Source of the DNA: Dictyostelium discoideum
Taxonomy: Eukaryota
Reading direction: 5' to 3'
NCBI GenBank assembly: GCA_000004695.1
Contig: CM000150.2
Location: forward strand, 4,128,001 to 4,192,000
DNA length: 64,000 nt
Position numbers and translations under genes: made by a program. The notes under the pieces were generated by a model, which saw nothing but the letters and a program-made list of their open reading frames with translations, was not told where the DNA came from and did no database searches. This document shows, one piece after another, positions 1 to 64,000 of this stretch. Numbering within the stretch: the first letter of the stretch is position 1; each line of letters starts with the position of its first letter.

Positions 1-70
<70 letters not shown>
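1..70. repeat. Perfect (ATT)n microsatellite, about 23 units. On the minus strand it reads (AAT)n, poly-Asn, inside the partial ORF below.
   Basis: Read directly: lines 1-70 are uninterrupted 'att' triplets. Confidence 0.95.
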
Positions 71-72
<2 letters not shown>

Positions 73-655
73 TGAAAATCTATCTGAATTACAATAATTT
101 GTTTCATTTTCAAAATTAACATTACATTTTGAAATAATCATTTTTTCACTCTTTATAAAGTTATTAGTTTGTGATTTAATTGGTATTTCTTTATTTGAAA
201 TTGAATTTATTACTGATTTTGTTTTATTTGAATTATTTAATGAATAGTTTTCGATTTTATTTTTATTTTCATTATTTTTATCTTCATTATTTTTATTTTT
301 ATTATTTCTAAAATTTAATTCTTCCTCTAATAATAAAAATTCAGGTTCTTGTTTTAAATTCTTTTGATATTCTTCTTCTAATTGATTTGCATCAGTAATT
401 TTTATAACCATTCTATTGGTAACACTTGGTGTTAATTCTGAACCATCTTGAGATGTATCCTCTCTTTCAATACTACTATAGTCATCACTATTATTATCAT
501 CATTATTATTAATATCATTATGACTTGATGAACTAAAATCATATGATGCTAATGGATCAAAATCAAATTCTTTATAACTAAATCCCATTCTATTATGTTC
601 TGTATCAAAAACTAAATAATTATCTATTATATTTATATATTGAATTATAAAAAAC
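1..655 (-). CDS. 5' part of an Asn/Lys-rich hypothetical protein. The putative ATG is at 655-653 and the ORF runs off the left edge of the window.
   Basis: Manual reverse-complement translation from 655 downward. It gives an open frame (MFFIIQYINIIDNYLVFDTEHNRMGFSYKEFDFDPLASYDF...SIEREDTSQDGSELTPSVTNRMVIKITDANQLEEEYQK...) that runs into the (AAT)n tract with no stop. The ORF track does not list it, presumably because it is truncated by the window edge. Confidence 0.3.
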
Positions 656-672
656 ATATCAATAAGTTGTTA

Positions 673-675
<3 letters not shown>

Positions 676-716
<41 letters not shown>
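676..716. repeat. Poly(T) homopolymer, 41 nt, between the aspartic-protease stop and the putative start of the left-edge gene.
   Basis: Read directly. Confidence 0.9.
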
Positions 717-720
<4 letters not shown>

Positions 721-2004
721 CTTACTTCTTAGCCAAGATAAACCAATAATTGATTTCCCTTTTAAAGGTGATGGTCTAATACCAAAGCAACGATATTTAA
801 CACCACCACTATAAGTTGTAGAGAAATAACTTTGTGGCTCAATATCAATGAAAGCACCACCCAACATTTCAACATGAATTACAGGGAATGAATCGAAATA
901 TTCATCAGGATAATTATAACAAAAACCATCCAATAAACTATTTTCGCCACAACAACCTGGTGGACAACCTTTGGAGAGTGATAATGAAATCTTTTTAAAT
1001 GCATTTACTTCTAATAATGAATAGGATGTACCAGTATCAATGATAACTTCACCGAAATCTCTTGATGTCATTATTAAACTTTCATTAGTAAAAGAATTTA
1101 CTAAACTTACACTACTTAATAGTACACCATAATGTGATTGATCAATTGTTACCAATGGTGTATACATTATCGATTTCTTATATTTATCTTCAACTTCACC
1201 TAAATTCATTAAACCTTGATAATTATTATCTAACCACATTGAAAATATTCTTTTAATATTTGTTTTTTCAAATATATTTTCAACTGGTGATTTTCTACAT
1301 CCATTACACTTTTTTTTAAAAAAAAATTAATAATATGTTTAATTATTTTATTAAATTTTTAAAAAAATACATACAGTTTTACCCATACCCAAAATACCAT
1401 GTTCTAAAGGACGACCAGTATTTGAAACTATTGCACCAAATGTTGCTAAAACATCACCAGTTTCATTTGAAAAACTAAATGTATCTTTAACTAATAATGT
1501 AATGATTTCAGTATTTTGTAAATAACGAACACCATTACCACAAACTTTTCTATGAGTGTCTCTAAATTCAATACATGTATTACCCATATCATGACATTCC
1601 TTTTTTGCACATTCCATAAATTCAACCATTGGTGATGGTGAATAATATGGTTGTGGTTGACGACAATTTTTACATAATATCGATGGTACAACTAATAATA
1701 CTGATCCTGTATCAACAATAACTTTTTGACTTATACCTCCAACATTAATATTTGTTAAAATTTGAATTGTATCACCTTCCATTTTAACTGAATAACTTTT
1801 TTCTAAATTTAAAATATAATTTAGAATAATAATAATCAATTAAAAATAAAAATAAAAATAATTACCTTGTTTATTATAATATATTTGTTTAATTGATTTT
1901 TCATTTTTTATTCTATTACTAAAAATTGGTAAAGTGATTGAATTTGAAAATGTTTTTTCAAAAAATGAAAACAATAAAACAACCAAAATTACTTTTATTA
2001 TTTT

Positions 2005-2007
<3 letters not shown>
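715..2007 (-). CDS. Secreted pepsin-like (A1 family) aspartic protease of about 388 aa. The minus-strand exons are 2007..1866, 1802..1375 (the acceptor could instead be at 1787) and 1308..715.
   Basis: Exon 1 encodes a signal peptide, MKIIKVILVVLLFSFF. Exon 2 contains 'VIVDTGS' and exon 3 contains 'IIDTGTS', the two catalytic DTG motifs of A1 proteases. GTAATT/GTATGT donors and AG acceptors keep the frame across exons. The total length is typical of pepsin/cathepsin-D-like enzymes. A 54-nt poly(A) run lies immediately 5' of the ATG on the coding strand. Confidence 0.8.
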
Positions 2008-2061
<54 letters not shown>

Positions 2062-2693
2062 CCAATTTAAATAATTTCCAAAAAAATAATAATTGTACAA
2101 TAAAATAATAATAATTTGATATTACAAAAAATATGGTTTATTTATTTACAAATTTTAAACAAATGGTTTATATGTTTTTAGTATTTTTTATTTAATTTTT
2201 TATTTTTTTTTTAAATTCTAAAAAAAAAAAAAAAAATTCTTAAAAAGAGATTCTGAATTTTCAATACTTTGGAAATCTTAAAAAAGAAAAACCATTGGTA
2301 GTTATTGTGTATTTGTGGGTCTGTGAAAATTATTATTATTATTTTTATACTATTATCGTTTGTATTATTATTTTGAAATGTTGGGCAGCCAAAGCAATCC
2401 ATATGGGATACCTTTTTATTGTCATCTTTAAATATATATTTTTTTTTTCATTTGAACAAAAAAAAAAAAACCACACCATTTCTAAAAATAAAAATTAAAA
2501 ATGGAAATTAAAAATAAAAATACCCCAATGTTTTAAAACACACTCACACAGACACAACACTTTTTAAAAAACTATGGATTTTTAATTAAAAAAGGGGTGT
2601 GGTGTTATTTAACTTTAAGTTTTTTTTATAAAAAAAAATATATGTGTTGTTGTGCAAATTTTAACATGGTTTTTTTTTTTTTTTTTTTTTTTT

Positions 2694-7261
<4,568 letters not shown>

Positions 7262-8185
7262 ATCTAATAAGGTGTAATAAAATTATTTTTTTTATTTTTT
7301 TATTTTATTATTTATTTGTTAAAAATTTGAAAAAAAAAAAAAAAAAAAAACAAAAAAAAAAAAGTTTGTGTGATATATATGGAAAATTTAATTAATTAAA
7401 AAATTTAAAAAAAAATAAAAAAAAAATAAAAAAAAAAAAAAAAAAAAAAAATAAAAAAAATAAAAATAAAAAAAGTTTAAAAAAAGAAATCCATAATATG
7501 GTATCGAAAAAATAAAAAAATAAAAAAGAATAAAAAAAAAACTATGTTTTGTTTAAATGACCCTTTAATGAAAAGACAACATTTGTTTTATTTATTTTTT
7601 TTTTTATTTTTATTTTTATTTTTTTTTTATTTTTTTTTTTATATTTTATTTTTCATTTTTTTTTTTTATTTTTTTTTTATTTTGGAAATTTTTAAAGGGT
7701 TGGATGTAGTATTAAAAAGGAAGGGATGTTATCATTTAATTAATTAAATAAATTCAAAAAAACTATTTTTATTTTTAAAGACTTGAATTTCCATTAAAGT
7801 TAATTAGTCTTTTTAAAATAAATAAAAATAGTTTTTTTGAATAAAAAAAAATATCTTTATATTCAAGCCCCTATTTATTTTTAATTTTTTTTATTTTTAG
7901 CCACTTCGCAAAATTTGAAATTCTGAAAATCTTTTTTTTTAATTTTTTTTTTTTTTATTTTTTCTTTTTTTTTCTTTTAATTAAAAAGCCATAAAACCAA
8001 AATCAGCACAGTGTTTTAAAAATGAAAACAAAAGACGTTTTTTTTTGACAGATTATTATTATTTTCAAAGAACAAGATATTTTTATTGTTTTTTTTTTCC
8101 TTAATTTTCAATCAAACTTTTTTTTATAAAAAATCTTGTTTTTTTTTTTATTTTTTTTTTTTTATTTCATTCAATACAAATAAAA

Positions 8186-10233
8186 ATGACTCAAAGAAGT
8201 TTAAAGATAAATATTATTGAAGGTAAAGATTTAAAAGGATTAGATAGTGGTGGTGTTAGTGATTGTTATGTTAAATTTAAATGTGGCCCAATCTCAGCCA
8301 AAACAGAAGTAATTAAAAAATCAACAAGCCCAATTTGGAATTATATGATTAATATGTAATATTATTTTTTATTAATTATTAATATAATAATAATAATAAT
8401 ATTTATAAATAATTATATACTAATTATATATTATTTAGTGGAAATGTTGAAGAGAATACATTATTACAATTTGAATGTTTTGATTGGGAGAGAATAGGTA
8501 ATAATAGAACTATGGGAAAAACACAAGCATTTGTTAGTGATTTATCAAGTGGAGCAAAAAGAAATTTAATGGATCAATGGTTAAGATTAGATACTAAAGG
8601 ATTCATTAGAATTTCATATGAATTTACTCCACCATATCCATTAGAAACAGAATCAACCAATTCACCAAATTTATCAGTAGTTGGAAATGGTAGTAGTAGT
8701 AGTAGTAGTTTAATGTATAATCCAACACCAGTTTATTTTAAACCAATTTTCTTACCAACAATACCATCAGAAACAATAAATAATAATAAAAGTACAACAT
8801 GTCATTTTTTAATTCCAGGATCAGTTTATCAAACTAGACCATTTGTATGTGGTGAATTTGTAAATTGTTCATTAGTTTTAAATGTGTTTGAAGCAAGAAT
8901 TGTTGTTAGATCATTGAATTTATCATTTTCAGGTTCTATTACTTATAAAGGTAAAAAACAAAGAAAATTAGTTAATGATTATAGAGATTTACTATTAGGA
9001 TTTACTGGTGGTGTTCCAGTACCAAATAATAATGGTAATAATAATTTAACATCAAATAAAGTTGTATTGGAAAGAGGTAAACATGTATTTCCATTTCAAT
9101 TTTTCATTGATAAAACTTGTAAATCCACTGTGAATTTAACAGATTATAAAGTGAATTATTATCTCTCATTTCATGCTGATATTGTTAATCAACCAGATAT
9201 TTCTGCATCACAAGAGATTAAAGTTGTCAATTTAGAAGACACAGTTTATAAACAAACCATATCACCAATAAATGCACAAACATCGAAATCACCACTAACT
9301 GGTGGTAATATTTCAATTTCGTGTAAATCAGTAAAGAATAGTTTTTACCCTGGTGAAGAGATAGAGTTAGAGGTTGAGGTTAATAATAGTAGTAAAAAGA
9401 AGATAAAGAATGTTGATATTCAATTGAACAAGGTGGAATACGATGGCACTGACGTGACAGGCACCTCCTACCAATTGTTGACTATGACAAAGAAATTCTA
9501 CCCAAAGATTAAACAAAACACAGCATGCAAGCAAATGGTAGTCATTGAATTACCATCAACAACACAGTGTGTGGGTTTGATTCATTCAATAGCTGAGACT
9601 AAGATGATAAGAGTTGAGTATCATTTACTTGTGAATTTGGATATCCCAAGTTGTGTTGACCTTCGTTTGAAATTACCAATTACCATAGTTCAACCAGACC
9701 CAAAGTTTGAAACACTTCCAAATCCATTGACTGAAATTGGTAATTTACCACGTTACGTTAAAGATTGGTCAATTAAAAATTTCCATAGTTGGGTTCTATT
9801 TAAAAAACAATGTCCAGATGTGATGGCTTTGAATCCGGAATTCTATCAATATAATCTCTCTGGCTCTGATTTAATGCAACTTCCAACGGAAACCCTCTAT
9901 TCAATATTCAAAGGAGCCGGTCCAAGGACTCAAGAATTGGTTAATGATTTACAATCTCAAATCTTTGAAATTAAATTGGTTAGAAATTTCCTTAAAGAAC
10001 TTCAACTTTCAAATTTAATAGATTACTTTGAAAAACAAACTATCACTTGGGATATTCTATTACAATTAAATTATAATGAAATTTTTTCAATTACTGATAT
10101 CACTATTGGTGATGCAAAAAGAATATTTTTAAAGATTCAACAAATTCAATCTGAAAGACAAAAACAACAAGAACAACAAGAACAGCAAGTTGTTTCAAAC
10201 CTTGAAGCTGTTAGTTTACAAAAATCAGAATAA
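8186..10233 (+). CDS. C2 domain + arrestin-like + C-terminal SAM-domain protein of 654 aa. The architecture is that of Dictyostelium AdcB/AdcC arrestin-domain proteins. Exons are 8186..8355 and 8439..10233.
   Basis: N-terminus: MTQRSLKINIIEGKDLKGLDSGGVSDCYVKFKCGPISAKTEVIKKSTSPIWNYMIN, a C2 fold, continued across an 83-nt intron (GTAATA...TTTAG) into IGNVEENTLLQFECFDWERIGNNRTMGKTQAF.... C-terminus: DLMQLPTETLYSIFKGAGPRTQELVNDLQSQIFEIKLVRNFLKELQLSNLIDYFEKQTITWDILLQLNYNEIFSITDITIGDAKRIFLKIQ, which is SAM-like. The arrestin N and C domains are inferred from the architecture and the roughly 400-aa middle, not verified by motif. Confidence 0.75.
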
Positions 10234-10530
10234 AAAAAAAAAAAAAAAAATTTAATCAATAGTCAGATTAAAAAAAAAAAAACAGAATAAATATTTCCAT
10301 TGATCTATTTTTTTATTTAATATTTTATTAAATTTAATTATTTCCCACTTAAAACTTTCGGATTTGTTTTTTCACCAAATTTCTATCTACCTGAAATTCA
10401 AATTTGACTTGGGGAAAATTTTATCATTTTGTTTATTTTTTTGTACCCCATTTTTATATACTAAATCCATATTAAAAATTAATTAAATTACATCATTGTT
10501 AAAAAAATCATAAAAATAAAAAAAAAAAAA

Positions 10531-10565
<35 letters not shown>

Positions 10566-10631
10566 GGATTTGGTATTAATATTTATTTTATTTTATTTTA
10601 TTTTATTTTTTTTTTTTATTTTGTTTTATTT

Positions 10632-10662
<31 letters not shown>

Positions 10663-10890
10663 TTTTTTTGGTGATTTGTTTGGGATCAAAAAAAAAAAAA
10701 ATGTTAATAAAAATAATCTCTTTGTATTTCAAAACCAAATAAACACACTTTATTAAGTAATATCCAATTAAACATTAGTTATTAATCATGGATTAAAATG
10801 TTTTCCCACAGTAAAAAATTTATTATAAAAAGGTAATGAAAATTTATTTATTTTTATTATTAAACTTTTTAAATCAATCAACAATACACA

Positions 10891-13800
10891 ATGAAAAATT
10901 ATTTTATTGTTTTTTTATTTCTTTTAAAACTATTATTATTATTTAATTGTATGCTTTTTTTATTTATTTTTTTAATTTTTAAATAAACAACCCATTTTAT
11001 TAATATTTTATTTTTTAAAACTTTTTTTTTTTTTTTTTTTTAAAAATTAATTTAATATAGGTTGTAATTCACAAGTTTCAATTGGAGAATTATACAATGA
11101 TGACGAAATAGATTCAAAATATTCTGATGGACAAGGTAACTACCACTTTAAATTAAATTATTTTCCAACAAGCACAAATTCAAATTACAATGGTGAAGAA
11201 TTTTTAAGTTTAGAAAAAAGTGCCTCCATAAGAGCATATAGGTTAGCTCAAAGTTGTACATTAATTGGCGCATCAGTTAAAATAGAGGATTGTCAATTCA
11301 TTGGACCATCTCCAGCCTATAATGGTCTCCCCTATTCAATCGTTATATCATCAGATCTAACATTAACAATTGCAGGTTCAATAAAAAATATTCCAATTCT
11401 TATTGTCCAAGGTCGTCTAATATTGCATCCAAATTATAATGTAACACTTTCATTCTATAAGATGCAAATCTTATCACGTGGTACTTTTGAATCTGCACCA
11501 AATCAAGGAGTTAATCATACTATCATTGTAGAAAGATCACCTAATGATCTCCAAATTGATCCATGGGATAGAAAAGATATTCCATCAATACTATCACTTG
11601 GTGGTAATGTTACGATTAGAGGTTTCGATTCAAGTTCAACATGGACTGGTTATAATGTAGCAAATCGAACATCATTCATTAGATCTTTTCCATTCACAAA
11701 TAATTTACCAATTATCAAGCTCTATGGTCATAAAAGTTTGTATACCGGTTTAGACCAATATATTAGATTGGACACTTATTTCACTGAATATATGAAAGAC
11801 TACGGCGTTGGTAAATATGCATATTCACCAGAAGGTAGCATTAATTGGCAGTATCAGAAACACGCCGTTGGTAATATATTAGTACATCCATGGAATAAAA
11901 ATGTATGGATCAAAGGTATGGGTAGTTGTTCAATGGTTTTCACTGGTTCATCAACTGTAGATATTCAAAATTCAGTAATCCTCGATTTTGGTGATACAAC
12001 ATCATCACCACTCAATTCAAATAGTAATATTCCAAATAGATATCCCATCACATTATATCACAATAAAAAGTTTGTCAAAATTGAAAACAATTGTTTTCTC
12101 CCAGCACTTTTCACAAGAGTACCACAACAAAGCTCAACACCTAGATCATTCATTGGTGCGATTCGTTCATTTGGTAATATCATTGGTAATTCATTCATAT
12201 TGTCTGAAACAAACATTGGTGGTACTGTCTATAGTATGAGTGGTATATCATTATTATATGGCACTGAACAATTTAATATTAGCTTCAATTCATTCATGTC
12301 AATTTATCCAAATAGCTCATTAAACAATCCAATTTCATCAAGTAGACAATATCCAGATAATATCGATTATATCAATAGTGGTATTATTACAACTTCACCA
12401 TACTCATTTTATGAATCAAATGTATTTGAAGGTGGATTCAAAGGTAGTTCAATTCAAATTATTCCATTACAATCAAGATCAACAATTGCTGGTTTAAATA
12501 GTGATAGATTATTAGGTGTTTACAATGGATATGAACAATCAAATCTCAATGATAAAGTAACCAATAGTATTTGGAATAAAGTTATTTTCAAAGATAATGC
12601 ATTCTTTGGTGAATCAGAATTTCGTGTTACATATCCAATGTCATTACAACCACCAATTAAAATCAACTTTTTAAGAGGTTGGCATATTAATCAAAGACCA
12701 TCAGATGTTTTACCATTTAATGAAGCAAATGTCGATTACTCATATGATTCCTCTTTTGTTGCCAATGGTTTAACTAAATACGCTTGGTATAGTTTTTCAA
12801 ATATTTTTTCAGGTAAATGTAATAGTGTTTCATTTTCCAATTCAGATTTATCATTTTCCACTTCATTATTTTCATCTTCATTCAAATGTAATTATATTTC
12901 TATCGTTGATTCAAAATACAAAATAAATTTACATGAAGGAGATAATAGTTCAACCATTTTTAAAAGATTCACTGATCAAGTATACTTTTCAAATCTTAAT
13001 GGTTCTAAAGATGCTAAAAGTTTGGCACAGTTAAATGAATTTACACCTTTCCTCAACATATCACCAAATAATAGTCAAGCAATAACTCAAAATAATTTTA
13101 CTCTTTCATTCCTTCCAAGTTCTATAAGTTCATTTGAAAGTTTAAATCAATCAATTGAAGCCATCGTTGATGGTGTTTATCAAAATGTTACATTAATTAC
13201 TTTGCCATTTGATCCAATTCAATCAATGCCTATTCAATTACCACCATCTACTTCTAGTTTATATACAGTGGTTTTATCATCGAAATTGTCACTACCAGCT
13301 AGTCTTAACTTGAGCCTTCCAGAAGTAGGATCTTATTTTGCAAGTACTTATCTTTTAGATAACAATGCAAAAAATTTCTACCTTGGTATCGATTTAGCAC
13401 CATCCGATAGTAATACACCACGTAAACTTTCAGTAAATGGTAAAGATTGGACAAGATGTGATTGGATTCAATCATTAAATAAATGTACAACCTCTGGTAT
13501 GTTCTCATTGAGTTCTGTTGATATTCCATTTGGAACTGGTAGTGGTGGTCAAGATGAAATTTCAATGATTAAAACTTACCTTGGTAATGATGTAACCAAT
13601 GGTATTCCAAGTACACTCAATATATCATTAGCAGGTCCACATTCATACAAGTTTTATTTATATTCATTTAATTCAGATTGGACAGATTCAATCATTAATC
13701 CAACACCATTATTTTCAATTAAAATCAATGGTAAATATCAAGAACCAATAACAAGATCAGCACCAATATATCTTCAATCTAAAAGATATGGTCCATTCTA

Positions 13801-13933
13801 TTGGAATAATATTAATTCAAATGAACAAGTTTTATCAATTGATTGGGCAACTGATAATATTAAATATTCAATTCCATTATCTGGTATTGAAATTTATTCA
13901 AGTATTCAAACTCCATTCTCAATCCCATATTAA
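10891..13933 (+). CDS. Family-1 secreted Ser/Asn-rich protein of about 977 aa. Exons are 10891..10948 (signal peptide) and 11061..13933.
   Basis: The 58-nt first exon, MKNYFIVFLFLLKLLLLFN, is nucleotide-identical to the first exon of the minus-strand paralog at 42918..42861. The donor is GTATGC and the acceptor ATATAG. The body has repeated hydrophobic/Gly-Ser strands (NVWIKGMGSCSMVFTGSSTVDIQNSVILDFGDTTS; IGAIRSFGNIIGNSFILSE; ISLLYGTEQFNISFNSF) that suggest a parallel beta-helix. The C-terminal region is conserved (…WTRCDWIQSLNKCTTSG…FYWNNINSNEQVLSIDWATDNIKYSIPLSGIEIYSSIQTPFSIPY*). Confidence 0.7.
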
Positions 13934-14035
13934 CAAATGGTAAATCTTTTTTTATATTTGTTCCATTCACAGTGACTCAACGAAAAAATAAAAAATAAAA
14001 AATAAAAAAAAATATAACTTTTTTTAAAAAAAGTT

Positions 14036-14049
14036 TTGGTTGCGATATC

Positions 14050-14080
<31 letters not shown>

Positions 14081-14530
14081 ATTTGGCGATTGGTTCAACG
14101 GACGCTATCGAAGATGACCAAAGGAAAACTGATTGTCGATCTCGGTTTGAATATTCAAAAAATATTGAAAAAAAAAAAAAAAAATATGGAAATAATTTTG
14201 TGTAACCCATTATTTTCACTCCTCACAATAAAACATTTCATATCCTCTTTATTAATTTTATTATTTATATTTTTTTTTTTTTTTCATTGGTGTTGTTTCA
14301 GAATAAGATTCAAAAAAAAAAAAATTTTTAATTAACTTTTTTTAACTGTAAATAGAGACTGGTACCTGATGTGTTGTGATTGAGAGAATGATAAAATAAA
14401 TATTCGCTGTATCCTAACAACTTTTTGTTTATATTTTATAATGAAAGATTATAAAATATTATTTTACGACAAAAAAAAAAAAAATACTTTTCGTTTATTT
14501 TTTACAAATCACAGTAAAAAAAAAAAAAAA
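14036..14530. repeat. Orphan partial copy of the conserved non-coding module found upstream of the family-2 genes.
   Basis: About 85% similar to 14600-15110 and 19640-20130. Shared blocks include ...ggcgattggttcaacggacgctatcgaagatgaccaaaggaaaactgattgtcgatctcggtttgaatattcaaaaaatattg..., ...gtgtaacccattattttc..., ...ggtgtgttgtgattgaga... and tttcgtttattttttacaaat. No coding exon follows this copy. Confidence 0.7.
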
Positions 14531-14583
14531 AGAAAAAAAAAATAAATAAAAAACATACTTTTCGTTTATTTTTTACAAATCAT

Positions 14584-14599
<16 letters not shown>

Positions 14600-14622
<23 letters not shown>

Positions 14623-15110
14623 AAAAAACATTGCCAAAGAATTTTTTGGTGGCTGGTTGAAAATGAAAGGGCGGTATTGAAGATGAATAATGGAAACTGA
14701 TTGTGGATCTTGGTTAGAATATTCATAAAAAAAAAAAAAAATTAAAATTAAAAAAAAAAAAAAAAGTGGAAATATTTTCGTGCAACCCATTATTTTCCCA
14801 CCTCCAATTTTTTTTTTTAAAAACGTTAAACATAACAAACTTATTTTCACATTCTTTATATTAATTTTATTTTTTTTTCATTGGTTTTTTTTTTGCTGGA
14901 TCAAGATTCAAAAAAAAAAAAATAAAAAAATTTTTTAAAAAAAAAAATAATTTAATAATTTGTTGACTGTTAATAGAACAAGTGTTTGCCTCAGGTGTGT
15001 TGTGATTGAGAATGCCGAAATTAATATTCGCAGCATCTTATCAACAAAAGTGGAACCACTTTTCGTTTATTTTTTACAAATTATAGAAAATTATAATTAA
15101 AATAATATTA
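14600..15110. promoter_or_regulatory. Conserved upstream non-coding module of family-2 gene copy 1. It is unusually GC-rich for intergenic DNA here.
   Basis: Homologous to 19640-20130 and partly to 14036-14530. It contains the motif TTTCGTTTATTTTTTACAAAT at about 14556 and about 15062. Confidence 0.5.
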
Positions 15111-15231
15111 TTTTACGATAAAAAAAAAAATATTTAAAAGAAAAAAACTAAATTATATTTTTTTTTTTTTTTTTTTGTTATAAAATAATAGTTAATATAG
15201 CTAAATTATAGTTATAATTTTTAAAAAAAAT

Positions 15232-15295
15232 ATGAAATTAATTTCAATAATTTTTTCCTTATTTTTAATAATCAATTTGGTTTTTTCTACAGGTA

Positions 15296-15327
<32 letters not shown>

Positions 15328-18300
15328 CAGAAAAATAAAATATTATTCAGTTTTAAATTATTTTAATAGTAAAAAAATCAATCAATTAAATAAATAAATC
15401 ACCGGAGGTACTCTTGTGTTACAAATTTGGTTTCACAATTATCATATTTTAATTTATTTTAGAATTTTTTTTTTTTTTTTTTTTCTAATTTTTTTTTTTT
15501 TTAATAATTTAAAAATAATAATAATAATATTAATATAATAATAAAAATCATTTAAAAGATCCAACAATTGTTAGTTTTAGAAAGCCAGTTGAAAAAGTAT
15601 ATCCAAGTGAATATTGTTTGCCATCTTTCACTATATTGATTAATTATCCAGATCCAATCCAATATAATTATCAATTAGGTTTATATGATAGGAGTGGAGG
15701 GTATGGTGGCAGCATGCCATCTGCCGTAAATGGAACCTTATATCTTTTTACACTTACACATAAAGTTCCAATTGGTAAAAATCAACCAGTTTCTTTGTAT
15801 ATCCAAGATACCTCAAAAAATCCATGGTTTACTTTTGATTTCAATAACTATACTACCTATGATTGCGATCCACTTCCACCTGTTACTATGAAATCAAAAC
15901 AAAATACTTGGATTAAAACTAGTGGCCAATATTCCAATTTAATTTGGTACCATATGGTTGAAGTTTCAGGTTTAGATAAATCAGCTCCATACGATGCTTT
16001 TACATGTAATGTTCCAAAGCCATTTATTTGTATGTTCCAAGAGTTTCTTAATGGTCCAAAACCAATCAATTTTTATTTCCAAGTTGGAATTTATACGACA
16101 GATGTAAACTTCGCCCCATTCAATGTAACTGTTACAGATAAACTAGGTAAAGTTTTACTTAATAGTCTTTTTGATGGTTTAAGTGCACCAGCAAACCCAC
16201 CTGTTTCAATTAGATCCTTAGAAAATTATCCAATCAATGGTTCAACTGTTACTAAAAATGAAATGGTTAATGATGCAATGTATATTATGAATATCATAAA
16301 CAAAAATGCTCTTTGTGGTATTTCATCACCAAAAGATTTTTTGATTTCAAATATATTAATCCCAGTTTTAGGTACACCTGCAAATGCTTCTTACATTGGT
16401 TTCTCATCTTTTAACTATCAAAATAGTCCAATTAAATCCCATGTTCAGATCATTGATAGTCAAGGTACAAAAAGAATTGGTATTGATAATGTGCTTTTTG
16501 TTAATCGTAAGTATTTATATTTTTATTTAGATTTTTTTTTATTTTTTATATATACTAATTATAATTTTGTATTTATTATTTTAAAATAGCAAAATCTTAT
16601 GATAATGTCATTGAAAATGTTCAAAATGCAACCTATGTTAAAAGCTCTAATATTAATAAAACTTTAATTAATATTAAGGCTGATGTTTCATTTAATCCAA
16701 AAGCTACTTTAACAAGTAGCTTTTCAACTTCTTTATACCAAACAGTGTTAGCATATCCATATGGTTATTCAAATGGTACAGTTAAATACCATTCAGTTTC
16801 ATTGTCATCTGCATCTCCAGAGTATTCCACTTCTTCAAATTCATATATAATTTTAGGCTCTCCATCTGAAATCGGATCCGGTAATTCATCACTAATCACA
16901 GTTAATCCAAATTCAACAATAGGTAAGAATTTATCTTTTATAAAATTACTTTATAAACATCGGCTTATATTAATCATTTTATCATATATTTTTTAATAAT
17001 ATTGTTATTATGCTTTAGAAACAAAAATACCACAACTTTTGAAAGTTGAAACCGTTTTCCTTTCATATGAAAAAGTACTTACCAGAGTTTTTGCTAAAGA
17101 TGTTGATTCTGGTATTTCATTTTTGTATTTATCAAATTTAAATAAAGTTTCCTCTGCCGATTTAGTATATGGTGATAATTTCAATGGTGTTTATGAATCT
17201 GTTGAAACATTTACCACCATGTATGGCAATGAAAGACCAACCGTTTCAATCTATGATAATGCTGGTAATAATATTCAATACAATAATATGCAACCAACAT
17301 TCGATACATCATTCAATATGATCCCTGAATACCCTGCTTACAGTATGTATTTTTTAAATAATATTAATTTCTTTTTAAAAAAAAAAAAACAAACTACTAA
17401 ATTATTAATAAAATTACTTTATTATAGCAATGATTAAAAACCAAGCCAATTTAGACCCATACACTTTCACTGGTTTTGAATTTAAGTACAATGATGTTGA
17501 TGTTTCAAATGGTCCATTCAATAATACTTTATGTATGAACTTTGCAGGTTCCAATAAAACAATGACTCCACGTTTCTTACAATTTTCTTTAGCATTAAAT
17601 CCGGAAAAGGCATCATTAGATAACGCCACACCAGGCTCATGGGATGAAGTCAAAGGTATGTTTTGTATGGATTTCCAAATTCCAGCAAGAATTTTCACTG
17701 GTGAATATACATATGCTGTTCTCATTCCACCATTCGTTTATGACTCTTACTATTTTGCTATTTCAGTTGGTAGTAAAGCTCAATTAAGAGTTAACTCAGG
17801 TTTTGCTGATCAAATGCCACCTATCATTACTGAATTCTCTTCATATCCATCAAATGCTGTTAATGTCACTCAAGATACTGTTGTCGGTTGGAATATTAGA
17901 ATTGAAGATTCTCCAAATGGTTTAGCAAGTGGTGAATTTAATATCACAAGTGATTTCGATTTAGAACCATATAGAATTAAGATTACTCCAGCCAATGCTG
18001 TATCTGGTGATATTTTCAGTTCTACATATCAATTAAGAATTCCAATTAAAGCAAACACTTGTAGATCTCAATCATTTAGAATTTCATCAGCATCAATTAC
18101 TGATACAATGGGTCATACTTCAGTTTTACCATCTTCTGGAAATGTTAATCCATTATATAAATTCTTAGAATCACCACACTTGGTTTTAAATATTACTTGT
18201 CCACAAGCTATCATCGATAATACCCCACCATCTTTAATTAGTTTCTCAACTGTTAGTTCAATCGAAGTTGGTGCTTATAAAGATTTTAGAAATGTTACAT

Positions 18301-19175
18301 TTACCTTCAAAACATCAGATTCTGGTTCTGGTATTTCATCAAGACACAATCCAAAAATCTATTTATCATCAGGTGAATTTGATCAAATTTCAAAGATTAG
18401 TACATTGGTATCCAATGTAAATGGTGTCGCTACTTATACCTGCACTATTGAATTACCATATGGTTATGGTTCATATAATGGAATTCTTGTTTCAATATAT
18501 GGTATTGTTGATAATAAATTAAATATTAATGGTTATTCATCAGTTGATCTCCAACAACTCGGTTTCCAAAATACAATTAAAGTTTTATATTCTGATGTAC
18601 CAGTACTTGATTACACAAGTTCAATTAAATCAACTGAATCATCATTGACTATCTATGGTCATAAATTTGGTATCGATAGAAGTAAAGTTACATTACAAGT
18701 TGATTATATGAAGGGTCAAGGTTGGAAGAATACAACAATCTCATTCTTTTCTGGTATTATTTTAATGACTGATAATATTACACCAACATCAACACCATTC
18801 TACGTTCGTGTTATTGTAGATGGTAAAATTTCAAATCAACTTTTAGTAGTTCCAATCATTGTTGGTGATAGTCCATGTAGTTATGAAGTTATTCAATCAA
18901 TAGTTGCTACTTGGATCGATAGTGAAAAATATCCATATCTTCAAGCATCTATCACTATTAAAAATACAGGTACAAGACCAATTAAAGCATTTAGTTTCAT
19001 TATTGAAAAAATTGCTTATGGTCAAATTTGGGGTGTTGATGCAAATGGTAATAATAGATACACTTTACCATCATATAATTTAATCATTAATCCTCGTGAT
19101 CAATATAGTTTCGGTTATATCATTCAAGGTACAACTGTTGCTGATCTCAAACAAGTCACTTATACTTGTCTTTAA
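15232..19175 (+). CDS. Family-2 secreted protein of about 1,137 aa, tandem copy 1. Exons are 15232..15292, 15559..16506, 16590..16922, 17019..17342 and 17428..19175.
   Basis: Exon 1 is a signal peptide, MKLISIIFSLFLIINLVFST. All donors are GTAAGT/GTAAGA/GTATGT and all acceptors AG, and the phases are consistent with the ORF-track frames at 15618, 16745, 17039 and 17430. The exon structure is identical to the paralog at 20273..24208. Product unknown: Cys-poor, Ser/Thr/Asn-rich, with many N-x-S/T sites. Confidence 0.75.
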
Positions 19176-19639
19176 AAATTTCAATTTAGTTTTGGAATAA
19201 TAAAAAAAAAAAACCCTTTTGGAGTGTAAAAATAAAAATAAAACATTCAAATTTGCCGTCAGTAAAAAAAAAGATTTAATTTTATTTATTTTAAAAATAA
19301 ATTTAGTATATATGAATAGAGTACTCAAAAATGAACAAAATGAATTCTTTAAATAAAATTAATTGTGTTTAATTATTTTTTATATTTTTTTATTTTTATA
19401 TAAAATATAAATATTTGTCTTTCATACTCTAGAGAATATTTATTTATTTATTTTTTTTTTTTCGAATAACGGCTAAAATTGGCATGGACAAATACCATCG
19501 CGGTATGAAAAAAAAAAAATAAAAAAAATAACAAAAAAAATTAAAAAATAAAAAGATGAAAAAATTATACGACCTATTCATCCTAATTAACTTAAAAACT
19601 CGTCATTCGGTGATTGCGATATCAAAAAAAAAAAAAAAA

Positions 19640-20130
19640 AAAAAAGTTAATAAATTAAAAATATGGCCCAAGAATTTTTTGGTGATTGGTTGAAAATGAA
19701 AAGACGGTATCGAAGATAACTAATGGAAAACTGATTGTCGATCTTGGTTTGAATATTCAAAAAATATTGAAAAAAAAAAAAAGTGGAAATAGTTTCGTGT
19801 AACCTATTATTTTCCCACCTCGAAATTTTTTAAAAATATTAAATTAAACATAAAAAACTTATTTTCATATTTTTTTTTTAATTAATTTTTTTCATTGGTG
19901 TTGTTTTAGAATCAAGATTCAAAAAAAAAAAAATAATAAAAATAAAAATAAAAATAATAATTTTAAATAGTTTGTGCTGACTGTTAACATAACAAGGGAT
20001 TTGACTCAGGTGTGTTGTGATTTGAAGAATGCTGAAATCAATATTTGCTGCATCTTATCAACAAAAACGAAATCATTTTCGTTTATTTTTTTTACAAATT
20101 ATAGAAAATTATAATTAAAATAATATTTTT
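19640..20130. promoter_or_regulatory. Conserved upstream non-coding module of family-2 gene copy 2.
   Basis: See 14600-15110. It contains TTTCGTTTATTTTTTTTACAAAT at about 20072. Confidence 0.5.
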
Positions 20131-20135
20131 TTACG

Positions 20136-20180
<45 letters not shown>

Positions 20181-20272
20181 GTATTTAAAAAAAAAAAAAA
20201 TAGTTTTTTTTTTGTAAAATAATAGTTAACAATAACCAAATTATAGTTATAATTTTTTATTTTAAAAAAAAT

Positions 20273-20490
20273 ATGAAATCAATTTCAATAATTTTTTCCT
20301 TATTTTTAATAATCAATTTGGTTTTTTCTGCTGGTAAGTTTTTTTTTTTTTTATTTTTAAAATAAATAAAAAATTATTTAGTTTCAAATTATTTTAATAT
20401 TAATGATTAATGAATCAATTAAAAAAATATTAATGGAATTAACTATTGTGAAATTACAAATTTGGTTTCACAATTATCATATTTTCATTC

Positions 20491-20522
<32 letters not shown>

Positions 20523-23500
20523 TTATTTTTCATTTTTTAAATAATTTAAAAATAATAATATTAATGTAAATTTTTTATTATTATTTTAAAGATCCAACAA
20601 TTGTTAGTTTTAGAAAGCCAGTTGAAAGAGTATATCCAGGTGAATATTGTTTGCCTTCTTTCACTGTATTGGTCAATTATCCAGATCCAATCCAATATAA
20701 TTATCAATTAGGTTTATTTGATAAGAGTGGAGGATATGGTAGCAACATACCATCTGCTGTAAATGGAACCTTATATCTTTTTACACTTACCCATAAAGTT
20801 CCAATTGGTAAAAATCAACCAGTTTCTTTGTATATTCAAGATTACTCAAAAAACCCATGGTTTACTTTTGATTTCAATAACTATACTACCTATGATTGCG
20901 ATCCACTTCCACCTGTTACTATGAAATCAAAACAAAATACTTGGATTAGATCAAGTGGCCAATATACCAATTTAGTTTGGTACCATATGGTTGAAGTTTC
21001 AGGTTTAGATAAATCAGCTCCATACGATGCTTTTACATGTAATGTTCCAGAACCATTTTATTGTGCATTCCAAGAGTTTCTTAATGGTCCAAAACCAATC
21101 AACTATTATTTCCAAATTGCAATTCGTAAAAGTGATGTAAATTTCACCCCATTCAATGTAACTATTACAGATAAACAAGGTAAAGTTTTACTTAATAGTC
21201 TTTTTGATGGTTTAAGTGCACCAGCAAACCCACCTGTTTCAATTAGATCCTTAGAAAATTATCCAATCAATGGTTCAACTGTTACTAAAAATGAAATGGT
21301 TAATGATGCAATGTATATTATGAATATCATAAACAAAAATGCTCTTTGTGGTATTTCATCACCAAAAGATTATTTTATTGGAAATACATTAATCCCAGTT
21401 TTAGGTACACCTTCAAATGCTACTTACATTGGTTTCTCATCTTTTTTATATCAAAATGGTCCAATTGAATCTCATGTTCAAATCATTGATAGTCAAGGTA
21501 CAAAAAGAATTGGTATTGATAATGTGCTTTTAATTAATCGTAAGTTTAAAAAATTATAATAATTATTTTAATCTTTTTATATAATCACACTAATTATATT
21601 TTAATTATTTTTATTATTAAACAGCAAAATCTTATGATAATGTCATTGAAAATGTTCAAAATGCAACCTATGTTAAAAGCTCTAATATTAATAAAACTTT
21701 AATTAATATTAAGGCTGATGTTTCATTTAATCCAAAAACTTCTCACACAAGTAGCTTTTTATCTTCTCAAAGAGAAACCGTCTTAGATTATCCATATGGT
21801 TATTCAAATGGTACAATTAAATACCATTCAGTTTCATTCTCAAAAACATCTCCAGAGTATTCCACTTCTTCAAATTCATATATGAGTATAAACTCTCCAT
21901 CTGATATCGGAAATGGTAATTCATCACTAATTGAAATTGCTACAAATTCAACTATAGGTAAGAATTAATATTATTATTTAAAAAAGATAAATTATTAAAT
22001 ATATTAATCATTCGATCATATTTATTATTATTATTATTATTCTTAAGATTCCAAAATACCACAACTTTTGAAAGTTGAAACTGTATTCCTTTCATATGAA
22101 AAAGTACTTGTCAGAATTTTTGCTAAAGATGTTGATTCTGGTATTTCATATTTGCATTCTACAAATTTGCATAAAATTTCCCCAGCCGATTTAGTATATG
22201 GTGATAATTTCAATGGTGTTTATGAAACTGTTGAAACATTAGCAACTATGTATGGTAATGAAAGACCAACCGTTTCAATCTATGATAATGCTGGTAATAA
22301 TATTCAATACAATAGTATGCAACCAACATTCGATACATCATTCAATATGATCCCTGAATACCCAGTTTACAGTATGTATTTTTAATATTAAAAAAAAAAA
22401 AAAAAAAAAAAAAACAAACAAAACATTAAATAAATTATTAATAAAATTACTTTATTATAGCAATGATTAAAAACCAAGCCAATTTAGACCCATACACTTT
22501 CACTGGTTTTGAATTTAAGTACAATGATGTTGATGTTTCAAATGGTCCATTCAATAATACTTTATGTATGAACTTTGCAGGTTCTAATAAAACAATGACT
22601 CCACGTTTCTTACAACTTCCTTTAGCATTAAATCCAGAAAAGGCATCATTAGATAACGCCACACCAGGCTCATGGGATGAAGTCAAAGGTATGTTTTGTA
22701 TGGATTTCCAAATTCCAGCAAGAATTTTCACTGGTGAATATACATATGCTGTTCTCATTCCACCATTCGTTTATGACTCTTACTATTTTGCTATCTCAGT
22801 TGGTAGTAAAGCTCAATTAAGAGTTAACTCAGGTTTTGCTGATCAAATGCCACCTATCATTACTGAATTCTCTTCATATCCATCAAATGCTGTTAATGTC
22901 ACTCAAGATACTGTTGTCGGTTGGAATATTAGAATTGAAGATTCTCCAAATGGTTTAGCAAGTGGTGAATTTAATATCACAAGTGATTTCGATTTAGAAC
23001 CATATAGAATTAAGATTACTCCAGCCAATGCTGTATCTGGTGATATTTTCAGTTCTACATATCAATTAAGAATTCCAATTAAAGCAAACACTTGTAGATC
23101 TCAATCATTTAGAATTTCATCAGCATCAATTACTGATACAATGGGTCATACTTCAGTTTTACCATCTTCTGGAAATGTTAATCCATTATATAAATTCTTA
23201 GAATCACCACACTTGGTTTTAAATATTACTTGTCCACAAGCTATCATCGATAATACCCCACCATCTTTAATTAGTTTCTCAACTGTTAGTTCAATCGAAG
23301 TTGGTGCTTATAAAGATTTTAGAAATGTTACATTTACCTTCAAAACATCAGATTCTGGTTCTGGTATTTCATCAAGACACAATCCAAAAATCTATTTATC
23401 ATCAGGTGAATTTGATCAAATTTCAAAGATTAGTACATTGGTATCCAATGTAAATGGTGTCGCTACTTATACCTGCACTATTGAATTACCATATGGTTAT

Positions 23501-24208
23501 GGTTCATATAATGGAATTCTTGTTTCAATATATGGTATTGTTGATAATAAATTAAATATTAATGGTTATTCATCAGTTGATCTCCAACAACTCGGTTTCC
23601 AAAATACAATTAAAGTTTTATATTCTGATGTACCAGTACTTGATTACACAAGTTCAATCAAATCAACTGAATCATCATTGACTATCTATGGTCATAAATT
23701 TGGTATCGATAGAAGTAAAGTTACATTACAAGTTGATTATCAGAATGGTCAAGGTTGGAAGAATACAACAATCTCATTCTTTTCTGGTATTATTTTAATG
23801 ACTGATAATATTACACCAACATCAACACCATTCTATGTTCGTGTAATCGTAGACGGTAAAATTTCAAATCAACTTTTAGTAGTTCCAATCGTTGTTGGTG
23901 ATAGTCCATGTAGTTATGAAGTTATTCAATCAATAGTTGCTACTTGGATCGATAGTGAAAAATATCCATATCTTCAAGCATCTATCACTATTAAAAATAC
24001 AGGTACAAGACCAATTAAAGCATTTAGTTTCATTATTGAAAAAATTGCTTATGGTCAAATTTGGGGTGTTGATGCAAATGGTAATAATAGATACACTTTA
24101 CCATCATATAATTTAATCATTAATCCTCGTGATCAGTATAGTTTTGGTTATATCATTCAAGGTACAACTGTTGCTGATCTCAAACAAGTCACTTATACTT
24201 GTCTTTAA
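20273..24208 (+). CDS. Family-2 secreted protein, tandem copy 2. Exons are 20273..20333, 20592..21539, 21625..21957, 22048..22371 and 22461..24208.
   Basis: The splice positions and phases match copy 1. The last-exon product (581 aa) differs from copy 1 at only about 4 residues (FSLALNP/LPLALNP, YMKGQGW/YQNGQGW, IIVGDS/IVVGDS). The exon-2 products are only about 90% identical. Confidence 0.75.
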
Positions 24209-24837
24209 AAATTTCAATTTAGTTTTGGAATAATAAAAAAATAAAAAAAAAATGAAAAAAAAAAATAAAAATAAAATAAAAATAAAAATAAAAAAAATAT
24301 AAAAATAAAAATAACACCATAATTATTTTTTTATATATCATTTTGTGTAATTTCGAGAGCTCTATTTTTATATTAAAAAAAATATATAAACATTCTTTTT
24401 TTTTTCATTATGCAAAAACAACAAAGTGTTATTATTACAAAAAATTTATAAAATTTTTTTTTTATTAAATTTTATATTTATTTTTATTTTTTTTTTCATA
24501 ATTATCAAATGTAGATATTTTTTTTTTAAAGTTAATAGTAATAATGGATAATGAAAAAAATGGAAATATCTTTTTCACAAACATTATCTCACATTTTCAA
24601 AAGAAAATTACCAAATCTTTTCAAAAAAAAAAAAAAAAAAAAAAAAATTAATGACATCGCATGATTTTTTTATTTATTGAAAAAAAAGAAGATATTTTCA
24701 TCGGGAATAATCAAAAACTTTTTTTTAAAAAAAAAATTTATTTTTAGTTTTATTTTTTTTTTTCTACACACCATTTTTTTTTTTTTTTAATAATTTTTTT
24801 TTTTTTTTTTTTATTTAATAATTTTTTTTTATAAACA

Positions 24838-27800
24838 ATGAAATTAAAAAGTATTGGATTTGGTCAATTAAATTTATTTGATGATCATCTCTGTAATGGT
24901 AACAATGTGACAACAACAGAAATTAATAAATGTGATAACTCTGAACATTCTGGTCAATCATCACTCAAAGTAGTTGAAAATTTTTTTAATCACCATGATT
25001 TTTCAGCATTTCTTTCTTTCAATTCATTTCATCATCATCACCATCATGGAATGAAGTCAGACAATACATTTTGTACAAATTTAAGTAAATTGAAATCAGA
25101 ATTTATATCAAGTATTTTACCACCAAATGAAATTAATAAATCATCAAGTAATATATCAACAGCACCAGCAACAAATACAATTGTTGAAGCCACTGAAATT
25201 AAATTGAATGATGAAATTATTAAAAAGAATGAATCACTTTCAACTCTTTTAATTTATTTTTTATCAGATATATTAATTCATCAACCTTTTGATTCATTAT
25301 CACAAATAAATAAATCTTTAAAAAAATTCTTTAATATTTCTGATAAATTATTAAAAACTTTATTTAAAAAATCATTATCTTTAACCAAAGTAAGTAAAAT
25401 AATGGTTTTATTAAAAAAAAAAAAAAAAAAAAAAATTAATATGTATATATATTAATAATAATTTTACTTTAGTATTATTTATTAGAAATTAATAAATATA
25501 AAGAATATTATTCAAAATTACAAGATTTTGAAAGTGAAGAATTTAGAGGTGATAAGATTTTAATGGAAAAGATTAGAGTTTTTAATTTAAAAAGAATTGA
25601 AGAAATTGAAAAAAAGAATCAAAATATTAAATATTTAAACTTTTTAAACACAGTGATGGTAAAAGTTTATAGTGCAAAAGGATTAGAGATTAAAGATTTA
25701 ATTTCATCAGATCCTTATGTAAATTTATTTTTTACAGATTCACAAGATGAAAAACCACATCATAGGGAATCATTAAATACAATTTATTTAAATGATGAAA
25801 AACAAAAACATCATCATCATAGTAGTTTTAAAACCACAGTTAAAAAGGGTACATTAACACCAGTATGGAATGAACAATTTATAATGTCAACTGATAAACC
25901 AGATCAAAATATTTTAATTGCTTCCATTTATGATTTCGATCAAGTTAGTAAATCAGATTTTATGGGATTCTTACCAATTCATTTAGAACATGAACATGAG
26001 CATGAACATGATGAAAATAAATCAATTCATAATCATCATCATGATAATGATGATGAACATGGTAATGGTAATGAACATGGTCATCATGAATATATGAATC
26101 ATATTAATCCAATCGTTGAAAATATTCAAGAATATGAATTACTATCAAAACCAAAAGGACATTTAACAAAGTTTAAATCTTTATTAGGAATTACAAGTAG
26201 TCCAGATATAAAGAATGATAATGAAATTAGAAAGTATGGTTCAATTAAATTGGGTTTAATTCATTTAAAGAGAGAGATTTTAAAAGTTGAAGAAATTAAT
26301 GTAAACAATCAAAATTTACCTTCAAAACAAATTGATATCCAAATGAATCAAAATCATGAAAATTCAATTAAATCATTAATTGAATTTTCAATTAATAGTC
26401 AAGATGAAATTAATTTACCAAAAGAAATTGAAAAACTATTAGAATCATTTTCATCAAGAGTATTATTATCACCATTAATTATTCCATTGGTAAAGATTGA
26501 AAAATTGATTGAAAATTTTCAAATTTCAACATCAGCTATGGATGAAATTAATAGATTATTATTGGAATCAATTGAATTGGTAACAGTTAAAAAGATTCCA
26601 TTATCAAAACCAATTGAAGAAAGATTTTTAATAATGTTAAAATCTATAAAGAAATTATATAAAGGTATTTTAAAAAGATATCCATTATCTTTCCCAATTA
26701 CAATTAATCAAGAAACAAAATTAGCTGAAAATATTGGATCAAGTGGTACATTATTAACATTGGCAATTGAAACATTGGAGATAATTTATAATTATCAATC
26801 AAAACAATGTAAACTAAAGAAAATTGTAGAGAATTACATTGAATTTTGTTGGAGTTGTATAAAAGAAAAATCACTAATTTCAATTGAAGGTTCAAAAGAT
26901 TTTGAAAATATAGTTGGTTTATTAGATATCTATGATGCAATTGAATTACAATTATTATTGGATATTGAAATGTATTCACAATTTTTCCCAGCCCATTTCG
27001 ATTTGGCTACAATCTCTTCAAAAAGTTATTACAAACTATTGAAAGAAGAAACTGAAAGATTATTAGCAAAAGAGGATAAAGTTTGTATGGAAACATTTAA
27101 TCTTTTGAAAAAGATTCAAAAAATTGAAAAAACAATTATTAAACCATATGAAAAAGAAATTGAATCAATGATGAATTTAAATCAATTATTTAAAAGATTT
27201 ATTAAAATGTGGATTAAAGAAATTAAGAAGCAATTTAATCTTTGGATTGGTCGTAGTCTTGAAAAAGAAGAATGGAAATCAATTGATAGTAAGAATAATC
27301 AATTACATTCAAATTCATTGGTTGATTTATTTACAATCTTTGAAATTGGTAAAAATCATTTACTTGGTTTAGATTTAGAAATTGATCAATTCCTTTTTGA
27401 ATTGATTGATATTGTTAATCAATTATATAATCAATATTTAGATATAGTTTTAAATTCAATTTTATCAGATTTAAAAAGAGATAATTCAACAATACCATTA
27501 TTTATTGATGAAGTTAATGATAATTATATTTCAAGTTTATCAAAATTCATTTCAAAAATTAAATTATCAAACCTTGATCAACAATCTTCAACAACTACTA
27601 CCACTACAACAAATGGAAATACTATTTCAAATATTCAAATTACAAATTCAATAATTTGTATTAAATTAAATTGTTTAGAATTTTCAAGACAATTATTATT
27701 TGATTTTTCAAGTGATTTAGAATTAAAATTACCAAATTTAAAAGAAAAAATTCAAGATTCATTTGGTATTTCATTTTTAAATTCAAAAAAGAAATATGAT

Positions 27801-29306
27801 TATATAATTGATTTAGTAATTAATAATATTAGTAAATGGATTAAAGTTTTATTAGTTCAAATTTTAGATAATTCAAAGAATAATCATGATGATCAGATTT
27901 GTAAACTATCAAAAGATCAAATACCAAATCTAATAAATGAAAATAAAGTAAATGAATTATTAGATTCATTAACTATACTATTAAATAATGAATTGACAAT
28001 TCTTAGTGGTAATCTTTATTATCCAACTTTTAGTAGATTCATTAGAGGTGTTTGGCAATCAATTTGGAAAGAGTTTGATAGAATCTTATTCCCAGAATTT
28101 AAATTACAATCAGAGAAATTAGAAACTACTTTCTATAAATCTTTAGTTATATTATCAATTTATCCAACATTGGAAGAGTTTTTCAATGCAGATGGTAGTG
28201 GTATTTCAATTGAACAATTAAGAAATCATTCAGAGTATTTACTTTCAACTATTTCAGTTTATCTTTCAAATCCTTCAAATTTATTACAAGTTTATAATAG
28301 TATTAGCTCTTTTATTGGAGAGTCTAAACCATCATCATCGTCATCACCAATAGATTATTCTTTTATAAATTCAAAATTATTTTCAATTAATCAATTTGAA
28401 CAATTTAAATCATTTAACTTTAATAAAAATAATTATGTTAAAGAGTTACATGTTTTATGTTCAATTTCATCCTATTGTAATAGTGGTAGTTCAATTGTTA
28501 CCAATGGTTTAATTACACCAGAATTAGATTCTTCTTTTAAAAAGATAATTTCAACACTTGGCTCCTTTAAGAATCGTTTCGTTTTAGATAAATTTTCTTT
28601 GGATTCATCAGTATCAATTTATCAAAATGATTTCAAATGTAAAACTTTAAATGGTATTCCTTCAAATGCTTATATTTTAAATGATTGTTTATGTTGGTCA
28701 AGTTGGTTATGTTATAATGAAACTAAAGTTATCCTAAAATATTCATCATTTAAATCAATTACAAGACAACAACATGAGTCTAATGATGTTTTATTTATAA
28801 TTACAATGGATGATGATAAAACTTATGAAATTTGCTCTATAACTTCTCAAGATTCAATCTTTAAATCTTTAATTTTAAATTCTAAAAAATTAAATCAATC
28901 AGTATGTATTAATTTTTTTTTTTTTTTTTTTTATTATTAATTTACTTTTTCTAATTTTTTTTTTTTTTTTTTTTCCTTTTTTTTTTTTTTTTTTTTATTA
29001 TCAATTTACTTTTAGATTGAAATAATTGATCATATTAAATCAAAGGTTGAACTACATACAAGTGATAATAGTAATTTCATTGTAAAAGAAAGTACATCAA
29101 CTGTTGTTAATAAAGAGGGTAAAATCATTGACATTAAACCAGAACATGAATCTCATATCTCATATGATGATAGTATTGAGTATCATACATTATTCCATTT
29201 AGATAAAGACAATATAATCTATCAAGTTTATCCTTGTTTCACTGGTAAATTAATTACAACCAGAGATTACTTTTGCCACCATAATAATTTAACAAAAGCA
29301 AATGTA

Positions 29307-29376
<70 letters not shown>

Positions 29377-29634
29377 CTCAACACTAACTTTTTAATAAAA
29401 AAATAGAAACATTACCTTTGGTCTGAAATTGTTCAAGTTAAAAAAGAAAAAGTATTATTCTTTGATACTGGTTTGAAAGTTACTTTTAAAAATGGTGTAA
29501 ATGAATCATACTCTGGTATAAATGATAGAGACTTACTCTACAATGAATTGGTTGAATTAAAAGATTTAAATAAATCAAACTCCTCTCCATTACCAGCCAC
29601 AAAAAAGTTTGTAGAAGCCGATTAAAAATTTAAA
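24838..29634 (+). CDS. Large C2-domain protein of about 1,500 aa with a long alpha-helical C-terminal region. A Munc13/CAPS-like membrane-trafficking factor is possible. Exons are 24838..25389, 25473..28901, 29016..29303 and 29407..29634.
   Basis: C2 signature: VMVKVYSAKGLEIKDLISSDPYVNLFF...TTVKKGTLTPVWNEQFIMS...ILIASIYDFDQVSKSDFMGF, with a His/Glu-rich insert. Donors are AAA|GTAAGT, TCA|GTATGT and AAT|GTAAGT, all phase 0. The third intron is essentially a 68-nt poly(T). Assignment of the first exon is tentative. The MUN/MHD assignment is a guess based on size and architecture only. Confidence 0.6.
29309..29376. repeat. 68-nt poly(T) homopolymer that makes up most of intron 3 of the C2-protein gene.
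   Basis: Read directly. Confidence 0.9.
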
Positions 29635-29843
29635 TAAAATTTATCTCCACTCTCAAATAATATATTTGTATTTTCTTTTTTTTTTTTTTGGCATCCTTCA
29701 AAAATTCAAAAATAGATAAAGACATCTTCCTTTTTTTTTTTTTTACCTGTGATCAGACCTTCAAGGAATGTCCTTGTGTCTTTTCGGCGGTGTTTGTTAA
29801 ACAGTTTTATTTTTATTATTCAATTGTATTAAATTTTTTAAAC

Positions 29844-29852
<9 letters not shown>

Positions 29853-29914
<62 letters not shown>

Positions 29915-30830
29915 ACTACTTAAATTGGAAGAGGGTTCGGAGCTGCTGGGGTTTGCCAGGCTTTGTTGAATTTGTATTTGTGAAGATCTTGATAGGTGTT
30001 TTTTAGTATTGCTTCGTCGTGTTTGATTTTCTTTAGTGTGATGAATTTTTCAGTTTCGATGAGATTTAGTAATTCTGTTTCTATGACCTTTTGCTCGAAT
30101 TTTGGCTCTGGTTTGCTTTCATCAGTGTTGAACAATTTGTGACAGATTATCTTCCATAATTGGTGTGCTATTATTCCTATGAGGTTGGGGAAGATTCTCT
30201 CAGTTCTGTTGTATTTTGATATGTCTAAGGTATCCATTGACCATCTGTGGATTTTGATGAATGATAATTTGTTAACTGTTGATATGATGGTTTTTTCAAT
30301 ATCTAGGATATCTTGGCATAGAGTGAAGAGGTGAGAATAAGGGTCTCTGAATAGGTGGCCACAGATCTTGCATCTGGTATCTCTTTCGTGGTTGATACCT
30401 GGAAGTGATCTTGAGAAGAATCTGAAGAGGGTGTTTCTACCTTTTTGGTGAGAAATGCTGTTGATGTTTATGAATACTTTGGGTATTGCTGTGTTGTATC
30501 TCACCGCCCATAACTTCTGCCATTCTGTTCTTCTTGGTGTTGGGTGTCTGTCTTTGATCATGAGTTCGTAGATTTCTTTCAGTTTTAGTGGTTCGTCATT
30601 GTCGTTTCTTATACAGTCTGGAAGTTCATTTATCTTTGGATGGTTTTGGTAAAATTTGACTCTGAATACACCCCAGTGTCTGCACATATCGTTGAGGGTT
30701 GAAGTGTGGGCTTTTTTCTACTTAATTGCTCCATGTACCATTCTTGTAAAGTATTGTTGTTGTTGTTGTTGTTGTTATGGAGTAGCCTATAAAGACATCT
30801 TCCCATTTTTTTCAAATGTTTTCAAGGAAT
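29853..30830 (-). mobile_element. 5'-truncated non-LTR retrotransposon 3' end on the minus strand, TRE3-like by position. It holds a degenerate ORF2 C-terminus (ORFs 30815..30630 and 30687..29920, frameshifted) and a 58-nt poly(A) tail at 29910..29853.
   Basis: ORF 29920-30687 encodes a C-terminal Cys/His box (..RCKICGHLFRDPYSHLFTLCQ..) typical of the LINE ORF2 3' domain. A poly(A) tract lies immediately 3' on the same strand. The element sits on the 3' side of tRNA-Lys, just beyond its ex-B box, which is where TRE3 elements are known to integrate. Confidence 0.6.
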
Positions 30831-30836
30831 CGAACC
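30826..30836 (-). promoter_or_regulatory. Extra B-box (ex-B, GGTTCGATTCC on the minus strand), 34 bp downstream of tRNA-Lys.
   Basis: B-box consensus GGTTCGANTCC read on the tRNA strand. Downstream ex-B boxes are a known feature of Dictyostelium tRNA genes. Confidence 0.6.
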
Positions 30837-30869
30837 TGTGATTTAATTGTGGAAAAATTAAAAAAATTT

Positions 30870-30942
30870 CGCCCAAAGGGGGGCTCGAACCCCCGACCAC
30901 AAGGTTAAAAGCCTTGCGCTCTACCGACTGAGCTATCTGGGC
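30870..30942 (-). tRNA. tRNA-Lys (anticodon UUU), 73 nt.
   Basis: Minus-strand sequence: GCCCAGATAGCTCAGTCGGTAGAGCGCAAGGCTTTTAACCTTGTGGTCGGGGGTTCGAGCCCCCCTTTGGGCG. I folded it by hand. Acceptor 7 bp with one G-U, D-stem GCTC/GAGC, anticodon stem CAAGG/CCTTG, loop CTTTTAA, T-stem GGGGG/CCCCC, TTCGAGC loop. Confidence 0.9.
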
Positions 30943-30984
30943 ATTTGTATATTTTTTTTTGAAACTATAGCAGTACTTGATCGT

Positions 30985-31657
30985 TATACAAAAAAACAAA
31001 CAACAACAACAATCTCTTTTTTTGATTATTTCATTTTTCATATAAAAAAGACTTAAAAAACAAATAAATAAATAAATAAACTATTTTAAAAAGCCATCTT
31101 TTTACTTTATTGTAATTTATTATTTGTTTCGTTTTGAGAATTTTGCGTAGCAAAATTTTCAAAAAAAAAGCAAAAAATAATCAGATCGAAAAAAACAAAC
31201 AACAACAACAATCTCTTTTTTTGATTATTTCATTTTTCATATAAAAAAGACTTAAAAAACAAATAAATAAATAAATAAACTATTTTAAAAAGCCATCTTT
31301 TTACTTTATTGTAATTTATTATTTGTTTCGTTTTGAGAATTTTGCGTAGCAAAATTTTCAAAAAAAAAGCAAAAAATAATCAGATCGAAAAAAACAAACA
31401 ACAACAACAATCTCTTTTTTTGATTATTTCATTTTTCATATAAAAAAGACTTAAAAAACAAATAAATAAATAAATAAACTATTTTAAAAAGCCATCTTTT
31501 TACTTTATTGTAATTTATTATTTGTTTCGTTTTGAGAATTTTGCGTAGCAAAATTTTCAAAAAAAAAGCAAAAAATAATCAGATCGAAAAAAACAAACAA
31601 CAACAACAATCTCTTTTTTTGATTATTTCATTTTTCATATAAAAAAGACTTAAAAAA

Positions 31658-31680
<23 letters not shown>
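30985..31680 (+). repeat. Tandem array of about 3.5 copies of a 198-bp unit. It looks like the amplified TRE5-A 'A-module', the 5' promoter module. It starts 48 bp upstream of the tRNA-Lys 5' end.
   Basis: Unit starts at about 30989, 31190, 31388 and 31586 (caaaaaaacaaacaacaacaacaatctctttttttgattatttcatttttcatataaaaaagacttaaaaaacaaataaataaataaataaactattttaaaaagccatctttttactttattgtaatttattatttgtttcgttttgagaattttgcgtagcaaaattttcaaaaaaaaagcaaaaaataatcagatcg). Copies are nearly identical. The position matches the known TRE5 integration distance. Confidence 0.7.
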
Positions 31681-31689
<9 letters not shown>

Positions 31690-31694
<5 letters not shown>

Positions 31695-33400
31695 GGAACC
31701 CAAGTTAATCAGAAAATTTCCAGATTTTTAACTTTTTAAAGAAAAATATAAAAGATAGAAAGAAAATAAAATGAAAATCACAAACAACACCACAAATATT
31801 AAGCAACACAAATGCCTACAAAAAATAAGCGAAATTGTGGATAAAACTCAATTAAAAAAAAAACAATTCAAATACGTCATAAACATCAATCACGAACCAG
31901 ACGATAAAATAAAAAAAGATTTAGAAAAAAGTTTGGACAAAAAAGATGTTTTAATCAAAAGTAATAATACATTCAAAATTCTCACAGATAGTATTAGTAC
32001 AGTAATCTATTTTGTAAATATGTTTGATGCAGAATTAAAAGGACAATTTATAACCACTATAAGACCAAAAAATATGTATACAGATTTTGATTGGTATAAA
32101 TCACTCACAGAAATAGAATGGGTAATAGAAAATGAAGGATGTAAACTAATTAAATCAGAAATTAAAGGCGAAACTCTAATTATCAAAACAGTGAAAAGAG
32201 TCGTAGAAGAATTTGACACTATCATTGAACTAGACAATCTAACATTAATTGGACACTCCAACAAAGGATGGAGAGATCAAACCTCATTACCAGAAAATCA
32301 AGAAGAAAACAAAAATAAAAAACAATCAGATGAACAACAACCACAATCTACATCAGAACAAATACCAAAACAAGGAAAAAGAACAATCATTATCCCACCA
32401 ATCACATCCTCATCTAATGATAAAACATTTATGGCCCTAGATGATACAGCTCAAAAGGTAATAGAAGCATCACTAGAAAACGTAGATGAACTAACAAGAA
32501 TAGAGAATGAGATCAATACACAATCGATAAACAATCAAGAAATTAAAACAAAATCAGAAAAACCTATTGAACCACCATCTCCATACAATACACCAATAAA
32601 ACAACACGGCGAAACAAAGGACTAACAACGGAAGAAAAACTTAGAGAGGTAAATGATATCTTCGACTTCACCAGCCCAAACACTGATGCAATAAGAAAAA
32701 TAGAATTCCCACTTTCAATCCCTTCAAATCAATGGTTCTTCTCCTCTCCAATAAAACATATCATGAGTTTCAGCCCAACCTATGGTACACCATCGAAAAT
32801 TATCGATTCACCAAGTAAATTGTTAAACACACCAAAAAACAAACAACAAGACAAAACAAACAGGACCAACAAAACACCAGTCAAACCAAAATTGGGTGAA
32901 TATGGACAAAAAAGCATAAAAACAAAAATGGATGAAGATATAGACAACTTCAACAAGGAAATTCTAAAACAAATCAATAAATCAAAAAACCCCACAAACA
33001 CACAAGACCAACAACACAACGAACAAAGTAAAGATCAGTTAGAAGACAAAATAAACCAGAAACTTCAAAAGGTAGATAAAAATCTACCCCAAATAAAACT
33101 ATAAAGAAAAACACAATAAGAATAGGTGTTTGGAACGTCCAAGGATCCAACACCATCCAATCTGCCAGCATAATAAACACCGTTTTAGACAACAACAAGC
33201 TGGACGCAGCACTTCTAACTGAAACAAATATAAAAACAAATAAAATTTACTCAATAAATCAACAATATAAAAACAAAATAACACACCACGCACCAATTGA
33301 TAAAACAGGACAAGGGGTGTCACAAATCATCATCAACACCCGCAATAGAACTTCCTAAACATCTCAAAAAATACAATAATTCACTCAGTACTTTCTATAA

Positions 33401-33457
<57 letters not shown>
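31690..33457 (+). mobile_element. TRE5 (DRE)-like non-LTR retrotransposon body. It contains ORF1 and the first roughly 90 codons of ORF2 (APE-like start ..RIGVWNVQGSNTIQSASIINTVLDNNKLDAALLTETNIK..), then a 62-nt poly(A).
   Basis: It is continuous with the A-module array. ORF1 is at 31771-32625. A frameshifted continuation lies at 32763-33104. The ORF2 N-terminus is at about 33108-33357, followed by poly(A) at 33396-33457. Confidence 0.65.
31771..32625 (+). CDS. TRE5-like retrotransposon ORF1 (284 aa, possibly frameshifted relative to the ancestral longer ORF1).
   Basis: ORF track. Its N-terminal 60 codons recur in the truncated element copies at 33504-33690 and 35112-35300. Confidence 0.55.
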   Translation: MKITNNTTNIKQHKCLQKISEIVDKTQLKKKQFKYVININHEPDDKIKKDLEKSLDKKDVLIKSNNTFKILTDSISTVIYFVNMFDAELKGQFITTIRPKNMYTDFDWYKSLTEIEWVIENEGCKLIKSEIKGETLIIKTVKRVVEEFDTIIELDNLTLIGHSNKGWRDQTSLPENQEENKNKKQSDEQQPQSTSEQIPKQGKRTIIIPPITSSSNDKTFMALDDTAQKVIEASLENVDELTRIENEINTQSINNQEIKTKSEKPIEPPSPYNTPIKQHGETKD

Positions 33458-33459
<2 letters not shown>

Positions 33460-34057
33460 CAAGTTTAATCAGAAAAAATAAAAAAGATAGAAAGAAAATA
33501 AAATGAAAATCACAAACAACACCACAAATATTAAGCAACACAAATGCCTACAAAAAATAAGCGAAATTGTGGATAAAACTCAATTAAAAAAAAAAAAAAA
33601 CAATTCAAATACGTCATAAACATCAATCACGAACCAGACGATAAAATAAAAAAAGATTTAGAAAAAAGTTTGGACAAAAAAGATGTTTTAATCAAAAAGA
33701 CCCTGTAAAAAAAAAAAAAAAATAAAATGAGATCTAGCATCTCAAGGAGAAGCAAATAATAATTGCGTTATCCAATTCAAAAAAAAAAAACTTGATCGTT
33801 ATATTCAACAACTACTAGTACACGAACTAAAGAAAACTCAAACAGCAGCCTGGGAAAGAACAAAAAACAACATATACAAACTAATCAGACAAGAAAAAAA
33901 AGCAACCAACAACGAACAAATAAAAAAATTCAAAAACATCATCTCCCTACAACTCGAAAGATTTAGCAAACACTGGAACTCACCACTACACACAGTAGCA
34001 CTACCATCAAACCTCAACAAATATATTACGTCACCAAACACACTCTACACCCCCCAA

Positions 34058-34117
<60 letters not shown>
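33458..34117 (+). mobile_element. Composite of TRE5 fragments. First is a truncated copy (end of B-module-like region, ORF1 start, internal deletion, C-module-like 3' end, oligo(A)). Next is the target-site repeat 'cttgatcgttatat' at about 33791. Last is an ORF2 C-terminal fragment with a 50-nt poly(A).
   Basis: 33504-33690 is about 98% identical to 31771-31960. 33693-33790 matches the 3' terminal module repeated at 35388-35470. Poly(A) lies at 34065-34117. Confidence 0.6.
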
Positions 34118-34119
<2 letters not shown>

Positions 34120-34864
34120 ATACAACCTTAAAAGGCACCTGTAATATCTAAAAATAAAATTAATAAAATAAGTCATATCTCAAGAAGAAGCAACTAAAAA
34201 TTGCGTTATTCCATTCAAAAAAAAAAATTGATCGTTATATTCAGGTCAAAAGAAAGATTAATCACCCAACTCTACCATTTAGAGAAGCCAGATCAATCAC
34301 AACTATCAAAGGAAGAGACTTAGCATGGAGGTATTTACTCAAGGCACTTCCAAAACACCATGGGGAGAATTGCCACTCATGTAAAGAAGAAGAGTCGTCT
34401 ATGCACATCTTCTTCGAATGCAAATCAATAAAACAGGATATCGACTCAATCTATCAAAAGGTCTGTAAAGACTATAACAACATTTACCACGGTCCATGGA
34501 GCGAAAAAGTTCTCGGAAAATTACTCACACCATTCTCATCAAATCTGATAGGAGCCATTATGGAATCGATATGGTACAGAAGAAATCAAATAAAATTCAA
34601 CGATAACACTACAATAATAACAGAGAACCAAATAATTCATAAAAATCAAAAAAGCGAGAGTTACCGAATGGGATAGAACAAGAAAGATAGTAGAAAAGCA
34701 ACTACGTCAAGAACTAAGATGCACTGATAACCGAGAGTCAATCAATCGGACCGCATCAATAAAAAGAAGACTCGAAAAATTCAGCCACAACTGGAACTCG
34801 AAACTCATGACCATAAACATCCCGTAACACTTCATACCATACTGCTCATATATCACCAACTACT

Positions 34865-34895
<31 letters not shown>
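34120..34895 (+). mobile_element. TRE5 fragments. A 3'-terminal module plus oligo(A) comes first, then the target-site repeat 'ttgatcgttatat' at 34229. Then follows an ORF2 C-terminal roughly 200 codons with a CCHC-type box (..NCHSCKEEESSMHIFFECKS..) and a poly(A) at 34868-34895.
   Basis: ORF 34401-34676 and surrounding frames. The Cys/His motif is like other non-LTR ORF2 C-termini. Confidence 0.6.
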
Positions 34896-34899
<4 letters not shown>

Positions 34900-35084
34900 A
34901 TAAAAATAATAATAATAATAATAAAAATATAATAATAATAATATAATAATAATAATAATAAAAAAATAAGAATAACAAGAAAAAAAAAAAAAAAAAAATA
35001 AAAAAAAAAAAAAAAAACTCCAAATAAACTCTCCTAGAACACACTCAAATTGAGTGATGTTATTAAAAAAAAAAAAAGATCGTT

Positions 35085-35323
35085 ATATTTTTTTTTCAAT
35101 AGAAAGAAATAAGATGAAAATTACAAAAAAACAAATATTAAGCAAAACAAATTCCTACAAAAAATAAGTGAAATTGTGGATAAAACTCAAAAAAAAAAAA
35201 AAACAATTCAAATATGTCATCAACACCAATCATGAAGCTGATGATAAAATAAAAGATTTGGAAAAAAGTTTGGACAAAAAAGATGTTTTAATCAAAAGTA
35301 ATAATAAAATTCAAAATTTTAAA

Positions 35324-35367
<44 letters not shown>

Positions 35368-35480
35368 CTAACCCCTCTTTTAGAGACCCTGTAAAAAACT
35401 ACAAATAAAATACGATCTAGCATCTCAAGGAGAAGCAACTAATAATTGCGTTATCCAATTCAAAAAAAAAAAATCGTTAA
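35085..35480 (+). mobile_element. Truncated TRE5 copy. It is preceded by the target-site repeat 'gatcgttatat' at 35078 and contains ORF1 start, an internal deletion, poly(A), and a 3'-terminal module.
   Basis: 35112-35300 is homologous to 31771-31960. 35388-35470 is homologous to 33693-33790. Confidence 0.55.
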
Positions 35481-35525
35481 TTTTTTTAAAAGAGAATTAA
35501 ATTCAAAATAAGATAACTTAAGACA

Positions 35526-35536
35526 GGGATTCGAAC
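35526..35536 (-). promoter_or_regulatory. Ex-B box (GTTCGAATCCC on the minus strand), 35 bp downstream of tRNA-Ile. It is embedded in a half-tRNA-like segment (..AGTGGTGCCAGAATTAGATCACAAGTTCGAATCCCTGTCTTAAG..).
   Basis: B-box consensus. The spacing is the same as for the tRNA-Lys ex-B. Confidence 0.55.
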
Positions 35537-35570
35537 TTGTGATCTAATTCTGGCACCACTTAAAATGTTC

Positions 35571-35643
35571 TGCTCGATGCAGGGATCGAACCTGCGACCG
35601 TGGCGTTATTAGCACCACGCTCTGCCGACTGAGCTAATCGAGC
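35571..35643 (-). tRNA. tRNA-Ile (anticodon AAU), 73 nt.
   Basis: Minus-strand sequence: GCTCGATTAGCTCAGTCGGCAGAGCGTGGTGCTAATAACGCCACGGTCGCAGGTTCGATCCCTGCATCGAGCA. All four stems are perfectly paired. Anticodon loop CTAATAA. Confidence 0.9.
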
Positions 35644-35649
35644 TAGGAT

Positions 35650-36400
35650 GAAAATAATGTAATTGTAATGAATCTCGTATTCCGATTCCTATGGAATACT
35701 CTTTATAATTTGTATATACTTGTGTGACCCTTGAACACACAGAAATAATTAATAATAAATAATAAATAATATTATATCTCTTATATAATATAATAAAGCT
35801 TTCGTTTGTGCACAATTTGGAATAAAACAACAATGAATTAATTTTTATTTTATTTACTGTTTATACTAAAATTAATTTTACTAAAGAAACCATTGGTAAA
35901 ATTTCTGAGAGTAAAGTAAGAATCTTGTATTTGTTAACGTCTTTTCAGTTACAGATTTATATCTATATTTGTATTTTACCAGGGATAAAAACTTTATATA
36001 TTAATTTATGTCGCTTAATTATTCGCGATTATTACAATAATATAATAAATCAGGTGTACTGGTTTATTGAAGTTAATATATAATTAAAAAAATAAGAGTT
36101 TATTTGTATATTTAAGAAAGTAAATACAATGATTTTTTTTTAATATTTTTAGAGTCTTTATTTTAATATTCCGAGTACCAGGATTAGCCTCCTAAAGTCA
36201 TTTAGTATATAATATTATTTATTGTTAACTATTACGGCAAAACTTCTAAAGTCGGTTATGACTAGTAACTAAATTATATTTTGATTCTTATGATTTCCAT
36301 ATTAATATATGTCAATACATAAATCCATATTGGTTTTAATATGGTGAATCATTACAATAATTTTTTTTACCGAAATTTGTAATAAACTAAATCCCGATTC
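35650..36400. mobile_element. Non-coding element of about 750 bp, not A-rich, beginning 18 bp upstream of tRNA-Ile. It is possibly a remnant of a tRNA-targeted LTR retrotransposon (DGLT-A-like) or a solo LTR.
   Basis: Its composition differs sharply from the flanking TRE5 A-rich DNA. Both ends carry a related TGTAAT..ATC[TC]CG[T]ATTCC sequence (35661-35686 and 36381-36404). There is no ORF. The position, 13-33 bp 5' of a tRNA, is where DGLT-A elements are known to integrate. Confidence 0.3.
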
Positions 36401-36750
36401 CAAAAAAAAAAAAAAGAAACAACAAACACAAAAAAAAACTTTAAAATATCACCTCAAACCAACGTGAAGGATTCAGTAAAATATGAAAATACCTCTCCAC
36501 ATAGTAACAATACCATCAAACCTAACAAATAGATCACCACCCTTAACACACTCTTCAACCTTTAAAAAAAAAAAAAAAAAAAAGATACACAACAAACCTT
36601 ACTACCTTCAACAAAAGGCACTAAAATTAATTAATAAAATGATATTCATCAAGAAGAAGCAACAAACATTAAGTTATTCCTGACCAAAAAAAATAAGTAA
36701 CCAAATCTAAAAAAAAAAAAAAAAAAATTAAGTAACCGAATCTAAAAAAT
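36400..36750 (+). mobile_element. Further TRE5-like ORF2-3'/C-module fragments with oligo(A) tracts, ending in a pair of direct repeats (taagtaacc[a/g]aatctaaaaaa) around an A-run.
   Basis: 36440-36700 is homologous to 33960-34250, the ORF2 end plus 3' module. Confidence 0.5.
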
Positions 36751-37015
36751 ATATATTTTTTAATTATTCTCTTGATAAACTAGTAGAATCAAAACAAAAA
36801 TTTAGAAGAAAAAAAATACACCATAACCGTCGCAAGAACATTCCAAGGTTAGCCAAACAACGAAATTCGCCACTCCACAAATTTAAACTTCCAAATAGGC
36901 GATATATGGTTTTTAAGATATCTGTTTTATTTTATTTTTATAATTTTTTATTACAATGATTGTTTACAAAAATTTAGAGTTGAAAAATCGAATTTATAAA
37001 AAAAAAAAGAATTCA

Positions 37016-40000
37016 TTAAAACGGGATTGGGAATGGAGTTTGAATACTTGAATAAATTTCAATACCAGATAATGGAATTGAATATTTAATATTATCAGTT
37101 GCCCAATCAATTGATAAAACTTGTTCATTTGAATTAATATTATTCCAATAGAATGGACCATACTTTTTATAGGTTAAATAAGATGGTGCTGATCTTGTTA
37201 TTGGTTCTTGATATTTACCATTGATTTTAATTGTAAATGATGGTATTGGATTAACGATTGAATCTGTCCAATCTGAGTTATAAGAATATAAATAAAATTT
37301 ATATTGATGTGGACCTGCTAATGAAATGTTGATTGTACTTGGAATATTATTGGTTTCATCATTACCAAGGTATGAAGTTATCATTGAAATCTCATCATTT
37401 TCTGTGATTTCAGATGGAATAAATGTCATTGATGAATTTGGTGTGAATTTACCTGTAGTTGTACATTTATTTAATGATTGAATCCAATTACATTTTGTCC
37501 ATTGTTTACCAAAAATTGATAATGCACGTGGTGGTTGTGGTTCATCACCGACAATTGTTGGTGGTGATAAATCAATACCGAGATAAAAATAATTTGCACT
37601 GTTATCAACAATATATGTACCTGCAAAGTAAGAACCAACAGCAAATTTTTCATATCCTGAAGTATTTGGAAAAATTGGTTTAGTTGATAAAACCACTGTA
37701 TATGGACCATTGGCACTTTGTGGTAATTGAATAAACTTTGAATGAATTGGGTTGTCAAGTGGATCAATATTTGAATTATTTTGAAAAATTTCATCATCAA
37801 TTATAGTTTCAAGAAGTAATGTTCTATTAATAGGAGGTGAATCAAAATTTGGAATGAATGTAAAATTTAAACTATTTTGAGTTAATGGTGGATTGATAAT
37901 ACTCATTGGTGATAGTTGGTAAAATGGATATAAACGTCCAAACATACCAGATAACCTATGAATTCTTGTACCATTAACATTTGAAAGGTATACTTGATTA
38001 GCGAATCTTTTAATGAAAGTAACAGTACTATTTCCAACATGAATCATTTGTGTGAATTTTGAATCAACAATAGAAATGTAATTGCATTTGAATGAATCAG
38101 AGAAAAATTTATAAGATGATGAAAAGTTTGCATTCTTTAATGAAACACTATTACATTTACCTGAAAGATTATTAGTTTCTGCAAAATTCTTTCTTATTGT
38201 ATATAAATCATATTGAACCAACGATGAATCATAAGAGTAATCTACATTTGCTTCATTTGGTGGTAATGTTTTTGATGGTCTTTGATTAATATGCCAACCT
38301 CTTAAAAAGTTGATTTTAATTGGTGGTTGAAATGACATTGGATATGTGACACGAAATTCTGATTCACCAAAGAATACATTATCTTTGAATATAACTTTAT
38401 TCCAAATACTATTGGGTACTTTATCATTGAGATTTGATTGTTCATATCCATTGTAAATACCTAATAATTTATCACTATTTAAACCAGCAATTGTTGATCT
38501 TGATTGTAATGGAATAATATGAATTGCACCACCTTTGAATCTACCTTCAAATATATTTGATTCATAGAATGAATATGGTGAAGTTGAAATAATACCACTA
38601 TTGATATAATCGATATTATCTGGATATTGTCTATTTGATGGTACTGCAGTAGTATTTGAATAAATTGATATGAATGAATTATAACTGATGTTGAATTGTT
38701 CAGTACCATATAACAATGAAATACCACTCATACTCAATCCATCAGTTGATGATTCTTTTAATACGAATGAATTACCAATGATATTACCAAATGAACGAAT
38801 TGCACCAATGAATGATCTTGGTGTTAAACTTTGTTGTGGAGTTCCTGGATGAATTGCTGCTAAAAAACAATTATTTTCAATATTTACTGATTTTTTATTG
38901 TGGTATAAAGTAATTGGATATCTATTTGGAGTGTTATTATTTTCATCTAATGGTAATGATGTTGTATGTCCGAAATCATAAAATACTGAATTTTGAATAT
39001 CAACAGTTGACGAACCAGTGAAAACCATTGAACAATAACCAATACCCTTAATCCATACATTTTTATTATAAGGATTTATTAAAATAAAACCAGTATCACT
39101 ACCTGTGGTTGGATCCCAGGCATATTTATTTTCATTATGGAAATAATCTTTAACCATATTTGTGTAATAGGAGTCCAACTTGTATTGTTCAGTACTTATT
39201 ACATCTCTTGAACCACCCAATTTAATAATTGGTAATCCATTATTTGTGAATGGAAATGATCTAATGAATGTTGTTTCATTTGTTTTATCATAACCAGTCC
39301 ATGTTGAACTTGAATCGAAACCTCTAATTGTGACATTACCGCAAATTGAAAGTATTGATGGAATATCTTCTCTATCCCATTGAGCAGTATTAGCATCGAT
39401 TATTTGTTGTACAACGATTGTATGATTATAAGTTTGATTTGGTGTTGATTCAAAAATACCATTTGGTAAGATTTGCATCTTATAGAATGTAAATTTTGTA
39501 TCATTGTTTGGATCTAATAATAAACGACCTTTAACAACAAGGACTGGAATTATCTTTGGTGAACCTGAAATTGTTAATGTTCTACCTACTGGTACATAGA
39601 TAGTAACATTTCCTTTAACAAGTAATGAAGAGTCAGAAGGTAAAATATATCCTGCATCATTTTGGAAACCACTCTGTTGTGAAGTTATTTTATAATTACA
39701 ATCTGTTATGCTTGCTGTTTGACCATGTAATACACAATCATTTAATAATGTAACTTTGGTAACTTTTAAAAGATTTTTATCTAAATTATAAAAATTTTCA
39801 CCAGTGTAATTCGAATTTGTACTTGTTGGGAAATAGTTAATATTATAAAATTCACTACCTTCACTATCATGAATAATATTGGTTAAATTAAAATTGTATA
39901 ATTCTTCATTTGAATTAATTGGAATTGAGAATGGAGTTTGAATACTTGAATAAATTTCAATACCAGATAATGGAATTGAATATTTAATATTATCAGTTGC

Positions 40001-42748
40001 CCAATCAATTGATAAAACTTGTTCATTTGAATTAATATTATTCCAATAGAATGGACCATACTTTTTATAGGTTAAATAAGATGGTGCTGATCTTGTTATT
40101 GGTTCTTGATATTTACCATTGATTTTAATTGTAAATGATGGTATTGGATTAACGATTGAACCTGTCCAATCTGAATTATATGAATATAAATAAAATTTAT
40201 ATTGATGTGGACCTGCTAATGAAATGTTGAGTGTACTTGGAATATTATTGGTTTCATCATTACCAAGGTAAGAAGTTATCATTGAAATTTCATCATTTTC
40301 TGTGATTTCTTCGCCAATGATTGTCATTCTTGAAATTGGTGAGATTTTACCTGTAGTTGTACATTTATTTAATGATTGAATCCAATTACATTTTGTCCAT
40401 TGTTTACCAAAAATTGATAATGCACGTGGTGGTGATGTAAAGTGATCATCGGTTGGTGGTGATAAATCAATACCAAGATAAAAGTTATTTGCACTGTTAT
40501 CAACAATATATGTACCTGCAAAATAAGAACCTGCTGGATAATTAGTACCATCATTATAATTTACTTTAGATGATAAAACTACTGTATAAGGACCATTGGC
40601 TGATTCTGGTAATTGAACAAACTTTGATTGCGTTGAAGAACCTGGTAAAATTAAGAATGTACCATTTTGAACGTCATCATCAACTATTGTTTCAATAGAT
40701 TGATTTGTACTACCTAAAACTGATTCAGAGTTTGGAATGAATGTGAATGTAAAATTATTTTGAGTTAATGGTTGATCAATAATACTCTTTGGTGATAGTT
40801 GATAAAAAGGTAATAGTCCAGTTACTGAATCTAAAAAACTTCCTTTTGTACCATTAACATTTGAAAGGTATCGTTGATTAGATAATTTTTTAATAAAGCC
40901 AACACTATCATCATAGTCTTTTATTTGTTGTGAGAATTTTGAATCAACGATTGAAATGTAATTGCATCTAAAAGAATCTGAGAAAAACGCATAAGAAAAT
41001 GATAAATCTACATTCTTTAATGAAACACTATTGCATTTACCAAAGAGTGTATTGGATTCAGTAAGATAGATTTTTATAAAATCACCAATTAATGATGAAT
41101 CATATGAGTAATCTACATTTGCTTCATTTGGTGGTAATGTTTTTGATGGTCTTTGATTAATATGCCAACCTCTTAAAAAGTTGATTTTAATTGGTGGTTG
41201 AAATGACATTGGATATGTGACACGAAATTCTGATTCACCAAAGAATACATTATCTTTGAATATAACTTTATTCCAAATACTATTGGGTACTTTATCATTG
41301 AGATTTGATTGTTCATATCCATTGTAAATACCTAATAATTTATCACTATTTAAACCAGCAATTGTTGATCTTGATTGTAATGGAATAATATGAATTGCAC
41401 CACCTTTGAATCTACCTTCAAATACATTTGATTCGTAGAATGAATATGGTGAAGTTGTAATAATACCACTATTGATATAATTGATATTATCTGGATATTG
41501 TCTACTTGATGATTCTACCACAGTGTTTGTATAAATTGATATGAATGAATTATAACTGATGTTGAATTGTTCGGTACCATATAATAATGAAATACCACTC
41601 ATAGCCATTCCGGTTGAAGATTCACTTAATACGAATGAATTACCAATGATATTACCAAATGAACGAATTGCACCAATGAATGATCTTGTTGTTGAACTTT
41701 TTTGTGGAGAATTGATTGATGGTAAAAAACAATTATTTTCAATATTTACTGATTTTTTATTGTGGTATAATGTGATTGGATATCTATTTGGAATATTATT
41801 GATTTGATCCAATGGTGATGATGTTGTATGTCCGAAATCATAAAATACTGAATTTTTAATATTTACAGTTGATGAACCAGTGAAAACTATTGAACAACTA
41901 CCAATACCTTTTATCCAAACATTTTTATTATAAGGATTTATTAATACATGACCAGTATGAGGTGTTTTCATTGGATCAAATGCATATTTATCATTATAAA
42001 CATTCTTTGTCATGTTTGTATAATAATTATCTAACTTATATTGTTCAATACCCACTACATTTCTTAAACCACCTAATTTAATAATTGGTAATCCATTATT
42101 TGTGAATGGAAAAGATCTAATGAATGTTGTTTGATTAATTCTATCATAACCGGTCCATGTCGAGCTTGAATCGAAACCTCTAATCGTAATATTACCACCA
42201 AGAGAAAGTATTGATGGAATATCTTTTCTATCCCATGGATCAATTTGGTAATCATTAGGTGATCTTTCTACGATGATAGTATGATTAACTCCTTGATTTG
42301 GTGCAGATTCAAAAGTACCACGTGATAAGATTTGCATCTTATAGAATGAAAGTGTTACATTATAATTTGGATGTAATAATAGATGACCTTGAACAATAAG
42401 AATTGGAATATTTTTTATTGAACCTGCAATTGTTAATGTTAGATCTGATGATATAACGATTGAATAGGGGAGACCATTATAGACTGGAGCTGGTCCAATG
42501 AATTGACAATCCTCTATTTTAACTGATGCGCCAATTAATGTACAACTTTGAGCTAACCTATATGGTCTTATGAAAGCACCTCTTTCTAAACTTAAAAATT
42601 CTTCACCAGTGTAATTTGAATTTGTGCTTGTTGGAAAATAATTTAATTTAAAGTGGTAGTTACTTTGTCCATCAGAATATCTTGTATCTATTTCGTCATC
42701 ATTGTATAATTCTTCAATTGAAACTTGGGAATTACAATCTATATTATA

Positions 42749-42790
<42 letters not shown>

Positions 42791-42918
42791 AAAAAATAAA
42801 ATATTAATAAAATGAGTGTTGTTTATTTAAAAATTAAGAAAATAAATAAATAAAACATACAATTAAATAATAATAATAGTTTTAAAAGAAATAAAAAAAC
42901 AATAAAATAATTTTTCAT
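37016..42918 (-). CDS. Family-1 secreted protein of about 1,950 aa, made of two complete family-1 modules fused head-to-tail in frame. The minus-strand exons are 42918..42861 (signal peptide) and 42738..37016.
   Basis: The first exon is identical to that of the 10891 gene. Module 1, roughly aa 20-960, ends ..IEIYSSIQTPFSIP. Module 2 starts directly with INSNEELYNFNLTNIIHDSEGSEFYNINYFPTSTNSNYTGENF.., which is homologous to the start of exon 2 (SIEELYNDDEIDTRYSDGQSNYHFKLNYFPTSTNSNYTGEEF). It runs to ..IQTPFPIPF* with no intervening stop, signal-peptide exon or intron. Confidence 0.7.
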
Positions 42919-43725
42919 TGTGTGTTGTTGATTGATTTGAAAAGTTTGTTAATAATAAAAATAAATAAATTTTCATTACCTTTTTATAATAAATTTTTTA
43001 CAATGAGAAAACATTTTAATCCATGATTAATAACTAATGTTTAATTGTTGGTAACTAGATATTATTTAATAAAGTGTGTTTATTTGATTTTGAAATACAA
43101 AGAGATTATTTTTATTAACATTTTTTTTTTTTTTTTTTTTTTTTTAACCCCAAACAAATCACAAAAAAAAAAAAAAATTAAAAAAAAAAAAATTAAAAAA
43201 AAAAAATTAAAAAAAAAAAAAAGTAAATATTGATAAGATTAAAATCTAACACAAAATTTTCATAGTTTTTTTTTCTTAATATTCAAACCAAGACTGACAA
43301 CCAGTTTTCCATTGGTTATCTTCAATACCCTTTTATTTTCCACCAATCACCAAAATATTTCTTGAACATTTTTTAATAATTTTTTTTTTTTTTTTTTTTT
43401 TTTAAAAAATGGTAATAACCAAATGATGGTTTTTAAATTATTTACGATGAATGGTCATTTTTTCATTTTTATTTATTAATTTTTTTTCTTATTTTTTTTT
43501 TTTTTTTTTTTTTTTTTATAAATAAAAGAAATTAATTTTATAAAATAAACACAATTAATTGAAGATTTTTTTTATTATTTTTTTTTTTTTTCTTAACAAA
43601 ACAGATTTATATTTATTTACTTTTTTAAATGTTTTGTTATTATTATTATTACAATGATTATTTATTTTTCAAAAATTTATAGTTGAAAAATCGAATTTAT
43701 AAAAAAAAAAAAGATTAATCATTGA

Positions 43726-44357
43726 TTAAAATGGGATTGAGAATGGAGTTTGAATACTTGAATAAATTTCAATACCAGATAATGGAATTGAATATTTAAT
43801 ATTATCATTTGCCCAACCAATTGATAAAACTTGTTCATTTGAATTAATATTATTCCAATAGAATGGACCATATCTTTTAGATTGAAGATATGTTGGTGCT
43901 CTTGTTATTGGTTCTTGATATTTACCATTGATTTTAATTGAAAATAATGGTATTGGACTAATGATTGAACCTGTCCAATCTGAATTAAATGAATATAAAT
44001 AAAACTTGTATGAATGTGGACCTGCTAATGATATATTGAGTGTACTTGGAATACCATTGGTTACATCATTACCAAGGTAAGTTTTAATCATTGAAATTTC
44101 ATCTTGACCACCACTACCAGTTCCAAATGGAATATCAACAGAACTCAATGAGAACATACCAGAGGTTGTACATTTATTTAATGATTGAATCCAATCACAT
44201 CTTGTACAATCTTTACCATTTACTGAAAGTTTACGTGGTGCATTACTATCGGATGGCGCTAAATCGATACCAAGGTAGAAATTGTTTGCATTATTATCTA
44301 AAAGATAAGTACTTGCAAAATAAGATCCTACTTCTGGAAGGCTCAAGTTAAAGACTT
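43726..44357 (-). pseudogene. 3' fragment, the last roughly 208 codons, of a family-1 gene. It is most similar to the C-terminus of the 10891-13933 gene and has lost everything upstream at a junction with transposon DNA.
   Basis: Product: ..LSLPEVGSYFASTYLLDNNANNFYLGIDLAPSDSNAPRKLSVNGKDCTRCDWIQSLNKCTTSG..IQTPFSIPF*. It is about 93% identical to the same region of gene A, with a 1-codon deletion. Nucleotide homology to the parent stops at about 44357. Confidence 0.7.
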
Positions 44358-44720
44358 TATATCAAAATTGGAAAAAGAAAAAGAATTTATATTGGGTGAT
44401 AGAGGATTTGTTGGTGTTGGAAGGTTAGTATTAACTATTCCAAAAGGTAAAAGAGATTATGAACAGAAACAACAGATATAGATCAAAAATCAATAAGAAT
44501 AATTATTGAAAATGTGTTTGCTAAAATAAAAAGATTCTTTATTACAAGTATGCCACTAAGATATAAATTTTCAGTAGGATCAATTGATATGGATAGTGTT
44601 CAAGAAAAACACCACAAAACATGGTGTGTTGTAGGCTATATTATAAATTTGTTTAAACCAATAAGAGATCTAAAAAAAAATCTTAAAAAAATGACAATAA
44701 ATAATAAAATAATTTAATAA
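44347..44720 (+). mobile_element. C-terminal remnant of a PIF/Harbinger-type (DDE_Tnp_4) transposase gene. It is frameshifted and abuts the family-1 pseudogene.
   Basis: Frame 1: ..EFILGDRGFVGVGRLVLTIPKGKRDYEQKQQI*. Frame 3: QKSIRIIIENVFAKIKRFFITSMPLRYKFSVGSIDMDSVQEKHHKTW... These match the conserved (L/I)(L/V)xDxG(Y/F) and S.R..IE..F..LK.RF.IL motifs at the C-terminus of Harbinger/PIF/IS5-like DDE transposases. They are separated by a -1 frameshift. Confidence 0.55.
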
Positions 44721-44870
44721 TGAATTTATTATAGTCAATGATTTTTTAATTGTTCACAATTTTTTTTTCCATATAAAATTAATATGAAAAAAAAAAGAAA
44801 AAAAAAAAACAAAAAAAACAATTTTTTTGATTTTTTTTGATTTTTTTTTTTTGGTGAAAGTCATGATCAC

Positions 44871-44901
<31 letters not shown>

Positions 44902-45497
44902 AAATTAAAAAAAAAAATCTTTTTTTTTGGGTTGGTTTGTTTTTTAATTTAAAAAAAAAAAGAAAAAAAAGAATAAAAATTAAGATTTAAAAGAATGGAT
45001 TAATTTACACTTTAAATTTTTGATACTTTACAATCAAATTTTAATTTTTACCCTTTGTTTTATATTTTTGGCTAATTTTTTTTTTTTTTTTTTTTTTCTC
45101 AAGAGTAACTGTTAAAGAAAATCGGAAATAAAAAAATAAAAATAAAAAAAATAAAAGAAAAAATGATCATTTAATGATTAATAAAAAATATTGAGCTTTA
45201 TTAGTTTATTGATTCTAAATATGTTTCTATTTTTTTTATTTCTGTACATTTGAAGACACATTTATATGTACTGGTAAGCGAGGCTGTAATAAAAACTTTG
45301 ATTTAAACAGCCTAAATGTGTCCAAACAAAAAAATGAATCCATTGCAAAATACACAACTTTTTTTTCTTTTAAAAACGTGCATTGTAAAATACCTAAATT
45401 GAAATTAAACTGCTAGAAACTAATTTATTGTAAAAAACAGAACTTTTTTTCTTTTAAAAACGTGCATTTATTACAAAATACAAAAATTGGATTTGAA

Positions 45498-45622
45498 TTG
45501 CCAGAAGCCATTTCAAACAAAAACGTGTTTTAAATTAAAATACCAAACTTTTTTTTTTCTAATTATAAAAAAAATAAGTTTGGTATTTTGCTGTAAAAGC
45601 ACGTTTTTGTTTTGAAATGGCT
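45498..45622. repeat. Imperfect inverted repeat with arms of about 50 bp (45498-45548 and 45569-45622) and a roughly 20-nt A/T spacer. It lies 250 bp upstream of the C2 gene ATG. The region also has three direct copies of CTTTTAAAAACGTGCATT / AAAACGTG.
   Basis: Arm 1: ttgccagaagccatttcaaacaaaaacgtgttttaaattaaaataccaaac. Reverse complement of arm 2: ttgccagaagccatttcaaaacaaaaacgtgcttttacagcaaaataccaaac. Confidence 0.8.
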
Positions 45623-45871
45623 TCTGGCAATTGTTAAAACCTGAAAGAATTTGGTTCTTAGTTTTATCAAAATTTTTGGTTGCGACATTAAGGGCGATTC
45701 GATTTCTCTGAATTTTATTTTTTTTTATTTTTTTTTAATTTTTTTTTTTTAAATTTTAAAAAAAAAAAAATATATTCAAAAAAAAAAAAAAAAAAAAGTT
45801 AAAATTAAAAAAAAAAACATTTTCAATAATAATTTGTAGAAATATAAAGAGTAATAATAATAATATTAAAA

Positions 45872-45892
45872 ATGGGTTTAGAAGAAGAACAA

Positions 45893-45960
<68 letters not shown>

Positions 45961-46166
45961 TAATACCTCCACTATTAATAATAATAGTGCAAACACCACG
46001 CCATTATTAGAGAAAAGACCAAATAACTCAACAATAACAAACATTGAAATTGATGAGCAACCAACATATCAACCTATAAATTTAAGTAAAGAAACTGACG
46101 TACCACAATATACAACAAATCCTTATTCACCACAACCGGGTCAATATGGACAAATTGAATTCATTC

Positions 46167-46214
<48 letters not shown>

Positions 46215-47149
46215 ATTATCAACAACAACAATATCCTCAACAATATGACCAACAATACTATCAACAACAGCAAGAATATTATCAAACACAACCAACACAA
46301 GCAATTTTAAATGGAATTTTACCAACAACCACTACAACCACTACTACTACAACATCATCATCATCATCACAATATTTAATTGAACCAATGTTAATGATAC
46401 CAACAGGAGCAATTGCAACTTTTGATATGAATATGAATTCAAAAGCAACAATCAATTTCGATTCTATTTGTGTACCAGATACATGTACATTCTATTGTAG
46501 TAGTCCAATTGGTAAGGGAAGATTAAAGGTTAGAATTATTTCAGCAGGTAATTTAATTGCGGCTGATATTGGTGGTACGTCAGACCCATATGTTAAAATT
46601 AAATCATCATGTTTGAAATCATTTAAAGCAACAAGAATCGTTGATAAATGTTTAAATCCAGTTTGGGAGGAAACTTTAGCAGTGGAAATAGATTGTGTGG
46701 AGAGGGAATTACTCATGTTTGACATCTACGATCATGATGTGGTTGGTTGTGACGATTTGTTGGGCTATGTGGGTATTGACGTCTCAAAATTACCATTAGG
46801 TATTGAAGTTGTGACCAATGAGAATCTATCATTTGCAAAACATGGTACTTTGAAAATTGCATTGACAGCATTAGACTTTGGCTTGACCAATTTACCTCAA
46901 AATTATTTAACAACTTATCAAGAATGGAGATCTCACACTTTGGGTGGTATCACTAAAAAACATTTCAAATCAATTAAAAAGAGTTCAAAGATTGGTCCAT
47001 ACGTTAGTAAATTAACTCATCCTCACGATTATAAATTAGTTAATGGTTTCGTTAAAAGAAGAAAAACTAGACGTGAAAAAACTGCTGATGGCATCATTAC
47101 AGGTTTAAAAGTTGCCGGTGTTGTTGCTTTAGTCGCTATCTCTTCTTAA
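45872..47149 (+). CDS. C2-domain protein of 425 aa with an Asn/Gln-rich N-terminal half. Single exon.
   Basis: C2 core: GKGRLKVRIISAGNLIAADIGGTSDPYVKIKSSCLKSFKATRIVDKCLNPVWEETLAVEIDCVERELLMFDIYDHDVVGCDDLLGYVGIDVSKL. Complete ORF. Confidence 0.8.
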
Positions 47150-47379
47150 AAAAAAAAAAAAAAAAAAAATTAAAAAATTAAAAATAATGTAACATTAAAA
47201 AAAAAAATTAAAAATTAACACAACCGAGATTTTATTTTTATTTCTATTTTTATTTTTATCATTTTTTTTTATTTTTTATTTTTAAAAAAATAATATCTAA
47301 TCGTGGTTTTGGAATTTTTTAAAAAAAAGTATAATTTCTTAGAATTTTTGATTTTTTCACTTTTTTTTTCATTTTGAAA

Positions 47380-47412
<33 letters not shown>

Positions 47413-47522
47413 CAAATTTTTTAATTTATTTTTATTTGAATTTTTGTGGATATATAAAAAAAAAAAAGTTATAATAATGATCTATAAAGGGATCACAATA
47501 AAATATACATATTTAAATAAAG

Positions 47523-47662
47523 ATGCACCAAAATAAGTAAGTAATGTTTTTTTTTTTTTAATAGTTTGAAATTAAATAAATGTATAAATAATCTAATATT
47601 ACTTTTTTTTTTTTATTTTTTTATTTTTTCAAAATAGTTTCCGAAATAACAATAATATTACT

Positions 47663-47726
<64 letters not shown>

Positions 47727-49186
47727 TACAGCCACAAATGCCTGTTCAACCAAATAGAAATCTCCCACAGCATCAACTTCAACAACCAATTAAAAAGATA
47801 GGATATAGTGTTGTTGGAATGAATAATAGTATTAATGCCAACAATAATTTCAACAATAATAGTATGAACAACAATAATAACAATAATATGATGGGAAATA
47901 TAAATAATAATAACAATAACAATATAGGAATGAGTCAATTTAAACCAAAGGTACCAATGATACCAATTAATAAATCGATGATTAGTAAGCAATCACCCAC
48001 TAGATCACCTTTACAAAAATCAATTATACCTCAACAATCACAACAACAACAACAACAACAACAATTTCATAAGCCTACCCCACAACAACAACAATATCAA
48101 TATCAGCAACAACCACAACAGCAACAACAGCAACAACAGCAATTATATTTACAAGATAGTAATAATGACCATCACCAACCTAATGAATTTCAATTCTTCA
48201 TTCAAACACCATCATGCAATACTACAATATCACAACAAGAATCACCAACATTACAACCTCAACCACTTTTAACACCACAACAGCAACACCATCAAAATGG
48301 GAGACCACAACAACAACAACACCCAATAAACACTGGCAATATAAACAATAATAACAATAATAATTCATTTAACCCACCTATGAAAACTAATAAAATAGTA
48401 CCTCCAATAGTTAATAATAACTATAAGCAGCCAATTAGTAATATCACCAATGGTAAACCACTTCAACTTCCTCAAAAACAACAGCAACAACAACAACAAC
48501 AACAACAACAACAAATACTACAACCACCCCCTCAACAACAGCAACAACAACAACTCCCACAACCACAATCATCAGTTACATCACTTCCACCACCAATTGA
48601 AGGAACTGATTTACCACTATCGCCGGAATATTCATTCGATATAGATAATGAATTTGAATTAATGAGACCAAACCTTTCCACCAACTCTTCCACCACTACA
48701 ACAATCTCTTCTACATCCACAACTGCACCTTTATTAACAAATCCACAAAAAAATCTGCATCAACTACCTCAATCGTTTAATATTAAAAGTATTAGCCCAA
48801 TAAAAGGTTTACCACAACAACAGCAACAACAACAACAACCACTTCCCCCACCAATTCCACAAAATAATGAGCAACATTTACAAATAATTACAAGTTTAGA
48901 AAAACAAAAGATTGAAAGTGATAAATTGATTAATCAATTAAGAATGGAATTAGAAAAGAAAGAAAAAGAACTAAAAGAACAACAACAACAATTATTATTA
49001 TCAGCACCATCAAAAACAGCAACAGATTCAAAAGCATCCACTGCAACAATAGCAACAACAGCAACACCAATAGCAGCCAAACCAAAAAGCACAGAAAAGA
49101 GAAAACCAGAAAATGAAATTTCGTCAGACCCATCAAAGAAATTAAAATCCTCAAATACCACAACAAACAATAATAACAATAATAAC

Positions 49187-49256
<70 letters not shown>

Positions 49257-49606
49257 TAACGGCAATTGGTAAGAAACCAGCACAAACATCAAATCAAGTG
49301 GTAGTTTTACCAAAGATATCAAAAGAAAAGATTATAATGGACCAAATTATGGAAGATATATCAGCATTGAATCCATTTGATAGACCATTTACAACACATA
49401 ATATAGGATTACAACCAATTTCAAAACAAAAAGCTGAAATTAGTAAACAAAATCATCAACTATTTAAACTATTATCATTTAATAATGGTTCGCCAAGTAT
49501 TTTTTATCTACTTCCAACAAACTATGCAAATTCATTATCATCAGTTTCTTCATCAGGTGATAATCCTTACCTTTCATTTTCAACCCCAAATCTATTAGCA
49601 AATAAA

Positions 49607-49646
<40 letters not shown>

Positions 49647-50716
49647 TACTACCACAATTAAAACAATCATCAACTACTGTTCTACCTGCAGTGGTTTTAA
49701 AAAATAGTAATAATAGTTCAAAACAACCTCAACAACCTCAACAACAAATAATAAAAACCCCATCATCCAATATGATAGTAGCACAACCAAAACAACCAAC
49801 ACCAAATTCATTAAATGTAACAAACAAATTGAAATCAGTGACGAATGAGGTTTTTACATTTTTACCACAAAACTATTGTGAAGATTTATCGACATGTCTT
49901 TCAAGTGTTTTATCACTTCAAAGACCAAGTAATAGTTTATTTAAAAGATTGCTACCATTTTTAAAACTACCATCACCAATTGCAGTTGAAAAAGCATTAG
50001 ATGTAATTTTAACATTACTGACAACTTGTAATGGTTGTGTTGATTATATAATTTCTGGTTTAGTTTCAACAAAAGTTCAATCATCATCATCCTCTTCTCA
50101 ACCAACCTCAACTTTAATTTCTCAAGTACCTCATTTATCAAATAGTGGTAGTAGTGGAGGTGGCGATAATAGTGATACTAAAAATAATAATAATAATTGT
50201 TTAAATGAAATTCAAAGTATTCAATTATTACCACCACCCCCACAACCACATACACTAACATTATCAAATAATCAAAAAATAACATTATTCCCATTACAAA
50301 CTATGTCAAATCCAAGAATATTTACACTTTCAACACCACAACAAATTAAACCATCATCATTTACTGAACAAAAATTAAAAGAAAAACAAATTAAAGAATT
50401 ACAAATTTTAGCACTTTCAAATCCAAATTATTTAAATAATGAAATTTTAAATCCTAATAATGATAATAATGACAATGATGATAATAATAATAATAATATG
50501 AATATAGATACAATAACATCAAACTTAAAAAGGAGAAATAATAATCAAAAAGAAAAGAATACTTTATTAAATTATATTATTGATAATTTCAATGGTTTAT
50601 GTAATTTAAGTAGTAATACAAGTAAAATCATTGATTTAACATTAACTTCTTTATTAGTAATTACTGATAGAATAATGGTAACAACAACTCAACAAACAAC
50701 AACAACAAAAACAAAC

Positions 50717-50752
<36 letters not shown>

Positions 50753-51514
50753 TTTAGTGTATTACGTAGATTTAGCAGTATTTTTGATCAAGTTAATATA
50801 AATTTTTTATTTTCAAGTAGTTGTAGTATTGATCAAAAGATATTATATATAGAGTTGGCAGAGAATTTAATGGTTGACGCAGAATTAATGATGTTATTAG
50901 CTGGTGGTAAAGGTGGTGAAGATTTTATTGGTAGTTTTATTGTAAAAGTAACAGTGGCATTGGGTACATCACCATCATTATCATTAAATTCAAAGCAAAA
51001 GAGTAAATTCAAAACTTTGAAATTGAAAATCATTAAATTCCTCAGTAAAGCAGTTTCACTCTATAAGAAAATTGAACCATTATTTCGAGATTACATTTTT
51101 CAAGCCGGTATATTGTTAGTCTATCACGAGTTTAACAATGATCTCGATTTAAATCTTTTTAAAGAATCAGATGAACAATTACAATCAACAACCTTGTTAA
51201 AAGAAACATTAAGATTAATTTATATTTGGTCAAATAAATTCACAGAGGAAATTAATTTAAAAGGCTCTGAAAAGGAATTTGAACTTTTAAAAGCAGTAAC
51301 CATTAGAATTTCAAAATACTCTCATTTGGCACCACTTTCAGAATCAATTGAATTATGTGAAAGATTAGTAGAATTTTTAGAATCTTGTTATAATCCAGGT
51401 TTAAGTAATAATAATCAAACAAATACTTCAATCGATCAAACCTCGAGTGATGGTGATAGTGTTACAATTTTAAATCAAAATCAAATTAATAATAATATTG
51501 AAAAAATAAAATAA
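47523..51514 (+). CDS. Gln/Asn-rich protein of about 1,290 aa with unknown function. A structured C-terminal roughly 500 aa is predicted. A possible 14-nt first exon lies at 47523..47536 (MHQN-), with an intron at 47537..47637, joined to the main exon 47638..51514. Otherwise the start is at 47738.
   Basis: ORF 47738-51514. Upstream the (AAT)18 tract is in frame back to an AG acceptor at 47636-47637. ATGCACCAAAATAA|GTAAGT at 47523 gives a phase-2 junction. The C-terminal region is non-repetitive (..FTFLPQNYCEDLSTCLSSVLSLQRPSNSLFKRLLPFLKLPSPIAVEKALDVILTLLTTCNGCVDYIISGLV..). Confidence 0.65.
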
Positions 51515-52162
51515 TTACCATTTTGTATATAAATCTTTTTTTTTTTTTTTTCTTTTTTTTTTTTAATTCTAGAAACAGATTTTTTATTTCAAAGGTAATT
51601 TTGGAAGAAGAGAATGATGAAGAGGAAGAAGAGGAGGATCAGTATACCAATGGTTGATGAGTCATTAAAGGAAAGATTAAGTGATAAAAATGTTTTTAAA
51701 AATTTTTTTTTTTTTTTCCTTCCACATTGATTTTTTTTTTTAATTTTTTTTTTTTCCTTTGATCATTCAAAAGCGCACTCAAAAAAAAAACTCAATGAAA
51801 ATTAAAAAGAAAATAAAAATAATAAAAATATAAAAATATTATTCTTTTATTTTGTCTTTATAATTTTATTCATATCTTGTTTTTGGGGAAGATTTTTGAT
51901 AATTAAAAAAAAAGAATAATTAATTCATATAATAGTAGTGCAAAATTATAAAAATTTAAAAAAAAAAAATAAAATAAAAAATCTCAATTAATCCCTGGTT
52001 AGAAAAAGATATTTTACTTTTTTCGTGTCAAAAAAAAAAAAAAAAAATTAAAAAAATAAAAATAAAAAAAACTATTATTCTTCACTCCTATTGTGCTTTT
52101 GGTTCACTTGAAAAAAAAAAAGAATCATATGACAGTAATTTTTTATTTATTTTAATTTTTTT

Positions 52163-52195
<33 letters not shown>

Positions 52196-52323
52196 ATCAA
52201 CACAACGTAAAAAAAAAAAAAAAAAAAAAAAGATATTTTTTTTGTCCAAATCAAATTTATTACCATCTTAATATTATTATCTCTACTCATTTAAAGAGAT
52301 ATAAATAACAAAAAAAACAAATA

Positions 52324-53863
52324 ATGAGAGTTTTACTTTTGACAGTATTACTTTTATGTACTGTATTTTTAGTACAAAGTCAAGATTTCGTATGTGTCTA
52401 AAATATTTTGGAATAGAAAAAAAATAAAAAATTAAAAATAGAAACCACAAAAAAAAAAAAAAAAAAATAAAAATGGAAACCACAAAAAAAAAAAAAAAAA
52501 AAAAAAGAAAGAAATCAGATTAACATTAATAATAAATAAAATAAAATAAATAAATAAATAAAAATAATAAAAAATTAAGAAAAAGAAAAATATATATTAA
52601 TTTATTATTTTTTTAAATTTTTTATTTATTTATTTTATATAAAAGCAAAATGAAACTTATGTATCAAAATTTGAACCAGTTTCATCAAATGGTAAAGCTT
52701 CAATTACAACTTATTTCAGTCCAGATACAAGTCTTAAAGTTGAAACAGATTTAATTGTAAATGCAAAGGAATCAATTGATATTGCCATCCCAGGCATGGA
52801 TTCATGGATTTATTGTACAGATTCATATCAAGGTGTTTACGGTTGTACAGTTGCCAAGCAAAGAACTGAAACATTCCCAATTTTCCAAGCATTATTAAAT
52901 GCAGTTAATGGTGGTATTAAGGTTAGAATCATTACCAACAATTATTATACACCAGGTGCCAATGGATCATGTAGTGATGGTCAAATTGATCCACTTAGTT
53001 TTTTAGCATTAGCAGGTGCAGAAGTTAAATACTTTACAACAGTAACTTATCTTCATTCAAAGTATTGTAATGTCGATGGTGGTACATCATCAATTTCCTC
53101 AATTAACTACAGTCAAACTTCATTCATGAAGAATAGAGAAGCTGGTGTTATTGTCAGTGGTAACGATGATTTAACAGATTTCACAAACCAAGTTTTTGAA
53201 TATGATTGGAACCATGGTATCCCATGGCCAACCATTACTTACACTCCAGCTGAAATGAAAATCATCACCGACAAAACAATGATTGATGTAGTTATTCCAT
53301 CACCAACTAGTTTCCCAGGTTCTTACGTTACCACAGTAACCACCGTCAATGAGGCTATGGATACTACTGTTTTCACATCTCCAGATTTCGCTTGGGAACA
53401 AGTTAAAGCCGATATTGATGCTTCTTCATCAATGTTGGTTTACATCTATCAAATCACTGGTCCATCTTGGTGTGATCTTTTAGGTAACTATTCTGGTAGT
53501 CTCACTATCTTGGTTTCTGATGTCATTTTTGATGAAGCCGATTATGAATCTGCAGTACTCTGTTATAATCATCTCTACAACAATGGTATCACCATTAGAA
53601 AGACTGCTAAGAATATGTACACTTACTCACATCAAAAATATTGGGTTCTCGATAATAAAACTGTTTACCTCTCAACTGGTAACTGGGGTGAAACTGATTT
53701 CCCTGATGGTAGTTCCGATTTCCCACCATCAGATTCATCTGATTGGAGAAAGATTAATAGAGATTTCAACATTAAAATGGTTGACCCTAAATTAACTGCT
53801 GTTTATACTAATTTATTCAAAGCTGATTATGCTTTAGGTTTTGATTATCATCCATACAAATAA
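52324..53863 (+). CDS. Secreted phospholipase-D-superfamily protein with two HKD motifs. Exons are 52324..52389 (signal peptide) and 52646..53863.
   Basis: Exon 1: MRVLLLTVLLLCTVFLVQSQDF, with donor TTC|GTATGT. Exon 2 starts QNETYVSKFEPVSS... HKD motifs: 'YLHSKYCNVDGG' (HxK-x4-D) and 'YSHQKYWVLDNKTVYLSTGNWGETD' (HxK-x4-D...GN). The phase-0 junction is consistent with the ORF-track frame at 52796. Confidence 0.75.
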
Positions 53864-54086
53864 ATTTATAAATTAATACACATATATATATCAATAAATT
53901 TATTTAAATAGTAATAATAATAATAATAATTATAATAACAATAATATTAATTGTTAATTAATAAAAATAAAAATAATAATAATAATCAATTTAAAATTTA
54001 ATATTTATATAAATAAAAGAAGATCAACAGTATCTGTTTATTTTTTTTTTTTATATAAAAAAACTATTATTTTATTTTTTTTTAAA

Positions 54087-55901
<1,815 letters not shown>

Positions 55902-56635
55902 TTTTTAAAAAAATGTAATAATTGAAAGGTTATAACGCTGTAAGAAAAGTTTTATGTGTGTTTTAAAAAATAAATTTAAAAAAAAAAAAAAAAAAATTCA
56001 AATTTAAATTTTTATTTTTTTTTTTTGAAATGGCGCGCAATTATTTTAAAAATTGAGATTTATAAAAAAAACCAAAAATGGCATTTCTAGATTAATATTT
56101 TTATTTTTTTTTTATATTTATTATTATTTTTTTTTTTTTTGGTATTAATAAATTATTTGTGAGATCTTAGCAATAATAGATTTTTATTATGATTTTTATT
56201 AAAATTTTGAAAGATCTTATATTTTTTTTTTTTTTTTTTTTTTTTTAATATTGATTACAGTTTACAGTTTTAAATGTTTTTCTTTTTTTTATAGATAGGC
56301 TAGTTTGTACCATTTATTTATTAGAGTCGAGTACCAAAGCTTTTCATCTTTAGACGGTTCGTCACTATACAATTAATTGATGATCCAAACCCAGATGTTA
56401 TGAATTATTAATGCCATTATGTTTCTATATTGAAGGTTCTGGATAGGTTATAGTTTACATTAATATCCCCATTCAAAGTAATATTTGTGGAATCTAAAAT
56501 TTAAGTAATCTATATTAACCTCCCTTCTTCATGTTTTTTTGGATTATAGATATTCTATTTGTGAATTTATTGTTGGATTATTTAAATTTAAAGTACACAT
56601 TCTGAATCAAACATGCGACCTTTCGCGGGTGGTGA

Positions 56636-56800
56636 TAAATATAATGAATATACATTTTATAATAATAACAATAATAAATAATAATTAATAATCAATATTC
56701 AATAAATAATAAATAATAATAAATAATAAATAAATAATAAATAATAAATAATAAATAATAAATAATAATAATAAATATATAATAAATAATAATTAATAAT
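56636..56800. repeat. AT-rich segment (ataatgaatat[a/t]acattttataataataacaataataaataataattaataat...) duplicated at 57178-57300.
   Basis: Direct comparison of the two stretches. Confidence 0.6.
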
Positions 56801-57088
56801 ACCAAATAATAATTTAATAATAATGAAACGTTACAAATCGCGCATTTTTCGTTGTTTTTGTAAAAATGAAAAATGTCGAAAAATAAAAATTTTAAAATAG
56901 TTTATTCATTAATACATTTTTGCATAATTATAAACATCGTGTAATTTATTATCTTTATTGTTTAATTCTAAATCGATATTCTAATAAAACATTATTTTGA
57001 AATTGAGATACAGGGAAGCACAACAACAATACAGAAGAGAAGTAATCGAAATTAGAGATGATGAAGTAATAGAAATTAGTGATGAAGA

Positions 57089-57129
<41 letters not shown>

Positions 57130-57580
57130 TAATATTTTATTGGAATCCTTAACCAATCTTGTCAAGAAGGGGGATATATAATGAATATTACATTTTATAA
57201 TAATAACAATAATAAATAATAATTAATAATTAATAATCAATAAATAATAAATAATAATAAATAATAATAAATATATAATAAATAATAATAATTAAAATTA
57301 TAATTAATTTATTTAGTTTTTATATATTTTAGAGTTTTCGTTCGAAACTTCTAGGTCGAAAATAAAGAAAAATCAAAAATTATAAAAACTGAAAAAAATG
57401 AAAAAAATAAAGTTAGTTTTGATTCACGCTTTACAGCATTCATATAATATTAATTGTGTGTTCCTTTATTTATGATCAATATTGGCATTACATTAAAATT
57501 TTTCGTTGCTTTTTTTTTTTTACCTAAAAGCGGTGTATAAAATTTTTCGTTGCAGAAAAATAAAAATTTTAAATAAAATT

Positions 57581-57676
57581 TGGAGAAGAAGGGTATCGAT
57601 CCCTTTACCTTATGGAAATCTGATTATCGTTGCTGTTTATGCAAACCATACGCTCTACCATATGAGCTACATCCCC
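57581..57676 (-). tRNA. tRNA-Ala (anticodon UGC) with an apparent 23-nt intron in the anticodon loop. The intron is at about 57616-57638 on the plus strand.
   Basis: Minus-strand sequence: GGGGATGTAGCTCATATGGTAGAGCGTATGGTTTGCA[TAAACAGCAACGATAATCAGATT]TCCATAAGGTAAAGGGATCGATACCCTTCTTCTCCA. The acceptor has the G3:U70 Ala identity pair. D-stem GCTC/GAGC. Anticodon stem TATGG/CCATA around loop TTTGCAT (U33, A37). T-arm AAGGG-ATCGATA-CCCTT. The overall sequence closely resembles eukaryotic tRNA-Ala(UGC). There is one acceptor-stem mismatch (T6·T67). Confidence 0.6.
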
Positions 57677-59071
57677 ATTGACGAAATTTTTATTTTTTAT
57701 CTGTCAACCGGTTTTTTTATAAATTAAAATCTTCAAATTAAAATTTTTAAACCAATAATTAAAAATTTAATTAAATAAAAAAAATCATTTTTGCACATTT
57801 TATTTTTTTTAAATAATTTTATTTCTTTATTTAATTATAATTAAAATTTGTTTAGAAAAAAAATTTTATTGAAATATTTCTTTTGTTTTGAAAATTTTAG
57901 GAGGGAATGAAATGGTCATCTATTATCGTAATGTCATAGTGCATAGATAAATCTTTCCTTTCTCTGACACTAGTTAAATATTGATTATTTTTTTATTTCC
58001 CTTTGGATAGTATTGATATGATCATAATCTTTTCTAAATGATATAGTGCATAGATTAATCTTTCCTTTCTCTACCATTAGATTGGTTTTGGATAATTATC
58101 ATATTACTACATTTTGTTTAAAGGTAACAACTTTAAATTCTTTTTTCTATATTTAATTGTAAAATTAGAAAATTTAATTTTTTATTTATTTTTATTTTAA
58201 TTCTCTTTTTTTACCTTTTTTACCTTTTTTCTCTTTGATTCTAACTTTAATCTTTTAATTTCTTTGATTTTGAAATAATACTATTTCATTTTATTAGTTT
58301 AAATTCTTTTGTTTTAATTCTTTGGTTTGGAATGGAATGAAAAAAAAAAAAAAAAAAAAAAAAAGATCGATTTATACGCCAATAATTTTTTATTATTTTC
58401 GATTTCAAATTATTTTGATTTGCCCTTAAAAAAGGAATTTATACTTTTTTTTTTTCCATTTTTAATCAATCAAAAAATATTCTAAATTGGTAATTATTAG
58501 ATAATAAAAATGGTAAATATACCAAATAGTGAAATATTTATTATTTTATTATTTTTTTTTAATCTCCCCATGAAACATCCATCAACATTCAAATTATTTT
58601 AAAATTCCCACTCTAAAATTAAAAAATAAATAAAAAATAAATAAAAAATAAATAAATAAATAAAAAATAAATAAAAAATGAAATAAATTATAGGGATGTA
58701 ATAATAGATTTTTTTTTTCTTTTACCATTTTTTTTTTGTTTTATTTTATTTTTTTAATTTTGGTAATATAACTTCTCTGATTTTCTCCTCTATTATTTGA
58801 TATACCATCTGTGGGTATGGATGTTCAAATAATACACAAATTTCACCTATTCCATTACAAATATAACCAGCTGTTAAATTATTAATATTTATATATATCT
58901 ATATTCAAGGTGATTTTGGTGAAGAACTAGTTGATTTAATTAAAGGGAGATACCCATCTGTACCATTTTCTGAAATTTATTTCTTAAAAGATAAAAAGAA
59001 AGTTAAAGCAATATTAAATAAAATTTAAAGAATAGAGATGCAAAAAAAAAAAAGGAATTCCTTTTTTATTT

Positions 59072-60735
59072 TTATTTTTTTAAAATTGTAATTGTAATTG
59101 TTGATTGATTAATTGTATTTGAATTTGGTAAAATATAAATTAAATTTTTTTGAGGGATTGAAACAGTAGCAGTACCAGTTATAATATTTGTAGTGAAACC
59201 ATTTGGATAATAAATATCTTGATTTAAATAGATTTGAGTTGGTTGAGTGATGGTTGTATTGATGTTGTAAGAGAATGAGAAATCACTATTGGCAGGATTG
59301 AAGGACATTGATAATGGCACACCTGCAATTGCTTGAGCATAGGTACGAGAGAGGGCTGTAATTTTTGGAATGTCCAATTCACCATTTGGTAAATAGAGTG
59401 ATTCTGTTGAACCTGCAGTAGTGATATCATTGTAATACTTTAATTGCCAGTAAGTCCATGATTGTAAATATTTATCAGCTGAACCAGTTAGGTAATTCAA
59501 CATTTCAATTGAATTGGTTCCATTGGAGACTGCACCGAATTCTGTCATAAAGCCACCTCCACCAGTTTGTTTTAAATCTTTCATAGCGCTAACTAGAAAT
59601 ATGTCATCTTCTCCGTCGCAAACGTATTCATGACGTGGATTACCATCACGGTCGGTCGCACAATAGATATGATAGGATAATACTTGTCTATCATTGTATT
59701 GGACACCACCTGGTGTACCAGATGGGAAATAAGAATGAAACAAATCAGTCAATGCTTTTTCATAGTATACACAATGTTGATCATCCAATTCTCTAATGGC
59801 ATTATTCACTGCTTGATATAGTGGTAAAAGATTCTTTGAGTCTGCATAACCCAATTTAAGCAAATACTCTGGATTTTGGTAAATATCACCTCCCCATGGT
59901 TCATTAATAATTTCATAACCTAATACTGTATCATAGGATTTGAATGTGTTTACTACTTGTCTCCAGTAGTCAATGAATTTATCTTGAACACCATTAACAT
60001 TATCGTAAAGATTTTGAAATTCACGATTCACATCTTCACTAAAATAATATACTCCAAAATCTTTATTTAAACATTGATCTAATGATGGATAGGATTCATT
60101 ATTCTTTGGATATGAATGTGCAACTGGTGATGGGAAACTATCATTTGTATCATTGGATACTATCCAATCTGGAAGTCCTTCACCACAATACTTTCTTGAT
60201 AATAAATCTTGATGGAAATCAATCAGTGTATAAATTTCATTATCTTCCATCTCACTAACTAATTTTGACATTACATCTAAATAGGTTTGATTATATTCAT
60301 CTTTTACTGGTTCTACACCTGGCCACATTACACCCAATCTAACTGCATTAAATCCCCATTCAACTAAATTTTCAATATCTTGTGATGAAAATGATGTAAC
60401 TGGATCAAATCCTTCTAAACTTGGATGAAATGGTGGAATTTTCTATTTATAAATAAATAAAAAAAATAAAAAAAAAAAAATAAATAAAAATAGAAATTTT
60501 AATAAAAATTAAATATCTTAAAAAAAAAAAAAATAAAAAATTAAATATCTAAAAAAAAAAAAAAAAAAATACTTACATAAACAACATTTACACCATGAAA
60601 TAAACGAACTCTATTATATTGATCAATAAAAAATTGATTTGCTGGATTAACTTTAATTATTGCATTCACTATTGAAAATAAATTAATGAATGATAATAAA
60701 GTAATTGTTGTTATTATTTGTTTCTTTTTATTCAT
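59072..60735 (-). CDS. Secreted glycoside hydrolase family 5 protein (cellulase / endoglycoceramidase-like) of about 510 aa. The minus-strand exons are 60735..60577 and 60442..59072.
   Basis: Exon 1: MNKKKQIITTITLLSFINLFSIVNA..HGVNVVY, with donor GTAAGT. Exon 2: KIPPFHPSLEGFDPVTSFSSQDIENLVEWGFNAVRLGVMWPG... The protein contains 'GYEIINEPW', the GH5 catalytic-acid NEP motif. The phase-0 junction matches the ORF-track frames. Confidence 0.8.
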
Positions 60736-61202
60736 TTTTTACTTGGGTGGATAACTTTTTTAATTTTTTAATTTTTTTTATAATTTTTATTTTATTTTTT
60801 TTTTTTGTTTTTATTTTTTTTTTTTTTTTTTATTTTTTATTTCCCAAAGATATTTACCTTTTTTTATTTTTTCAAAATTTTTTATTTAGATATTTATTTT
60901 TTTGTCAGCCCACTTTTTTTTTTTTTAAAATTTCCACCACTATCATTGGTTTTTTTTTTTTTTTTTTTTTTTTAATTAAATACAAGCAACAGAGGTTTAG
61001 GTAATCACAATTATTAAACCCACAAACAGCACCAGAATTAGTTTTTTTTTTATAGTTGTCTCTTTCAAAATTAATTTTATTACTATTTTAATTTAAAAAT
61101 TACAACTTTTGTTTTGAAAATTAAATAAAAATATATATAATTAATAAAATAATGTGTGTTATTTAAATAAATTTATTTTTATTGTACAATTAAAATTTTT
61201 AT

Positions 61203-61916
61203 TTAATAAAATTCTTCTTTGATAACTAAATCATTTGACCATTGTTGAACGGCCCATTGATTCTTTTTAATACGATGTTCACCATACGTGAAATCCATAA
61301 ACATTTCATATGCTGTATTATTACCATCAACTAATAGTTTTAATAATTTTGCTTCATGGATTGTTGCATTATTTACAAAAGATTCTTCAGCTTTACGATT
61401 TGCAGCTTTACCAACACGATTAGTCGAATCACCTTTTTCATACATAATTATATCTTGATGATAGAATTTATCGAATACTTCTAAGATTTTATTATCTTGA
61501 ATACCTTTAATAATTGATTCTAAATTTGATTTGATATTAGTTGATGGTTCTGGAGTTGATGGTGTTTTAATTTCAATAAATTCTTCTTTAATTATTAAAC
61601 CATTTGACCATTGTTGGAATGCCCATTGACTCTTTTTGATACGATGTTCGCCATATGTGAAATCCATAAACATTTCATATGCTGTATTATCACCATCTAC
61701 GATTGTTTTTAATAATTTTGCTTCATGGATTGTTGCATTATTAACAAAGGATTCTTCAGCTTTACGATTTGCAGCTTTACCTACACGATTTGTTGAATCA
61801 CCATTTTCATACATTACAACTTCATCATGGTAATATTTATCGAATACCTCTAATATTTTATTATCTTGAATACCTTTAATGATTGCTTCTAAATTTGATT
61901 TAATATTTGATGACAT
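61203..61916 (-). CDS. Protein of 237 aa made of two tandem NTF2-like / SnoaL-like domains (copy 1 of a tandem gene pair).
   Basis: Each half (..NLEAIIKGIQDNKILEVFDKYYHDEVVMYENGDSTNRVGKAANRKAEESFVNNATIHEAKLLKTIVDGDNTAYEMFMDFTYGEHRIKKSQWAFQQWSNGLIIKEEF) has the length and hydrophobic pattern of the SnoaL/ketosteroid-isomerase-like fold. The two halves are about 85% identical. Confidence 0.6.
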   Translation of the reverse strand: MSSNIKSNLEAIIKGIQDNKILEVFDKYYHDEVVMYENGDSTNRVGKAANRKAEESFVNNATIHEAKLLKTIVDGDNTAYEMFMDFTYGEHRIKKSQWAFQQWSNGLIIKEEFIEIKTPSTPEPSTNIKSNLESIIKGIQDNKILEVFDKFYHQDIIMYEKGDSTNRVGKAANRKAEESFVNNATIHEAKLLKLLVDGNNTAYEMFMDFTYGEHRIKKNQWAVQQWSNDLVIKEEFY

Positions 61917-62436
61917 TTTATTTAATTATTTATTTATATTTAATTATTTATTTAACTATTTGTTCAATTTTTTATTTATTTAATTATTTATTTATTTAAT
62001 TAATTATTTATTTTATTTATTTGTTTAAAAATAAAAGAAAGAATTTTAATTTATTTTTGATTTTTTTTTAAATGAATGAATAATTTTTTTTTTTTTTACA
62101 TTTTATAGATTTTATTTTTATTTAAAACAAATAACTATCATTCTCAACTATTCTGGTGCTTGTCAATAAATTATAATAAAAAAAAAAAAAATAAACTCCA
62201 GAACATTATATTTTTTAAAAAATTTTTTATGGGATTTTTGAAATAACTTTGGAAAAAAAAAAAAAAAAAAATATTTTCACTTTTTTAATTTTTTTTTTAT
62301 TTATTTTTATTTTTATTTTAAAACAATATATTATAATATTACAATTGCAATTAATAGATAAAAAAAACATTTTATTTTTATAATAATGAATACATACAAA
62401 ACCAGAATTGTTAATAAAGACATCACCCAACAGAGA

Positions 62437-62560
62437 GGTACAGCAATTAAATCCAGTTATGTTCTACAAATGATACAATGTGTGTTGAATTTCCTAATTA
62501 AACACTCATTTTTAAATTATTGTTCATTTGTAGAACATAACTGGATTTGATTACTGTACC
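62437..62560. repeat. Near-perfect hairpin with a 37-bp stem (62437-62473 and 62524-62560, 2 mismatches) and a 50-nt loop, between the two NTF2-like genes.
   Basis: Arm 1: ggtacagcaattaaatccagttatgttctacaaatga. Reverse complement of arm 2: ggtacagtaatcaaatccagttatgttctacaaatga. Confidence 0.85.
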
Positions 62561-63195
62561 TGCAGCTGAGATTTTACACCCAAATAAATAATAATATTTT
62601 AAGTCATAATAATTCACAAAATCCACCAGAATTAATTTCTTCTTCCACCACAAATTCTCAATAATATCTCAGAATACTGGTGTTCCTTCTATTGATGAAA
62701 TTCTTAATCATTTCATCAGAAGAAGTACTTAATTTATTCAAATAAAGTTAAAAATAAAATTATATATTAAATTTTTAAATTTTTTTTTTTTTTTTTTTTT
62801 TTTTACACAAGCTGTTTGTTTGATCCAAAACAGGGCTGGTGTAACAATGATTTAAAATTGTTTTTAATATTAATTAAATACATAAAAATAGAGCACTCAC
62901 AAATACACAAAATGATATAAAATATTAAAAAAATGAATATGATCTTTTTTTTTATTTTTTGAATTTAATTACCATTTTTTGTAATTTATTTTATTTTGAG
63001 GAACAATTAAAGGAATTAATTAATTTTTTTAAACAAAAAACATAAAAAAAAAAAATAAAAAATATACCTCATTTAAAAAAAAAAAATAAATAATTAAAAA
63101 TAATCTATTTAATTAATAAGTTAAAAAAAATATGTATTCTTTGTGTTTAAAGTTTAAATTTTATTGTACATTTTTTTTTAAAAAAAAAAGTTTAT

Positions 63196-63909
63196 TTAAT
63201 AAAATTCTTCTTTGATAACTAAATCATTTGACCATTGTTGAACGGCCCATTGATTCTTTTTAATACGATGTTCACCATATGTGAAATCCATAAACATTTC
63301 ATATGCTGTGTTATTACCATCAACTAATAATTTTAATAATTTTGCTTCATGGATTGTTGCATTATTTACAAAAGATTCTTCAGCTTTACGATTTGCAGCT
63401 TTACCAACACGATTAGTCGAATCACCTTTTTCATACATAATTATATCTTGATGATAGAATTTATCGAATACTTCTAAGATTTTATTATCTTGAATACCTT
63501 TAATAATTGATTCTAAATTTGATTTGATATTAGTTGATGGTTCTGGAGTTGATGGTGTTTTAATCTCAACAAATTCTTCTTTAATTATTAAACCATTTGA
63601 CCATTGTTGGAATGCCCATTGACTCTTTTTGATACGATGTTCACCATATGTGAAATCCATAAACATTTCATATGCTGTATTATCACCATCTACGATTGTT
63701 TTTAATAGCTTTGCTTCATGGATTGTTGCATTATTAACAAAGGATTCTTCAGCTTTACGATTTGCAGCTTTACCTACACGGTTTGTTGAATCACCATTTT
63801 CATACATTACAATTTCATCATGATAGTATTTATCGAATACCTCTAATATTTTATTATCTTGAATACCTTTAATGATTGCTTCTAAATTTGATTTATTATT
63901 TGATGACAT
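63196..63909 (-). CDS. Second tandem copy of the double NTF2/SnoaL-like-domain gene (237 aa). It differs from copy 1 at 3 positions.
   Basis: The ORF-track translations are nearly identical (S4N/I, V33I, I114V). The flanking upstream DNA (63910-64000) also matches 61917-62000. Confidence 0.6.
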   Translation of the reverse strand: MSSNNKSNLEAIIKGIQDNKILEVFDKYYHDEIVMYENGDSTNRVGKAANRKAEESFVNNATIHEAKLLKTIVDGDNTAYEMFMDFTYGEHRIKKSQWAFQQWSNGLIIKEEFVEIKTPSTPEPSTNIKSNLESIIKGIQDNKILEVFDKFYHQDIIMYEKGDSTNRVGKAANRKAEESFVNNATIHEAKLLKLLVDGNNTAYEMFMDFTYGEHRIKKNQWAVQQWSNDLVIKEEFY

Positions 63910-64000
63910 TTTGTTTATTTAATTATTTATTTATTTAATTATTTATTTAACTATTTGTTTAATTTTTTATTTATTTGTTGATATTTTTTTAATGAATGAA

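Follow-up and report, generated by a model that had tools for sequence, protein, structure and literature searches.

What does a large module of obscure affiliation do in Dictyostelium discoideum, and how did three neighboring copies of it come to differ so strongly in form? The window, a 64,000-nt stretch of D. discoideum (AX4-type) chromosome 1, carries a single-module gene (gene A), a gene with two modules in one reading frame (gene B), and a truncated copy (fragment F). A tblastn search across the window found module copies at these three loci and none further.

One module at three loci

Genes A and B comprise the following features.

10597 to 10890, plus strand: gene A upstream/promoter block, 86% nucleotide identity with its gene B counterpart (43227-42919)
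10891 to 10948, plus strand: gene A exon 1, 58 nt, putative signal peptide MKNYFIVFLFLLKLLLLFN-, ending in phase 1
10949 to 11060, plus strand: gene A intron 1, GTATGC...ATATAG (GT..AG), strongly AT-rich
11061 to 13933, plus strand: gene A exon 2, mature single module including the stop, matched by tblastn
42861 to 42918, minus strand: gene B exon 1, 58 nt with no nucleotide difference from gene A exon 1
42739 to 42860, minus strand: gene B intron 1, 7% GC
39920 to 42738, minus strand: gene B module 1, the first part of exon 2, aa 1-959
37016 to 39919, minus strand: gene B module 2, aa 960-1926, lacking a signal peptide, stop included
41106 to 41424, minus strand: gene-conversion tract, 319 nt of module 1 that recur without mismatch at 38235-38553 in module 2
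39929 to 40160, minus strand: 232-nt run identical to 37031-37262 (gene B modules 1 and 2)

A preliminary description of this DNA proposed that a module of about 950 aa is common to the three loci and that the 58-nt first exons of A and B are identical. Both statements were reproduced, the former by tblastn and by alignments that place the modules at about 960 aa. The spliced gene A product is 976 aa long and identical to DDB_G0271024/Q55CG9. Gene B (DDB_G0270066; exons 42918-42861 and 42738-37016, minus strand) yields a spliced product of 1926 aa in a stop-free frame, with the module boundary at nt 39920/39919, so that the earlier claim of a genuine in-frame two-module gene holds. Gene B exon 1 is also present at the syntenic loci of D. 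discoideum isolate ACTFIR (L001) and D. cf. discoideum (L004) and is used by annotations P0026 and P0028. The reference (AX4) annotation of the gene B 5' end is probably wrong, because the annotated 13-nt first exon of DDB_G0270066 falls within a strain-specific insertion.

That the double-module frame is an artefact, concealing two genes or a missed intron or stop, appears highly improbable. Exon 2 is stop-free over 5,723 nt, and a hidden intron was rejected on composition: a scan of exon 2 found no window below 15% GC, unlike the real intron at 7% GC. Products of 1901 to 1925 aa are annotated independently in four other genomes, and the 40 codons on either side of the junction show a dN/dS of 0.12 against L001.

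The modules are related in a patchwork. Amino acid identity is 74% between A and module 1 of gene B, 63.5% between A and module 2, and 74% between the two modules of gene B; the 5' third of module 1 is about 96% identical to A, and from the promoter through approximately codon 190 genes A and B share 91% identity overall. The exact runs of 319 and 232 nt reveal ongoing gene conversion between the gene B modules. Ectopic and intragenic conversion homogenizes patches of A, module 1, and module 2, as the mosaic identity in the alignments shows. Both modules have dN/dS values of 0.37 to 0.59 (0.37 for gene B module 2 versus L001).

Origin of the two-module gene

Two-module orthologues of gene B occur in three species and at two syntenic loci, and the module junction lies at the identical position in all five. 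Aligned with single-module genes, module 2 of gene B opens (INS..NEELY) level with the first codons of exon 2 (C-NSQVSIGELY). The fusion of the two modules is old.

The D. dimigraforme orthologue (L002) differs at the junction. Here the module 1 frame closes with a stop, and the modules are joined through an 81-nt phase-1 intron (12852-12932 of L002; GT..AG, AT-rich) that is required by predicted protein P0029; the basis for this intron is the gene prediction together with sequence logic. Intron 1 is likewise phase 1, and the junction acceptor (tag|AT AAT TCA) matches the intron-1 acceptors of single-module genes (tag|AT TG(T/C) AA(T/C) TC(A/C)). The junction intron seems to be a relic of the fusion, with loss of the intron at a later stage.

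The preliminary description envisaged a tandem gene pair that had lost the intervening stop, intergenic DNA, and signal exon, a view that the common junction and the D. dimigraforme intron both support and sharpen. Tandem single-module genes would have fused through a loss that began at the final codon or the stop of the upstream partner and extended into intron 1 of the downstream gene, leaving a short chimeric phase-1 intron with the downstream intron-1 acceptor. Because such a loss takes in part of downstream intron 1, the second module would be left lacking a signal exon. This arrangement survives in D. dimigraforme. Loss of the junction intron would then have produced the continuous 1926-codon gene; the continuity is seen in D. 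discoideum and D. cf. discoideum, and the order of events is presumed.

Alternatively, a single in-frame genomic deletion could have fused the modules with no intron intermediate, in which case the D. dimigraforme intron would be a later gain or a prediction artefact, for example, a gene prediction bridging a mutated or pseudogenized junction. The continuous frame in the window and in three of the four orthologue loci is compatible with this route, yet we regard it as rather unlikely. The D. dimigraforme intron is canonical in its termini, length, and composition, has the phase of intron 1, and has an acceptor context homologous to the intron-1 acceptors. Module 2 of D. dimigraforme also retains an intact frame of about 960 codons with neither an ATG nor a signal sequence of its own, which only splicing explains. 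Under the fusion route through an intron, the locus documents the conversion of a tandem pair into one two-module gene with a surviving intermediate, together with gene conversion inside a single gene.

A composite insertion upstream of gene B

Three further features lie beyond the 5' end of gene B.

43706 to 44356, minus strand (coding part 43726-44356): fragment F, 651 nt, the last 209 codons plus 20 nt
44357 to 44720, plus strand: C-terminal remnant of a DDE_Tnp_4 (PIF/Harbinger/IS5-type) transposase with one internal stop or frameshift
43226 to 44866, minus strand: composite insertion of about 1.6 kb containing the F 3' flank, F, and the transposase remnant

Fragment F had been described as keeping about 208 terminal codons, in close agreement with the 209 counted here. 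It is 96.9% identical to gene A (13301-13953) at the nucleotide level and 95% at the amino acid level, differing by 5 synonymous and 8 nonsynonymous codons and one 3-nt deletion, and its frame is still open. The PIF/Harbinger-type remnant reported at the break was confirmed by a Pfam match above the cutoff (DDE_Tnp_4, E = 6e-8, 32.9 bits versus a cutoff of 24.8, profile positions 65-142 of 158). The transposase frame begins at 44341/44357 and runs to about 44720; about 125 codons remain. The remnant corresponds to the C-terminal half of the DDE_Tnp_4 domain; unlike a full PIF/Harbinger element, it lacks the N-terminal part, a Myb-like partner open reading frame, terminal inverted repeats (TIRs), and a 3-bp target site duplication (TSD). 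There is no second copy in the window or the compared loci, and a literature search on Dictyostelium Harbinger transposons returned nothing naming the element. The remnant is debris rather than an element.

The insertion sits about 300 bp upstream of the gene B ATG and is flanked by a T-rich direct repeat of about 55 bp ending in GTGAT (44915-44866 and 43222-43160), which makes its ends uncertain by about 60 bp. It is absent from the syntenic site in isolate ACTFIR and in D. cf. discoideum, each of which has a single repeat copy, and present in the ACTFIT assembly (L005), which over 14.4 kb matches the window at 99.5% identity. A single additional isolate and a single sister lineage are the basis for polarizing the 1.6-kb indel. 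A search around the insertion found no TIRs and no 3-bp TSD, and the inverted-repeat search returned poly-A/T matches only, leaving transduplication or Pack-type capture in a mobile element unsupported. The sequence 3' of F does not simply repeat the A flank: about 75 nt past the stop resemble the B 3' flank, followed by a local repeat.

The preliminary description took F for a resident gene cut off by the transposon. In this account, a third full-length gene upstream of gene B was truncated in place by a PIF/Harbinger transposon, and its remnant was lost secondarily elsewhere. The F break does abut the transposase remnant exactly, the flanking repeats could mediate deletion in other strains, and D. 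cf. discoideum carries family fragments beside its two-module gene, though on the other side. We nevertheless consider this history unlikely. Both ACTFIR and D. cf. discoideum lack the block, F and A share 97% identity where true orthologues between these lineages diverge much more, and the transposase's missing N-terminal part would need to occupy the place of F. No other part of the gene was found by tblastn in the window, the 5' part included, and the expected TIR and 3-bp TSD are absent. Because the insertion is absent from ACTFIR and D. cf. discoideum, F is not a decayed resident gene; it is a dead-on-arrival partial duplicate. The recent patchwork, which joins the 3' end of an A-like gene to a piece of a DDE_Tnp_4 transposon, entered upstream of the gene B promoter in the AX4/ACTFIT lineage, most likely through aberrant break repair or template switching.

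Fold, predicted function, and relation to known systems

The module family is found across Dictyostelia, and a family profile matches full-length members in D. purpureum, Heterostelium, Cavenderia, Acytostelium, and Synstelium; the D. purpureum orthologue is named "G8 domain-containing" in UniProt. The following regions were delimited in module A.

11327 to 12451, plus strand: predicted G8-like domain and beta-helix core, mature residues 89-463
11336 to 11647, plus strand: weak Pfam G8 match
12815 to 13930, plus strand: predicted C-terminal beta-sandwich region, mature residues approximately 585-956, from AF2 secondary structure

The preliminary description could place the module in no characterized family; we find that it is distantly related to G8/CEMIP-TMEM2-type beta-helix proteins. 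The family profile matched metagenomic proteins with Pfam G8 and CEMIP_beta-hel domains (E = 1.7e-12 to 1e-4, profile positions ~105-430), whose own Pfam G8 scores reach E = 1.7e-21. An hhalign comparison of the family with G8/CEMIP_beta-hel proteins gave 99.65% probability over 356 columns, a value that is partly circular because the targets were picked from matches of the same profile. One intermediate (P0050) matches the TMEM2 structure 8c6i at E = 2.8e-5. Direct signals are fainter: Pfam G8 scores 13.1 bits in A (E = 0.092, aa 112-215), below the 22.9-bit gathering cutoff, and reaches E ≤ 0.01 in only 2 of 26 family members. The Pfam search of A returned nothing else at E ≤ 1, there was no CAZy match at the sequence level, a PDB search with the A sequence and the family profile gave no matches, and a profile (A2) homologue search added no new sequences.

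Structure prediction agrees with the parallel beta-helix that the preliminary description had suggested. An AF2 model reached pLDDT 80.6 and pTM 0.86 after five distant dictyostelid orthologues were added; with 22 close paralogues alone it was poor (pLDDT 58.7). Superposition of the predicted model on solved beta-helix proteins identified the helix as right-handed and parallel. Foldseek matches to the PDB were weak (best E = 6.4e-5, with low whole-chain TM-scores), and local Foldseek matches of the C-terminal region were to CBM35 and a xylan-binding module (weak, E ~2e-3, target-normalized TM 0.35 to 0.52), so that this region possibly includes a CBM-like jelly-roll in the model. The predicted architecture is a signal peptide, a divergent G8 domain running into a CEMIP/TMEM2-type right-handed parallel beta-helix, and C-terminal beta-sandwich domains.

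The hydrophobic N-terminal exon is conserved in ACTFIR, D. cf. discoideum, and D. dimigraforme, and the gene A protein ends ...TPFSIPY with no hydrophobic tail. The N-glycosylation sites previously described as many are not enriched over shuffled sequences and reflect amino acid composition only (15 versus 17.0 ± 3.5 in A; 33 versus 34.3 ± 4.9 in B). A literature search with gene and UniProt identifiers returned only a preprint mentioning paralogue Q55CZ0, a protein found in an extracellular-trap fraction (bioRxiv 10.64898/2026.03.20.713133), and no biochemistry or expression for A or B. The most conserved motifs (GHTT..PLDD, N.PDRYP...H, SFG.I.GNSF, and LLYGTEQ) are predicted to lie in the concave groove of the helix, and residues E402, R326, and H333 form an invariant cluster. 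We infer that the protein is secreted and binds extracellular polysaccharide along this groove, probably also cleaving or modifying it; candidate substrates are the matrix made by the amoeba itself or glycans on the surface of bacterial prey. A less probable but still plausible alternative is a nonenzymatic beta-helix adhesin or a structural component of the sheath, stalk, or spore-coat matrix, which would attach to surfaces or glycans and leave them uncut, the two-module gene simply doubling valency.

The locus is a case of gene-family evolution and not a new kind of system. We think it reasonably probable that a secreted G8/beta-helix family acting on polysaccharides has here undergone fusion, intron loss, gene conversion, and a recent composite insertion. 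A bolder combination, to which we give little credence, would make the junction intron a preserved intermediate, in which a paralogue's intron-1 acceptor was hijacked in a read-through or deletion chimera before precise intron loss, and would make the proteins amoeba-specific secreted glycan depolymerases related to CEMIP/TMEM2, directed at bacterial capsule or biofilm polysaccharides or used in extracellular traps. Were this true, the catalytic mechanism of G8/beta-helix "hyaluronidases," which is disputed, would become accessible in a tractable microbial model. The "hypothetical proteins" DDB_G0271024, DDB_G0270066, and DDB_G0269850 and their relatives gain a fold and a superfamily (G8/CEMIP-TMEM2-type beta-helix), with amoebal matrix glycans or bacterial surface glycans as testable substrates, and a probable error in the reference annotation of DDB_G0270066 is corrected. 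Since TMEM2 and CEMIP have no assigned active site, a compact homologue family in a genetically tractable organism could be useful, as a lead rather than a result.

CEMIP (KIAA1199/HYBID) and TMEM2/CEMIP2 are animal proteins that combine G8 with a beta-helix and have been linked to the breakdown of hyaluronan (structure 8C6I). The G8 domain of TMEM2 forms part of the beta-helix, and whether even the TMEM2 ectodomain depolymerizes hyaluronan is a matter of dispute (PMC10206443). As in 8C6I, the predicted G8 region of the module continues into a right-handed parallel beta-helix. Unlike the animal proteins, the module has no direct PDB sequence match, a subthreshold Pfam G8 score, no GG/POMGNT1-type lectin-like insert detected by Pfam, and no transmembrane segment. 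The RYP.H.HH motif is reduced to RYPITL(Y/L)H in the module family. Hyaluronan is not known from Dictyostelium. Pectate-lyase-fold enzymes and phage tailspike depolymerases (PL6, GH28, GH87, GH110, and AlgG) resemble the module in fold only, at 8 to 16% identity. The closest homologues outside Dictyostelia are bacterial and metagenomic proteins with G8 and CEMIP_beta-hel domains (PF10162 and PF24606). Themselves uncharacterized, they carry different C-terminal domains, often Ig-like or peptidoglycan-binding tails, and at about 19% identity over approximately 350 residues they share with the module the motifs GxTT..P.DD, N..RYP, and E.G.E.

Gene models and the 5′ end of the two-module gene

In the window, tblastn recovered four copies of the family and no others: the module of gene A (the single-module copy, plus strand), modules 1 and 2 (B1 and B2) of gene B (the two-module copy, minus strand), and F, a fragment of the 3′ end of an A-like gene on the minus strand upstream of gene B. 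GC content across the window is 20-30%, and the proteins it encodes match those of Dictyostelium discoideum, which makes it AX4-type DNA of chromosome 1. Genes A and B are already annotated, and their structures are as follows.

10891-10948, plus strand, gene A exon 1 (58 nt)
10949-11060, plus strand, gene A intron 1 (GT..AG)
11061-13933, plus strand, gene A exon 2
42918-42861, minus strand, gene B exon 1 (58 nt)
42860-42739, minus strand, gene B intron
42738-37016, minus strand, gene B exon 2

The 976-amino-acid product of gene A is identical to DDB_G0271024 (Q55CG9), annotated as "hypothetical protein"; the database counterpart of gene B is DDB_G0270066 (P0030, 1911 aa). Gene B translates without a stop into 1926 aa. 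As the preliminary description had claimed, two modules are joined in frame; module 1 covers aa 1-959 and module 2 covers aa 960-1926, and the boundary between them lies at nt 39920/39919. Exon 2 contains nothing of the intron-like composition expected had an intron been missed. Amino acid identity is 74% between A and B1, 63.5% between A and B2, and 74% between B1 and B2. The first exons of A and B are the same at 58/58 nt, and their upstream DNA is 86% identical across ~300 bp.

The start annotated for DDB_G0270066 in AX4 and ACTFIT yields a protein beginning MTIHH-:

43458-43446, minus strand, annotated first exon (13 nt)
42739-43445, minus strand, annotated first intron (707 nt)

Because this 13-nt exon falls within a strain-specific ~1.6-kb insertion, while the 58-nt signal exon of gene B (42861-42918), skipped in DDB_G0270066, is kept in other genomes and used by their annotations, the 5′ model of the preliminary description is better than the annotation. 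From these sequence comparisons, the start of DDB_G0270066 is probably a 5′ mis-annotation that leaves the database protein without its signal peptide. The two-module gene of D. dimigraforme (L002) has an unannotated 52-nt signal exon at 9854-9905 (MKYYYIIIFLFLSILFK-; donor GTAAGT, phase 1) and continues from 10029 onward; the deposited protein, P0029, begins in the L002 intron instead (MLFFNKYLID).

Proposed fusion history and gene conversion

Two-module proteins of 1901-1925 aa also occur in another D. discoideum isolate, D. cf. discoideum (twice), and D. dimigraforme. Their genes occupy two syntenic loci, with either PLDc_2 and C2 neighbors (as in the window) or SHQ1 and TPR neighbors, and the module junction has the same position in all two-module proteins compared. 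Module 2 starts (I-NS..NEELY) at the position of the exon 2 start of the single-module gene (C-NSQVSIGELY). In D. dimigraforme, the module 1 frame hits a stop (after ...ETPTSLCLYFYF), and P0029 as annotated needs an 81-nt, AT-rich, GT..AG intron at L002 12852-12932. This junction intron is in phase 1, as is family intron 1 (exon 1, 58 nt in the window and 52 nt in L002), and its acceptor, tag/AT AAT TCA (slash, splice site), is homologous to the intron 1 acceptors:

tag/AT TGT AAT TCC, gene B
tag/GT TGT AAT TCA, gene A
tag/AT TGC AAC TCA, L002

The open reading frame across the junction is unbroken in the D. discoideum/D. cf. discoideum lineage. On the simplest reading of these sequences, a tandem pair would have lost the stop, the intergenic DNA, and, from its downstream copy, the signal exon with a portion of intron 1, leaving behind a chimeric intron that was later lost in the D. 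discoideum/D. cf. discoideum lineage. The L002 phase 1 intron with its intron 1-like acceptor thus backs the earlier proposal of a tandem pair minus stop, intergenic DNA, and signal exon.

Both modules have dN/dS values of 0.37-0.59, indicating moderate purifying selection on each. At the nucleotide level the modules resemble one another as a mosaic: identity between A and B1 is ~96% across roughly the first 190 codons, and B1 and B2 share two exact runs.

41424-41106 = 38553-38235, minus strand, exact B1/B2 run (319 nt)
40160-39929 = 37262-37031, minus strand, exact B1/B2 run (232 nt)

The nearest relatives of the modules also switch between species (for instance, module 2 of P0028, a two-module protein from another genome, is nearest A; P0005 and P0007 are nearest B2). 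These patterns show gene conversion, some of it intragenic. These evolutionary details (an apparent intron fossil of the fusion, intragenic conversion, a composite insertion, and a probable 5′ mis-annotation) are neat and unsurprising.

Fragment F and neighboring insertions

44356-43706, minus strand, fragment F (96.9% identical to A 13301-13953)

The frame of F is still open and differs from A by 5 synonymous and 8 nonsynonymous codons and one 3-nt deletion. As described before, F is joined to a PIF/Harbinger-like transposase remnant: the plus strand just past 44356 matches Pfam DDE_Tnp_4 above cutoff (E 6e-8, profile positions 65-142 of 158), spanning one stop/frameshift. The earlier view of F as a resident gene cut off by the transposon did not hold. 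Relative to syntenic L001 (D. discoideum isolate ACTFIR) and L004 (D. cf. discoideum), ~1.6 kb of additional DNA is present in the window (~44866-43226), a block comprising the transposase remnant, F, and the 3′ flank of F, itself a patchwork. A T-rich direct repeat of ~55 bp ending in GTGAT bounds the block and is single copy in L001 and L004; the ACTFIT assembly, 99.5% identical to the window, contains the block. TIRs, a TSD, and further gene parts were looked for at the block, and none is present. Since the block is absent from L001 and L004, lacks these features, and has a patchwork flank, F is not a resident gene disrupted in place; it is a recent partial copy that sits against the remains of a transposon, and its origin was probably repair mediated. 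Secondary deletion of the block from both L001 and L004 retains a small residual probability.

Just downstream of the two-module gene in L004, 16859-18143 holds rearranged family fragments (N-terminus pieces and the last ~180 codons), indicating that partial family copies arise repeatedly at these loci. A short local repeat (~60-260 bp, 80-84% identity; 43266-43512, 19508-19764, 14591-14735, and 14106-14162) lies 3′ of F, 3′ of A, and between two tandem CBM49 genes. The latter (15618-19175 and 20651-24208, plus strand) form a ~5-kb tandem duplication, each copy with a large exon (581 aa) encoding DUF7035, DUF7034, and cellulose-binding CBM49 domains; both are matched in L001 too and are probably the other secreted family of the preliminary description. 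A second insertion relative to L001 and L004 (45172-45632, ~460 bp) opens with a near-perfect ~150-bp palindrome (TTGCCAGAAGCCATTTCAAAACAAAAACGTGC...) and possibly has an imperfect duplication of 7-8 bp (TTTAACA) on either side; it has the appearance of a MITE-type or foldback element. About 6 kb at 30984-36908, missing from ACTFIR (L001 15988-17287), has strong A/T skew and retroelement-like open reading frames (31771-32625, 32763-33104, and 34401-34676), adjoins a tRNA-Lys (30869-30943), and includes a tRNA-Ile (35571-35643); it looks like a candidate tRNA-targeted (TRE-type) retrotransposon insertion. The flanking genes are ordinary:

8512-10233, arrestin N/C and SAM protein
25563-28940, C2 and PATROL1-like TPR protein
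45872-47149, C2-domain protein

Predicted function and family placement

AlphaFold2 performed poorly with close paralogues alone (pLDDT 58.7); with five distant orthologues added, it gave an all-beta model (pLDDT 80.6, pTM 0.86). Foldseek matches to this model were weak overall, with local CBM35-like matches that hint at a carbohydrate-binding jelly roll in the C-terminal part. We infer that the product is extracellular, binds polysaccharide, and probably processes it, based on the signal exon, the lack of a membrane anchor, a fold shared with glycan enzymes, clustered charged motifs that are conserved in the core of the helix, the nearby CBM49 matrix-type genes, and the proteomic detection of a 40%-identical paralogue, Q55CZ0, in the extracellular-trap fraction of LPS-stimulated vegetative cells.

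Pfam gave a single, subthreshold G8 match to the module (E 0.092, aa 112-215), and PDB sequence searches with the module gave none. A family profile built from 22 members and searched against 1.84 billion representative proteins returned 74 matches. Full-length relatives in D. purpureum (labeled "G8 domain-containing" in UniProt), Heterostelium album, Cavenderia fasciculata, Acytostelium subglobosum, and Synstelium polycarpum show that the family spans Dictyostelia. The profile also matched metagenomic proteins (E 1.7e-12 to 1e-4, profile positions ~105-430) whose own domains are Pfam G8 and CEMIP_beta-hel; hhalign aligned family and metagenomic proteins with 99.65% probability over 356 columns, a partly circular value because the targets were drawn from the same profile's matches.

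An intermediate, the metagenomic G8 and CEMIP_beta-hel protein P0050, matches the TMEM2 ectodomain structure 8C6I (E 2.8e-5). These profile links, the P0050 match, and the AlphaFold2 model support the earlier guess of a beta-helix. The preliminary description was otherwise confirmed in its observations and largely right in its interpretation, except that its "many N-glycosylation sites" show no excess over the number expected from composition. The module, for which it had found no match among characterized families, can now be placed in a family remotely related to the G8/CEMIP type; this family falls short of the formal Pfam G8 threshold. In TMEM2, the G8 domain belongs to the helix and the active site is unassigned (PMC10206443). 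The motifs common to the family and the metagenomic proteins include GHTT..PLDD, N.PDRYP...H, SFG.I.GN, and LLYGTEQ. Both the fold and the superfamily of the protein are known, and within them it is a new, divergent member.

Follow-up and report, generated by a model that had tools for sequence, protein, structure and literature searches.

Within the 64,000-nt stretch of Dictyostelium discoideum AX4 chromosome 1 analyzed here (the window), two genes, DDB_G0270058 (gene A) and DDB_G0270060 (gene B), form a tandem segmental duplication. The two direct copies are adjacent, collinear across the whole unit and have the exon-intron structure in common. For comparison, we used the orthologous loci (L001 to L004) from four other discoideum complex genomes, which gives five genomes in total. 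L001 and L002 are close relatives, and AX4, L001/L002 and L003 are well separated. D. firmibasis, used as outgroup, is distant (48% identity). The features of the locus are:

10893..13933, plus strand: family-1 gene (DDB_G0270056 by position), from the ORF list; a neighbour outside the repeat
14038..14486 (about), plus strand: orphan copy of the 5'-flank module (mod0), from three-way and thirteen-module alignments
14473..14631, plus strand: 71-nt mini-repeat, 2.2 copies, at the junction of mod0 and module A (TRF: period 71, 90% matches)
14592..15231, plus strand: 5'-flank module of gene A (presumed promoter and 5' UTR), 84% identity to 19624-20272
15232..19175, plus strand: gene A (DDB_G0270058), 1137 aa; spliced translation identical to XP_646513.1
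15232-15292, 15559-16506, 16590-16922, 17019-17342, 17428-19175, plus strand: exons of gene A
17398..19213, plus strand: homogenised tract of copy A (exon 5, preceded by the 3' end of intron 4 and followed by 38 nt of 3' flank)
19214..19563, no strand assigned: unique A-B spacer, conserved in L001 and L002
19564..19625, plus strand: left flank of unit B (TATACGACC...GATTGCGATATC), common to the single L004 unit and partly to mod0
19624..20272, plus strand: 5'-flank module of gene B, from alignments
20273..24208, plus strand: gene B (DDB_G0270060), 1137 aa; spliced translation identical to XP_646514.1
20273-20333, 20592-21539, 21625-21957, 22048-22371, 22461-24208, plus strand: exons of gene B
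22431..24247, plus strand: homogenised tract of copy B, counterpart of 17398-19213

Both gene models were spliced from the sequence, and their translations match the annotated proteins exactly. Exon lengths are 61/948/333/324/1748 nt in each of the two five-exon genes, thus the intron positions are identical, as stated in the first-pass annotation of this DNA. The tandem duplication of about 5 kb proposed there was recovered as a direct repeat of 14592-19213 and 19624-24247 with 91.0% identity over 4,686 columns and a period of ~5,033 nt. The unit limits given there (19600 and 24640) have to be corrected, since the repeat stops 38 nt past the stop codon, at 19213 in A and at 24247 in B, and is followed by unique sequence (19214-19563). 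No counterpart of this spacer was found downstream of B or upstream of mod0, where local alignments did not exceed shuffled controls. The left flank of unit B reached an alignment score of 96 (null maximum 70). The neighbouring family-1 gene has a signal-peptide-like first exon and a main ORF of 836 aa (11423-13933) with no Pfam match. Grouping it with the A/B genes (family 2) into a ~14-kb block of secreted proteins is valid as a description, but sequence similarity between the two families was not detectable.

The gene A protein matches, in this order, the Pfam families DUF7743, DUF7035 and DUF7034 (126, 139.7 and 123.8 bits, respectively; cut-off 27) and CBM49 (PF09478; 80.7 bits, gathering score 23.4, aa 1042-1121). 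Both products carry a signal peptide, and no transmembrane segment was seen in them. They are predicted to be secreted, all-beta, multi-domain proteins ending in a CBM49 carbohydrate-binding module, which is the least confident part of the predicted structure model. Judged from the Pfam match, they may bind cellulose. The N-terminal half (~445 aa) has no Pfam match. Homologues were found as 421 cluster representatives (E ≤ 0.001), most of them aligning over aa 250-1035; alignment from the N-terminus was seen only for RB653_009864 of D. firmibasis (48% identity) and a partial protein of Polysphondylium violaceum (35% identity). Both genes are expressed and induced by Klebsiella. DDB_G0270060 shows a log2 fold change of +3.57 upon exposure to K. 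pneumoniae KpGe, DDB_G0270058 appears with +3.43 in another up-regulated list, and the two are among the genes regulated by K. pneumoniae Kp21 (PMC7078664). For qRT-PCR of DDB_G0270060, primers that their authors intended to be gene-specific have been published; they fit gene B perfectly and have 1 and 2 mismatches to gene A, and their product agreed with RNA-seq.

Identity between A and B in AX4 is distributed as a mosaic, as the first-pass annotation had proposed, and the pattern far exceeds chance. The maximum-likelihood change point is located at 17398, within intron 4 (likelihood-ratio statistic 254; Fisher p = 8e-57). To its left, 337 substitutions were counted in 2725 columns (12.4% divergence), to its right 17 in 1816 columns (0.9%). 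The longest identical run is 863 nt, compared with a maximum of 163 among 2000 permutations. The values expected for single parts hold as well: the last exons, described as more than 99% identical, differ at 16 of 1748 nt (99.1% identity), the exon-2 products, described as about 90% identical, reach 88% when taken with exon 1 (39 of 336 aa differ), and intron 4 is indeed alignable (87%), its last ~30 nt being identical. Identity elsewhere is 84% in the upstream region, 81% in intron 1, 94% in exon 2, 68% in intron 2, 88% in exon 3, 67% in intron 3 and 92% in exon 4.

The same pair, in the same order, is present in three of the four other genomes (L001, L002 and L003), and a second lab-strain assembly encodes proteins identical to both gene products. 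Therefore, the duplication is not an assembly artefact, a concern raised in the first-pass annotation. It is older than the split of AX4 from the four other discoideum complex genomes. For the near-identity of exon 5, an origin in the assembler could be argued from the 863-nt exact run, which exceeds Sanger read length, and from short-read polishing, which can copy variants across paralogs. However, 16 differences in exon 5 are resolved in AX4, the primers specific for gene B gave a product in agreement with RNA-seq, and long-read assemblies of this kind are described in a paper. That assembly or polishing created the duplication or the near-identity is thus very improbable. The comparison assemblies appear to be this published long-read data set (Nanopore, polished with short reads); polishing can homogenise near-identical paralogs artificially, and this is countered for AX4 only, by the Sanger-era sequence and the identical proteins of the second lab-strain assembly.

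Exon 5 evolves in concert. In the five well-separated genome pairs, informative sites in exon 5 grouping the copies by genome versus by orthology were 37:0, 31:1, 52:0, 55:2 and 49:1; in the close pair L001/L002 the ratio was 10:12. Other parts of the unit group by orthology, with ratios between AX4 and L001 of 2:57 upstream, 4:38 in exon 2, 1:66 from intron 2 to intron 3 and 4:15 in exon 4. No fixed A/B difference was found in exon 5 across the genomes compared. At the protein level, 5-10 residues over aa 556-1137 separate the two paralogs of one genome, and 15-31 residues differ between AX4, L001/L002 and L003 (just 3-10 between L001 and L002). Over aa 1-555, there are 68-94 residue differences between A-type and B-type proteins and 7-60 between orthologs. 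The paralog dS is 0.026-0.045 in exon 5, below that of exons 1-4 (0.095-0.141) and below the between-genome dS of orthologs and flanking genes (0.07-0.19), so the low divergence of exon 5 is not due to purifying selection. Silent and intronic sites are homogenised too, as seen from the low dS and the identical 3' end of intron 4. Each genome has a different longest identical tract (17762-18626 in AX4, 17465-18020 in L001 and 17945-18761 in L003), which reflects independent conversion events.

This combination of grouping by genome in exon 5 and by orthology in the upstream region and exons 2-4 points to recurrent gene conversion in each lineage. The first-pass annotation had also considered a staggered duplication history. 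In such a history, a single event, either a duplication or a replacement through unequal crossing-over, would have made the 3' half younger than the 5' half. On AX4 alone, the two are indistinguishable. In addition, the single gene of L004 combines an A-type 5' half with the downstream flank of B, which suggests that unequal crossing-over does occur at the locus. However, exon 5 groups by genome in AX4, in the L001/L002 lineage and in L003 with differing tract ends, a pattern that one shared event cannot yield. Copy number remains two, and the same re-duplication would be needed independently in every lineage. A staggered history is therefore highly improbable.

Conversion had further been described as confined to the 3' half. 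Conversion as such is evident in AX4, L001, L002 and L003, but confinement is too strong a description. Exons 1-4 contain 33 by-genome sites, interleaved with fixed A/B differences; these were counted site by site without delimiting individual tracts, and a few of them could be parallel changes. Paralog dS in exons 1-4 (0.10-0.14) is not above the deepest ortholog dS (0.17-0.19). Taken together, both observations suggest that conversion reaches the 5' half in short patches. The sites that stay different are of a particular kind. In exons 1-4, 47 of the 51 sites fixed between A and B are nonsynonymous and 4 synonymous, compared with 146 nonsynonymous and 116 synonymous non-fixed variable sites (Fisher p = 2e-7; calls are approximate in multi-hit codons). 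At the codon level, the ratios are 37:1 for fixed and 103:86 for non-fixed differences (p = 6e-8), and the synonymous share of fixed sites deviates from the neutral expectation of 21.6% (binomial p = 0.008). Ortholog dN/dS is modest (0.15-0.41). As nearly all fixed differences change an amino acid, selection appears to hold the N-terminal halves apart, and selection on these differences may better account for the conversion boundary. The replacement excess could alternatively stem from a short adaptive burst just after the duplication.

Such a burst, adaptive or relaxed, is part of an explanation in which the boundary is purely mechanical. The 3' 1.8 kb would then be the sole long uninterrupted stretch of high identity, heteroduplex extension would be blocked by the divergence and indels of introns 2 and 3, and the early amino-acid differences in the 5' half would persist unprotected. 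These introns are indeed just 67-68% identical, with many gap columns, and the AX4 tract extends from an intron 4 poly-A run precisely to the right edge of the repeat unit. Divergence is also known to suppress recombination in a self-reinforcing manner. On the other hand, the by-genome sites are spread across exons 1-4 with paralog dS not exceeding ortholog dS, and fixed synonymous differences are far fewer than nonsynonymous ones. We consider a mechanical boundary unlikely as the sole cause and prefer selection against the loss of the N-terminal differences.

The first-pass annotation noted that the upstream module is present three times but followed by a gene only twice. This was confirmed: the third copy (mod0) starts with GGTTGCGATATC and poly-A, ends with TTTTACGAC and poly-A, and bears the motif found at the left edge of the repeat unit (GRTTGCGATATC, then poly-A). 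No exon 1 or coding remnant was found after mod0 in any genome examined. In the alignment of thirteen modules across genomes, mod0 is about equally distant from module A (78% identity) and module B (79%), and these two are 85% identical to each other. It is present in L001 and L002 with independent deletions, truncated in L003 and absent in L004; it is thus old and decaying in other genomes. Sites in the gene A 5'-flank module favour grouping by orthology over grouping by genome (57 vs 2). Paralog identity of the 5'-flank modules (84%) is higher than that of introns 1-3 (67-81%), orthologous modules and introns reach similar identity, and the module has no Rfam match. The mini-repeat unit at the junction consists of a 3' piece of the module, a poly-A run and the 5' start of the module, and L001 has only one copy of it.

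For the orphan, a partial third duplication or a deleted gene had been proposed. The module is real, and a local 5'-flank duplication is a more probable origin for it than a lost third gene. Being the most divergent of the three modules, mod0 could predate the split of A and B, and it has the left-edge motif of a full unit, as a remnant of a deleted third copy would. However, the module itself forms a head-to-tail mini-repeat at the junction, with a copy number of one or two that varies among genomes, none of the genomes examined has coding sequence left behind the orphan, and three events would be needed rather than two. A deleted third gene is for these reasons a rather unlikely source.

Taken together, the locus is probably best explained by an old tandem duplication, recurrent 3' conversion, N-terminal differences kept by selection and an orphan from flank duplication. 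A unit of ~5 kb, comprising the 5' flank and the five-exon gene, was duplicated head-to-tail long ago. Interlocus gene conversion, a non-reciprocal form of recombination, has since transferred sequence between the copies time and again. It is complete and recurrent over the 3'-terminal 1.8 kb of the unit, which begins at the end of intron 4, and each lineage therefore shows concerted evolution of the C-terminal halves (DUF7035, DUF7034, CBM49). Homogenisation of the 5' half appears limited to short patches, and ~37 codons there encode copy-specific amino acids in every genome. Selection may purge tracts that would erase these differences, which suggests N-terminal halves with distinct functions or specificities. 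The orphan would be a decaying by-product, formed when ~570 nt of the gene A 5' flank were tandemly duplicated across poly-A runs.

Gene conversion in this tandem pair is another instance of an already known phenomenon. Classic cases of partial concerted evolution are the human gamma-globin, RHD/RHCE and red/green opsin genes. In Leptodactylus frogs, the tandem ATP1A1 paralogs show partial concerted evolution with selected differences (bioRxiv 10.1101/2020.08.04.234435). Such cases have in common with genes A and B the non-reciprocal homogenisation, paralogs within a genome that are closer than orthologs between genomes, and a few amino-acid differences that outlive conversion and are read as selection for division of labour. 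Here, in contrast, the differences are distributed along the 5' half (1.6 kb), the 3' exon is homogenised in its entirety, and the host is a haploid social amoeba.

Within Dictyostelium, the tgrB1/tgrC1 allorecognition locus likewise consists of adjacent, fast-evolving genes shaped by duplication and local recombination (PMC12745789), and the same new long-read genome set appears to apply to both loci. The tgr genes encode cell-surface proteins, and the A/B products have a signal peptide. Unlike tgrB1/tgrC1, genes A and B are arranged head-to-tail, their products have no Pfam IPT/TIG match and a predicted all-beta fold, and with the ortholog dN/dS given above they are not hypervariable. All three DUF domains are also found in the dictyostelid DUF7743/DUF7035/DUF7034 family ("EGF-like domain-containing", e.g., PPL_11382). 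In contrast to the consensus of that family (alignment of 40 sequences), the A/B proteins end in CBM49 and not in a Cys-rich EGF-like region with a C-terminal extension. CBM49 is known from wall and matrix proteins of Dictyostelium and Acanthamoeba, like staD, somC and somE (PMC9117722) or the Luke lectins (PMC6541295). Compared with these, the A/B proteins are far larger, have a unique N-terminal half of ~445 aa and a binding activity predicted from sequence, but they share the C-terminal CBM49 and the signal peptide.

Self-comparison of the window revealed one long direct repeat (14592-19213 vs 19624-24247), which shows 91.0% identity over 4,686 columns at a period of roughly 5,033 nt. The two units carry the tandem paralogs DDB_G0270058 (gene A, 15232-19175) and DDB_G0270060 (gene B, 20273-24208). 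The spliced translation of gene A agrees letter for letter with XP_646513.1 of D. discoideum AX4 (DDB_G0270058, "hypothetical protein"), and that of gene B with XP_646514.1 of the same strain ("carbohydrate-binding domain-containing protein"). Gene B was assigned to DDB_G0270060 because the published primers for this gene match it exactly. Both genes consist of exons of 61, 948, 333, 324 and 1748 nt and, since the exon lengths are identical, all intron positions match. Base composition in the window is strongly biased to AT (17-30% GC), and long homopolymer runs occur. Identity between the two copies is distributed as follows.

Identity between gene A and gene B along the repeat unit
5' flank: 84%
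Exon 1: 95%
Intron 1: 81%
Exon 2: 94%
Intron 2: 68%
Exon 3: 88%
Intron 3: 67%
Exon 4: 92%
Intron 4: 87%
Exon 5: 99.1% (16 differences)
38 nt after the stop codon: 97%

The best single change point was located at position 17398 in intron 4, directly past its poly-A run. Divergence between the copies is 12.4% to the left of this point and 0.94% to the right (likelihood-ratio statistic 254; Fisher p = 8e-57). The longest exact run spans 863 nt, with a permutation maximum of 163 (n = 2000), and the products of exons 1 and 2 share 88% identity. The mosaic identity described in the first-pass annotation holds, but the extent of the unit had to be corrected, since the repeat ends at 19213/24247 and is followed after copy A by a unique spacer of 350 nt. 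Each copy has an antisense ORF of 103 aa in the first part of exon 5, at 17414-17725 (-) and 22447-22758 (-), which probably arises as a side effect of the coding strand.

Four orthologous loci were compared with the AX4 sequence, two labelled D. discoideum (L001 and L002) and two labelled D. cf. discoideum (L003 and L004). Nanopore and Illumina assemblies have been described for AX2, two tropical D. discoideum isolates and two possible cryptic species (PMC12745789), and we infer that the four loci belong to these assemblies. A protein look-up identified adjacent gene pairs also in other assemblies, and the order of gene A, gene B and a C2-domain gene is the same in L001, L002 and L003. In a further assembly, probably of AX2, proteins identical to both AX4 proteins were found. 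The duplication is therefore real, and an assembly artefact was rejected. As background, the C2-domain gene shows a dS from AX4 of 0.07-0.08 in L001 and L002, 0.10 in L003 and 0.13 in L004, so that the genomes are distant enough to be informative. Bootstrap values at deep nodes of the neighbour-joining trees were unreliable because of tree rooting, and only shallow clades and site counts were used.

The N-terminal 555 residues distinguish two protein types, A and B, with 68-94 differences between the types and 7-60 within a type. The C-terminal 582 residues group by genome, with 5-10 differences within a genome and 15-31 between well-separated genomes. Sites splitting two genomes and two copies were taken as informative and counted as by-genome versus by-orthology. 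In exon 5, the distant pairs give 37:0, 31:1, 52:0, 55:2 and 49:1, and the close pair L001/L002 gives 10:12. For AX4 and L001, the counts are 2:57 in the upstream region, 4:38 in exon 2, 1:66 from intron 2 to intron 3 and 4:15 in exon 4. Synonymous divergence between genes A and B is 0.026-0.045 in exon 5 vs 0.095-0.141 in exons 1-4, and the location of the longest identical tract varies from genome to genome. The testable defining features of concerted evolution were all found here. These patterns are the mark of interlocus gene conversion that has recurred independently in each lineage, and conversion in the 3' half, as proposed earlier, is supported by the grouping of exon 5 by genome and of the upstream region, exon 2, introns 2-3 and exon 4 by orthology. 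A staggered duplication history had been offered as the alternative, but a single later duplication of the 3' half cannot yield a grouping of exon 5 within each genome, and this explanation was rejected. Purifying selection was also considered as the cause of the exon 5 pattern and cannot yield the observed signature.

Conversion had been described as confined to the 3' half. This is too strong, since exons 1-4 contain 33 by-genome sites, located between the diagnostic sites. Conversion thus appears to occur in the 5' half as well. Here the dS between paralogs (0.10-0.14, exons 1-4) is not above the deepest dS between orthologs (0.17-0.19). Between all A and all B copies, 51 positions of exons 1-4 are fixed, of which 47 change an amino acid and 4 are silent; the other variable positions divide into 146 and 116 (Fisher p = 2e-7). 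At the codon level, the fixed differences comprise 37 replacements and 1 silent change, and the non-fixed ones 103 and 86 (p = 6e-8). Compared with the neutral silent-site share, the fixed differences give a binomial p of 0.008, equivalent to an omega of about 3 on the A-B branch. The fixed amino acid differences cluster at residues 71-201, 282-335, 377-443 and 469-513. On the predicted structure, 24 fixed sites are located in strands and 13 in coil, without enrichment in loops. In exon 5, zero differences are fixed between the A and B copies.

The simplest reading of these patterns is that conversion would erase neutral differences between the copies in the 5' half, and that selection would remove those conversion tracts that would wipe out certain amino acid differences. 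A partial rival is a purely mechanical barrier that sets the boundary, for which introns 2 and 3 with their strong divergence, the intron 4 poly-A run and the unit end are candidates. Five genomes are insufficient to separate such a barrier fully from selection.

The L004 locus carries a single gene of this family (9364-14104), which has an A-type front at 32 of the 38 diagnostic residues. It is preceded by one 5' module with a B-type left flank and followed by the downstream flank of gene B. Unequal crossing-over in the homogenised exon 5 should leave exactly such a structure, and we would read the single copy as a secondary loss. At the diagnostic sites, the outgroup D. firmibasis matches the B state at 7 and the A state at 3, so that the A state carried by L004 is partly derived.

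A third copy of the 5'-flank module, the orphan, is located at about 14038-14486 and aligns with the modules of genes A and B from the starting poly-A run to a landmark of TTTTACGAY and poly-A, which lies about 95 nt upstream of the start codon in the intact copies. It shows 78-79% identity to modules A and B, which are 85% identical to each other. In L001 and L002 the orphan occurs at the same place with two private deletions, in L003 only its first ~180 nt are present, and in L004 it is absent. This distribution marks the orphan as old and in decay. The sequence at its left edge (G(G/A)TTGCGATATC, then poly-A) is the one found at the left edge of unit B and not of module A, and the L003 orphan also retains ATACGACCTA from the left flank of gene B. 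The junction between orphan and module A consists of a 71-nt unit (module 3' piece, poly-A run and module 5' start), with 2.2 copies in AX4 and one in L001. These features suggest that the left end now seen on the orphan would be the one that unit A originally had, and that a local head-to-tail duplication across poly-A runs would have copied the gene A 5' flank. The third module copy noted in the first-pass annotation is thus real, and a local flank duplication is its probable origin instead of a deleted gene. A remnant of a lost third gene is less likely, as it requires more events and left no trace; exon-1-like sequence was not found 3' of the orphan.

The spacer (19214-19563) was compared with the sequence downstream of gene B and, in the other genomes, with that upstream of the orphan, and nothing exceeded shuffled controls except a left flank of about 60-120 nt in common with L004. 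The entire spacer had been considered as part of the repeat unit; this was withdrawn, because the alignments were no better than shuffled controls. A small ORF in module B (MAQEFF...) was dropped, since it is not conserved in module A. An Rfam search of 13900-20400 gave zero matches, so that the modules contain no known RNA.

Both proteins begin with a signal-peptide-like start, followed by about 425 residues without a Pfam match and by DUF7743 (corresponding to exon 4), DUF7035, DUF7034 and a C-terminal CBM49. An exhaustive protein search returned 421 cluster representatives at E <= 0.001. Those looked up are all dictyostelid, mostly longer proteins with the central domains in common. The sole full-length match is D. 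firmibasis RB653_009864 (48% identity), which has no second copy within 10 kb. AlphaFold predicts a chain of beta-sandwiches (pLDDT 77, pTM 0.72). A Foldseek search with the full model returned only generic many-domain Ig-like or macroglobulin-like proteins with TM-scores near 0.1 and gave no functional lead, and a PDB search by sequence gave no match.

In RNA-seq data, DDB_G0270060 responds to exposure to K. pneumoniae KpGe with a log2 change of +3.57, confirmed by qRT-PCR, and DDB_G0270058 appears in a separate list with +3.43 (PMC7078664). Bacteria repress the upstream neighbour DDB_G0270056, and both paralogs are in the Kp21-regulated set under GO:0019953, sexual reproduction (PMC7078664 and its supplement). 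Both copies are expressed and co-regulated, which is consistent with their 5' modules in common. Induction by K. pneumoniae is about ten-fold for both genes. In dictyBase, GO:0019953 reportedly derives from the gamete-enriched cDNA library of Muramoto et al. 2003. It is conceivable, though improbable, that A and B form a two-component recognition or adhesion system, with a homogenised C-terminal "stalk" that has a glycan-binding anchor and two N-terminal heads kept apart by selection. Interactions of gametes or of the macrocyst wall are one conceivable role of the heads, in line with the GO term; the recognition of bacteria, in line with the Klebsiella induction, is another. If true, Dictyostelium would have, in addition to tgrB1/tgrC1, a second rapidly evolving locus for extracellular recognition.

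The upstream neighbour DDB_G0270056 belongs to a different family (family 1), which has no similarity to the A/B family in sequence comparison; the "14-kb block" is thus not one family. Further features of the neighbourhood are the following.

8512-10233: flanking gene for an arrestin-N/C and SAM domain protein
25563-28940: flanking gene for a C2 and PATROL1-like (Munc13-type) protein
29920-30687 (-): ORF of 255 aa
30869-30943 (-): tRNA-Lys(UUU)
30990-31677: 199-nt tandem repeat, 3.5 copies, 99% identity, adjoining tRNA-Lys(UUU)

The two flanking genes show dN/dS values of 0.05-0.20 (family 1: about 0.6) and are much more strongly constrained than family 1 or the A/B family. The stretch 29920-31677 looks like the remains of a tRNA-targeted retroelement. 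At its place, L001, L002 and L004 have an inverted family-1 paralog downstream of the C2 gene. Three further family-1 relatives are found on the minus strand (37037-39517, 39920-42376 and 43729-44352). Two are full-length with 64% and 69% amino acid identity, and the third is a C-terminal fragment with 94% identity to residues 628-836 of the gene at 11423-13933, which suggests a further instance of mosaic identity or partial conversion. In L003 (3837-4300), no family-1 gene separates the arrestin-domain gene from the orphan, but a short motif found 3' of the AX4 family-1 stop codon is retained; in L004 (7865-9010), family 1 is reduced to a 3' fragment. Structurally, the neighbourhood is unstable. 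GC and AT skew is strong, reaching +/-0.47, at 4001-8000, 32001-36000 and 48001-50000 and may reflect repetitive coding sequence.

The locus provides a well-resolved five-genome case of region-restricted concerted evolution in an amoebozoan, in which one exon is held identical by recurrent conversion and about 37 copy-specific amino acids survive adjacent to it. For practical use, trees based on the 3' half of these genes are misleading, and short reads are not assignable to a copy over about 1.8 kb. The divergence pattern points to the N-terminal half as the part in which the A and B proteins may differ functionally. As uncharacterised, Klebsiella-induced genes annotated under "sexual reproduction", DDB_G0270058 and DDB_G0270060 are candidates for knock-out and domain-swap experiments. 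The phenomenon itself is well known, and both genes were annotated already. New are its demonstration for DDB_G0270058/DDB_G0270060, the multi-genome evidence and the indication that functional divergence resides in the N-terminal half. Textbook examples of region-limited concerted evolution in which selected differences survive are the globin, opsin and RH genes. Frog ATP1A1 resembles the A/B pair in the same way, as concerted evolution of its tandem paralogs is region-limited and selected differences persist.

Follow-up and report, generated by a model that had tools for sequence, protein, structure and literature searches.

A probable 5'-truncated TRE3-family retrotransposon copy with an internal poly(A) tract, downstream of a tRNA-Lys gene of Dictyostelium discoideum

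Within the stretch of AT-rich Dictyostelium discoideum DNA that we analysed (64,000 nucleotides, hereafter the window), positions 29731-30788 of the minus strand very probably (we would put it at roughly 0.92) represent a Dictyostelium retrotransposon of the TRE3 family (non-LTR, L1-like), in the form of a copy that is dead and truncated at its 5' end. Its limits, which enclose 1058 bp, were set by aligning other copies of the element and by a target-site duplication that flanks it. The name TRE3 is a putative one, based on the way the element inserts and on homology to unnamed Dictyostelium proteins. A first-pass annotation had already seen here a minus-strand, 5'-truncated, TRE3-like fragment downstream of tRNA-Lys, and this description holds, with the element lying 80 nt beyond the 3' end of the tRNA gene and in the same orientation. 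The limits given at that time, 29853-30830, turned out to be wrong at both ends: homology to other copies starts at 30788, and a 3' module with a terminal oligo(A) extends the element to 29731. Read on the minus strand, the copy consists of a part of ORF2 and its stop codon, GTAGTAGTA, 59 A, a 108-nt module and finally 14 A (Table 1).

Table 1. Positions in the window of the element, its flanking duplication and the associated tRNA gene.
Feature	Position	Strand	Basis
Target-site duplication, left (3'-side) copy ATAAAGACATCTTCC	29716-29730	.	Directly after the terminal oligo(A)
Terminal oligo(A) tail, 14 nt, true 3' end	29731-29744	-	Sequence layout
3' module (3' UTR), 108 nt, behind the internal poly(A), ending GATCACAGGT	29745-29852	-	Conserved in related copies
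Stem-loop AGAC-A-CAAGGA-CAT-TCCTTG-AAG-GTCT in the 3' module	29755-29781	-	Fold and conservation of pairing
Internal poly(A) tract, 59 nt	29853-29911	-	Tandem Repeats Finder
ORF2 C-terminus, 5'-truncated, about 289 codons, stop TAA at 29920-29922	29920-30788	-	Open reading frames and DNA alignment to L010
CCHC zinc-knuckle codons, C-X2-C-X9-H-X4-C	30316-30372	-	Invariant alignment columns C106, C109, H119, C124
Target-site duplication, right (5'-side) copy ATAAAGACATCTTCC	30789-30803	.	Adjoins the first base homologous to other copies
ex-B box GGTTCGATTCC of tRNA-Lys, native flank	30826-30836	-	55 nt downstream of internal B box start 30891
tRNA-Lys(UUU), target gene	30869-30943	-	ARAGORN; Rfam tRNA, 72.6 bits

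The copy shows the features of a non-LTR insertion, being truncated at its 5' end, provided with an A-tail at its 3' end, flanked by a target-site duplication and devoid of terminal repeats. The 64-kb window contains exactly two occurrences of the duplicated 15-mer, where 0.01 would be expected, and none of 100 shuffled sequences reached two matches. On the minus strand the 15-mer reads GGAAGATGTCTTTAT, at 30803-30789 and again at 29730-29716. An A14 end followed by an exact 15-bp duplication provides the combination of oligo(A) and target-site duplication that is seen in TRE3. Before the insertion the site is predicted to have read ...AAATAGATAAAGACATCTTCCCATTTTTTTCAAATG..., with one copy of the 15-mer. 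Homology searches with the region upstream of the fragment, and with the protein of the adjacent C2-domain gene (the latter aimed at an orthologous empty site), gave no matches. The 5' truncation point is fixed by a second D. discoideum copy (locus L010), since it is precisely at 30788 that the homology between the two begins, and the L010 copy extends further in the 5' direction; positions 30789-30830 are thus target-site duplication and native tRNA flank, outside the element.

What remains of the coding capacity is the zinc-knuckle end of an L1-like ORF2, as judged from the domains of its homologues and from the CCHC motif. A minus-strand ORF of 255 amino acids (29920-30687) and coding sequence in another frame, upstream of it and up to 30788, are halves of one protein, split by a frameshift that results from a 1-nt deletion in an A-run (30712-30717: A6 here, A7 in L010, to which the element is 98.5% identical in a DNA alignment). 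The earlier reading of this region as a frameshifted ORF2 C-terminus with a CCHC box is therefore confirmed, and in a protein alignment the CCHC box is invariant across seven homologues. The CCHC stretch can also be aligned to the CCHC region of a TRE5-type ORF2 fragment at 34248-34676. In a homology search the ORF2 region was 46-72% identical to Dictyostelium proteins, and relatives came from Dictyostelium species only; among 1.8 billion representative proteins a profile search yielded 37 relatives, one of which is named as a non-LTR retroelement reverse transcriptase-like protein. Among the homologues from the profile search, P0012, P0025 and P0021 carry RVT_1 in their N-terminal parts, and P0022 (1189 aa) combines Exo_endo_phos and RVT_1 with the matching C-terminal region. 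For the family the order is thus that of endonuclease (APE), reverse transcriptase (RT) and zinc finger, with the first two seen in the homologues and the zinc-finger end alone retained in this copy. P0012 (KAM9946279.1) was considered as a natural mosaic of two subfamilies and rejected: it is a gene-model chimera (L009 5969-8612, D. discoideum assembly GCA_054883475.1) which fuses two TRE3 copies that lie in tandem and have separate target-site duplications. These two copies belong to different subfamilies and lie downstream of a tRNA-Val gene.

The 3' end of the element is not where it might at first be placed. The long poly(A) had been taken for the tail and given 58 nt; it measures 59 nt and is internal, with the module and the terminal oligo(A) following it. 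We compared 3' ends from D. discoideum (a second assembly), D. citrinum, D. dimigraforme and D. firmibasis, and in all other copies A-runs of variable length are found at the same place. In a D. citrinum copy (L001), for example, the stop codon is followed by GTAGTAGTA, an A-run, a sequence 94% identical to 29846-29745, a second A-run and the flank, and the same layout recurs in nine further complete 3' ends (two in L002, one each in L003, L004, L005, L006 and L010, and two in L009). The full order of stop, GTAGTAGTA, poly(A), module and oligo(A) is common to L001, L002, L004, L005, L006, L009 and L010, and is kept in L003 and in the L009 copy of the second subfamily as well, except that there the stop codon is not followed directly by GTAGTAGTA. 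The module takes the form ACACCGC...AGGT followed by oligo(A). It is 76-97% conserved in L001, L002 (two copies), L004, L005 and L006, near-identical in L009 and L010, and present in a diverged form in L003. All related copies end in ...AGGT and an oligo(A) of 11-23 nt, after which comes their own flank or target-site duplication, and those of the subfamily to which the window copy belongs all end in ...GATCAYAGGT and oligo(A). Since the module occupies the same place across copies, the long A-run is internal and the module is part of the element.

Two tandem poly(A) tracts do resemble the outcome of a 3' transduction or a chimeric retrocopy, and one may ask whether the 108 nt and the A14 are foreign, gained in this one event by transduction, with read-through of a source copy, or through a template switch to another polyadenylated RNA. 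We regard this as very unlikely, because the same junctions are found in copies that have target-site duplications of their own, in D. discoideum (L009 and L010), D. citrinum, D. dimigraforme and D. firmibasis. Clear duplications of this kind follow the oligo(A) in four copies (13 bp in L001, 15-16 bp in L003, 14 and 17 bp in L009), and in L010 a duplication of 11-12 bp is probable, with extra sequence between duplication and copy. Moreover, a second D. discoideum TRE3 subfamily represented in L009, which shares about 68% DNA identity with the subfamily in the window, is laid out in the same way around another module, which ends ...TACACCGCTTTTAGGT and oligo(A). Any transduction would thus have to be ancient and by now a part of the master element. 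The modular 3' end of TRE3 may already have been described in the Tdd-3/TRE3 papers of 1990-2001.

Recognising the module as part of the element also changes how the two flanks should be compared. Three motifs had been reported to occur on both sides, at 29716-29780 and again at 30789-30845, and all three pairs are indeed present. The first, aaagacatcttcc (29718-29730 and 30791-30803), makes up 13 of the 15 bases of the exact target-site duplication. The other two were also taken for duplicated flank; in the left copies, however, ttcaaggaat (29760-29769, matching 30821-30830) is the 3' arm of the stem-loop inside the module, and cctgtgat (29746-29753, matching 30835-30842) is part of the terminal ATCACAGGT of the module. 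Since copies at unrelated loci of four species have the sequence of 29746-29769 at the corresponding place, these two were brought in by the element and were not copied from the flank. The earlier proposal, in which the element would end at the 59-nt poly(A) (29853) and the shared motifs would go back either to a target-site duplication, long and since degenerated, or to a local duplication of the flank, is in our view hardly credible. It accounts for three motifs common to both sides, and the 10-mer and 9-mer among the matches are jointly somewhat unusual in nominal terms, as an equal summed length of match between the module and the ex-B neighbourhood (AAATCACAGGTTCGATTCCTTGAA) is reached in 3.6% of dinucleotide shuffles of the flank; but the left ttcaaggaat and cctgtgat lie within the 108-nt module, which comes after the internal poly(A) in every related copy, the order of the motifs is permuted, and the true duplication, a clean 15-mer, lies on the far side of the oligo(A) tail.

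The match between module and ex-B surroundings deserves a few words. In this subfamily the last nine bases of the module, ATCACAGGT, and the stem arm match the neighbourhood of the ex-B box at tRNA genes of D. discoideum, and three of the nine ex-B boxes examined, both boxes in the window included, are preceded by ATCAYAGGT or by a variant with one base changed. This resemblance could hint at mimicry of a target motif by the module; because the second TRE3 subfamily, ending ...TACACCGCTTTTAGGT, lacks the ATCAYAGGT motif, we read it as probably a coincidence. A separate observation is that the ex-B boxes of tRNA-Lys and tRNA-Ile have an extended context in common, ATCACARGTTCGA (minus strand, 30830-30842 and 35531-35543), which is expected 0.2 times per window and reaches two matches in two of 100 shuffles. 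Its first nine bases equal the 3' terminus of the window subfamily or differ from it by one base.

The module contains a stem-loop. Folded alone, the last 130 nt reach -16.4 kcal/mol (z = -3.2), and the stem AGAC-A-CAAGGA / TCCTTG-AAG-GTCT is closed by GA/TC and ACC/GGT pairs. Of the stem positions in eight related copies 95% are paired, compared with 27-53% for slid controls, and one stem pair varies among AU, CG, GC and UG, this single variable pair being the source of the covariation. The D. firmibasis copy retains the outer stem AGAC/GTCT around a 5-nt loop, and the second TRE3 subfamily is without the long stem. A search of Rfam gave no match to the 3' module. The fold, the pairing across copies and the stem kept in D. 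firmibasis lend modest support to a conserved structure in the module.

In LINEs of the stringent type, such as UnaL2 of the eel, the reverse transcriptase recognises a stem-loop at the 3' end. The TRE3 module is similar in that it has a conserved stem-loop near the 3' end, kept even in extremely truncated copies, and it differs in that recognition of the module by the TRE3 reverse transcriptase would be conjecture, and in that the long stem is missing from the second TRE3 subfamily. We therefore put forward only tentatively, and consider on balance doubtful, a general proposal in which the 3' end of TRE3 is a short structured module behind a long internal poly(A) and the module, possibly serving as the entry site of the reverse transcriptase, is where reverse transcription starts. 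If this were true, micro-insertions made of 16-43 nt and an A-tail, with a target-site duplication or a tRNA gene of their own, would represent abortive starts at the module.

Such minute sequences do exist. One lies in the window, on the minus strand at 57505-57553, 42 nt downstream of an intron-bearing tRNA-Ala(UGC) gene (57580-57677), and consists of TACACCGCTTTTAGGT and A12 between the two copies of an exact 16-bp duplication, GCAACGAAAAATTTTA. The 16 nt of TACACCGCTTTTAGGT are those with which the second D. discoideum TRE3 subfamily ends (the L009 copy ending at 7790), and it looks like an extremely 5'-truncated TRE3 copy. Two others in D. citrinum (L004 8980-9010, minus strand, and L008 3927-3969) are made up of only the last 31-43 nt of the module and oligo(A), and are situated 111-140 nt downstream of tRNA-Ser and tRNA-Asp genes.

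Module-only copies of this kind, together with the documented occurrence of repeated insertions at one tRNA gene (PMC5006619, note to supplementary Table S2), allow one to imagine that our element arose in two steps, a module-only copy first and later an A59-tailed TRE3 fragment that landed exactly at the 5' edge of the module. There is, however, no second target-site duplication around 29853-30788, and the junction A(n)-TATAATATAGTTT is identical in other D. discoideum copies, so that a single contiguous template is the simpler explanation and two insertions appear highly improbable.

The position relative to the tRNA gene supports the assignment to TRE3. TRE3 elements share the orientation of the tRNA gene and lie 40-150 bp downstream, as counted relative to the internal or the ex-B box (PMC5911963), with a typical distance of about 100 bp (PMC5006619). 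On the minus strand tRNA-Lys is followed by a T-run and then by its ex-B box, and the 5' end of the element lies 103 nt past the start of the internal B box (30891) and 48 nt past the start of the ex-B box (30836). The first-pass annotation had put the ex-B box at 30826-30836, which is correct, and had let the element begin right next to it, which is not, as 37 nt lie between the two, the 15-nt duplication counted in. Both the downstream position and the shared orientation are those of TRE3, and not the upstream position and opposite orientation of TRE5. In nine of the ten loci that were fetched, as well as in the window, the related copies lie downstream of a tRNA gene that shares their strand. 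At L002 a tRNA-like sequence with a B box (GAGTTCGAATCC; 2655-2735, plus strand) lies upstream of a plus-strand TRE3 copy; ARAGORN did not call it, and this copy was scored as lacking a detected tRNA.

In all these respects the element is like the known TRE3 elements (TRE3-A/Tdd-3, TRE3-B, TRE3-C and TRE3-D), which are non-LTR, and with which it shares the oligo(A) end, the target-site duplication and the downstream position in the same orientation at about 100 nt from the B box (PMC5911963, PMC5006619). The ORF2 CCHC is retained here, its homologues have the order APE-RT-CCHC, and we know of no difference for the window copy, the likeness being drawn from these features. Truncation at the 5' end is likewise ordinary, as 5'-truncated TRE3 copies form the majority and only 13 of the 67 TRE3-A copies are full length (PMC5006619, Table 1).

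Starting from what is directly seen (the anatomy of the copy, its exact duplication, its homology to other copies, the conservation of the module, and position and orientation relative to tRNA genes), the insertion may be reconstructed with an order of steps taken from known L1/TRE biology. The endonuclease of the element would have nicked the plus strand after ...ATCTTCC (29730), about 100 nt downstream of the internal B box of tRNA-Lys, the seat of RNA polymerase III factors, and the target may have been recognised via factors bound to that B box; according to reviews, there is no experimental study of the TRE3 targeting mechanism. The free 3'-OH would then have primed reverse transcription at the terminal oligo(A) of the TRE3 RNA, which presumably proceeded over 1,044 nt and stopped short, and it is through this early stop that ORF1 and the endonuclease and reverse transcriptase domains would have been lost. 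A second nick with a 15-bp stagger would have generated the 15-bp target-site duplication. In its variable 5' truncation, its 3' A-tail and its target-site duplication, whose length is within the range usually given for L1, the element is similar to 5'-truncated L1 copies that arise by target-primed reverse transcription. It differs from L1, whose sites follow a loose TTTT/A consensus, in that its site is set relative to RNA polymerase III genes, and in that its long A-run is internal, with a structured module behind it.

The other side of the same tRNA gene is also occupied. A TRE5-type element in the opposite orientation begins 45 nt upstream of tRNA-Lys, and thus the claim that this gene is flanked by both classes of tRNA-targeted element is borne out. 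TRE5-A belongs to a sister family of tRNA-targeted non-LTR elements and has a modular 3' UTR composed of B- and C-modules (PMC5911963), and the TRE5-type 3' ends in the window show, as does the TRE3-like element, a poly(A), a module of about 100 nt, an oligo(A) and a target-site duplication. The differences are that TRE5 inserts about 44-54 bp upstream of the tRNA and in the opposite orientation, that the sequences of the modules are unrelated, and that the ORF2 C-terminus of the 34248-34676 fragment is 26% identical to that of our element.

Several TRE5-type fragments, all on the plus strand, form an array between tRNA-Lys and tRNA-Ile (30977-35480). The first copy (30989-33791) contains 3.5 units of a 199-bp A-module, ORF1, the start of ORF2, a poly(A), a B-module and a C-module, and appears to be internally deleted. 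It is flanked by the 12-mer TTGATCGTTATA, which is present at 30977, 33792 and 34228, a recurrence that indicates serial insertions into one site. At 13% of the tRNA genes of D. discoideum TRE5 and TRE3 are present together (PMC5006619), and both the insertion of TRE3 downstream of a tRNA gene and the double occupancy by TRE5 and TRE3 are ordinary, already known and indeed textbook biology for D. discoideum. The corrected limits of the element help in masking repeats and in assessing how neighbouring genes are affected, and are of little importance otherwise.

One such neighbour is the gene upstream of the element, which had been called a C2-domain protein and does encode one (Pfam C2, E = 4e-16), together with PATROL1-like repeats. 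The insertion had been placed about 220 bp past its stop codon; the actual distance is 105 nt (stop codon at 29623-29625, start of the duplication at 29716 and of the element at 29731). An AATAAA at 29633-29638 lies 78 nt before the insertion, and since this signal is ahead of it, the polyadenylation site of the C2 gene is probably ahead of it as well and the 3' end of the gene untouched, as far as can be judged from these positions. The last intron of the C2 gene (29305-29405) is mostly a T-run of about 70 nt (29309-29378), longer than the poly(A) of the element; without filtering it dominates the self-BLAST matches.

Follow-up and report, generated by a model that had tools for sequence, protein, structure and literature searches.

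TRE5 retrotransposons insert ∼40 to 54 bp upstream of tRNA coding sequences, with a mode of 47 ± 3 bp (PMC5391098, PMC5911963), and leave target site duplications (TSDs) of 10 to 16 bp (PMC9012585), with extra nucleotides reported at TRE5-A 5′ junctions (PMC5391098). The literature ascribes this targeting to the ORF1 protein binding TFIIIB at the Pol III-bound gene. [quoted passage not shown] TRE5-A follows the modular plan AB-ORF1(-ORF2)-BC; TRE5-A.2 (AB-ORF1-BC) has a large ORF2 deletion and a C-module consisting of the terminal ∼87 bp only; TRE5-C lacks the 3′ B-module and has a C-module that shares 78% identity with its TRE5-A counterpart; and TRE5-B is the sole TRE5 family without a C-module (Siol 2011, PMC3159450).

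Here, we analyzed a 64-kb stretch of chromosome 1 of Dictyostelium discoideum AX4 (the window; its positions are offset from chromosome coordinates by 4,128,000). We are confident that the sequence upstream of LysUUU-6 in this window is a TRE-TRE tandem stack, built by four integrations that each duplicated the target anew.

Results

The targeting landmark is the tRNA-Lys(UUU) gene LysUUU-6, on the minus strand at 30870 to 30942 (annotated as chr1:4158870-4158942; Spaller 2017 S2 Table). The neighboring tRNA-Ile(AAU) gene IleAAU-4, also on the minus strand (35571 to 35643; ARAGORN and Spaller 2017 S2 Table), lay only ∼130 bp upstream of tRNA-Lys prior to the insertions. The spacing between the two genes and the fit of the annotated coordinates to the window identify the tRNA-Lys gene as LysUUU-6, which ARAGORN places at 30869 to 30943, 1 nt beyond the annotated mature tRNA at either end. 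About 34 nt downstream of the gene lies a B-box-like motif read from the sequence, GGTTCGATTCC (30826 to 30836, minus strand), a putative "external B box" of the kind that characterizes tRNA genes in Dictyostelium.

Upstream of LysUUU-6, exact copies of TTGATCGTTATA lie at 30977, 33792, and 34228 and exact copies of GATCGTTATA at 30979, 33794, 34230, and 35078. Four matches to GATCGTTATA compare with 0.05 expected and were reached in 0 of 100 shuffles; no further copy of the target string was found elsewhere in the 64-kb window beyond the upstream array. The repeat proposed by an earlier, sequence-only reading is thus real; two of the positions given there (30977 and 35078) are right, while 33783 falls short of the true position by 9 nt and 34221 by 7 nt. 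All copies are on the plus strand. Copy 1, CTTGATCGTTATA (30976 to 30988, −34 to −46 from the tRNA), is the left TSD copy of element 1. Copy 2, CTTGATCGTTATATT (33791 to 33805), combines the right TSD of element 1 (first 13 nt) with the left TSD of element 2 (last 14 nt), and copy 3, TTGATCGTTATATT (34228 to 34241), is the right TSD of element 2 and, in its last 12 nt, the left TSD of element 3. Copy 4, GATCGTTATATTTTTTTTT (35078 to 35096), holds the right TSD of element 3 (first 12 nt) and the left TSD of element 4 (TCGTTATATTTTTTTTT), while a partial copy 5, TCGTTAATTTTTTT (TCGTTA-ATTTTTTT; 35474 to 35487), follows the last oligo(A) as the right TSD of element 4.

Copies 2, 3, 4, and 5 are directly preceded by 12, 11, 13, and 12 A's, and a 5′-truncated TRE5-type fragment directly follows each of copies 2 to 4. 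Copy 1 has no TRE5 end before it and leads, after one extra C, into the A-module array of element 1. This C (30989, plus strand) is probably non-templated; A-modules open with AAAAAAACAAAC immediately behind the TSD, as seen in the internal repeats and again in the copy at a tRNA-Thr control locus. In copies 2 to 4 the common sequence runs on as ...TATATT, so that the duplicated units are 12 to 16 bp long with staggered ends; what had been read as the same 13-mer at every junction is a repeated target, but not one of fixed length. The TSDs of elements 1, 2, 3, and 4 measure 13, 14, 12, and about 14 to 17 bp.

Element 1 (30990 to 33790, plus strand), probably the newest insertion, is a 5′-complete TRE5-A.2 delimited by self-BLAST, TRF, and comparison with the control locus. 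Its A-module array (30990 to 31677; 3.45 × 199 bp, given by TRF as a 199-bp period in 3.5 copies) begins exactly 48 nt upstream of the annotated tRNA 5′ end at 30942, as the sequence-only reading had it. An internal A-run to 31690, the 5′ B-module (from 31691), ORF1 (31771 to 33105), an N-terminal ORF2 remnant (33106 to ∼33390), a second internal A-run (to 33457), the 3′ B-module (33458 to 33697), the terminal ∼81 nt of the C-module (33698 to 33778), and oligo(A) (33779 to 33790) follow. This map, drawn from self-BLAST and the control-locus comparison, is that of TRE5-A.2 as defined by Siol 2011. From B-module to ORF2 remnant, the body is 96 to 99.7% identical to the TRE5-A.2 at the tRNA-Thr locus, with the same internal A-runs (∼99.5% over ORF1 plus ORF2 remnant, 96 to 97% over the shorter modules). 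ORF1 corresponds to the TRE5-A-specific protein of ∼51 kDa and is 100% identical to DDB_G0270064 and 444-aa AX4 homologues (N-terminal 284 aa compared), proteins whose only database name is "hypothetical protein." It is frameshifted at ∼32618 in the AX4 reference assembly only; the orthologous element in the near-identical strain GCA_054883475.1 has an intact 444-aa ORF1.

Element 2 (33806 to 34227, plus strand) is a 5′-truncated TRE5-C-like 3′ fragment comprising the C-terminal ∼85 codons of ORF2, an internal A-run (34063 to 34117), a C-module-like 3′ end (34118 to 34216), and oligo(A) (34217 to 34227). Its ORF2 C terminus is 47% identical to the TRE5-A counterpart (E 5e-23) and its C-module 80 to 85% identical to TRE5-A C-modules; the ORF2 stop, A-run, and C-module-like sequence with no 3′ B-module correspond to the published description of TRE5-C. 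Element 3 (34242 to 35077, plus strand), also 5′ truncated, retains ∼195 C-terminal ORF2 codons with one frameshift and a CX2C...H...C motif, followed by A-rich/AAT repeats (34869 to 35018), a unique 3′ end (35019 to 35064), and oligo(A) (35065 to 35077). Its ORF2 C terminus shares 34% identity with TRE5-A (E 1e-28) and 36% with element 2. Elements 1, 2, and 4 have a C-module and element 3 has none, its 3′ end giving no alignment to C-modules; by elimination from the family descriptions, we regard it as TRE5-B-like. Element 4 (35097 to 35473, plus strand), the oldest insertion, is a 3′-terminal TRE5-A fragment whose truncation point falls inside the 3′ B-module, with a B-module part (35097 to 35318), an A-run (35319 to 35362), a full-length C-module (35363 to 35461), and oligo(A) (35462 to 35473). 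It is 88% identical to element 1 in the B-modules and 90% in the C-module; with the 3′ end of the TRE5-A.1 at the control locus it shares 87% identity. The stack thus appears to represent three TRE5 families, TRE5-B through the assignment of element 3. Of ORF2, which in TRE5 elements carries APE, RT, and zinc-finger domains, only remnants are present (N-terminal in element 1, C-terminal in elements 2 and 3), and a Pfam search of these short fragments gave no matches.

Measured from the tRNA end at 30942, the 5′ junctions lie at −47/−48 (element 1), −49 (elements 2 and 3), and ∼−52 to −56 (element 4), in agreement with the published integration distance from the mature tRNA. TRE5 elements have a fixed orientation, facing the tRNA gene with their 5′ ends and being transcribed against it. 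Here, the tRNA-Lys gene lies on the minus strand and each of the four elements on the plus strand, its oligo(A) tail on the side away from the tRNA. Oligo(A) stretches of 11 to 13 nt, 5′ truncation of three of the four elements, and variable TSDs are hallmarks of target-primed reverse transcription (TPRT). When aligned, as the sequence-only reading had suggested, all junctions fit staggered nicks at ∼−34 to −39 and −47 to −56, and the TSD boundaries are nested, as in a TRE-TRE tandem.

The same reading had proposed a check of other isolates, which found the array absent from two and whole in a third. In the divergent D. discoideum isolate GCA_054859385.1, the site is empty, and a single orthologous copy, CTTGTTCGTGAATTTTTTTT, stands at −33 to −52 of tRNA-Lys. 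The array is also missing from a second lineage, where the site carries an independent "tail-only" micro-insertion of 23 bp, A tailed, together with a 17-bp duplication that begins at −50. Both empty sites read ...TCGTGAATTTTTTTT, without the extra T found in copies 1 to 4. The site in GCA_054859385.1 could in principle have been emptied secondarily, one TSD copy recombining with another, though that site lacks the extra T. The independent assembly GCA_054883475.1 has the same five target copies, four elements, order, and junctions as the reference; it shows no mismatch across 10 kb of flanking sequence, and 8 substitutions plus one frameshifting 1-nt indel inside element 1. The number of A-modules is 3.45 in the reference, 2.45 in GCA_054883475.1, and 1.45 in the control-locus TRE5-A.2. 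No intermediate stack (e.g., elements 4 and 3 only) was found among the isolates compared.

At the tRNA-Thr control locus, a TRE5-A.2 starts at −48, in tandem with a truncated TRE5-A; the TRE5-A C-module/oligo(A) ends there are followed by a locus-specific duplication, TCGAATTCATGA, unlike the LysUUU-6 target. A TRE5-C-like end at 36694 in the window leads into TAAGTAACC..., unrelated to the target string.

Discussion

The different TRE5 families, each element's own oligo(A) tail, and the staggered-nick junctions argue for four separate integrations at the tRNA-proximal copy of the target, which bears out the earlier proposal of at least four successive integrations forming a nested array bounded by the recopied TSD. 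The extra T, present in copies 1 to 4 and absent from copy 5—the ancestral form—and from both empty sites, shows that element 4 was the first insertion. From the consistent boundaries and the published mechanism, we infer that elements 3, 2, and 1 followed in that order, newer elements lying nearer the tRNA. Identity levels indicate that element 1 (∼99.5% identical to a copy elsewhere) is young and element 4 (∼88%) old. A 5′-truncated TRE5-A (35097 to 35473) would have inserted with the TSD TCGTTA(T)ATTTTTTT, whose tRNA-proximal copy would then have gained the one-base T; a TRE5-B-like fragment (TSD GATCGTTATATT), a TRE5-C-like fragment (TSD TTGATCGTTATATT), and the 5′-complete TRE5-A.2 (TSD CTTGATCGTTATA plus one extra C, A-module starting at −48) would have followed.

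Under the TFIIIB/TPRT mechanism, which we take from the literature, TRE5 non-LTR retrotransposons would be steered to sites lying a set distance upstream of tRNA genes, where a bottom-strand nick would prime cDNA synthesis on the oligo(A) tail and a top-strand nick, staggered 12 to 16 nt farther from the tRNA, would yield the duplication. Because the distance is set from the tRNA, each newcomer would enter its predecessor's tRNA-proximal TSD copy, shift the older elements outward, and reduplicate nearly identical bases.

The left ends of the TSDs in successive integrations lie at −39/−38, −37, −35, and −34, 1 to 2 nt nearer the tRNA each time, the three families having used one ∼6-nt nick window. 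The chance of four ordered points being monotonic is ∼8%. We treat a drift of the first-strand nick toward the tRNA as a hint only, and it is improbable that it constitutes an undescribed mechanistic detail; if systematic across many tandems, it would suggest that the resident A-tail or TSD biases the next endonuclease choice.

The oligo(A) tail that always precedes copies 2 to 4 would also be expected if the TRE5 3′ module ended in the 13-mer, which would then be element sequence. Yet copy 1 is preceded by tRNA flank and no TRE5 end, a single orthologous copy stands at the empty site, the same string follows three different 3′ modules, and the TRE5-A ends at the control locus and the TRE5-C-like end at 36694 lead into unrelated sequences. 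The empty site and the control loci rule this reading out, its probability being close to nil, and the 13-mer is flanking target, as first supposed. Variation in A-module number across assemblies shows that unequal exchange or slippage acts within the locus, but it is very unlikely that the array itself grew from one unit (element plus flank) through segmental tandem duplication or unequal crossing-over, given that the four units differ in sequence, length, and age, come from three TRE5 families, and are not alignable end to end, and that TSD boundaries differ at each junction.

Non-LTR reverse transcriptases are known to jump between templates, and a single complex retrotransposition, with template switching between TRE5 RNAs in one TPRT reaction, might be envisaged. 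It would predict a single pair of TSDs, flanking the composite as a whole, whereas oligo(A) and a target copy are seen at each internal junction; the mutation shared by copies 1 to 4 and missing from copy 5, and the different identities of elements 1 and 4 to young TRE5-A (∼99.5% versus 88%), also make it extremely improbable. The differences inside element 1 between the reference and GCA_054883475.1, set against the clean flank, suggest local consensus errors inside the repeat and leave the fine sequence of reference element 1 uncertain. They might be expected if repeat reads from several loci had been collapsed behind one tRNA in the Sanger-era AX4 assembly, but GCA_054883475.1 agrees exactly with the reference in order, junctions, and all five target copies, and there is thus very little chance that the array is such an artifact. 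Four successive integrations remain the reading that we favor.

Hot spots of yeast Ty3/Ty1 resemble this locus in that targeting depends on the Pol III machinery, tRNA genes are reused, and fragments pile up upstream. Ty3/Ty1 are, however, LTR elements that use an integrase, produce fixed 5-bp TSDs, and are often nested or reduced to solo LTRs, without the TPRT, oligo(A) tails, and variable 12- to 16-bp TSDs of TRE5. Element 1 shares with TRE5-A.2 (PMC3159450) its A-modules, 5′ B-module, ORF1, short ORF2 remnant, 3′ B-module, and ∼81- to 87-nt C-module, and differs from the copies in GCA_054883475.1 and at the control locus in its 3.45 A-modules (reference) and in an ORF1 that is frameshifted in the reference only. 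The closest match is with the TRE-TRE tandems described by the Glockner/Winckler laboratories (PMC5391098, PMC9012585), with which the stack shares the position ∼47 to 48 bp upstream, the opposed orientation of element and tRNA, oligo(A) tails, 10- to 16-bp TSDs, an extra non-templated nucleotide at a 5′ junction, and the placing of the newcomer between the tRNA and an intact resident. It departs from the usual tandem in having four elements instead of two, in apparently combining all three TRE5 families (TRE5-B by elimination), and in a marker mutation by which element 4 is recognized as the first arrival; these are no differences in kind.

Results

Five copies of one target sequence bound the four TRE5 retrotransposons stacked upstream of the tRNA-Lys gene, which we number from the tRNA-proximal element 1 to the distal element 4. 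In the window (24.5% G+C), TTGATCGTTATA matches exactly at 30977, 33792 and 34228 and GATCGTTATA at 30979, 33794, 34230 and 35078, neither occurring elsewhere; for GATCGTTATA, these four matches compare with 0.05 expected, and 0 shuffles attained four. Position 35474 marks a further copy, the fifth, which is only partial (TCGTTAATTTTTTT). The sequence-only reading had proposed four or more nested integrations 48 bp upstream of this tRNA with the same 13-mer at each junction; in an exact string search, its positions 30977 and 35078 matched, and those at 33783 and 34221 proved 9 and 7 nt too low. Aligning the junctions with TCGTTA as anchor placed copies 2 to 5 directly after an oligo(A) of A11 to A13 (A12/CTTGATCGTTATATT/caacaac, A11/TTGATCGTTATATT/caggtc, A13/GATCGTTATATTTTTTTTT/caatag and A12/TCGTTAATTTTTTT/aaaagag, respectively); at copy 1, the junction reads ...agcagtaCTTGATCGTTATA/c/aaaaaaacaaac, the last segment being A-module.

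The mature tRNA-Lys(UUU) occupies 30870-30942 on the minus strand (chr1:4158870-4158942 in Spaller et al. 2017, S2 Table; the ARAGORN call extends one base past either end), and tRNA-Ile(AAU), found by the tRNA search and in the same table, 35571-35643, minus (chr1 4163571-4163643). Because the gene spacing agrees with that table, we name them LysUUU-6 and IleAAU-4 and place the window at chr1:4,128,001-4,192,000; LysUUU-6 is itself a target of de novo TRE5-A integrations, with counts of 43/383/142 (PMC5391098). The table also holds an intron-containing tRNA-Ala(UGC), AlaUGC-1, at 57581-57676 minus, which ARAGORN did not call and where the sequence is consistent with a minus-strand tRNA.

TRE5 families were called by the structural criteria of Siol et al. 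2011 (PMC3159450), not from reference alignments: TRE5-A.1 is organized as AB-ORF1/ORF2-BC and TRE5-A.2 as AB-ORF1-BC with the C-module reduced to its last ~87 bp; the 3' B-module is absent from TRE5-B and TRE5-C; and a C-module ends TRE5-A and TRE5-C (78% identity between the two), not TRE5-B. Self-BLAST was run with a composition filter, unfiltered output being dominated by poly(A) matches. Element 1 (30990-33790) is a TRE5-A.2. It opens with 3.45 tandem 199-bp A-modules, an A-run, the 5' B-module and ORF1; then come a short remnant of the ORF2 N-terminus, another A-run, the 3' B-module and the last ~81 nt of the C-module, closed by A12. Self-BLAST matches its 3' B-module (33474-33697) to 31742-31960 at 97% identity, the stretch from B-module through ORF2 remnant is 96-99.7% identical to the TRE5-A.2 at the tRNA-Thr of a control locus in another D. 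discoideum assembly (L002), and AX4 protein DDB_G0270064, encoded on the 4.92-Mb chromosome 1, matches the ORF at 31771-32622 with 100% identity. The A-runs at 31661-31690 and 33391-33457 were considered as extra junctions and rejected: no target copy follows them, and they are internal to element 1, because the L002 TRE5-A.2 carries the same runs inside it.

Element 2 (33806-34227) comprises an ORF2 C-terminus (47% identity to TRE5-A, E 5e-23), an A-run, a C-module-like end (80-85% identity to TRE5-A C-modules) and A11, without a B-module; by the published structural criteria, this TRE5-C-like fragment matches TRE5-C. The ORF2 C-terminus of element 3 (34242-35077) is longer than that of element 2 (34% identity to TRE5-A, E 1e-28), and its 3' end gave no alignment with C-modules; elimination under the same criteria suggests the name TRE5-B-like. 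Element 4 (35097-35473) combines a TRE5-A 3' B-module fragment with a full C-module, both 88-90% identical to their counterparts in element 1 by self-BLAST. Pfam returned no significant family for the short ORF remnants, and proteins of this kind are annotated in the databases as 'hypothetical'.

The repeated string could instead be part of the TRE5 3' module, an alternative that the sequence-only reading had itself raised; it is excluded because control loci, orthologous loci and the position of copy 1 all oppose it, and the 13-mer is target DNA. At L002, TRE5-A.2 starts 48 nt upstream of tRNA-Thr, flanked by TCGAATTCATGA, and a truncated TRE5-A comes after it, forming another tandem; its C-module and oligo(A) are followed by TCGAATTCATGA and then TTCAAATTC, and the window's string is not there. 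Within the window, TAAGTAACC comes after the TRE5-C-like end at 36694, which lies upstream of tRNA-Ile, and target copy 1 adjoins the tRNA flank with no TRE5 end before it. Orthologous loci were found via the flanking C2-domain gene. One D. discoideum isolate (L005, GCA_054859385.1), with flanks ~95% identical to the window, has both tRNA-Lys and tRNA-Ile without the array, and its target site is a single copy, CTTGTTCGTGAATTTTTTTT, at -33 to -52 from the tRNA-Lys 5' end. The array is likewise absent from a second isolate (L003, GCA_054859355.1), where the segment 15023-15079 holds a 23-bp insertion, ACCAATTAAAAAAAAAAATTAAA, that starts at -50 with a 17-bp duplication, AGTT(G/T)TTCGTGAATTTT (one mismatch); its sequence suggests a separate TRE5-type hit on this position, truncated almost down to the tail.

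Conversely, the array is present in a near-identical strain (L006, GCA_054883475.1), which shows 0 mismatches across the 10-kb flank and in which the four elements and the five target copies all recur exactly; the array is therefore not an artefact. No intermediate allele carrying part of the array was found among the isolate loci compared. Another reading takes the distal elements as TRE3 targeted downstream of tRNA-Ile, from which the distal end of the array lies 84-97 bp away; it is ruled out both by the TRE5-A B- and C-modules and by a target-site duplication (TSD) in common with the tRNA-Lys site. Three further loci were uninformative for comparison: D. citrinum (L004) lacks the tRNA-Lys gene, one D. 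cf. discoideum locus (L007) has a tRNA-Asp in that place, and a D. cf. discoideum TRE5-A-like element (L001), whose ORF2 gene model has introns, has no tRNA in range.

Between the AX4 reference (31699-32863) and L006 (16590-17750), element 1 differs by 8 substitutions and a frameshifting 1-nt deletion at ~32618, which shortens AX4 ORF1 to 284 aa (annotated DDB_G0270064), compared with an intact 444 aa in L006. These differences likely reflect consensus or mis-assembly errors in a repeat of the Sanger reference, or gene conversion. A-module number is 3.45 in the reference (30990-31677), 2.45 in the L006 ortholog (16080-16568) and 1.45 in the L002 tRNA-Thr TRE5-A.2 (5909-6198), a variation that suggests unequal exchange, slippage or collapse during assembly.

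Other insertions surround the locus. Downstream of tRNA-Lys, 29716-30803 holds a 5'-truncated TRE3-type fragment (29731-30788, minus) with a 255-aa ORF2 C-terminal ORF (29920-30687, minus), an internal A-run, a terminal oligo(A) seen as a T-run at 29731-29745, and a perfect 15-bp TSD, ATAAAGACATCTTCC, at 29716-29730 and 30789-30803, 66-80 bp downstream of tRNA-Lys; the fragment is not in L003 or L005. A Pfam Forkhead match on a TRE3-like ORF was sub-threshold and spurious. A 703-bp LTR-like insertion (35657-36359, TGTAAT...ATTACA) starts 13 nt upstream of tRNA-Ile with a 4-bp duplication, ATAA; L006 carries it at 100% identity, L003 and L005 lack it, and its position fits a DGLT-A candidate (DGLT-A window, 13-33 bp upstream). 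The fragment at 36405-36694 upstream of tRNA-Ile (ORF2 end, A-run, C-module-like end) is an old TRE5-C-like 3' end, followed by TAAGTAACC(A/G)AATCT, which recurs past a further A-run; it is older than the lineage split, because L003 and L005 have it at only 79-85% identity. Between target site and tRNA-Ile ex-B box, L003 (15085-15930, with a long AAT microsatellite) and L005 (15110-15750) carry ~640-850 bp missing in AX4, either an insertion in L003/L005 or a deletion in AX4. Elsewhere, L002 5790-9260 provides another natural tandem (tRNA-Thr(AGU), TRE5-A.2 at -48, TSD TCGAATTCATGA, 5'-truncated TRE5-A.1 3' end), and L007 15054-16994 (GCA_054859235.1) has tRNA-Asp(GUC) at the syntenic position and a TRE5-A-like fragment ~58 bp upstream of tRNA-Ile.

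Discussion

Successive staggered cuts of the tRNA-proximal target copy would account for all junctions. The corresponding TSDs are TCGTTA(T)ATTTTTTT for element 4 (about 14-17 bp), GATCGTTATATT for element 3 (12 bp), TTGATCGTTATATT for element 2 (14 bp) and CTTGATCGTTATA for element 1 (13 bp plus one extra C), with 5' junctions at about -52/-56, -49, -49 and -47/-48, respectively. In published work, TRE5-A has its primary site at 47 +/- 3, its 5' junctions carry extra nucleotides and its TSDs span 10-16 bp, and the TRE5 literature describes targeting guided by TFIIIB and integration via target-primed reverse transcription (PMC5391098, PMC9012585). An extra T (TCGTTATA) is common to copies 1-4 and absent from copy 5 and both empty sites (TCGTTAA/TCGTGAA); the distal element 4 was therefore the first to integrate, after which a mutation arose in the proximal copy and later integrations duplicated the mutant form. 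For elements 3, 2 and 1, we infer this succession from boundaries consistent with it and from published experiments, in which tagged TRE5-A inserted between tRNA and resident element at 91 of 98 occupied genes (PMC5391098, PMC9012585). Element 1 is young, since across ORF1 and the ORF2 remnant it shares ~99.5% identity with a copy from a different locus. The ~12% divergence of element 4 from element 1 is compatible with its having inserted once the L005/L003 lineage had split off. Between the lineages, non-coding DNA at orthologous positions is only 79-89% identical.

The array is a textbook TRE5 tandem, and the sequence-only reading was correct in describing what is already known: repeated position-specific TRE5 integration upstream of tRNA genes, tandems included, is established in D. 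discoideum, and the locus is already in the annotated reference genome and the published target table, which leaves little discovery value. Its value is illustrative: the four layers are very cleanly recorded, three TRE5 families have hit one ~6-nt window, a marker mutation puts the oldest element first and other isolates carry the empty allele. The array could serve as a presence/absence marker among D. discoideum lineages, and the locus also points to likely consensus errors in the reference copy of this TRE5-A.2. Compared with usual TRE5 tandems, it is deeper, with four layers and three families.

Follow-up and report, generated by a model that had tools for sequence, protein, structure and literature searches.

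The DNA just upstream of a tRNA-Ile gene on chromosome 1 of Dictyostelium discoideum AX4, the source of the 64-kb window (the whole stretch of DNA analysed here), raises the question of where it came from: is it ordinary host sequence, or the trace of a mobile element that chose this gene as its target? A tRNA gene had been proposed at this locus from the letters alone, and it is indeed found there. The features are collected in Table 1.

Table 1. Features at the tRNA-Ile locus, with positions in the window.
Feature	Position	Strand	Length	Remarks
External B-box motif GTTCGAATC	35528-35536	(-)		34 nt beyond the tRNA-Ile 3' end
tRNA-Ile(AAU)	35571-35643	(-)		ARAGORN; Rfam tRNA, 64 bits
Foreign block (insertion)	35658-36356		699 bp	flanked by 4-bp duplication ATAA
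LTR_B, full-length solo LTR	35664-36036	minus	373 bp	tRNA-proximal
LTR_A	distal part of block		316 bp	DGLT-A-type ends; ATAA on both sides
Host DNA	36357-36402

The composition of the block had been described as unlike both TRE5 and host intergenic DNA. It does differ from the A-rich TRE5 strands; however, with a GC of 0.19-0.23 and an AT skew of about 0 it resembles other intergenic stretches, where the values are similar. As the preliminary description had stated, the block lacks an open reading frame: none of at least 75 amino acids is found within it. Further, there is no second copy of the block elsewhere in the 64-kb window.

That the block is foreign is seen when strains are compared. 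Two wild D. discoideum genomes carry an empty site at this position, while an independent AX4-like assembly contains the block unaltered. These two strains lack the entire block, which is thus an insertion bounded by a 4-bp target duplication. The borders given in Table 1 were set from the comparison with these empty sites, and they replace the earlier estimate of a block of about 750 bp (35650-36400) beginning 18 bp upstream of the gene: the block is shorter and starts 14 bp upstream. This also affects the ends that had been proposed, TGTAAT...ATTCC. The TGTAAT is a true element terminus, but the "ATTCC" (36394-36401) falls in the host flank.

The block is not the single element that had been assumed, but two abutting LTR units. 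The unit closest to the tRNA gene, LTR_B, aligns end-to-end with the LTRs of DGLT-A-type elements in related genomes (nhmmer E=2.4e-87), and a wild D. discoideum strain has gag-pol elements whose LTRs are about 90% identical (89.7-91%) to it. The relatives that carry such LTRs have identical paired LTRs, the primer binding site (PBS) TGGCGACATCG, a polypurine tract and 4-bp duplications. Their gag-pol coding region is full-length, in one open reading frame or in two overlapping frames, and in the related genomes they are located 11-13 bp upstream of tRNA genes.

We conclude that the block upstream of tRNA-Ile is a leftover of tRNA-targeted, gypsy-like (DGLT-A-type) retrotransposons. The end-to-end match of LTR_B, together with the duplication-flanked insertion that two strains lack, supports the earlier suggestion that a DGLT-A-class element left a solo LTR or remnant here, or that the element is an undescribed one.

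LTR_B shows no resemblance to the 277-bp LTR of classical Dd_DGLT-A. The proteins of the LTR_B-type elements are about 39-41% identical to those of classical DGLT-A, and on the basis of this sequence identity we assign them to a sister lineage of classical Dd_DGLT-A. We found no prior description of this lineage for D. discoideum.

For the distal unit, LTR_A, no match was found among the LTRs compared. We infer that it, too, is a solo LTR, older than LTR_B and inserted at the same target. Most likely, two retrotransposons hit the same 4-bp target, giving stacked solo LTRs.

On the other side of the gene, the segment downstream of tRNA-Ile is an already known external B box; this agrees with published work (PMC5911963). 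Its distance from the gene had been described as equal to that at tRNA-Lys, and this holds to within one nucleotide: at tRNA-Lys GTTCGATTC lies 33 nt beyond the gene end. This placement is not due to chance, since GTTCRANNC occurs only 10 times in the 64-kb window, counting both strands, and its GTTCGA version, present five times, corresponds in four cases to the two internal and the two external boxes. The likeness to a half-tRNA, on the other hand, does not go beyond the B-box consensus: the stretch has no T-arm fold, and a search with the Rfam tRNA model gave no tRNA match at E<=1.

The finding at tRNA-Ile is real, but its type is one already known.

Follow-up and report, generated by a model that had tools for sequence, protein, structure and literature searches.

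Introduction

The introns of eukaryotic nuclear pre-tRNAs, such as those of yeast tRNA-Phe and tRNA-Tyr, are short and lie between positions 37 and 38 of the anticodon loop. Phizicky and Hopper (2023; PMC10275265) give complementarity of the intron to N33-N35 as the criterion for a tRNA intron and describe an additional anticodon-intron (A-I) pair, in which C32 or U32 pairs with an A or G at the antepenultimate position of the intron. The N33-N35 helix and the A-I pair together produce a bulge-helix-loop in which both cleavage sites are single-stranded. An intron-containing tRNA-Ala(UGC) has been reported from Lachancea thermotolerans, where it is regarded as a lineage-specific gain (Yoshihisa 2014; PMC4090602).

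We analyzed a 64,000-nt stretch of Dictyostelium discoideum DNA (the window; GCA_000004695.1, contig CM000150.2, 4,128,001 to 4,192,000) that contains a tRNA-Ala gene with extra nucleotides in the anticodon loop. A preliminary description had offered two explanations for it, either a true isoacceptor that carries an intron or a disrupted pseudogene. Published tables already list the gene as AlaUGC-1, and the intron of its family is already a known feature in D. discoideum. We conclude that the site is almost certainly a bona fide nuclear intron-containing tRNA-Ala(UGC) gene, one of eight that each have an intron of 23 nt at the canonical site between 37 and 38.

The AlaUGC-1 intron shares with the canonical pre-tRNA introns its position at 37/38, its short length, the complementarity to N32-N35, the A-I pair, and the predicted 3-nt bulge. 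It differs from them in that Ala-UGC falls outside the usual intron-bearing families and in that the helix is weak, with one G-C, two A-U, and one G-U pair, and is not the minimum-energy fold. The L. thermotolerans gene, which we liken to AlaUGC-1 by description only, is the same isoacceptor with a eukaryotic-type intron in a restricted lineage; as the two lineages are unrelated, the two introns are presumably independent gains. The preliminary description had called introns in tRNA-Ala unusual for eukaryotes, which is a fair statement in light of Yoshihisa (2014) and of a metagenome sample in which 123 of 124 Ala-UGC-like genes carried no insert (the sample was unsystematic and drawn with a permissive pattern, with no dictyostelid among the matches). 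The single match with extra bases, on marine metagenome contig Ga0115006_10410695 (L063:602-664, minus strand), has a stretch from anticodon to variable loop that is 6 nt longer, GCTTTGCATGTGGATATGGGAGG, and could be either an unusually small intron or an anticodon arm of different geometry.

A tRNA-Ala(UGC) gene interrupted at position 37/38

The gene is located on the minus strand, running from 57676 (base 1) to 57581 (A73) over 96 nt. Rfam family RF00005 matched it with 49.1 bits (gathering score 29, E 1.8e-07), placing a 25-nt insertion state inside the anticodon loop, and tRNA was the sole Rfam family matched at the gene. With introns allowed, ARAGORN reported a tRNA-Ala(tgc) with a 23-nt intron and drew the cloverleaf. 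In its default no-intron mode, the sole default tRNA finder tried, ARAGORN made no call at 57581-57676. The features of the locus are as follows.

57581..57676, minus strand: complete tRNA-Ala(UGC) gene AlaUGC-1, 96 nt including A73 (Rfam, ARAGORN -i, published tables)
57640..57676, minus strand: 5' exon, positions 1-37, with the acceptor 5' strand including G3, the D arm, UAUGG, and loop UUUGCA (sequence reading; same in five genomes)
57617..57639, minus strand: 23-nt intron UAAACAGCAACGAUAAUCAGAUU at 37/38 (ARAGORN -i; 22-23 of 23 bases kept in four sister species)
57581..57616, minus strand: 3' exon, positions 38-73, with U38, CCAUA, the variable loop, the T arm, U70, and A73 (sequence reading; published mature AlaTGC)
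57642..57645, minus strand: U32-U33-U34-G35, proposed to form the 5' side of the anticodon-intron helix (partner: intron bases 18-21)
57619..57622, minus strand: intron bases 18-21 (CAGA), 3' strand of the proposed helix (rule of PMC10275265; pair counts)
57658..57669, minus strand: A box, positions 8-19, TAGCTCATATGG (reading against the general consensus)
57592..57602, minus strand: internal B box region, positions 52-62, GGATCGATACC (off-consensus at 54 and 60)
57575..57578, minus strand: TTTT run 3-6 nt past the gene, likely Pol III terminator (sequence reading)
57677..57691, minus strand: conserved 5' leader AAAATTTCGTCAAT, -15 to -1 (orthologue alignment)

The general A box consensus used for this reading is of the TRGCNNAGTGG type. 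The parsed RNA of AlaUGC-1, with the intron in brackets, is GGGGAUG UA GCUC AUAUGGUA GAGC G UAUGG UUUGCA[UAAACAGCAACGAUAAUCAGAUU]U CCAUA AGGUA AAGGG AUCGAUA CCCUU CUUCUCC A. The G3:U70 pair, A73, the anticodon UGC (positions 34-36 once the insert is removed), and the loop UUUGCAU can be read directly from the gene. G3:U70 and A73 are established determinants for alanyl-tRNA synthetase. A pair count that included the orthologues found 20 of 20 cloverleaf pairs to be standard, and 24 of 24 when the anticodon-intron helix was added. The sole blemish is a U6-U67 mismatch, which is common to all D. discoideum tRNA-Ala genes. The G+C content of the gene is 43%, and the window has 17-30% G+C. The D. 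discoideum AlaAGC genes have an identical acceptor stem, including U6-U67, along with an identical variable loop and T arm and a D arm that is the same but for one loop base. They differ from AlaUGC in having no intron (73 bp) and in an anticodon stem of CUCGC/GCGAG rather than UAUGG/CCAUA.

Two published gene tables identify this copy. Table S2 of Spaller et al. (2017; PMC5391098) lists AlaUGC-1 at chr1 4185581-4185676, LysUUU-6 at chr1 4158870-4158942, and IleAAU-4 at chr1 4163571-4163643. Subtracting 4128000 from these coordinates gives exactly the positions of the three tRNA genes in the window, so the Ala gene is the annotated AlaUGC-1. The same gene appears in Table S3 of PMC8163159 as NC_007087.3.tRNA47, AlaTGC, 4185580-4185676, minus strand. 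A neighboring open reading frame for a GH5 protein is 100% identical to DDB_G0270074 of D. discoideum AX4. A literature search that paired AlaUGC with Dictyostelium returned no paper, the Elongator paper PMC7430636 mentions neither Ala nor introns, and the main texts of two D. discoideum tRNA-seq papers hold no gene-level Ala-UGC data, which are present in supplementary tables (PMC5391098, PMC8163159). Collectively, the Rfam match, the ARAGORN call with introns allowed, and direct reading bear out the earlier assignment of a tRNA-Ala with a G3:U70 pair at 57581-57676, to which the minus strand is now added; the ARAGORN call and the parse likewise place the 23 extra nucleotides exactly at 37/38, as had been proposed.

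Conservation of the locus in Dictyostelium

Using the GH5 neighbor, we fetched the syntenic loci from a second D. discoideum assembly and from D. cf. discoideum, D. dimigraforme, D. firmibasis, D. citrinum, and D. purpureum. The locus of the second D. discoideum assembly is 99.8% identical to the window. It holds a tRNA-Ala(tgc) with a 23-nt intron in the same place, as do the syntenic loci of D. cf. discoideum, D. dimigraforme, D. firmibasis, and D. citrinum, and the syntenic locus of D. purpureum holds no tRNA at all. In all four orthologues the exons are identical to those of D. discoideum at 73 of 73 positions. The intron is identical at 23 of 23 positions in D. cf. discoideum and D. dimigraforme and at 22 of 23 in D. 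firmibasis (U22 to G) and D. citrinum (U14 to A). In the flanks, from -115 to -16 and from +7 to +106, the similarity between orthologues is at the level of shuffled sequence.

At four-fold degenerate sites of the GH5 gene, the four sister species diverge from D. discoideum by 13%, 30%, 30%, and 39%. A rough hand estimate from these distances, rather than a fitted model, gives a tree length of at least ~0.77 substitutions per site. By the same hand estimate ~17 or more substitutions would be expected in 23 neutral sites, compared with the 2 seen in the intron, and the 17-nt intron loop changed once across the five species. The splicing endonuclease should not need this 17-nt loop. Judging from these alignments, the gene at the AlaUGC-1 locus, intron included, is under constraint. 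The near-exon conservation of the intron, set against the 13-39% four-fold divergence and the shuffle-level flanks, suggests a constraint at the level of sequence. It may even be that the intron sequence itself, beyond its mere presence, is under purifying selection, although we hold this to be a tentative and rather doubtful reading.

The four orthologues match the D. discoideum 5' leader AAAATTTCGTCAAT with 67-87% identity, and the identity over all pairs is 53-87%; the leader may be a start-site or TFIIIB-related element. A similar sequence, TTTTCATCC, is located just upstream of the Ile gene at 35644-35655 (minus strand). Past the Ala gene, AATTTT or AAATTTT is present in four of the five species, and D. 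citrinum has AATTATTTT.

B boxes and activity of AlaUGC-1

The B box consensus of D. discoideum is GTTCRAnYC (PMC3159450). For the Lys and Ile genes, a GTTCRANYC scan recovered the internal box as well as the external one, a second B-box-like element (the dictyostelid ex-B box) 33-34 nt downstream; at the Ala gene it found no match, either internal or external. This agrees with the preliminary description, which had reported that the Ala gene has no ex-B box, unlike the other two tRNAs. The internal B box of AlaUGC-1, GATCGATAC, has two mismatches to the consensus, at positions 54 and 60. Because all 23 Ala genes share this internal box, its deviation is a family trait rather than decay. The odd T arm GGGAUCGAUACCC is common to all 15 AlaAGC genes, and since the acceptor stems and T arms of these genes match those of AlaUGC-1, neither the U6-U67 mismatch nor the T arm reflects decay of this copy. 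An ex-B box is present at 66% of D. discoideum tRNA genes, about 41 bp downstream, and absent at the other 34% (PMC3159450), so the missing element at AlaUGC-1 is not a sign of decay either.

The orthologues point to loss of an ex-B box at this locus. In D. dimigraforme, D. firmibasis, and D. cf. discoideum, three of the four orthologues, an ex-B box lies ~30 nt downstream (GTTCGATTCCC, GGTTCGACTCC, and GTTCGATTCTC, respectively). The homology of D. discoideum to its closest relative ends 6 nt after the Ala gene and resumes ~1.3 kb later, which indicates that the ex-B box was lost through a D. discoideum-specific replacement or insertion at about 56254-57575 of the window.

This loss raises the alternative that AlaUGC-1 is intact and functional yet contributes little tRNA, having lost the ex-B box that could reinforce its poor internal B box. 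The published integrations of the retrotransposon TRE5-A bear on this reading from both sides. TRE5-A needs a target with a functional B box occupied by TFIIIC and TFIIIB (PMC3159450), and TRE5-A(bsr) integrations at AlaUGC-1 were recovered in 6, 224, and 2 contigs in three experiments (PMC5391098), which suggests that AlaUGC-1 is occupied by TFIIIC/TFIIIB in vivo. The counts at AlaUGC-1 are lower than those at AlaUGC-4, -5, -6, and -7 in the PMC5391098 tables, and with the unbiased adapter primer the count is 2 compared with 47-200 at these four genes. The lower counts may be due in part to the family primer, which has one mismatch to this copy. Integration counts are also noisy and subject to PCR jackpots, and the adapter-primer count at AlaUGC-8 is likewise only 8. 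As all eight genes give the same tRNA, mature reads are not assignable to AlaUGC-1. The identical exons at this locus in five genomes argue for continued selection and for use of this copy. Given the 224 contigs from a single experiment, the share of D. discoideum tRNA genes that do without an ex-B box, and this perfect exon conservation, we consider a weakly contributing copy unlikely.

The intron is shared by the AlaUGC family and removed in vivo

The second explanation offered in the preliminary description was a pseudogene, in which 23 nt inserted into the anticodon loop would have inactivated the tRNA-Ala gene. The silence of default ARAGORN, the U6-U67 mismatch, a G+C content of only 43%, and the absent ex-B box would fit it. 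Against it stands the rest of the family. In Table S2 of PMC5391098, AlaUGC-1 to AlaUGC-8 are all 96 bp long (8 of 8), compared with 73 bp for AlaAGC-1 to AlaAGC-15 (15 of 15). Judged by these gene lengths, the 23-nt insert is present in 8 of 8 AlaUGC genes, which makes it a family-wide intron rather than damage to one copy; a comparison with the other tRNA-Ala(UGC) genes of the genome had been suggested at the outset. AlaUGC-1 has the same length and mature sequence as the family. It differs in lacking an ex-B box and at intron position 22, where it has U and where the published AlaUGC family primer GATCCCTTTACCTTATGGAAGTCTG implies C in at least one other copy. Within the window the intron 23-mer (57639..57617) is unique, with 0 matches expected, and with the whole gene conserved in five genomes a chance resemblance is of no concern.

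The spliced product of the family has also been described. Table S3 of PMC8163159 groups AlaUGC-1 and seven other genes into a single cluster (AlaTGC cluster 41) with the intron-less reference GGGGATGTAGCTCATATGGTAGAGCGTATGGTTTGCATCCATAAGGTAAAGGGATCGATACCCTTCTTCTCCA, and deleting 57639..57617 from the gene yields exactly this reference. Because a U flanks both junctions, cuts at 37/38 and at 38/39 give an identical mature RNA. PMC8163159 is a LOTTE-seq study of mature CCA-ended tRNA, from which we took the read data as published rather than from a mapping of our own. In these data position 37, which directly precedes the splice junction, is mismatched in 97.6-99.1% of reads; the mismatch is A to T and is assigned by the classifier to m1A|m1I|ms2i6A. 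Further AlaTGC signals are reported at positions 24, 26, 45, 47, and 58 at several developmental times. The signature at position 37 is compatible with the m1I37 typical of tRNA-Ala. In the cell the AlaUGC intron is therefore spliced out and a mature CCA-ended tRNA results, a conclusion that is drawn from the literature data and holds for the family. Spliced reads, which had been named as a check on the insert, thus exist for AlaUGC tRNA at the level of the family. Since every annotated Ala gene with a UGC anticodon has the insert, splicing would be obligatory for the Ala-UGC isoacceptor.

A genome-wide survey with tRNAscan-SE 2.0 (PMC13063481, 2026) lists Ala-TGC among the anticodons present and reports only three pseudogenes (Ser-TGA, Leu-TAA, and one undetermined), none of them Ala. 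Together with the same extra 23 bp in all eight AlaUGC genes, the mature spliced tRNA of the family, the intact structure, the mismatch and odd T arm that recur in all 15 AlaAGC genes, and a locus at which identical exons and an intron 91-100% conserved in five genomes lie between randomized flanks, this makes a pseudogene highly improbable. The first explanation, a genuine intron-containing isoacceptor, is the one that proved right.

The main text of PMC13063481 gives nuclear tRNA gene lengths of 69-95 bp, compared with 96 bp for AlaUGC and SerCGA-1 in PMC5391098; AlaUGC-1 is also 96 bp in the window. This discrepancy is probably a one-base difference in coordinate convention. Table S2 of PMC5391098 gives further lengths of 87 bp for Trp-CCA, 83 bp for Tyr-GUA, 90 bp for Thr-UGU, 91 bp for Ile-UAU, 96 bp for Ser-CGA, and 89 bp for Gln-CUG. 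From length only, these families are probably intron-bearing as well.

Structure and proposed processing of the intron

The AlaUGC-1 precursor offers the pairs described for eukaryotic tRNA introns. U32 can pair with A21, the antepenultimate base of the intron, and this A-I pair is kept in all orthologues. The complementarity extends over U33-G20, U34-A19, and G35-C18, which are 100% standard pairs in all orthologues. In the resulting bulge-helix-loop fold, U22-U23-U38 would form a 3-nt bulge that contains the 3' splice site, and the 5' site, A37|U1, would lie in the loop. In ViennaRNA, a different weak local helix between U33-C36 and intron G7-A10 is favored (-2.6 kcal/mol, compared with -0.9 kcal/mol for the bulge-helix-loop). 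The splice sites are unpaired in either fold. The GCAA of the intron is the complement of UUGC in the anticodon loop. The only intron positions that vary among the orthologues, 14 and 22, are both unpaired, as is the position of the C22 implied by the family primer. In a covariation analysis of the orthologues from the five genomes, zero pairs vary, so covariation neither backs nor opposes the structure. The modeled pairing suggests that the AlaUGC intron fits the eukaryotic bulge-helix-loop rule through the U32:A21 pair, with a thermodynamically preferred fold that differs.

On this model, Pol III would transcribe AlaUGC-1 from the internal A and B boxes and would stop at the TTTT 3-6 nt downstream. 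In the precursor, intron bases C18-A19-G20-A21 would pair with G35-U34-U33-U32, with U32:A21 as the anticodon-intron pair. The U22-U23-U38 bulge and the A37|U1 loop would then present the bulge-helix-loop substrate of the tRNA splicing endonuclease, and tRNA ligase would join the halves to give a 73-nt tRNA with G3:U70 and A73 for alanyl-tRNA synthetase. These steps, from Pol III transcription through endonuclease cleavage to ligation, are carried over here from general eukaryotic tRNA biogenesis.

An interruption of another kind (a self-splicing intron, an editing substrate, or an archaeal-type bulge-helix-bulge at a non-canonical site) has nothing specific in its favor other than that the preferred local fold is not the textbook bulge-helix-loop, and we regard it as practically out of the question, since group I and II introns are much longer than 23 nt, the insert sits at the canonical 37/38, an A-I pair and a 3-nt bulge are available, and tRNA is the only Rfam family that matches.

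Neighborhood of the gene

The D. discoideum-specific segment (56254-57575, about 1.3 kb) starts 6 nt past the tRNA gene and takes the place of the ex-B box region that the closest relative retains. No second copy of this segment occurs in the window, and the sister loci that were fetched contain no counterpart. It holds an A tract of ~38 nt (57091-57128), internal repeats ~540 bp apart (56650-56747 and 57189-57285, 91% identity), and a further identical repeat pair (56878-56896 and 57555-57573). One possibility is that it is a truncated retroelement. An exact 16-nt direct repeat, TAAAATTTTTCGTTGC, occurs on the plus strand at 57494-57509 and 57538-57553, 44 nt apart. The heptamer GCAACGA, read on the gene strand, occurs 4 times in the window compared with 0.85 expected, once in the intron (57627-57633, minus strand) and twice just downstream of the gene. 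Both downstream copies belong to the one 16-nt repeat, which lies in species-specific DNA, and GCAA in the intron copy is the complement of the anticodon loop; we therefore judge the triple occurrence to be coincidental.

Two other species also show changes on this side of the gene. In D. cf. discoideum (L007:12869-15427) a called gene of 640 aa overlaps the tRNA-Ala gene, and this call is probably an annotation artifact. In D. citrinum (L006:13256-15010) an extra gene of 584 aa lies between the tRNA and a conserved gene of 604 aa. These differences indicate that the DNA just downstream of the tRNA was remodeled independently in several species.

The interval between the GH5 gene and the tRNA differs as well. 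Here D. discoideum retains only the last 38 codons of a gene for DENR, a SUI1-domain protein (58895-59032, plus strand), and the sister-locus comparison, which included tblastx with a low-complexity filter, placed a whole DENR gene in this interval in five other Dictyostelium species. A complete DENR gene is present at another locus of D. discoideum assembly GCA_054859385.1 (L128:5828-6877), beside syntaxin, ankyrin, and CN-hydrolase genes. The relic at this locus and the complete gene elsewhere indicate that DENR was relocated in D. discoideum; no AX4-named DENR protein was among the search results. The segment that replaced DENR contains a relatively G+C-rich 68-nt direct repeat (57923-57990 and 58030-58097, plus strand; 75% identical, 107 nt apart), located 250-420 nt upstream of the tRNA gene. 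Farther along the window, two near-identical tandem genes for SnoaL-like proteins of 237 aa each are present at 61203-61916 and 63196-63909, both on the minus strand. Each is an internal duplication of a ~118-aa module. D. cf. discoideum has one such copy here, and none appears in the gene lists of the sister species.

Discussion

As an individual gene, AlaUGC-1 has little discovery value, and its spliced product already serves as a reference in tRNA sequencing studies. Its use is rather for calibration. Where every member of a gene family has the intron, its occurrence in an unusual isoacceptor does not point to decay, and the default no-intron mode of ARAGORN overlooked this gene. Should the intron sequence itself prove to be under purifying selection, the doubtful reading raised by its conservation, then the AlaUGC intron would do more than be spliced out. 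It might direct a modification of the junction base A37 or of U34, or set its timing, or it might act as a stable intron RNA.

What the first reader, a model, noticed from the sequence alone, without database searches (positions are those of the whole stretch)
62437..62560. 37-bp-stem hairpin between the tandem NTF2-like genes
Two 37-nt arms with only two mismatches flank a 50-nt loop. A perfect stem of this length is far more than expected by chance in 64 kb. It could be a hairpin small-RNA or miRNA-like precursor, the paired termini of a tiny MITE-like element, or a recombination-prone cruciform that helped generate the adjacent roughly 2-kb tandem duplication (61150-63150 against 63150-64000+).
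Basis: seen in the sequence. Interest (0 to 1): 0.55.

Follow-up and report, generated by a model that had tools for sequence, protein, structure and literature searches.

The report
Young strain-specific hairpin between tandem genes
A real 37-base-pair inverted repeat lies between two tandem genes of Dictyostelium discoideum, inside DNA found only in the laboratory-strain lineage; it looks like a newly born microRNA-type hairpin, but nothing shows that it makes small RNAs, and it did not cause the gene duplication.

Summary
Arms 62437-62473 and 62524-62560 are 37 nt long, with two non-complementary positions and a 50-nt spacer. As RNA, 36 of 37 positions pair on either strand (one is a G.U wobble). 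MFE is -62.5 kcal/mol, z = -14.5. It is the only long, non-low-complexity inverted repeat of this quality in the window; shuffles reach arms of 19 nt at most.

The window is D. discoideum AX4 chromosome 1, between the SnoaL-like genes DDB_G0270076 and DDB_G0270078. The hairpin is not part of the duplicated unit. It lies in about 470 nt (roughly 62315-62784) found only in the AX4-type lineage. Two other D. discoideum isolates lack it, one of which has the same tandem gene pair. Two D. cf. discoideum isolates, D. dimigraforme and D. purpureum also lack it.

So the cruciform-made-the-duplication idea is not supported. The MITE idea has no support either: no target-site duplication and no second copy in about 250 kb of Dictyostelium DNA.

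Size, loop and stability (-0.62 kcal/mol/nt at 22 C) fall within the range of known D. discoideum miRNA precursors. The hairpin matches no published miRNA or candidate that I could check. My best reading is a young "proto-miRNA" hairpin module, with expression unproven. Interest is modest.

The parts
62437..62473 (.). 5' arm of the inverted repeat (37 nt, GC 32%)
62474..62523 (.). 50-nt spacer or loop; predicted to add a few pairs on top of the stem after a 1-nt bulge
62524..62560 (.). 3' arm; complementary to the 5' arm except at 62553 (opposite 62444) and 62549 (opposite 62448)
62431..62568 (.). Full predicted RNA hairpin, including three closing pairs CAG/CUG outside the arms (138 nt)
   Evidence: fold of 62430-62568, both strands
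62315..62784 (.). Main lineage-specific segment (about 470 nt) that carries the hairpin. It is bracketed by A/T runs, so the ends are uncertain by about +/-20 nt. Isolate L008 has only about 50 nt of A-rich sequence at this place
   Evidence: no match in L004-L010
62386..62740 (.). GC-elevated core (about 0.28-0.29 against 0.10-0.15 in the flanks), with the hairpin at its left end. It has coding-like codon usage in two + strand frames, but no protein homologue
62810..62848 (.). Second, 39-nt AX4-lineage-specific piece (TACACCAGCCC...TGTGT on the - strand), separated from the main segment by an A25/T25 run
61203..61916 (-). DDB_G0270076, a SnoaL-like two-domain protein (downstream tandem copy)
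63196..63909 (-). DDB_G0270078, a SnoaL-like two-domain protein (upstream tandem copy); CDS 98.2% identical to DDB_G0270076
61085..62240 (-). Repeated unit 1 (3' flank + gene + about 330-nt promoter region). Homology to unit 2 and to all other isolates stops near 62236-62244
63059..64000 (-). Repeated unit 2 (3' flank + gene; its promoter part runs beyond the window end)

Best explanation
The hairpin is a single-copy, evolutionarily young inverted duplication. It sits inside about 470 nt of DNA that only the NC4/AX4 laboratory lineage of D. discoideum carries, in the spacer between two tandem SnoaL-like genes.

It arrived, or survived, as a block after the tandem gene pair and its spacer already existed. 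It is therefore a passenger of that locus, not its cause.

If either strand is transcribed, the RNA folds into a 37-position stem (35 Watson-Crick pairs, 1 G.U, 1 mismatch) topped by a 50-nt loop. That is a substrate for the Dictyostelium Dicer-like nucleases: DrnB for miRNAs, DrnA for siRNAs.

I read it as a 'proto-miRNA / hairpin-RNA module'. Dictyostelium miRNA genes are known to appear and disappear through gain and loss of such whole hairpin loci. This one would be at a stage where precise small-RNA production is not documented.

Shown: the structure, its statistical significance, single copy in the available DNA, position outside the repeated unit, and absence from six orthologous loci.

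Inferred: that it is an insertion rather than a deletion elsewhere (by parsimony), that it is transcribed, and that it is diced.
For: Structure and significance.

Organism and locus.

Outside the repeated unit: the spacer 61917-63195 shares with the next unit only its promoter end (61970-62321) and its 3'-flank end (63027-63189).

Lineage specificity: the insert and hairpin are found only in L001/L003. That assembly differs from the window by 1 substitution and 6 homopolymer indels in 10 kb, so it is the same lineage. They are absent from L008 and L009 (D. discoideum isolates, about 94% identical in the adjacent GH5 gene region), L006 and L007 (D. cf. discoideum), L004 (D. dimigraforme) and L005 (D. 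purpureum).

Order of events: L008 has two tandem SnoaL genes and shares about 90 nt of spacer (62844-62933, 86%) with AX4, but has about 50 A-rich nt where AX4 has the insert. The paralogous junction upstream of DDB_G0270078 also lacks it.

miRNA-like metrics: -77.7 (+ strand) and -76.4 (- strand) kcal/mol at 22 C for 124 nt, about -0.62 to -0.63 per nt. Published D. discoideum miRNA hairpins are 101-151 nt, -0.43 to -0.70 kcal/mol/nt, with loops of 41-91 nt (PMC11014262 Table S3). My ViennaRNA reproduces the published -88.47 kcal/mol for ddi-mir-1183 exactly.

Literature: all but one D. discoideum miRNA are species-specific. [quoted passage not shown]

Composition: a GC island in AT-rich intergenic DNA.
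Against: There is no evidence of transcription or small RNAs.

12-16-mers from the arms are absent from the full text of the held literature and from the held supplements of the three Dictyostelium miRNA papers that have any.

The sequence is not among the 12 candidates of Liao 2018 Table S1 or the Meier 2016 table. The chromosome 1 miRNA loci in Liao Table S3 lie at 0.27 and 2.72 Mb, whereas this locus is about 0.75 Mb from a contig end.

Energy fingerprints of the unnamed Edelbroek 2024 candidates and of mir-7096 do not match any window over the hairpin exactly. The closest is -82.24 against -82.18 kcal/mol. So three deep small-RNA libraries did not flag it as passing any miRNA criteria set.

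The upper stem is perfectly paired, which fails the 'at least 1 mismatch' criterion and is more siRNA-like.

The T-rich+G TSS motif 179 nt upstream on the - strand is uninformative, because the motif occurs 3-5 times per kb per strand in this window.

No Rfam family matches.

A second long hairpin in the same 64 kb (45489-45641) suggests that such structures are far commoner than annotated miRNAs. That lowers the prior that any one of them is functional.
Confidence: 0.45

Rival explanations
1. Silent by-product of DNA repair or insertion. The inverted duplication arose through template switching or fold-back synthesis when filler DNA was inserted into an A/T-rich tract of the spacer. It is never transcribed at a meaningful level, has no function, and will decay.
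For: The hairpin is private to one lineage. The insert is bracketed by A/T runs. It is absent from every published small-RNA candidate list I could check. A second, unrelated long hairpin in the same window suggests a general mutational source of such structures. Arm divergence of 2/37 fits neutral drift.
Against: The GC-elevated core of about 350 nt (0.29 against about 0.12 in the flanks) is unusual for Dictyostelium intergenic DNA, although a young insert may simply keep the composition of its source. Known Dictyostelium miRNA loci show the same lineage-specific pattern. Absence from strict miRNA lists does not exclude low or imprecise small-RNA output.
Confidence: 0.35
2. Miniature inverted-repeat (MITE or foldback-like) element. 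The two arms are terminal inverted repeats of a 124-bp non-autonomous DNA transposon, or the whole insert of about 470 nt is a mobile element.
For: 37-nt terminal inverted repeats and small size. Presence/absence polymorphism between isolates. D. discoideum has repeat-borne miRNAs in thug-S. A DDE_Tnp_4 transposase fragment lies in a paralogous SnoaL array of another isolate (L010).
Against: No direct repeat abuts the arms. The flanks are ...ACAGAGA | and | TGCAGCTG, and they are inverted rather than direct (CAG/CUG). There is no other copy in the 64-kb window or in about 190 kb of other Dictyostelium loci, and none in the metagenome, viral or prokaryote collections. The polymorphic block is about 470 nt, not the 124-bp hairpin alone.
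Confidence: 0.08
3. Recombinogenic cruciform that triggered the tandem duplication of the SnoaL-like genes.
For: It lies at the junction between two tandem units. Replication-based duplication mechanisms can leave inverted filler at junctions (general knowledge).
Against: Isolate L008 has the tandem pair and shares part of the junction spacer, but lacks the hairpin. The other junction in AX4 (half copy to DDB_G0270078) lacks it too. From general knowledge, a 50-nt spacer strongly disfavours cruciform extrusion for 37-bp arms.
Confidence: 0.03
4. An already annotated D. discoideum miRNA that I could not check (for example ddi-mir-7099, 7100 or 7101 from Avesson et al. 2012, a paper not held in the library).
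For: Avesson 2012 could not be read. Not every miRBase entry appears in the tables I could read.
Against: No arm 12-16-mer appears anywhere in the searchable literature or held supplements. The listed chromosome 1 loci are elsewhere. The energy fingerprint does not match mir-7096.
Confidence: 0.05

Closest known systems
DrnB-dependent miRNA precursors of D. discoideum (ddi-mir-1176, 1177, 1183, 1185, 7097 and others; Liao 2018 PMC6161686, Edelbroek 2024 PMC11014262)
   Same: An intergenic hairpin of about 100-150 nt. Stability per nucleotide at 22 C and loop size fall within the published range. It is lineage-specific, and the whole locus is present or absent as a block ('module').
   Different: No small-RNA reads, no DrnB dependence and no pri-transcript are known. 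The stem is longer and more perfect than in most annotated precursors. It is not in any list I could check.
[quoted passage not shown]
   Same: A near-perfect long stem, very recent origin, and arms that are copies of one another.
   Different: No parent or target gene was found. Translated pieces of the insert have no protein homologue, and no complementary site exists in the window.
thug-S repeat-borne miRNAs of D. discoideum, and MITE-derived miRNAs in general
   Same: A hairpin formed by inverted repeats that could be carried on mobile DNA, with presence/absence polymorphism.
   Different: Single copy in all DNA available here. No target-site duplication. The published thug-S small RNAs (miRNA_can_D3) are unrelated in sequence.
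Hairpin-RNA (hpRNA) endo-siRNA loci
   Same: A perfectly paired upper stem would give siRNA-like duplexes rather than a bulged miRNA duplex.
   Different: The stem of 37 bp can yield at most one or two 21-nt phases, whereas classical hpRNA stems are hundreds of bp long (from my own knowledge).

Membership tests
miRNA gene (miRBase high-confidence criteria as applied in Liao 2018 Table S1) | Hairpin folding free energy below -0.2 kcal/mol/nt | tested here: met
   -0.48 kcal/mol/nt at 37 C and -0.62 to -0.63 at 22 C for the 124-nt hairpin
miRNA gene (miRBase high-confidence criteria as applied in Liao 2018 Table S1) | [quoted passage not shown] | tested here: met
   Any 21-mer within the stem has at least 20 of 21 positions paired
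miRNA gene (miRBase high-confidence criteria as applied in Liao 2018 Table S1) | At least 10 reads on each arm, a 0-4 nt 3' overhang, and at least 50% of reads sharing one 5' end | not testable with these tools
   No small-RNA read data can be reached. The indirect check was negative: the hairpin is not identifiable among the candidates of PMC11014262 Table S3
miRNA gene (MirGeneDB-type criterion used in Edelbroek 2024) | [quoted passage not shown] | tested here: inconclusive
   The upper 25 bp of the stem are perfect; the lower 12 bp hold one mismatch and one G.U. The outcome depends on where the RNA is diced
D. discoideum DrnB-dependent miRNA | Loss of the small RNA and accumulation of the pri-transcript in drnB- or rbdB- cells | not testable with these tools
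   Requires the published or new RNA-seq data
D. discoideum pri-miRNA | A T-rich stretch of about 25 nt ending in G upstream of the TSS | tested here: inconclusive
   The motif is present on the - strand with its G at 62739, 179 nt upstream. However, it occurs 3.2 (+) and 4.8 (-) times per kb in the window, so the match is expected by chance
MITE / small DNA transposon | Terminal inverted repeats | tested here: met
   37-nt arms
MITE / small DNA transposon | Target-site duplication flanking the terminal repeats | tested here: not met
   The flanks ACAGAGA / TGCAGCTG share no direct repeat
MITE / small DNA transposon | Multiple dispersed copies in the genome | tested here: inconclusive
   One copy in the 64-kb window and none in the other fetched Dictyostelium loci that are not the same locus. 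The whole genome could not be searched
Palindrome that drove the tandem duplication | Present wherever the duplication junction is present | tested here: not met
   L008 has the tandem pair and a shared spacer segment without the hairpin. The second AX4 junction also lacks it
Any curated RNA family (Rfam 15) | Covariance-model match at the gathering score | tested here: not met
   Only tRNAs pass in the window. At the relaxed threshold, only chance-level hits appear at E = 6-8

The most novel reading that the evidence does not exclude
An unannotated hairpin-RNA or miRNA gene specific to the NC4/AX laboratory lineage, caught just after birth. A module of about 470 nt carrying a 37-bp hairpin was inserted into an A-rich tract between tandem genes. 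The mechanism may have been retroposition of a - strand hairpin transcript, because the insert ends in an A-rich tail on that strand. It is now transcribed and diced at low level or only in particular conditions. This would be a dated, strain-resolved example of miRNA gain by 'module' insertion in Amoebozoa.
Probability: 0.18. Interest if true: 0.55.

Novelty: new member of a known kind. Interest (0 to 1): 0.3.

Why it matters
Dictyostelium miRNAs turn over very fast. Only one is shared with the sister species, and how new ones arise is an open question that the field is actively pursuing (PMC11014262). A hairpin whose gain can be placed between closely related isolates, with the empty site still visible in another isolate, would be a useful test case for miRNA birth by insertion of a ready-made hairpin. 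If it proves silent, it is simply a private palindrome. It would then be a reminder that long hairpins are commoner in this genome than miRNA genes, given that two occur in this 64-kb window.

Tried and rejected
- **Known RNA family.** Rfam at gathering and at relaxed thresholds gave nothing.
- **Published small RNAs.** I string-searched arm 12-16-mers in all held papers and in the held supplements of Liao 2018, Meier 2016 and Edelbroek 2024. There were no Dictyostelium hits. Hinas 2007 has no held supplement. Avesson 2012 is not held.
- **Unnamed candidates in Edelbroek 2024.** I tried to identify the hairpin with ddis_Cluster_1680, 1065 or 1861, or with mir-7096, by exact folding energy at 22 C. 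I first confirmed that my ViennaRNA reproduces the published -88.47 kcal/mol for mir-1183. The nearest value was -82.24 against -82.18, so no exact match and the idea was rejected.
- **Gene-fragment origin or target gene.** Codon-usage scoring shows coding-like stretches on the + strand. A 95-aa composite query found no protein sharing words. An exhaustive phmmer search with the 39-aa piece 62613-62729 found 0 hits among 1.84 billion representatives. The ORFs over the hairpin are not in the protein collection. No parent was found.
- **Other copies or target sites in the window.** None.
- **Copies in paralogous SnoaL arrays.** None in L002 (D. dimigraforme) or L010 (isolate ACTFIW). The AX4 paralogous loci were not on record.
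- **Metagenome, viral and prokaryote collections.** No match.
- **Mirtron idea.** GT at 62438 and AG at 62564-62565 bracket the hairpin, but the spliced frame stops after 8 codons and the GC content is not intron-like. Rejected on reading the sequence.
- **T-rich+G TSS motif as a strand indicator.** Too frequent to be informative.

Full report
**1. The observation**

Two 37-nt arms (62437-62473 and 62524-62560) are complementary except at two positions and are separated by 50 nt. The two exceptions are 62444/62553 and 62448/62549. On the + strand they read C.A and U.G; on the - strand, G.U and A.C. As RNA, either strand therefore pairs 36 of 37 positions, and the wobble gives no clue to the strand.

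The RNA MFE for 62430-62565 is -62.5 kcal/mol. Dinucleotide shuffles give -21.4 +/- 2.8 (z = -14.5, 0 of 200 as good).

The window is extremely AT-rich, so it holds many A-run/T-run 'inverted repeats'. I therefore scanned the whole window with a complexity filter. Of 99 inverted repeats with arms of at least 25 nt and loops of at most 300 nt, only this one has a non-trivial arm composition. In 30 composition-preserving block shuffles, the longest complex arm was 12-19 nt, against 38 nt here. The feature is real and far beyond chance.

**2. Where it is**

The two flanking 237-aa ORFs are exact matches to DDB_G0270076 and DDB_G0270078 of Dictyostelium discoideum AX4 (4.92-Mb record). The next gene is the GH5 endoglycoceramidase-like DDB_G0270074. 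Both 237-aa proteins carry two SnoaL_5 domains of the NTF2-like superfamily. Both lie on the - strand, so the hairpin sits about 630 nt downstream of the upstream copy and about 520 nt upstream of the downstream copy.

**3. The tandem duplication and the hairpin are separate things**

The repeated unit is 3' flank + gene + about 330 nt of promoter. Window 61175-62027 and 63170-63997 match each other's units at 95-96%, and the CDSs are 98.2% identical. Within the 1279-nt spacer, only the two ends have counterparts in the next junction, which I fetched from beyond the window as L001: 61970-62321 (promoter side) and 63027-63189 (3'-flank side). The middle, including the hairpin, is unique.

**4. 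Comparison across isolates and species**

I fetched the orthologous locus from other assemblies, anchored on the GH5 gene.

- An AX4-type assembly (L001/L003) differs from the window by 1 substitution and 6 homopolymer indels in 10 kb. It carries the identical hairpin, once.
- D. discoideum isolate L008 has two tandem SnoaL genes but no hairpin.
- Isolate L009 and two D. cf. discoideum isolates (L006, L007) have one SnoaL gene and no hairpin.
- D. dimigraforme (L004) and D. purpureum (L005) have no SnoaL gene at this locus and no hairpin.

L008 shares about 90 nt of the spacer with AX4 (62844-62933, 86%). A long-gap alignment then places about 470 nt of AX4-only sequence (roughly 62315-62784) inside an A-rich tract, where L008 has about 50 nt. 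A further 39-nt AX4-only piece lies at 62810-62848.

The other AX4 junction also lacks this material. An insertion in the AX4 lineage is therefore more parsimonious than repeated deletions, though I could not polarise it with certainty. Either way, the tandem pair exists without the hairpin, so the hairpin did not create the duplication.

**5. What the insert is**

It contains a GC-elevated core (62386-62740, about 0.29 against 0.10-0.15 around it). Parts of the + strand score like coding sequence with a codon table trained on the window's own genes.

I found no source for it.

- A composite translated query shares no words with any of 5.8 billion proteins.
- An exhaustive phmmer search with the best 39-aa piece gives nothing.
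- The ORFs across the hairpin are not in the protein collection.
- Nothing else in the window or in the fetched loci resembles the core, at DNA or translated level.
- No target-site duplication abuts the arms. The immediate flanks are themselves inverted (CAG/CUG) and simply extend the stem.

On the - strand the insert ends in an A-rich tail next to the A-rich target. That would fit retroposition of a hairpin-bearing transcript, but this is speculation.

**6. Is it a known or likely small-RNA gene?**

Rfam gives nothing. Dictyostelium miRNA precursors are intergenic hairpins of 101-151 nt, with -0.43 to -0.70 kcal/mol/nt at 22 C and loops of 41-91 nt. This hairpin (124 nt, -0.62 to -0.63 kcal/mol/nt, 50-nt loop) falls inside that range.

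The field reports three relevant points. All but one D. discoideum miRNA are species-specific. Whole miRNA 'modules' are gained and lost. Unusually long hairpins with 0-1 mismatches mark newly evolved miRNAs. The present locus fits that description well.

Against this, there is no expression evidence, and the sequence is not in any list I could check.

- Arm 12-16-mers are absent from the literature and from the held supplements.
- It is not in Liao 2018 Table S1 or Meier 2016 Table 2.
- The chromosome 1 loci of Liao Table S3 lie at 0.27 and 2.72 Mb, whereas this locus lies about 0.75 Mb from a contig end in two assemblies.
- After confirming that my ViennaRNA reproduces a published energy exactly, I tested whether any window over the hairpin has the exact energy of the unnamed candidates in Edelbroek 2024 or of mir-7096. 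None does.
- The pri-miRNA TSS motif (a T-rich run ending in G) does occur 179 nt upstream on the - strand. However, it occurs 3-5 times per kb in this window and so carries no weight.

**7. Verdict**

The cruciform-made-the-duplication reading is contradicted. The MITE reading fails the target-site-duplication test and has no copy-number support, although a whole-genome count was not possible.

The hairpin-RNA reading remains structurally attractive but unproven. My best explanation is a young, lineage-specific inverted duplication carried on an inserted module. It is a 'proto-miRNA' in form, without documented small-RNA output (confidence 0.45). The main rival is that it is a silent by-product of insertion or repair (0.35).

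The same window holds a second, unrelated long hairpin (45489-45641; -74.1 kcal/mol, z = -12.8). This suggests that such structures are much commoner than annotated miRNA genes and tempers the functional reading.

Mapping existing small-RNA and poly(A) RNA-seq data to this locus, together with one BLASTN against the complete genome, would settle the matter.

Noticed in passing
window 45489-45641: A second long, complex hairpin. It is an inverted duplication with arms of about 60 nt (about 90% complementary, with small indels) around an A/T spacer of about 26 nt. RNA MFE is -74.1 kcal/mol for 45485-45645, z = -12.75. It lies about 230 nt upstream of a C2-domain ORF (45872-47149, +). It is unrelated in sequence to the finding, and its 12-16-mers give no literature hit.
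   Followed up: partly
window 61203-64000; loci L001, L004-L009: The copy number of the SnoaL-like gene at this locus varies between isolates and species. The AX4 type has 2 full copies plus a one-domain half copy (L001 7094-7438, beyond the window end). L008 has 2; L009, L006 and L007 have 1; D. dimigraforme and D. purpureum have 0. The two AX4 copies are closer to each other (98.2%) than to any other isolate's copy (94.5-96.4%), which suggests gene conversion or a recent re-duplication.
   Followed up: partly
window 61203-61916 and 63196-63909: Each SnoaL-like gene is itself an internal tandem duplication. Its two halves are about 87-88% identical at the DNA level and correspond to two SnoaL_5 domains.
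   Followed up: no
window 62692-62717: A small palindrome, TGATGAAAT-TCTTAATC-ATTTCATCA (9-bp stem), about 130 nt to the right of the main hairpin and inside the same lineage-specific insert. It could be chance.
   Followed up: no
window 62810-62848: A 39-nt, relatively GC-rich piece found only in the AX4 lineage. It is separated from the main insert by a 25-nt A/T run and contains a short stem (CTGTTTG...CAAAACAG). Rfam hits there are at chance level (E about 6).
   Followed up: no
window 57581-57676 (-): Rfam calls a 96-nt tRNA here (49 bits) that ARAGORN does not report; it presumably contains an intron. The other two tRNAs are Lys(TTT) at 30869-30943 and Ile(AAT) at 35571-35643, both on the - strand.
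   Followed up: no
window 54412-54530: A perfect short-period tandem repeat (self-matches offset by multiples of 6 nt, and by 27 nt), seen as a ladder of BLAST hits.
   Followed up: no
L007 15664-20190; L010 5686-6181: In D. cf. discoideum, an LTR-retrotransposon polyprotein (RVT_1, RNase H, integrase) lies near the orthologous locus. In isolate ACTFIW, a DDE_Tnp_4 (PIF/Harbinger-type) transposase fragment sits inside the paralogous SnoaL array.
   Followed up: no
L008, L009 against the window (GH5 gene region): Assemblies labelled D. discoideum are only about 94% identical to AX4 across the GH5 gene region. That is unexpectedly divergent for one species and suggests cryptic lineages.
   Followed up: no
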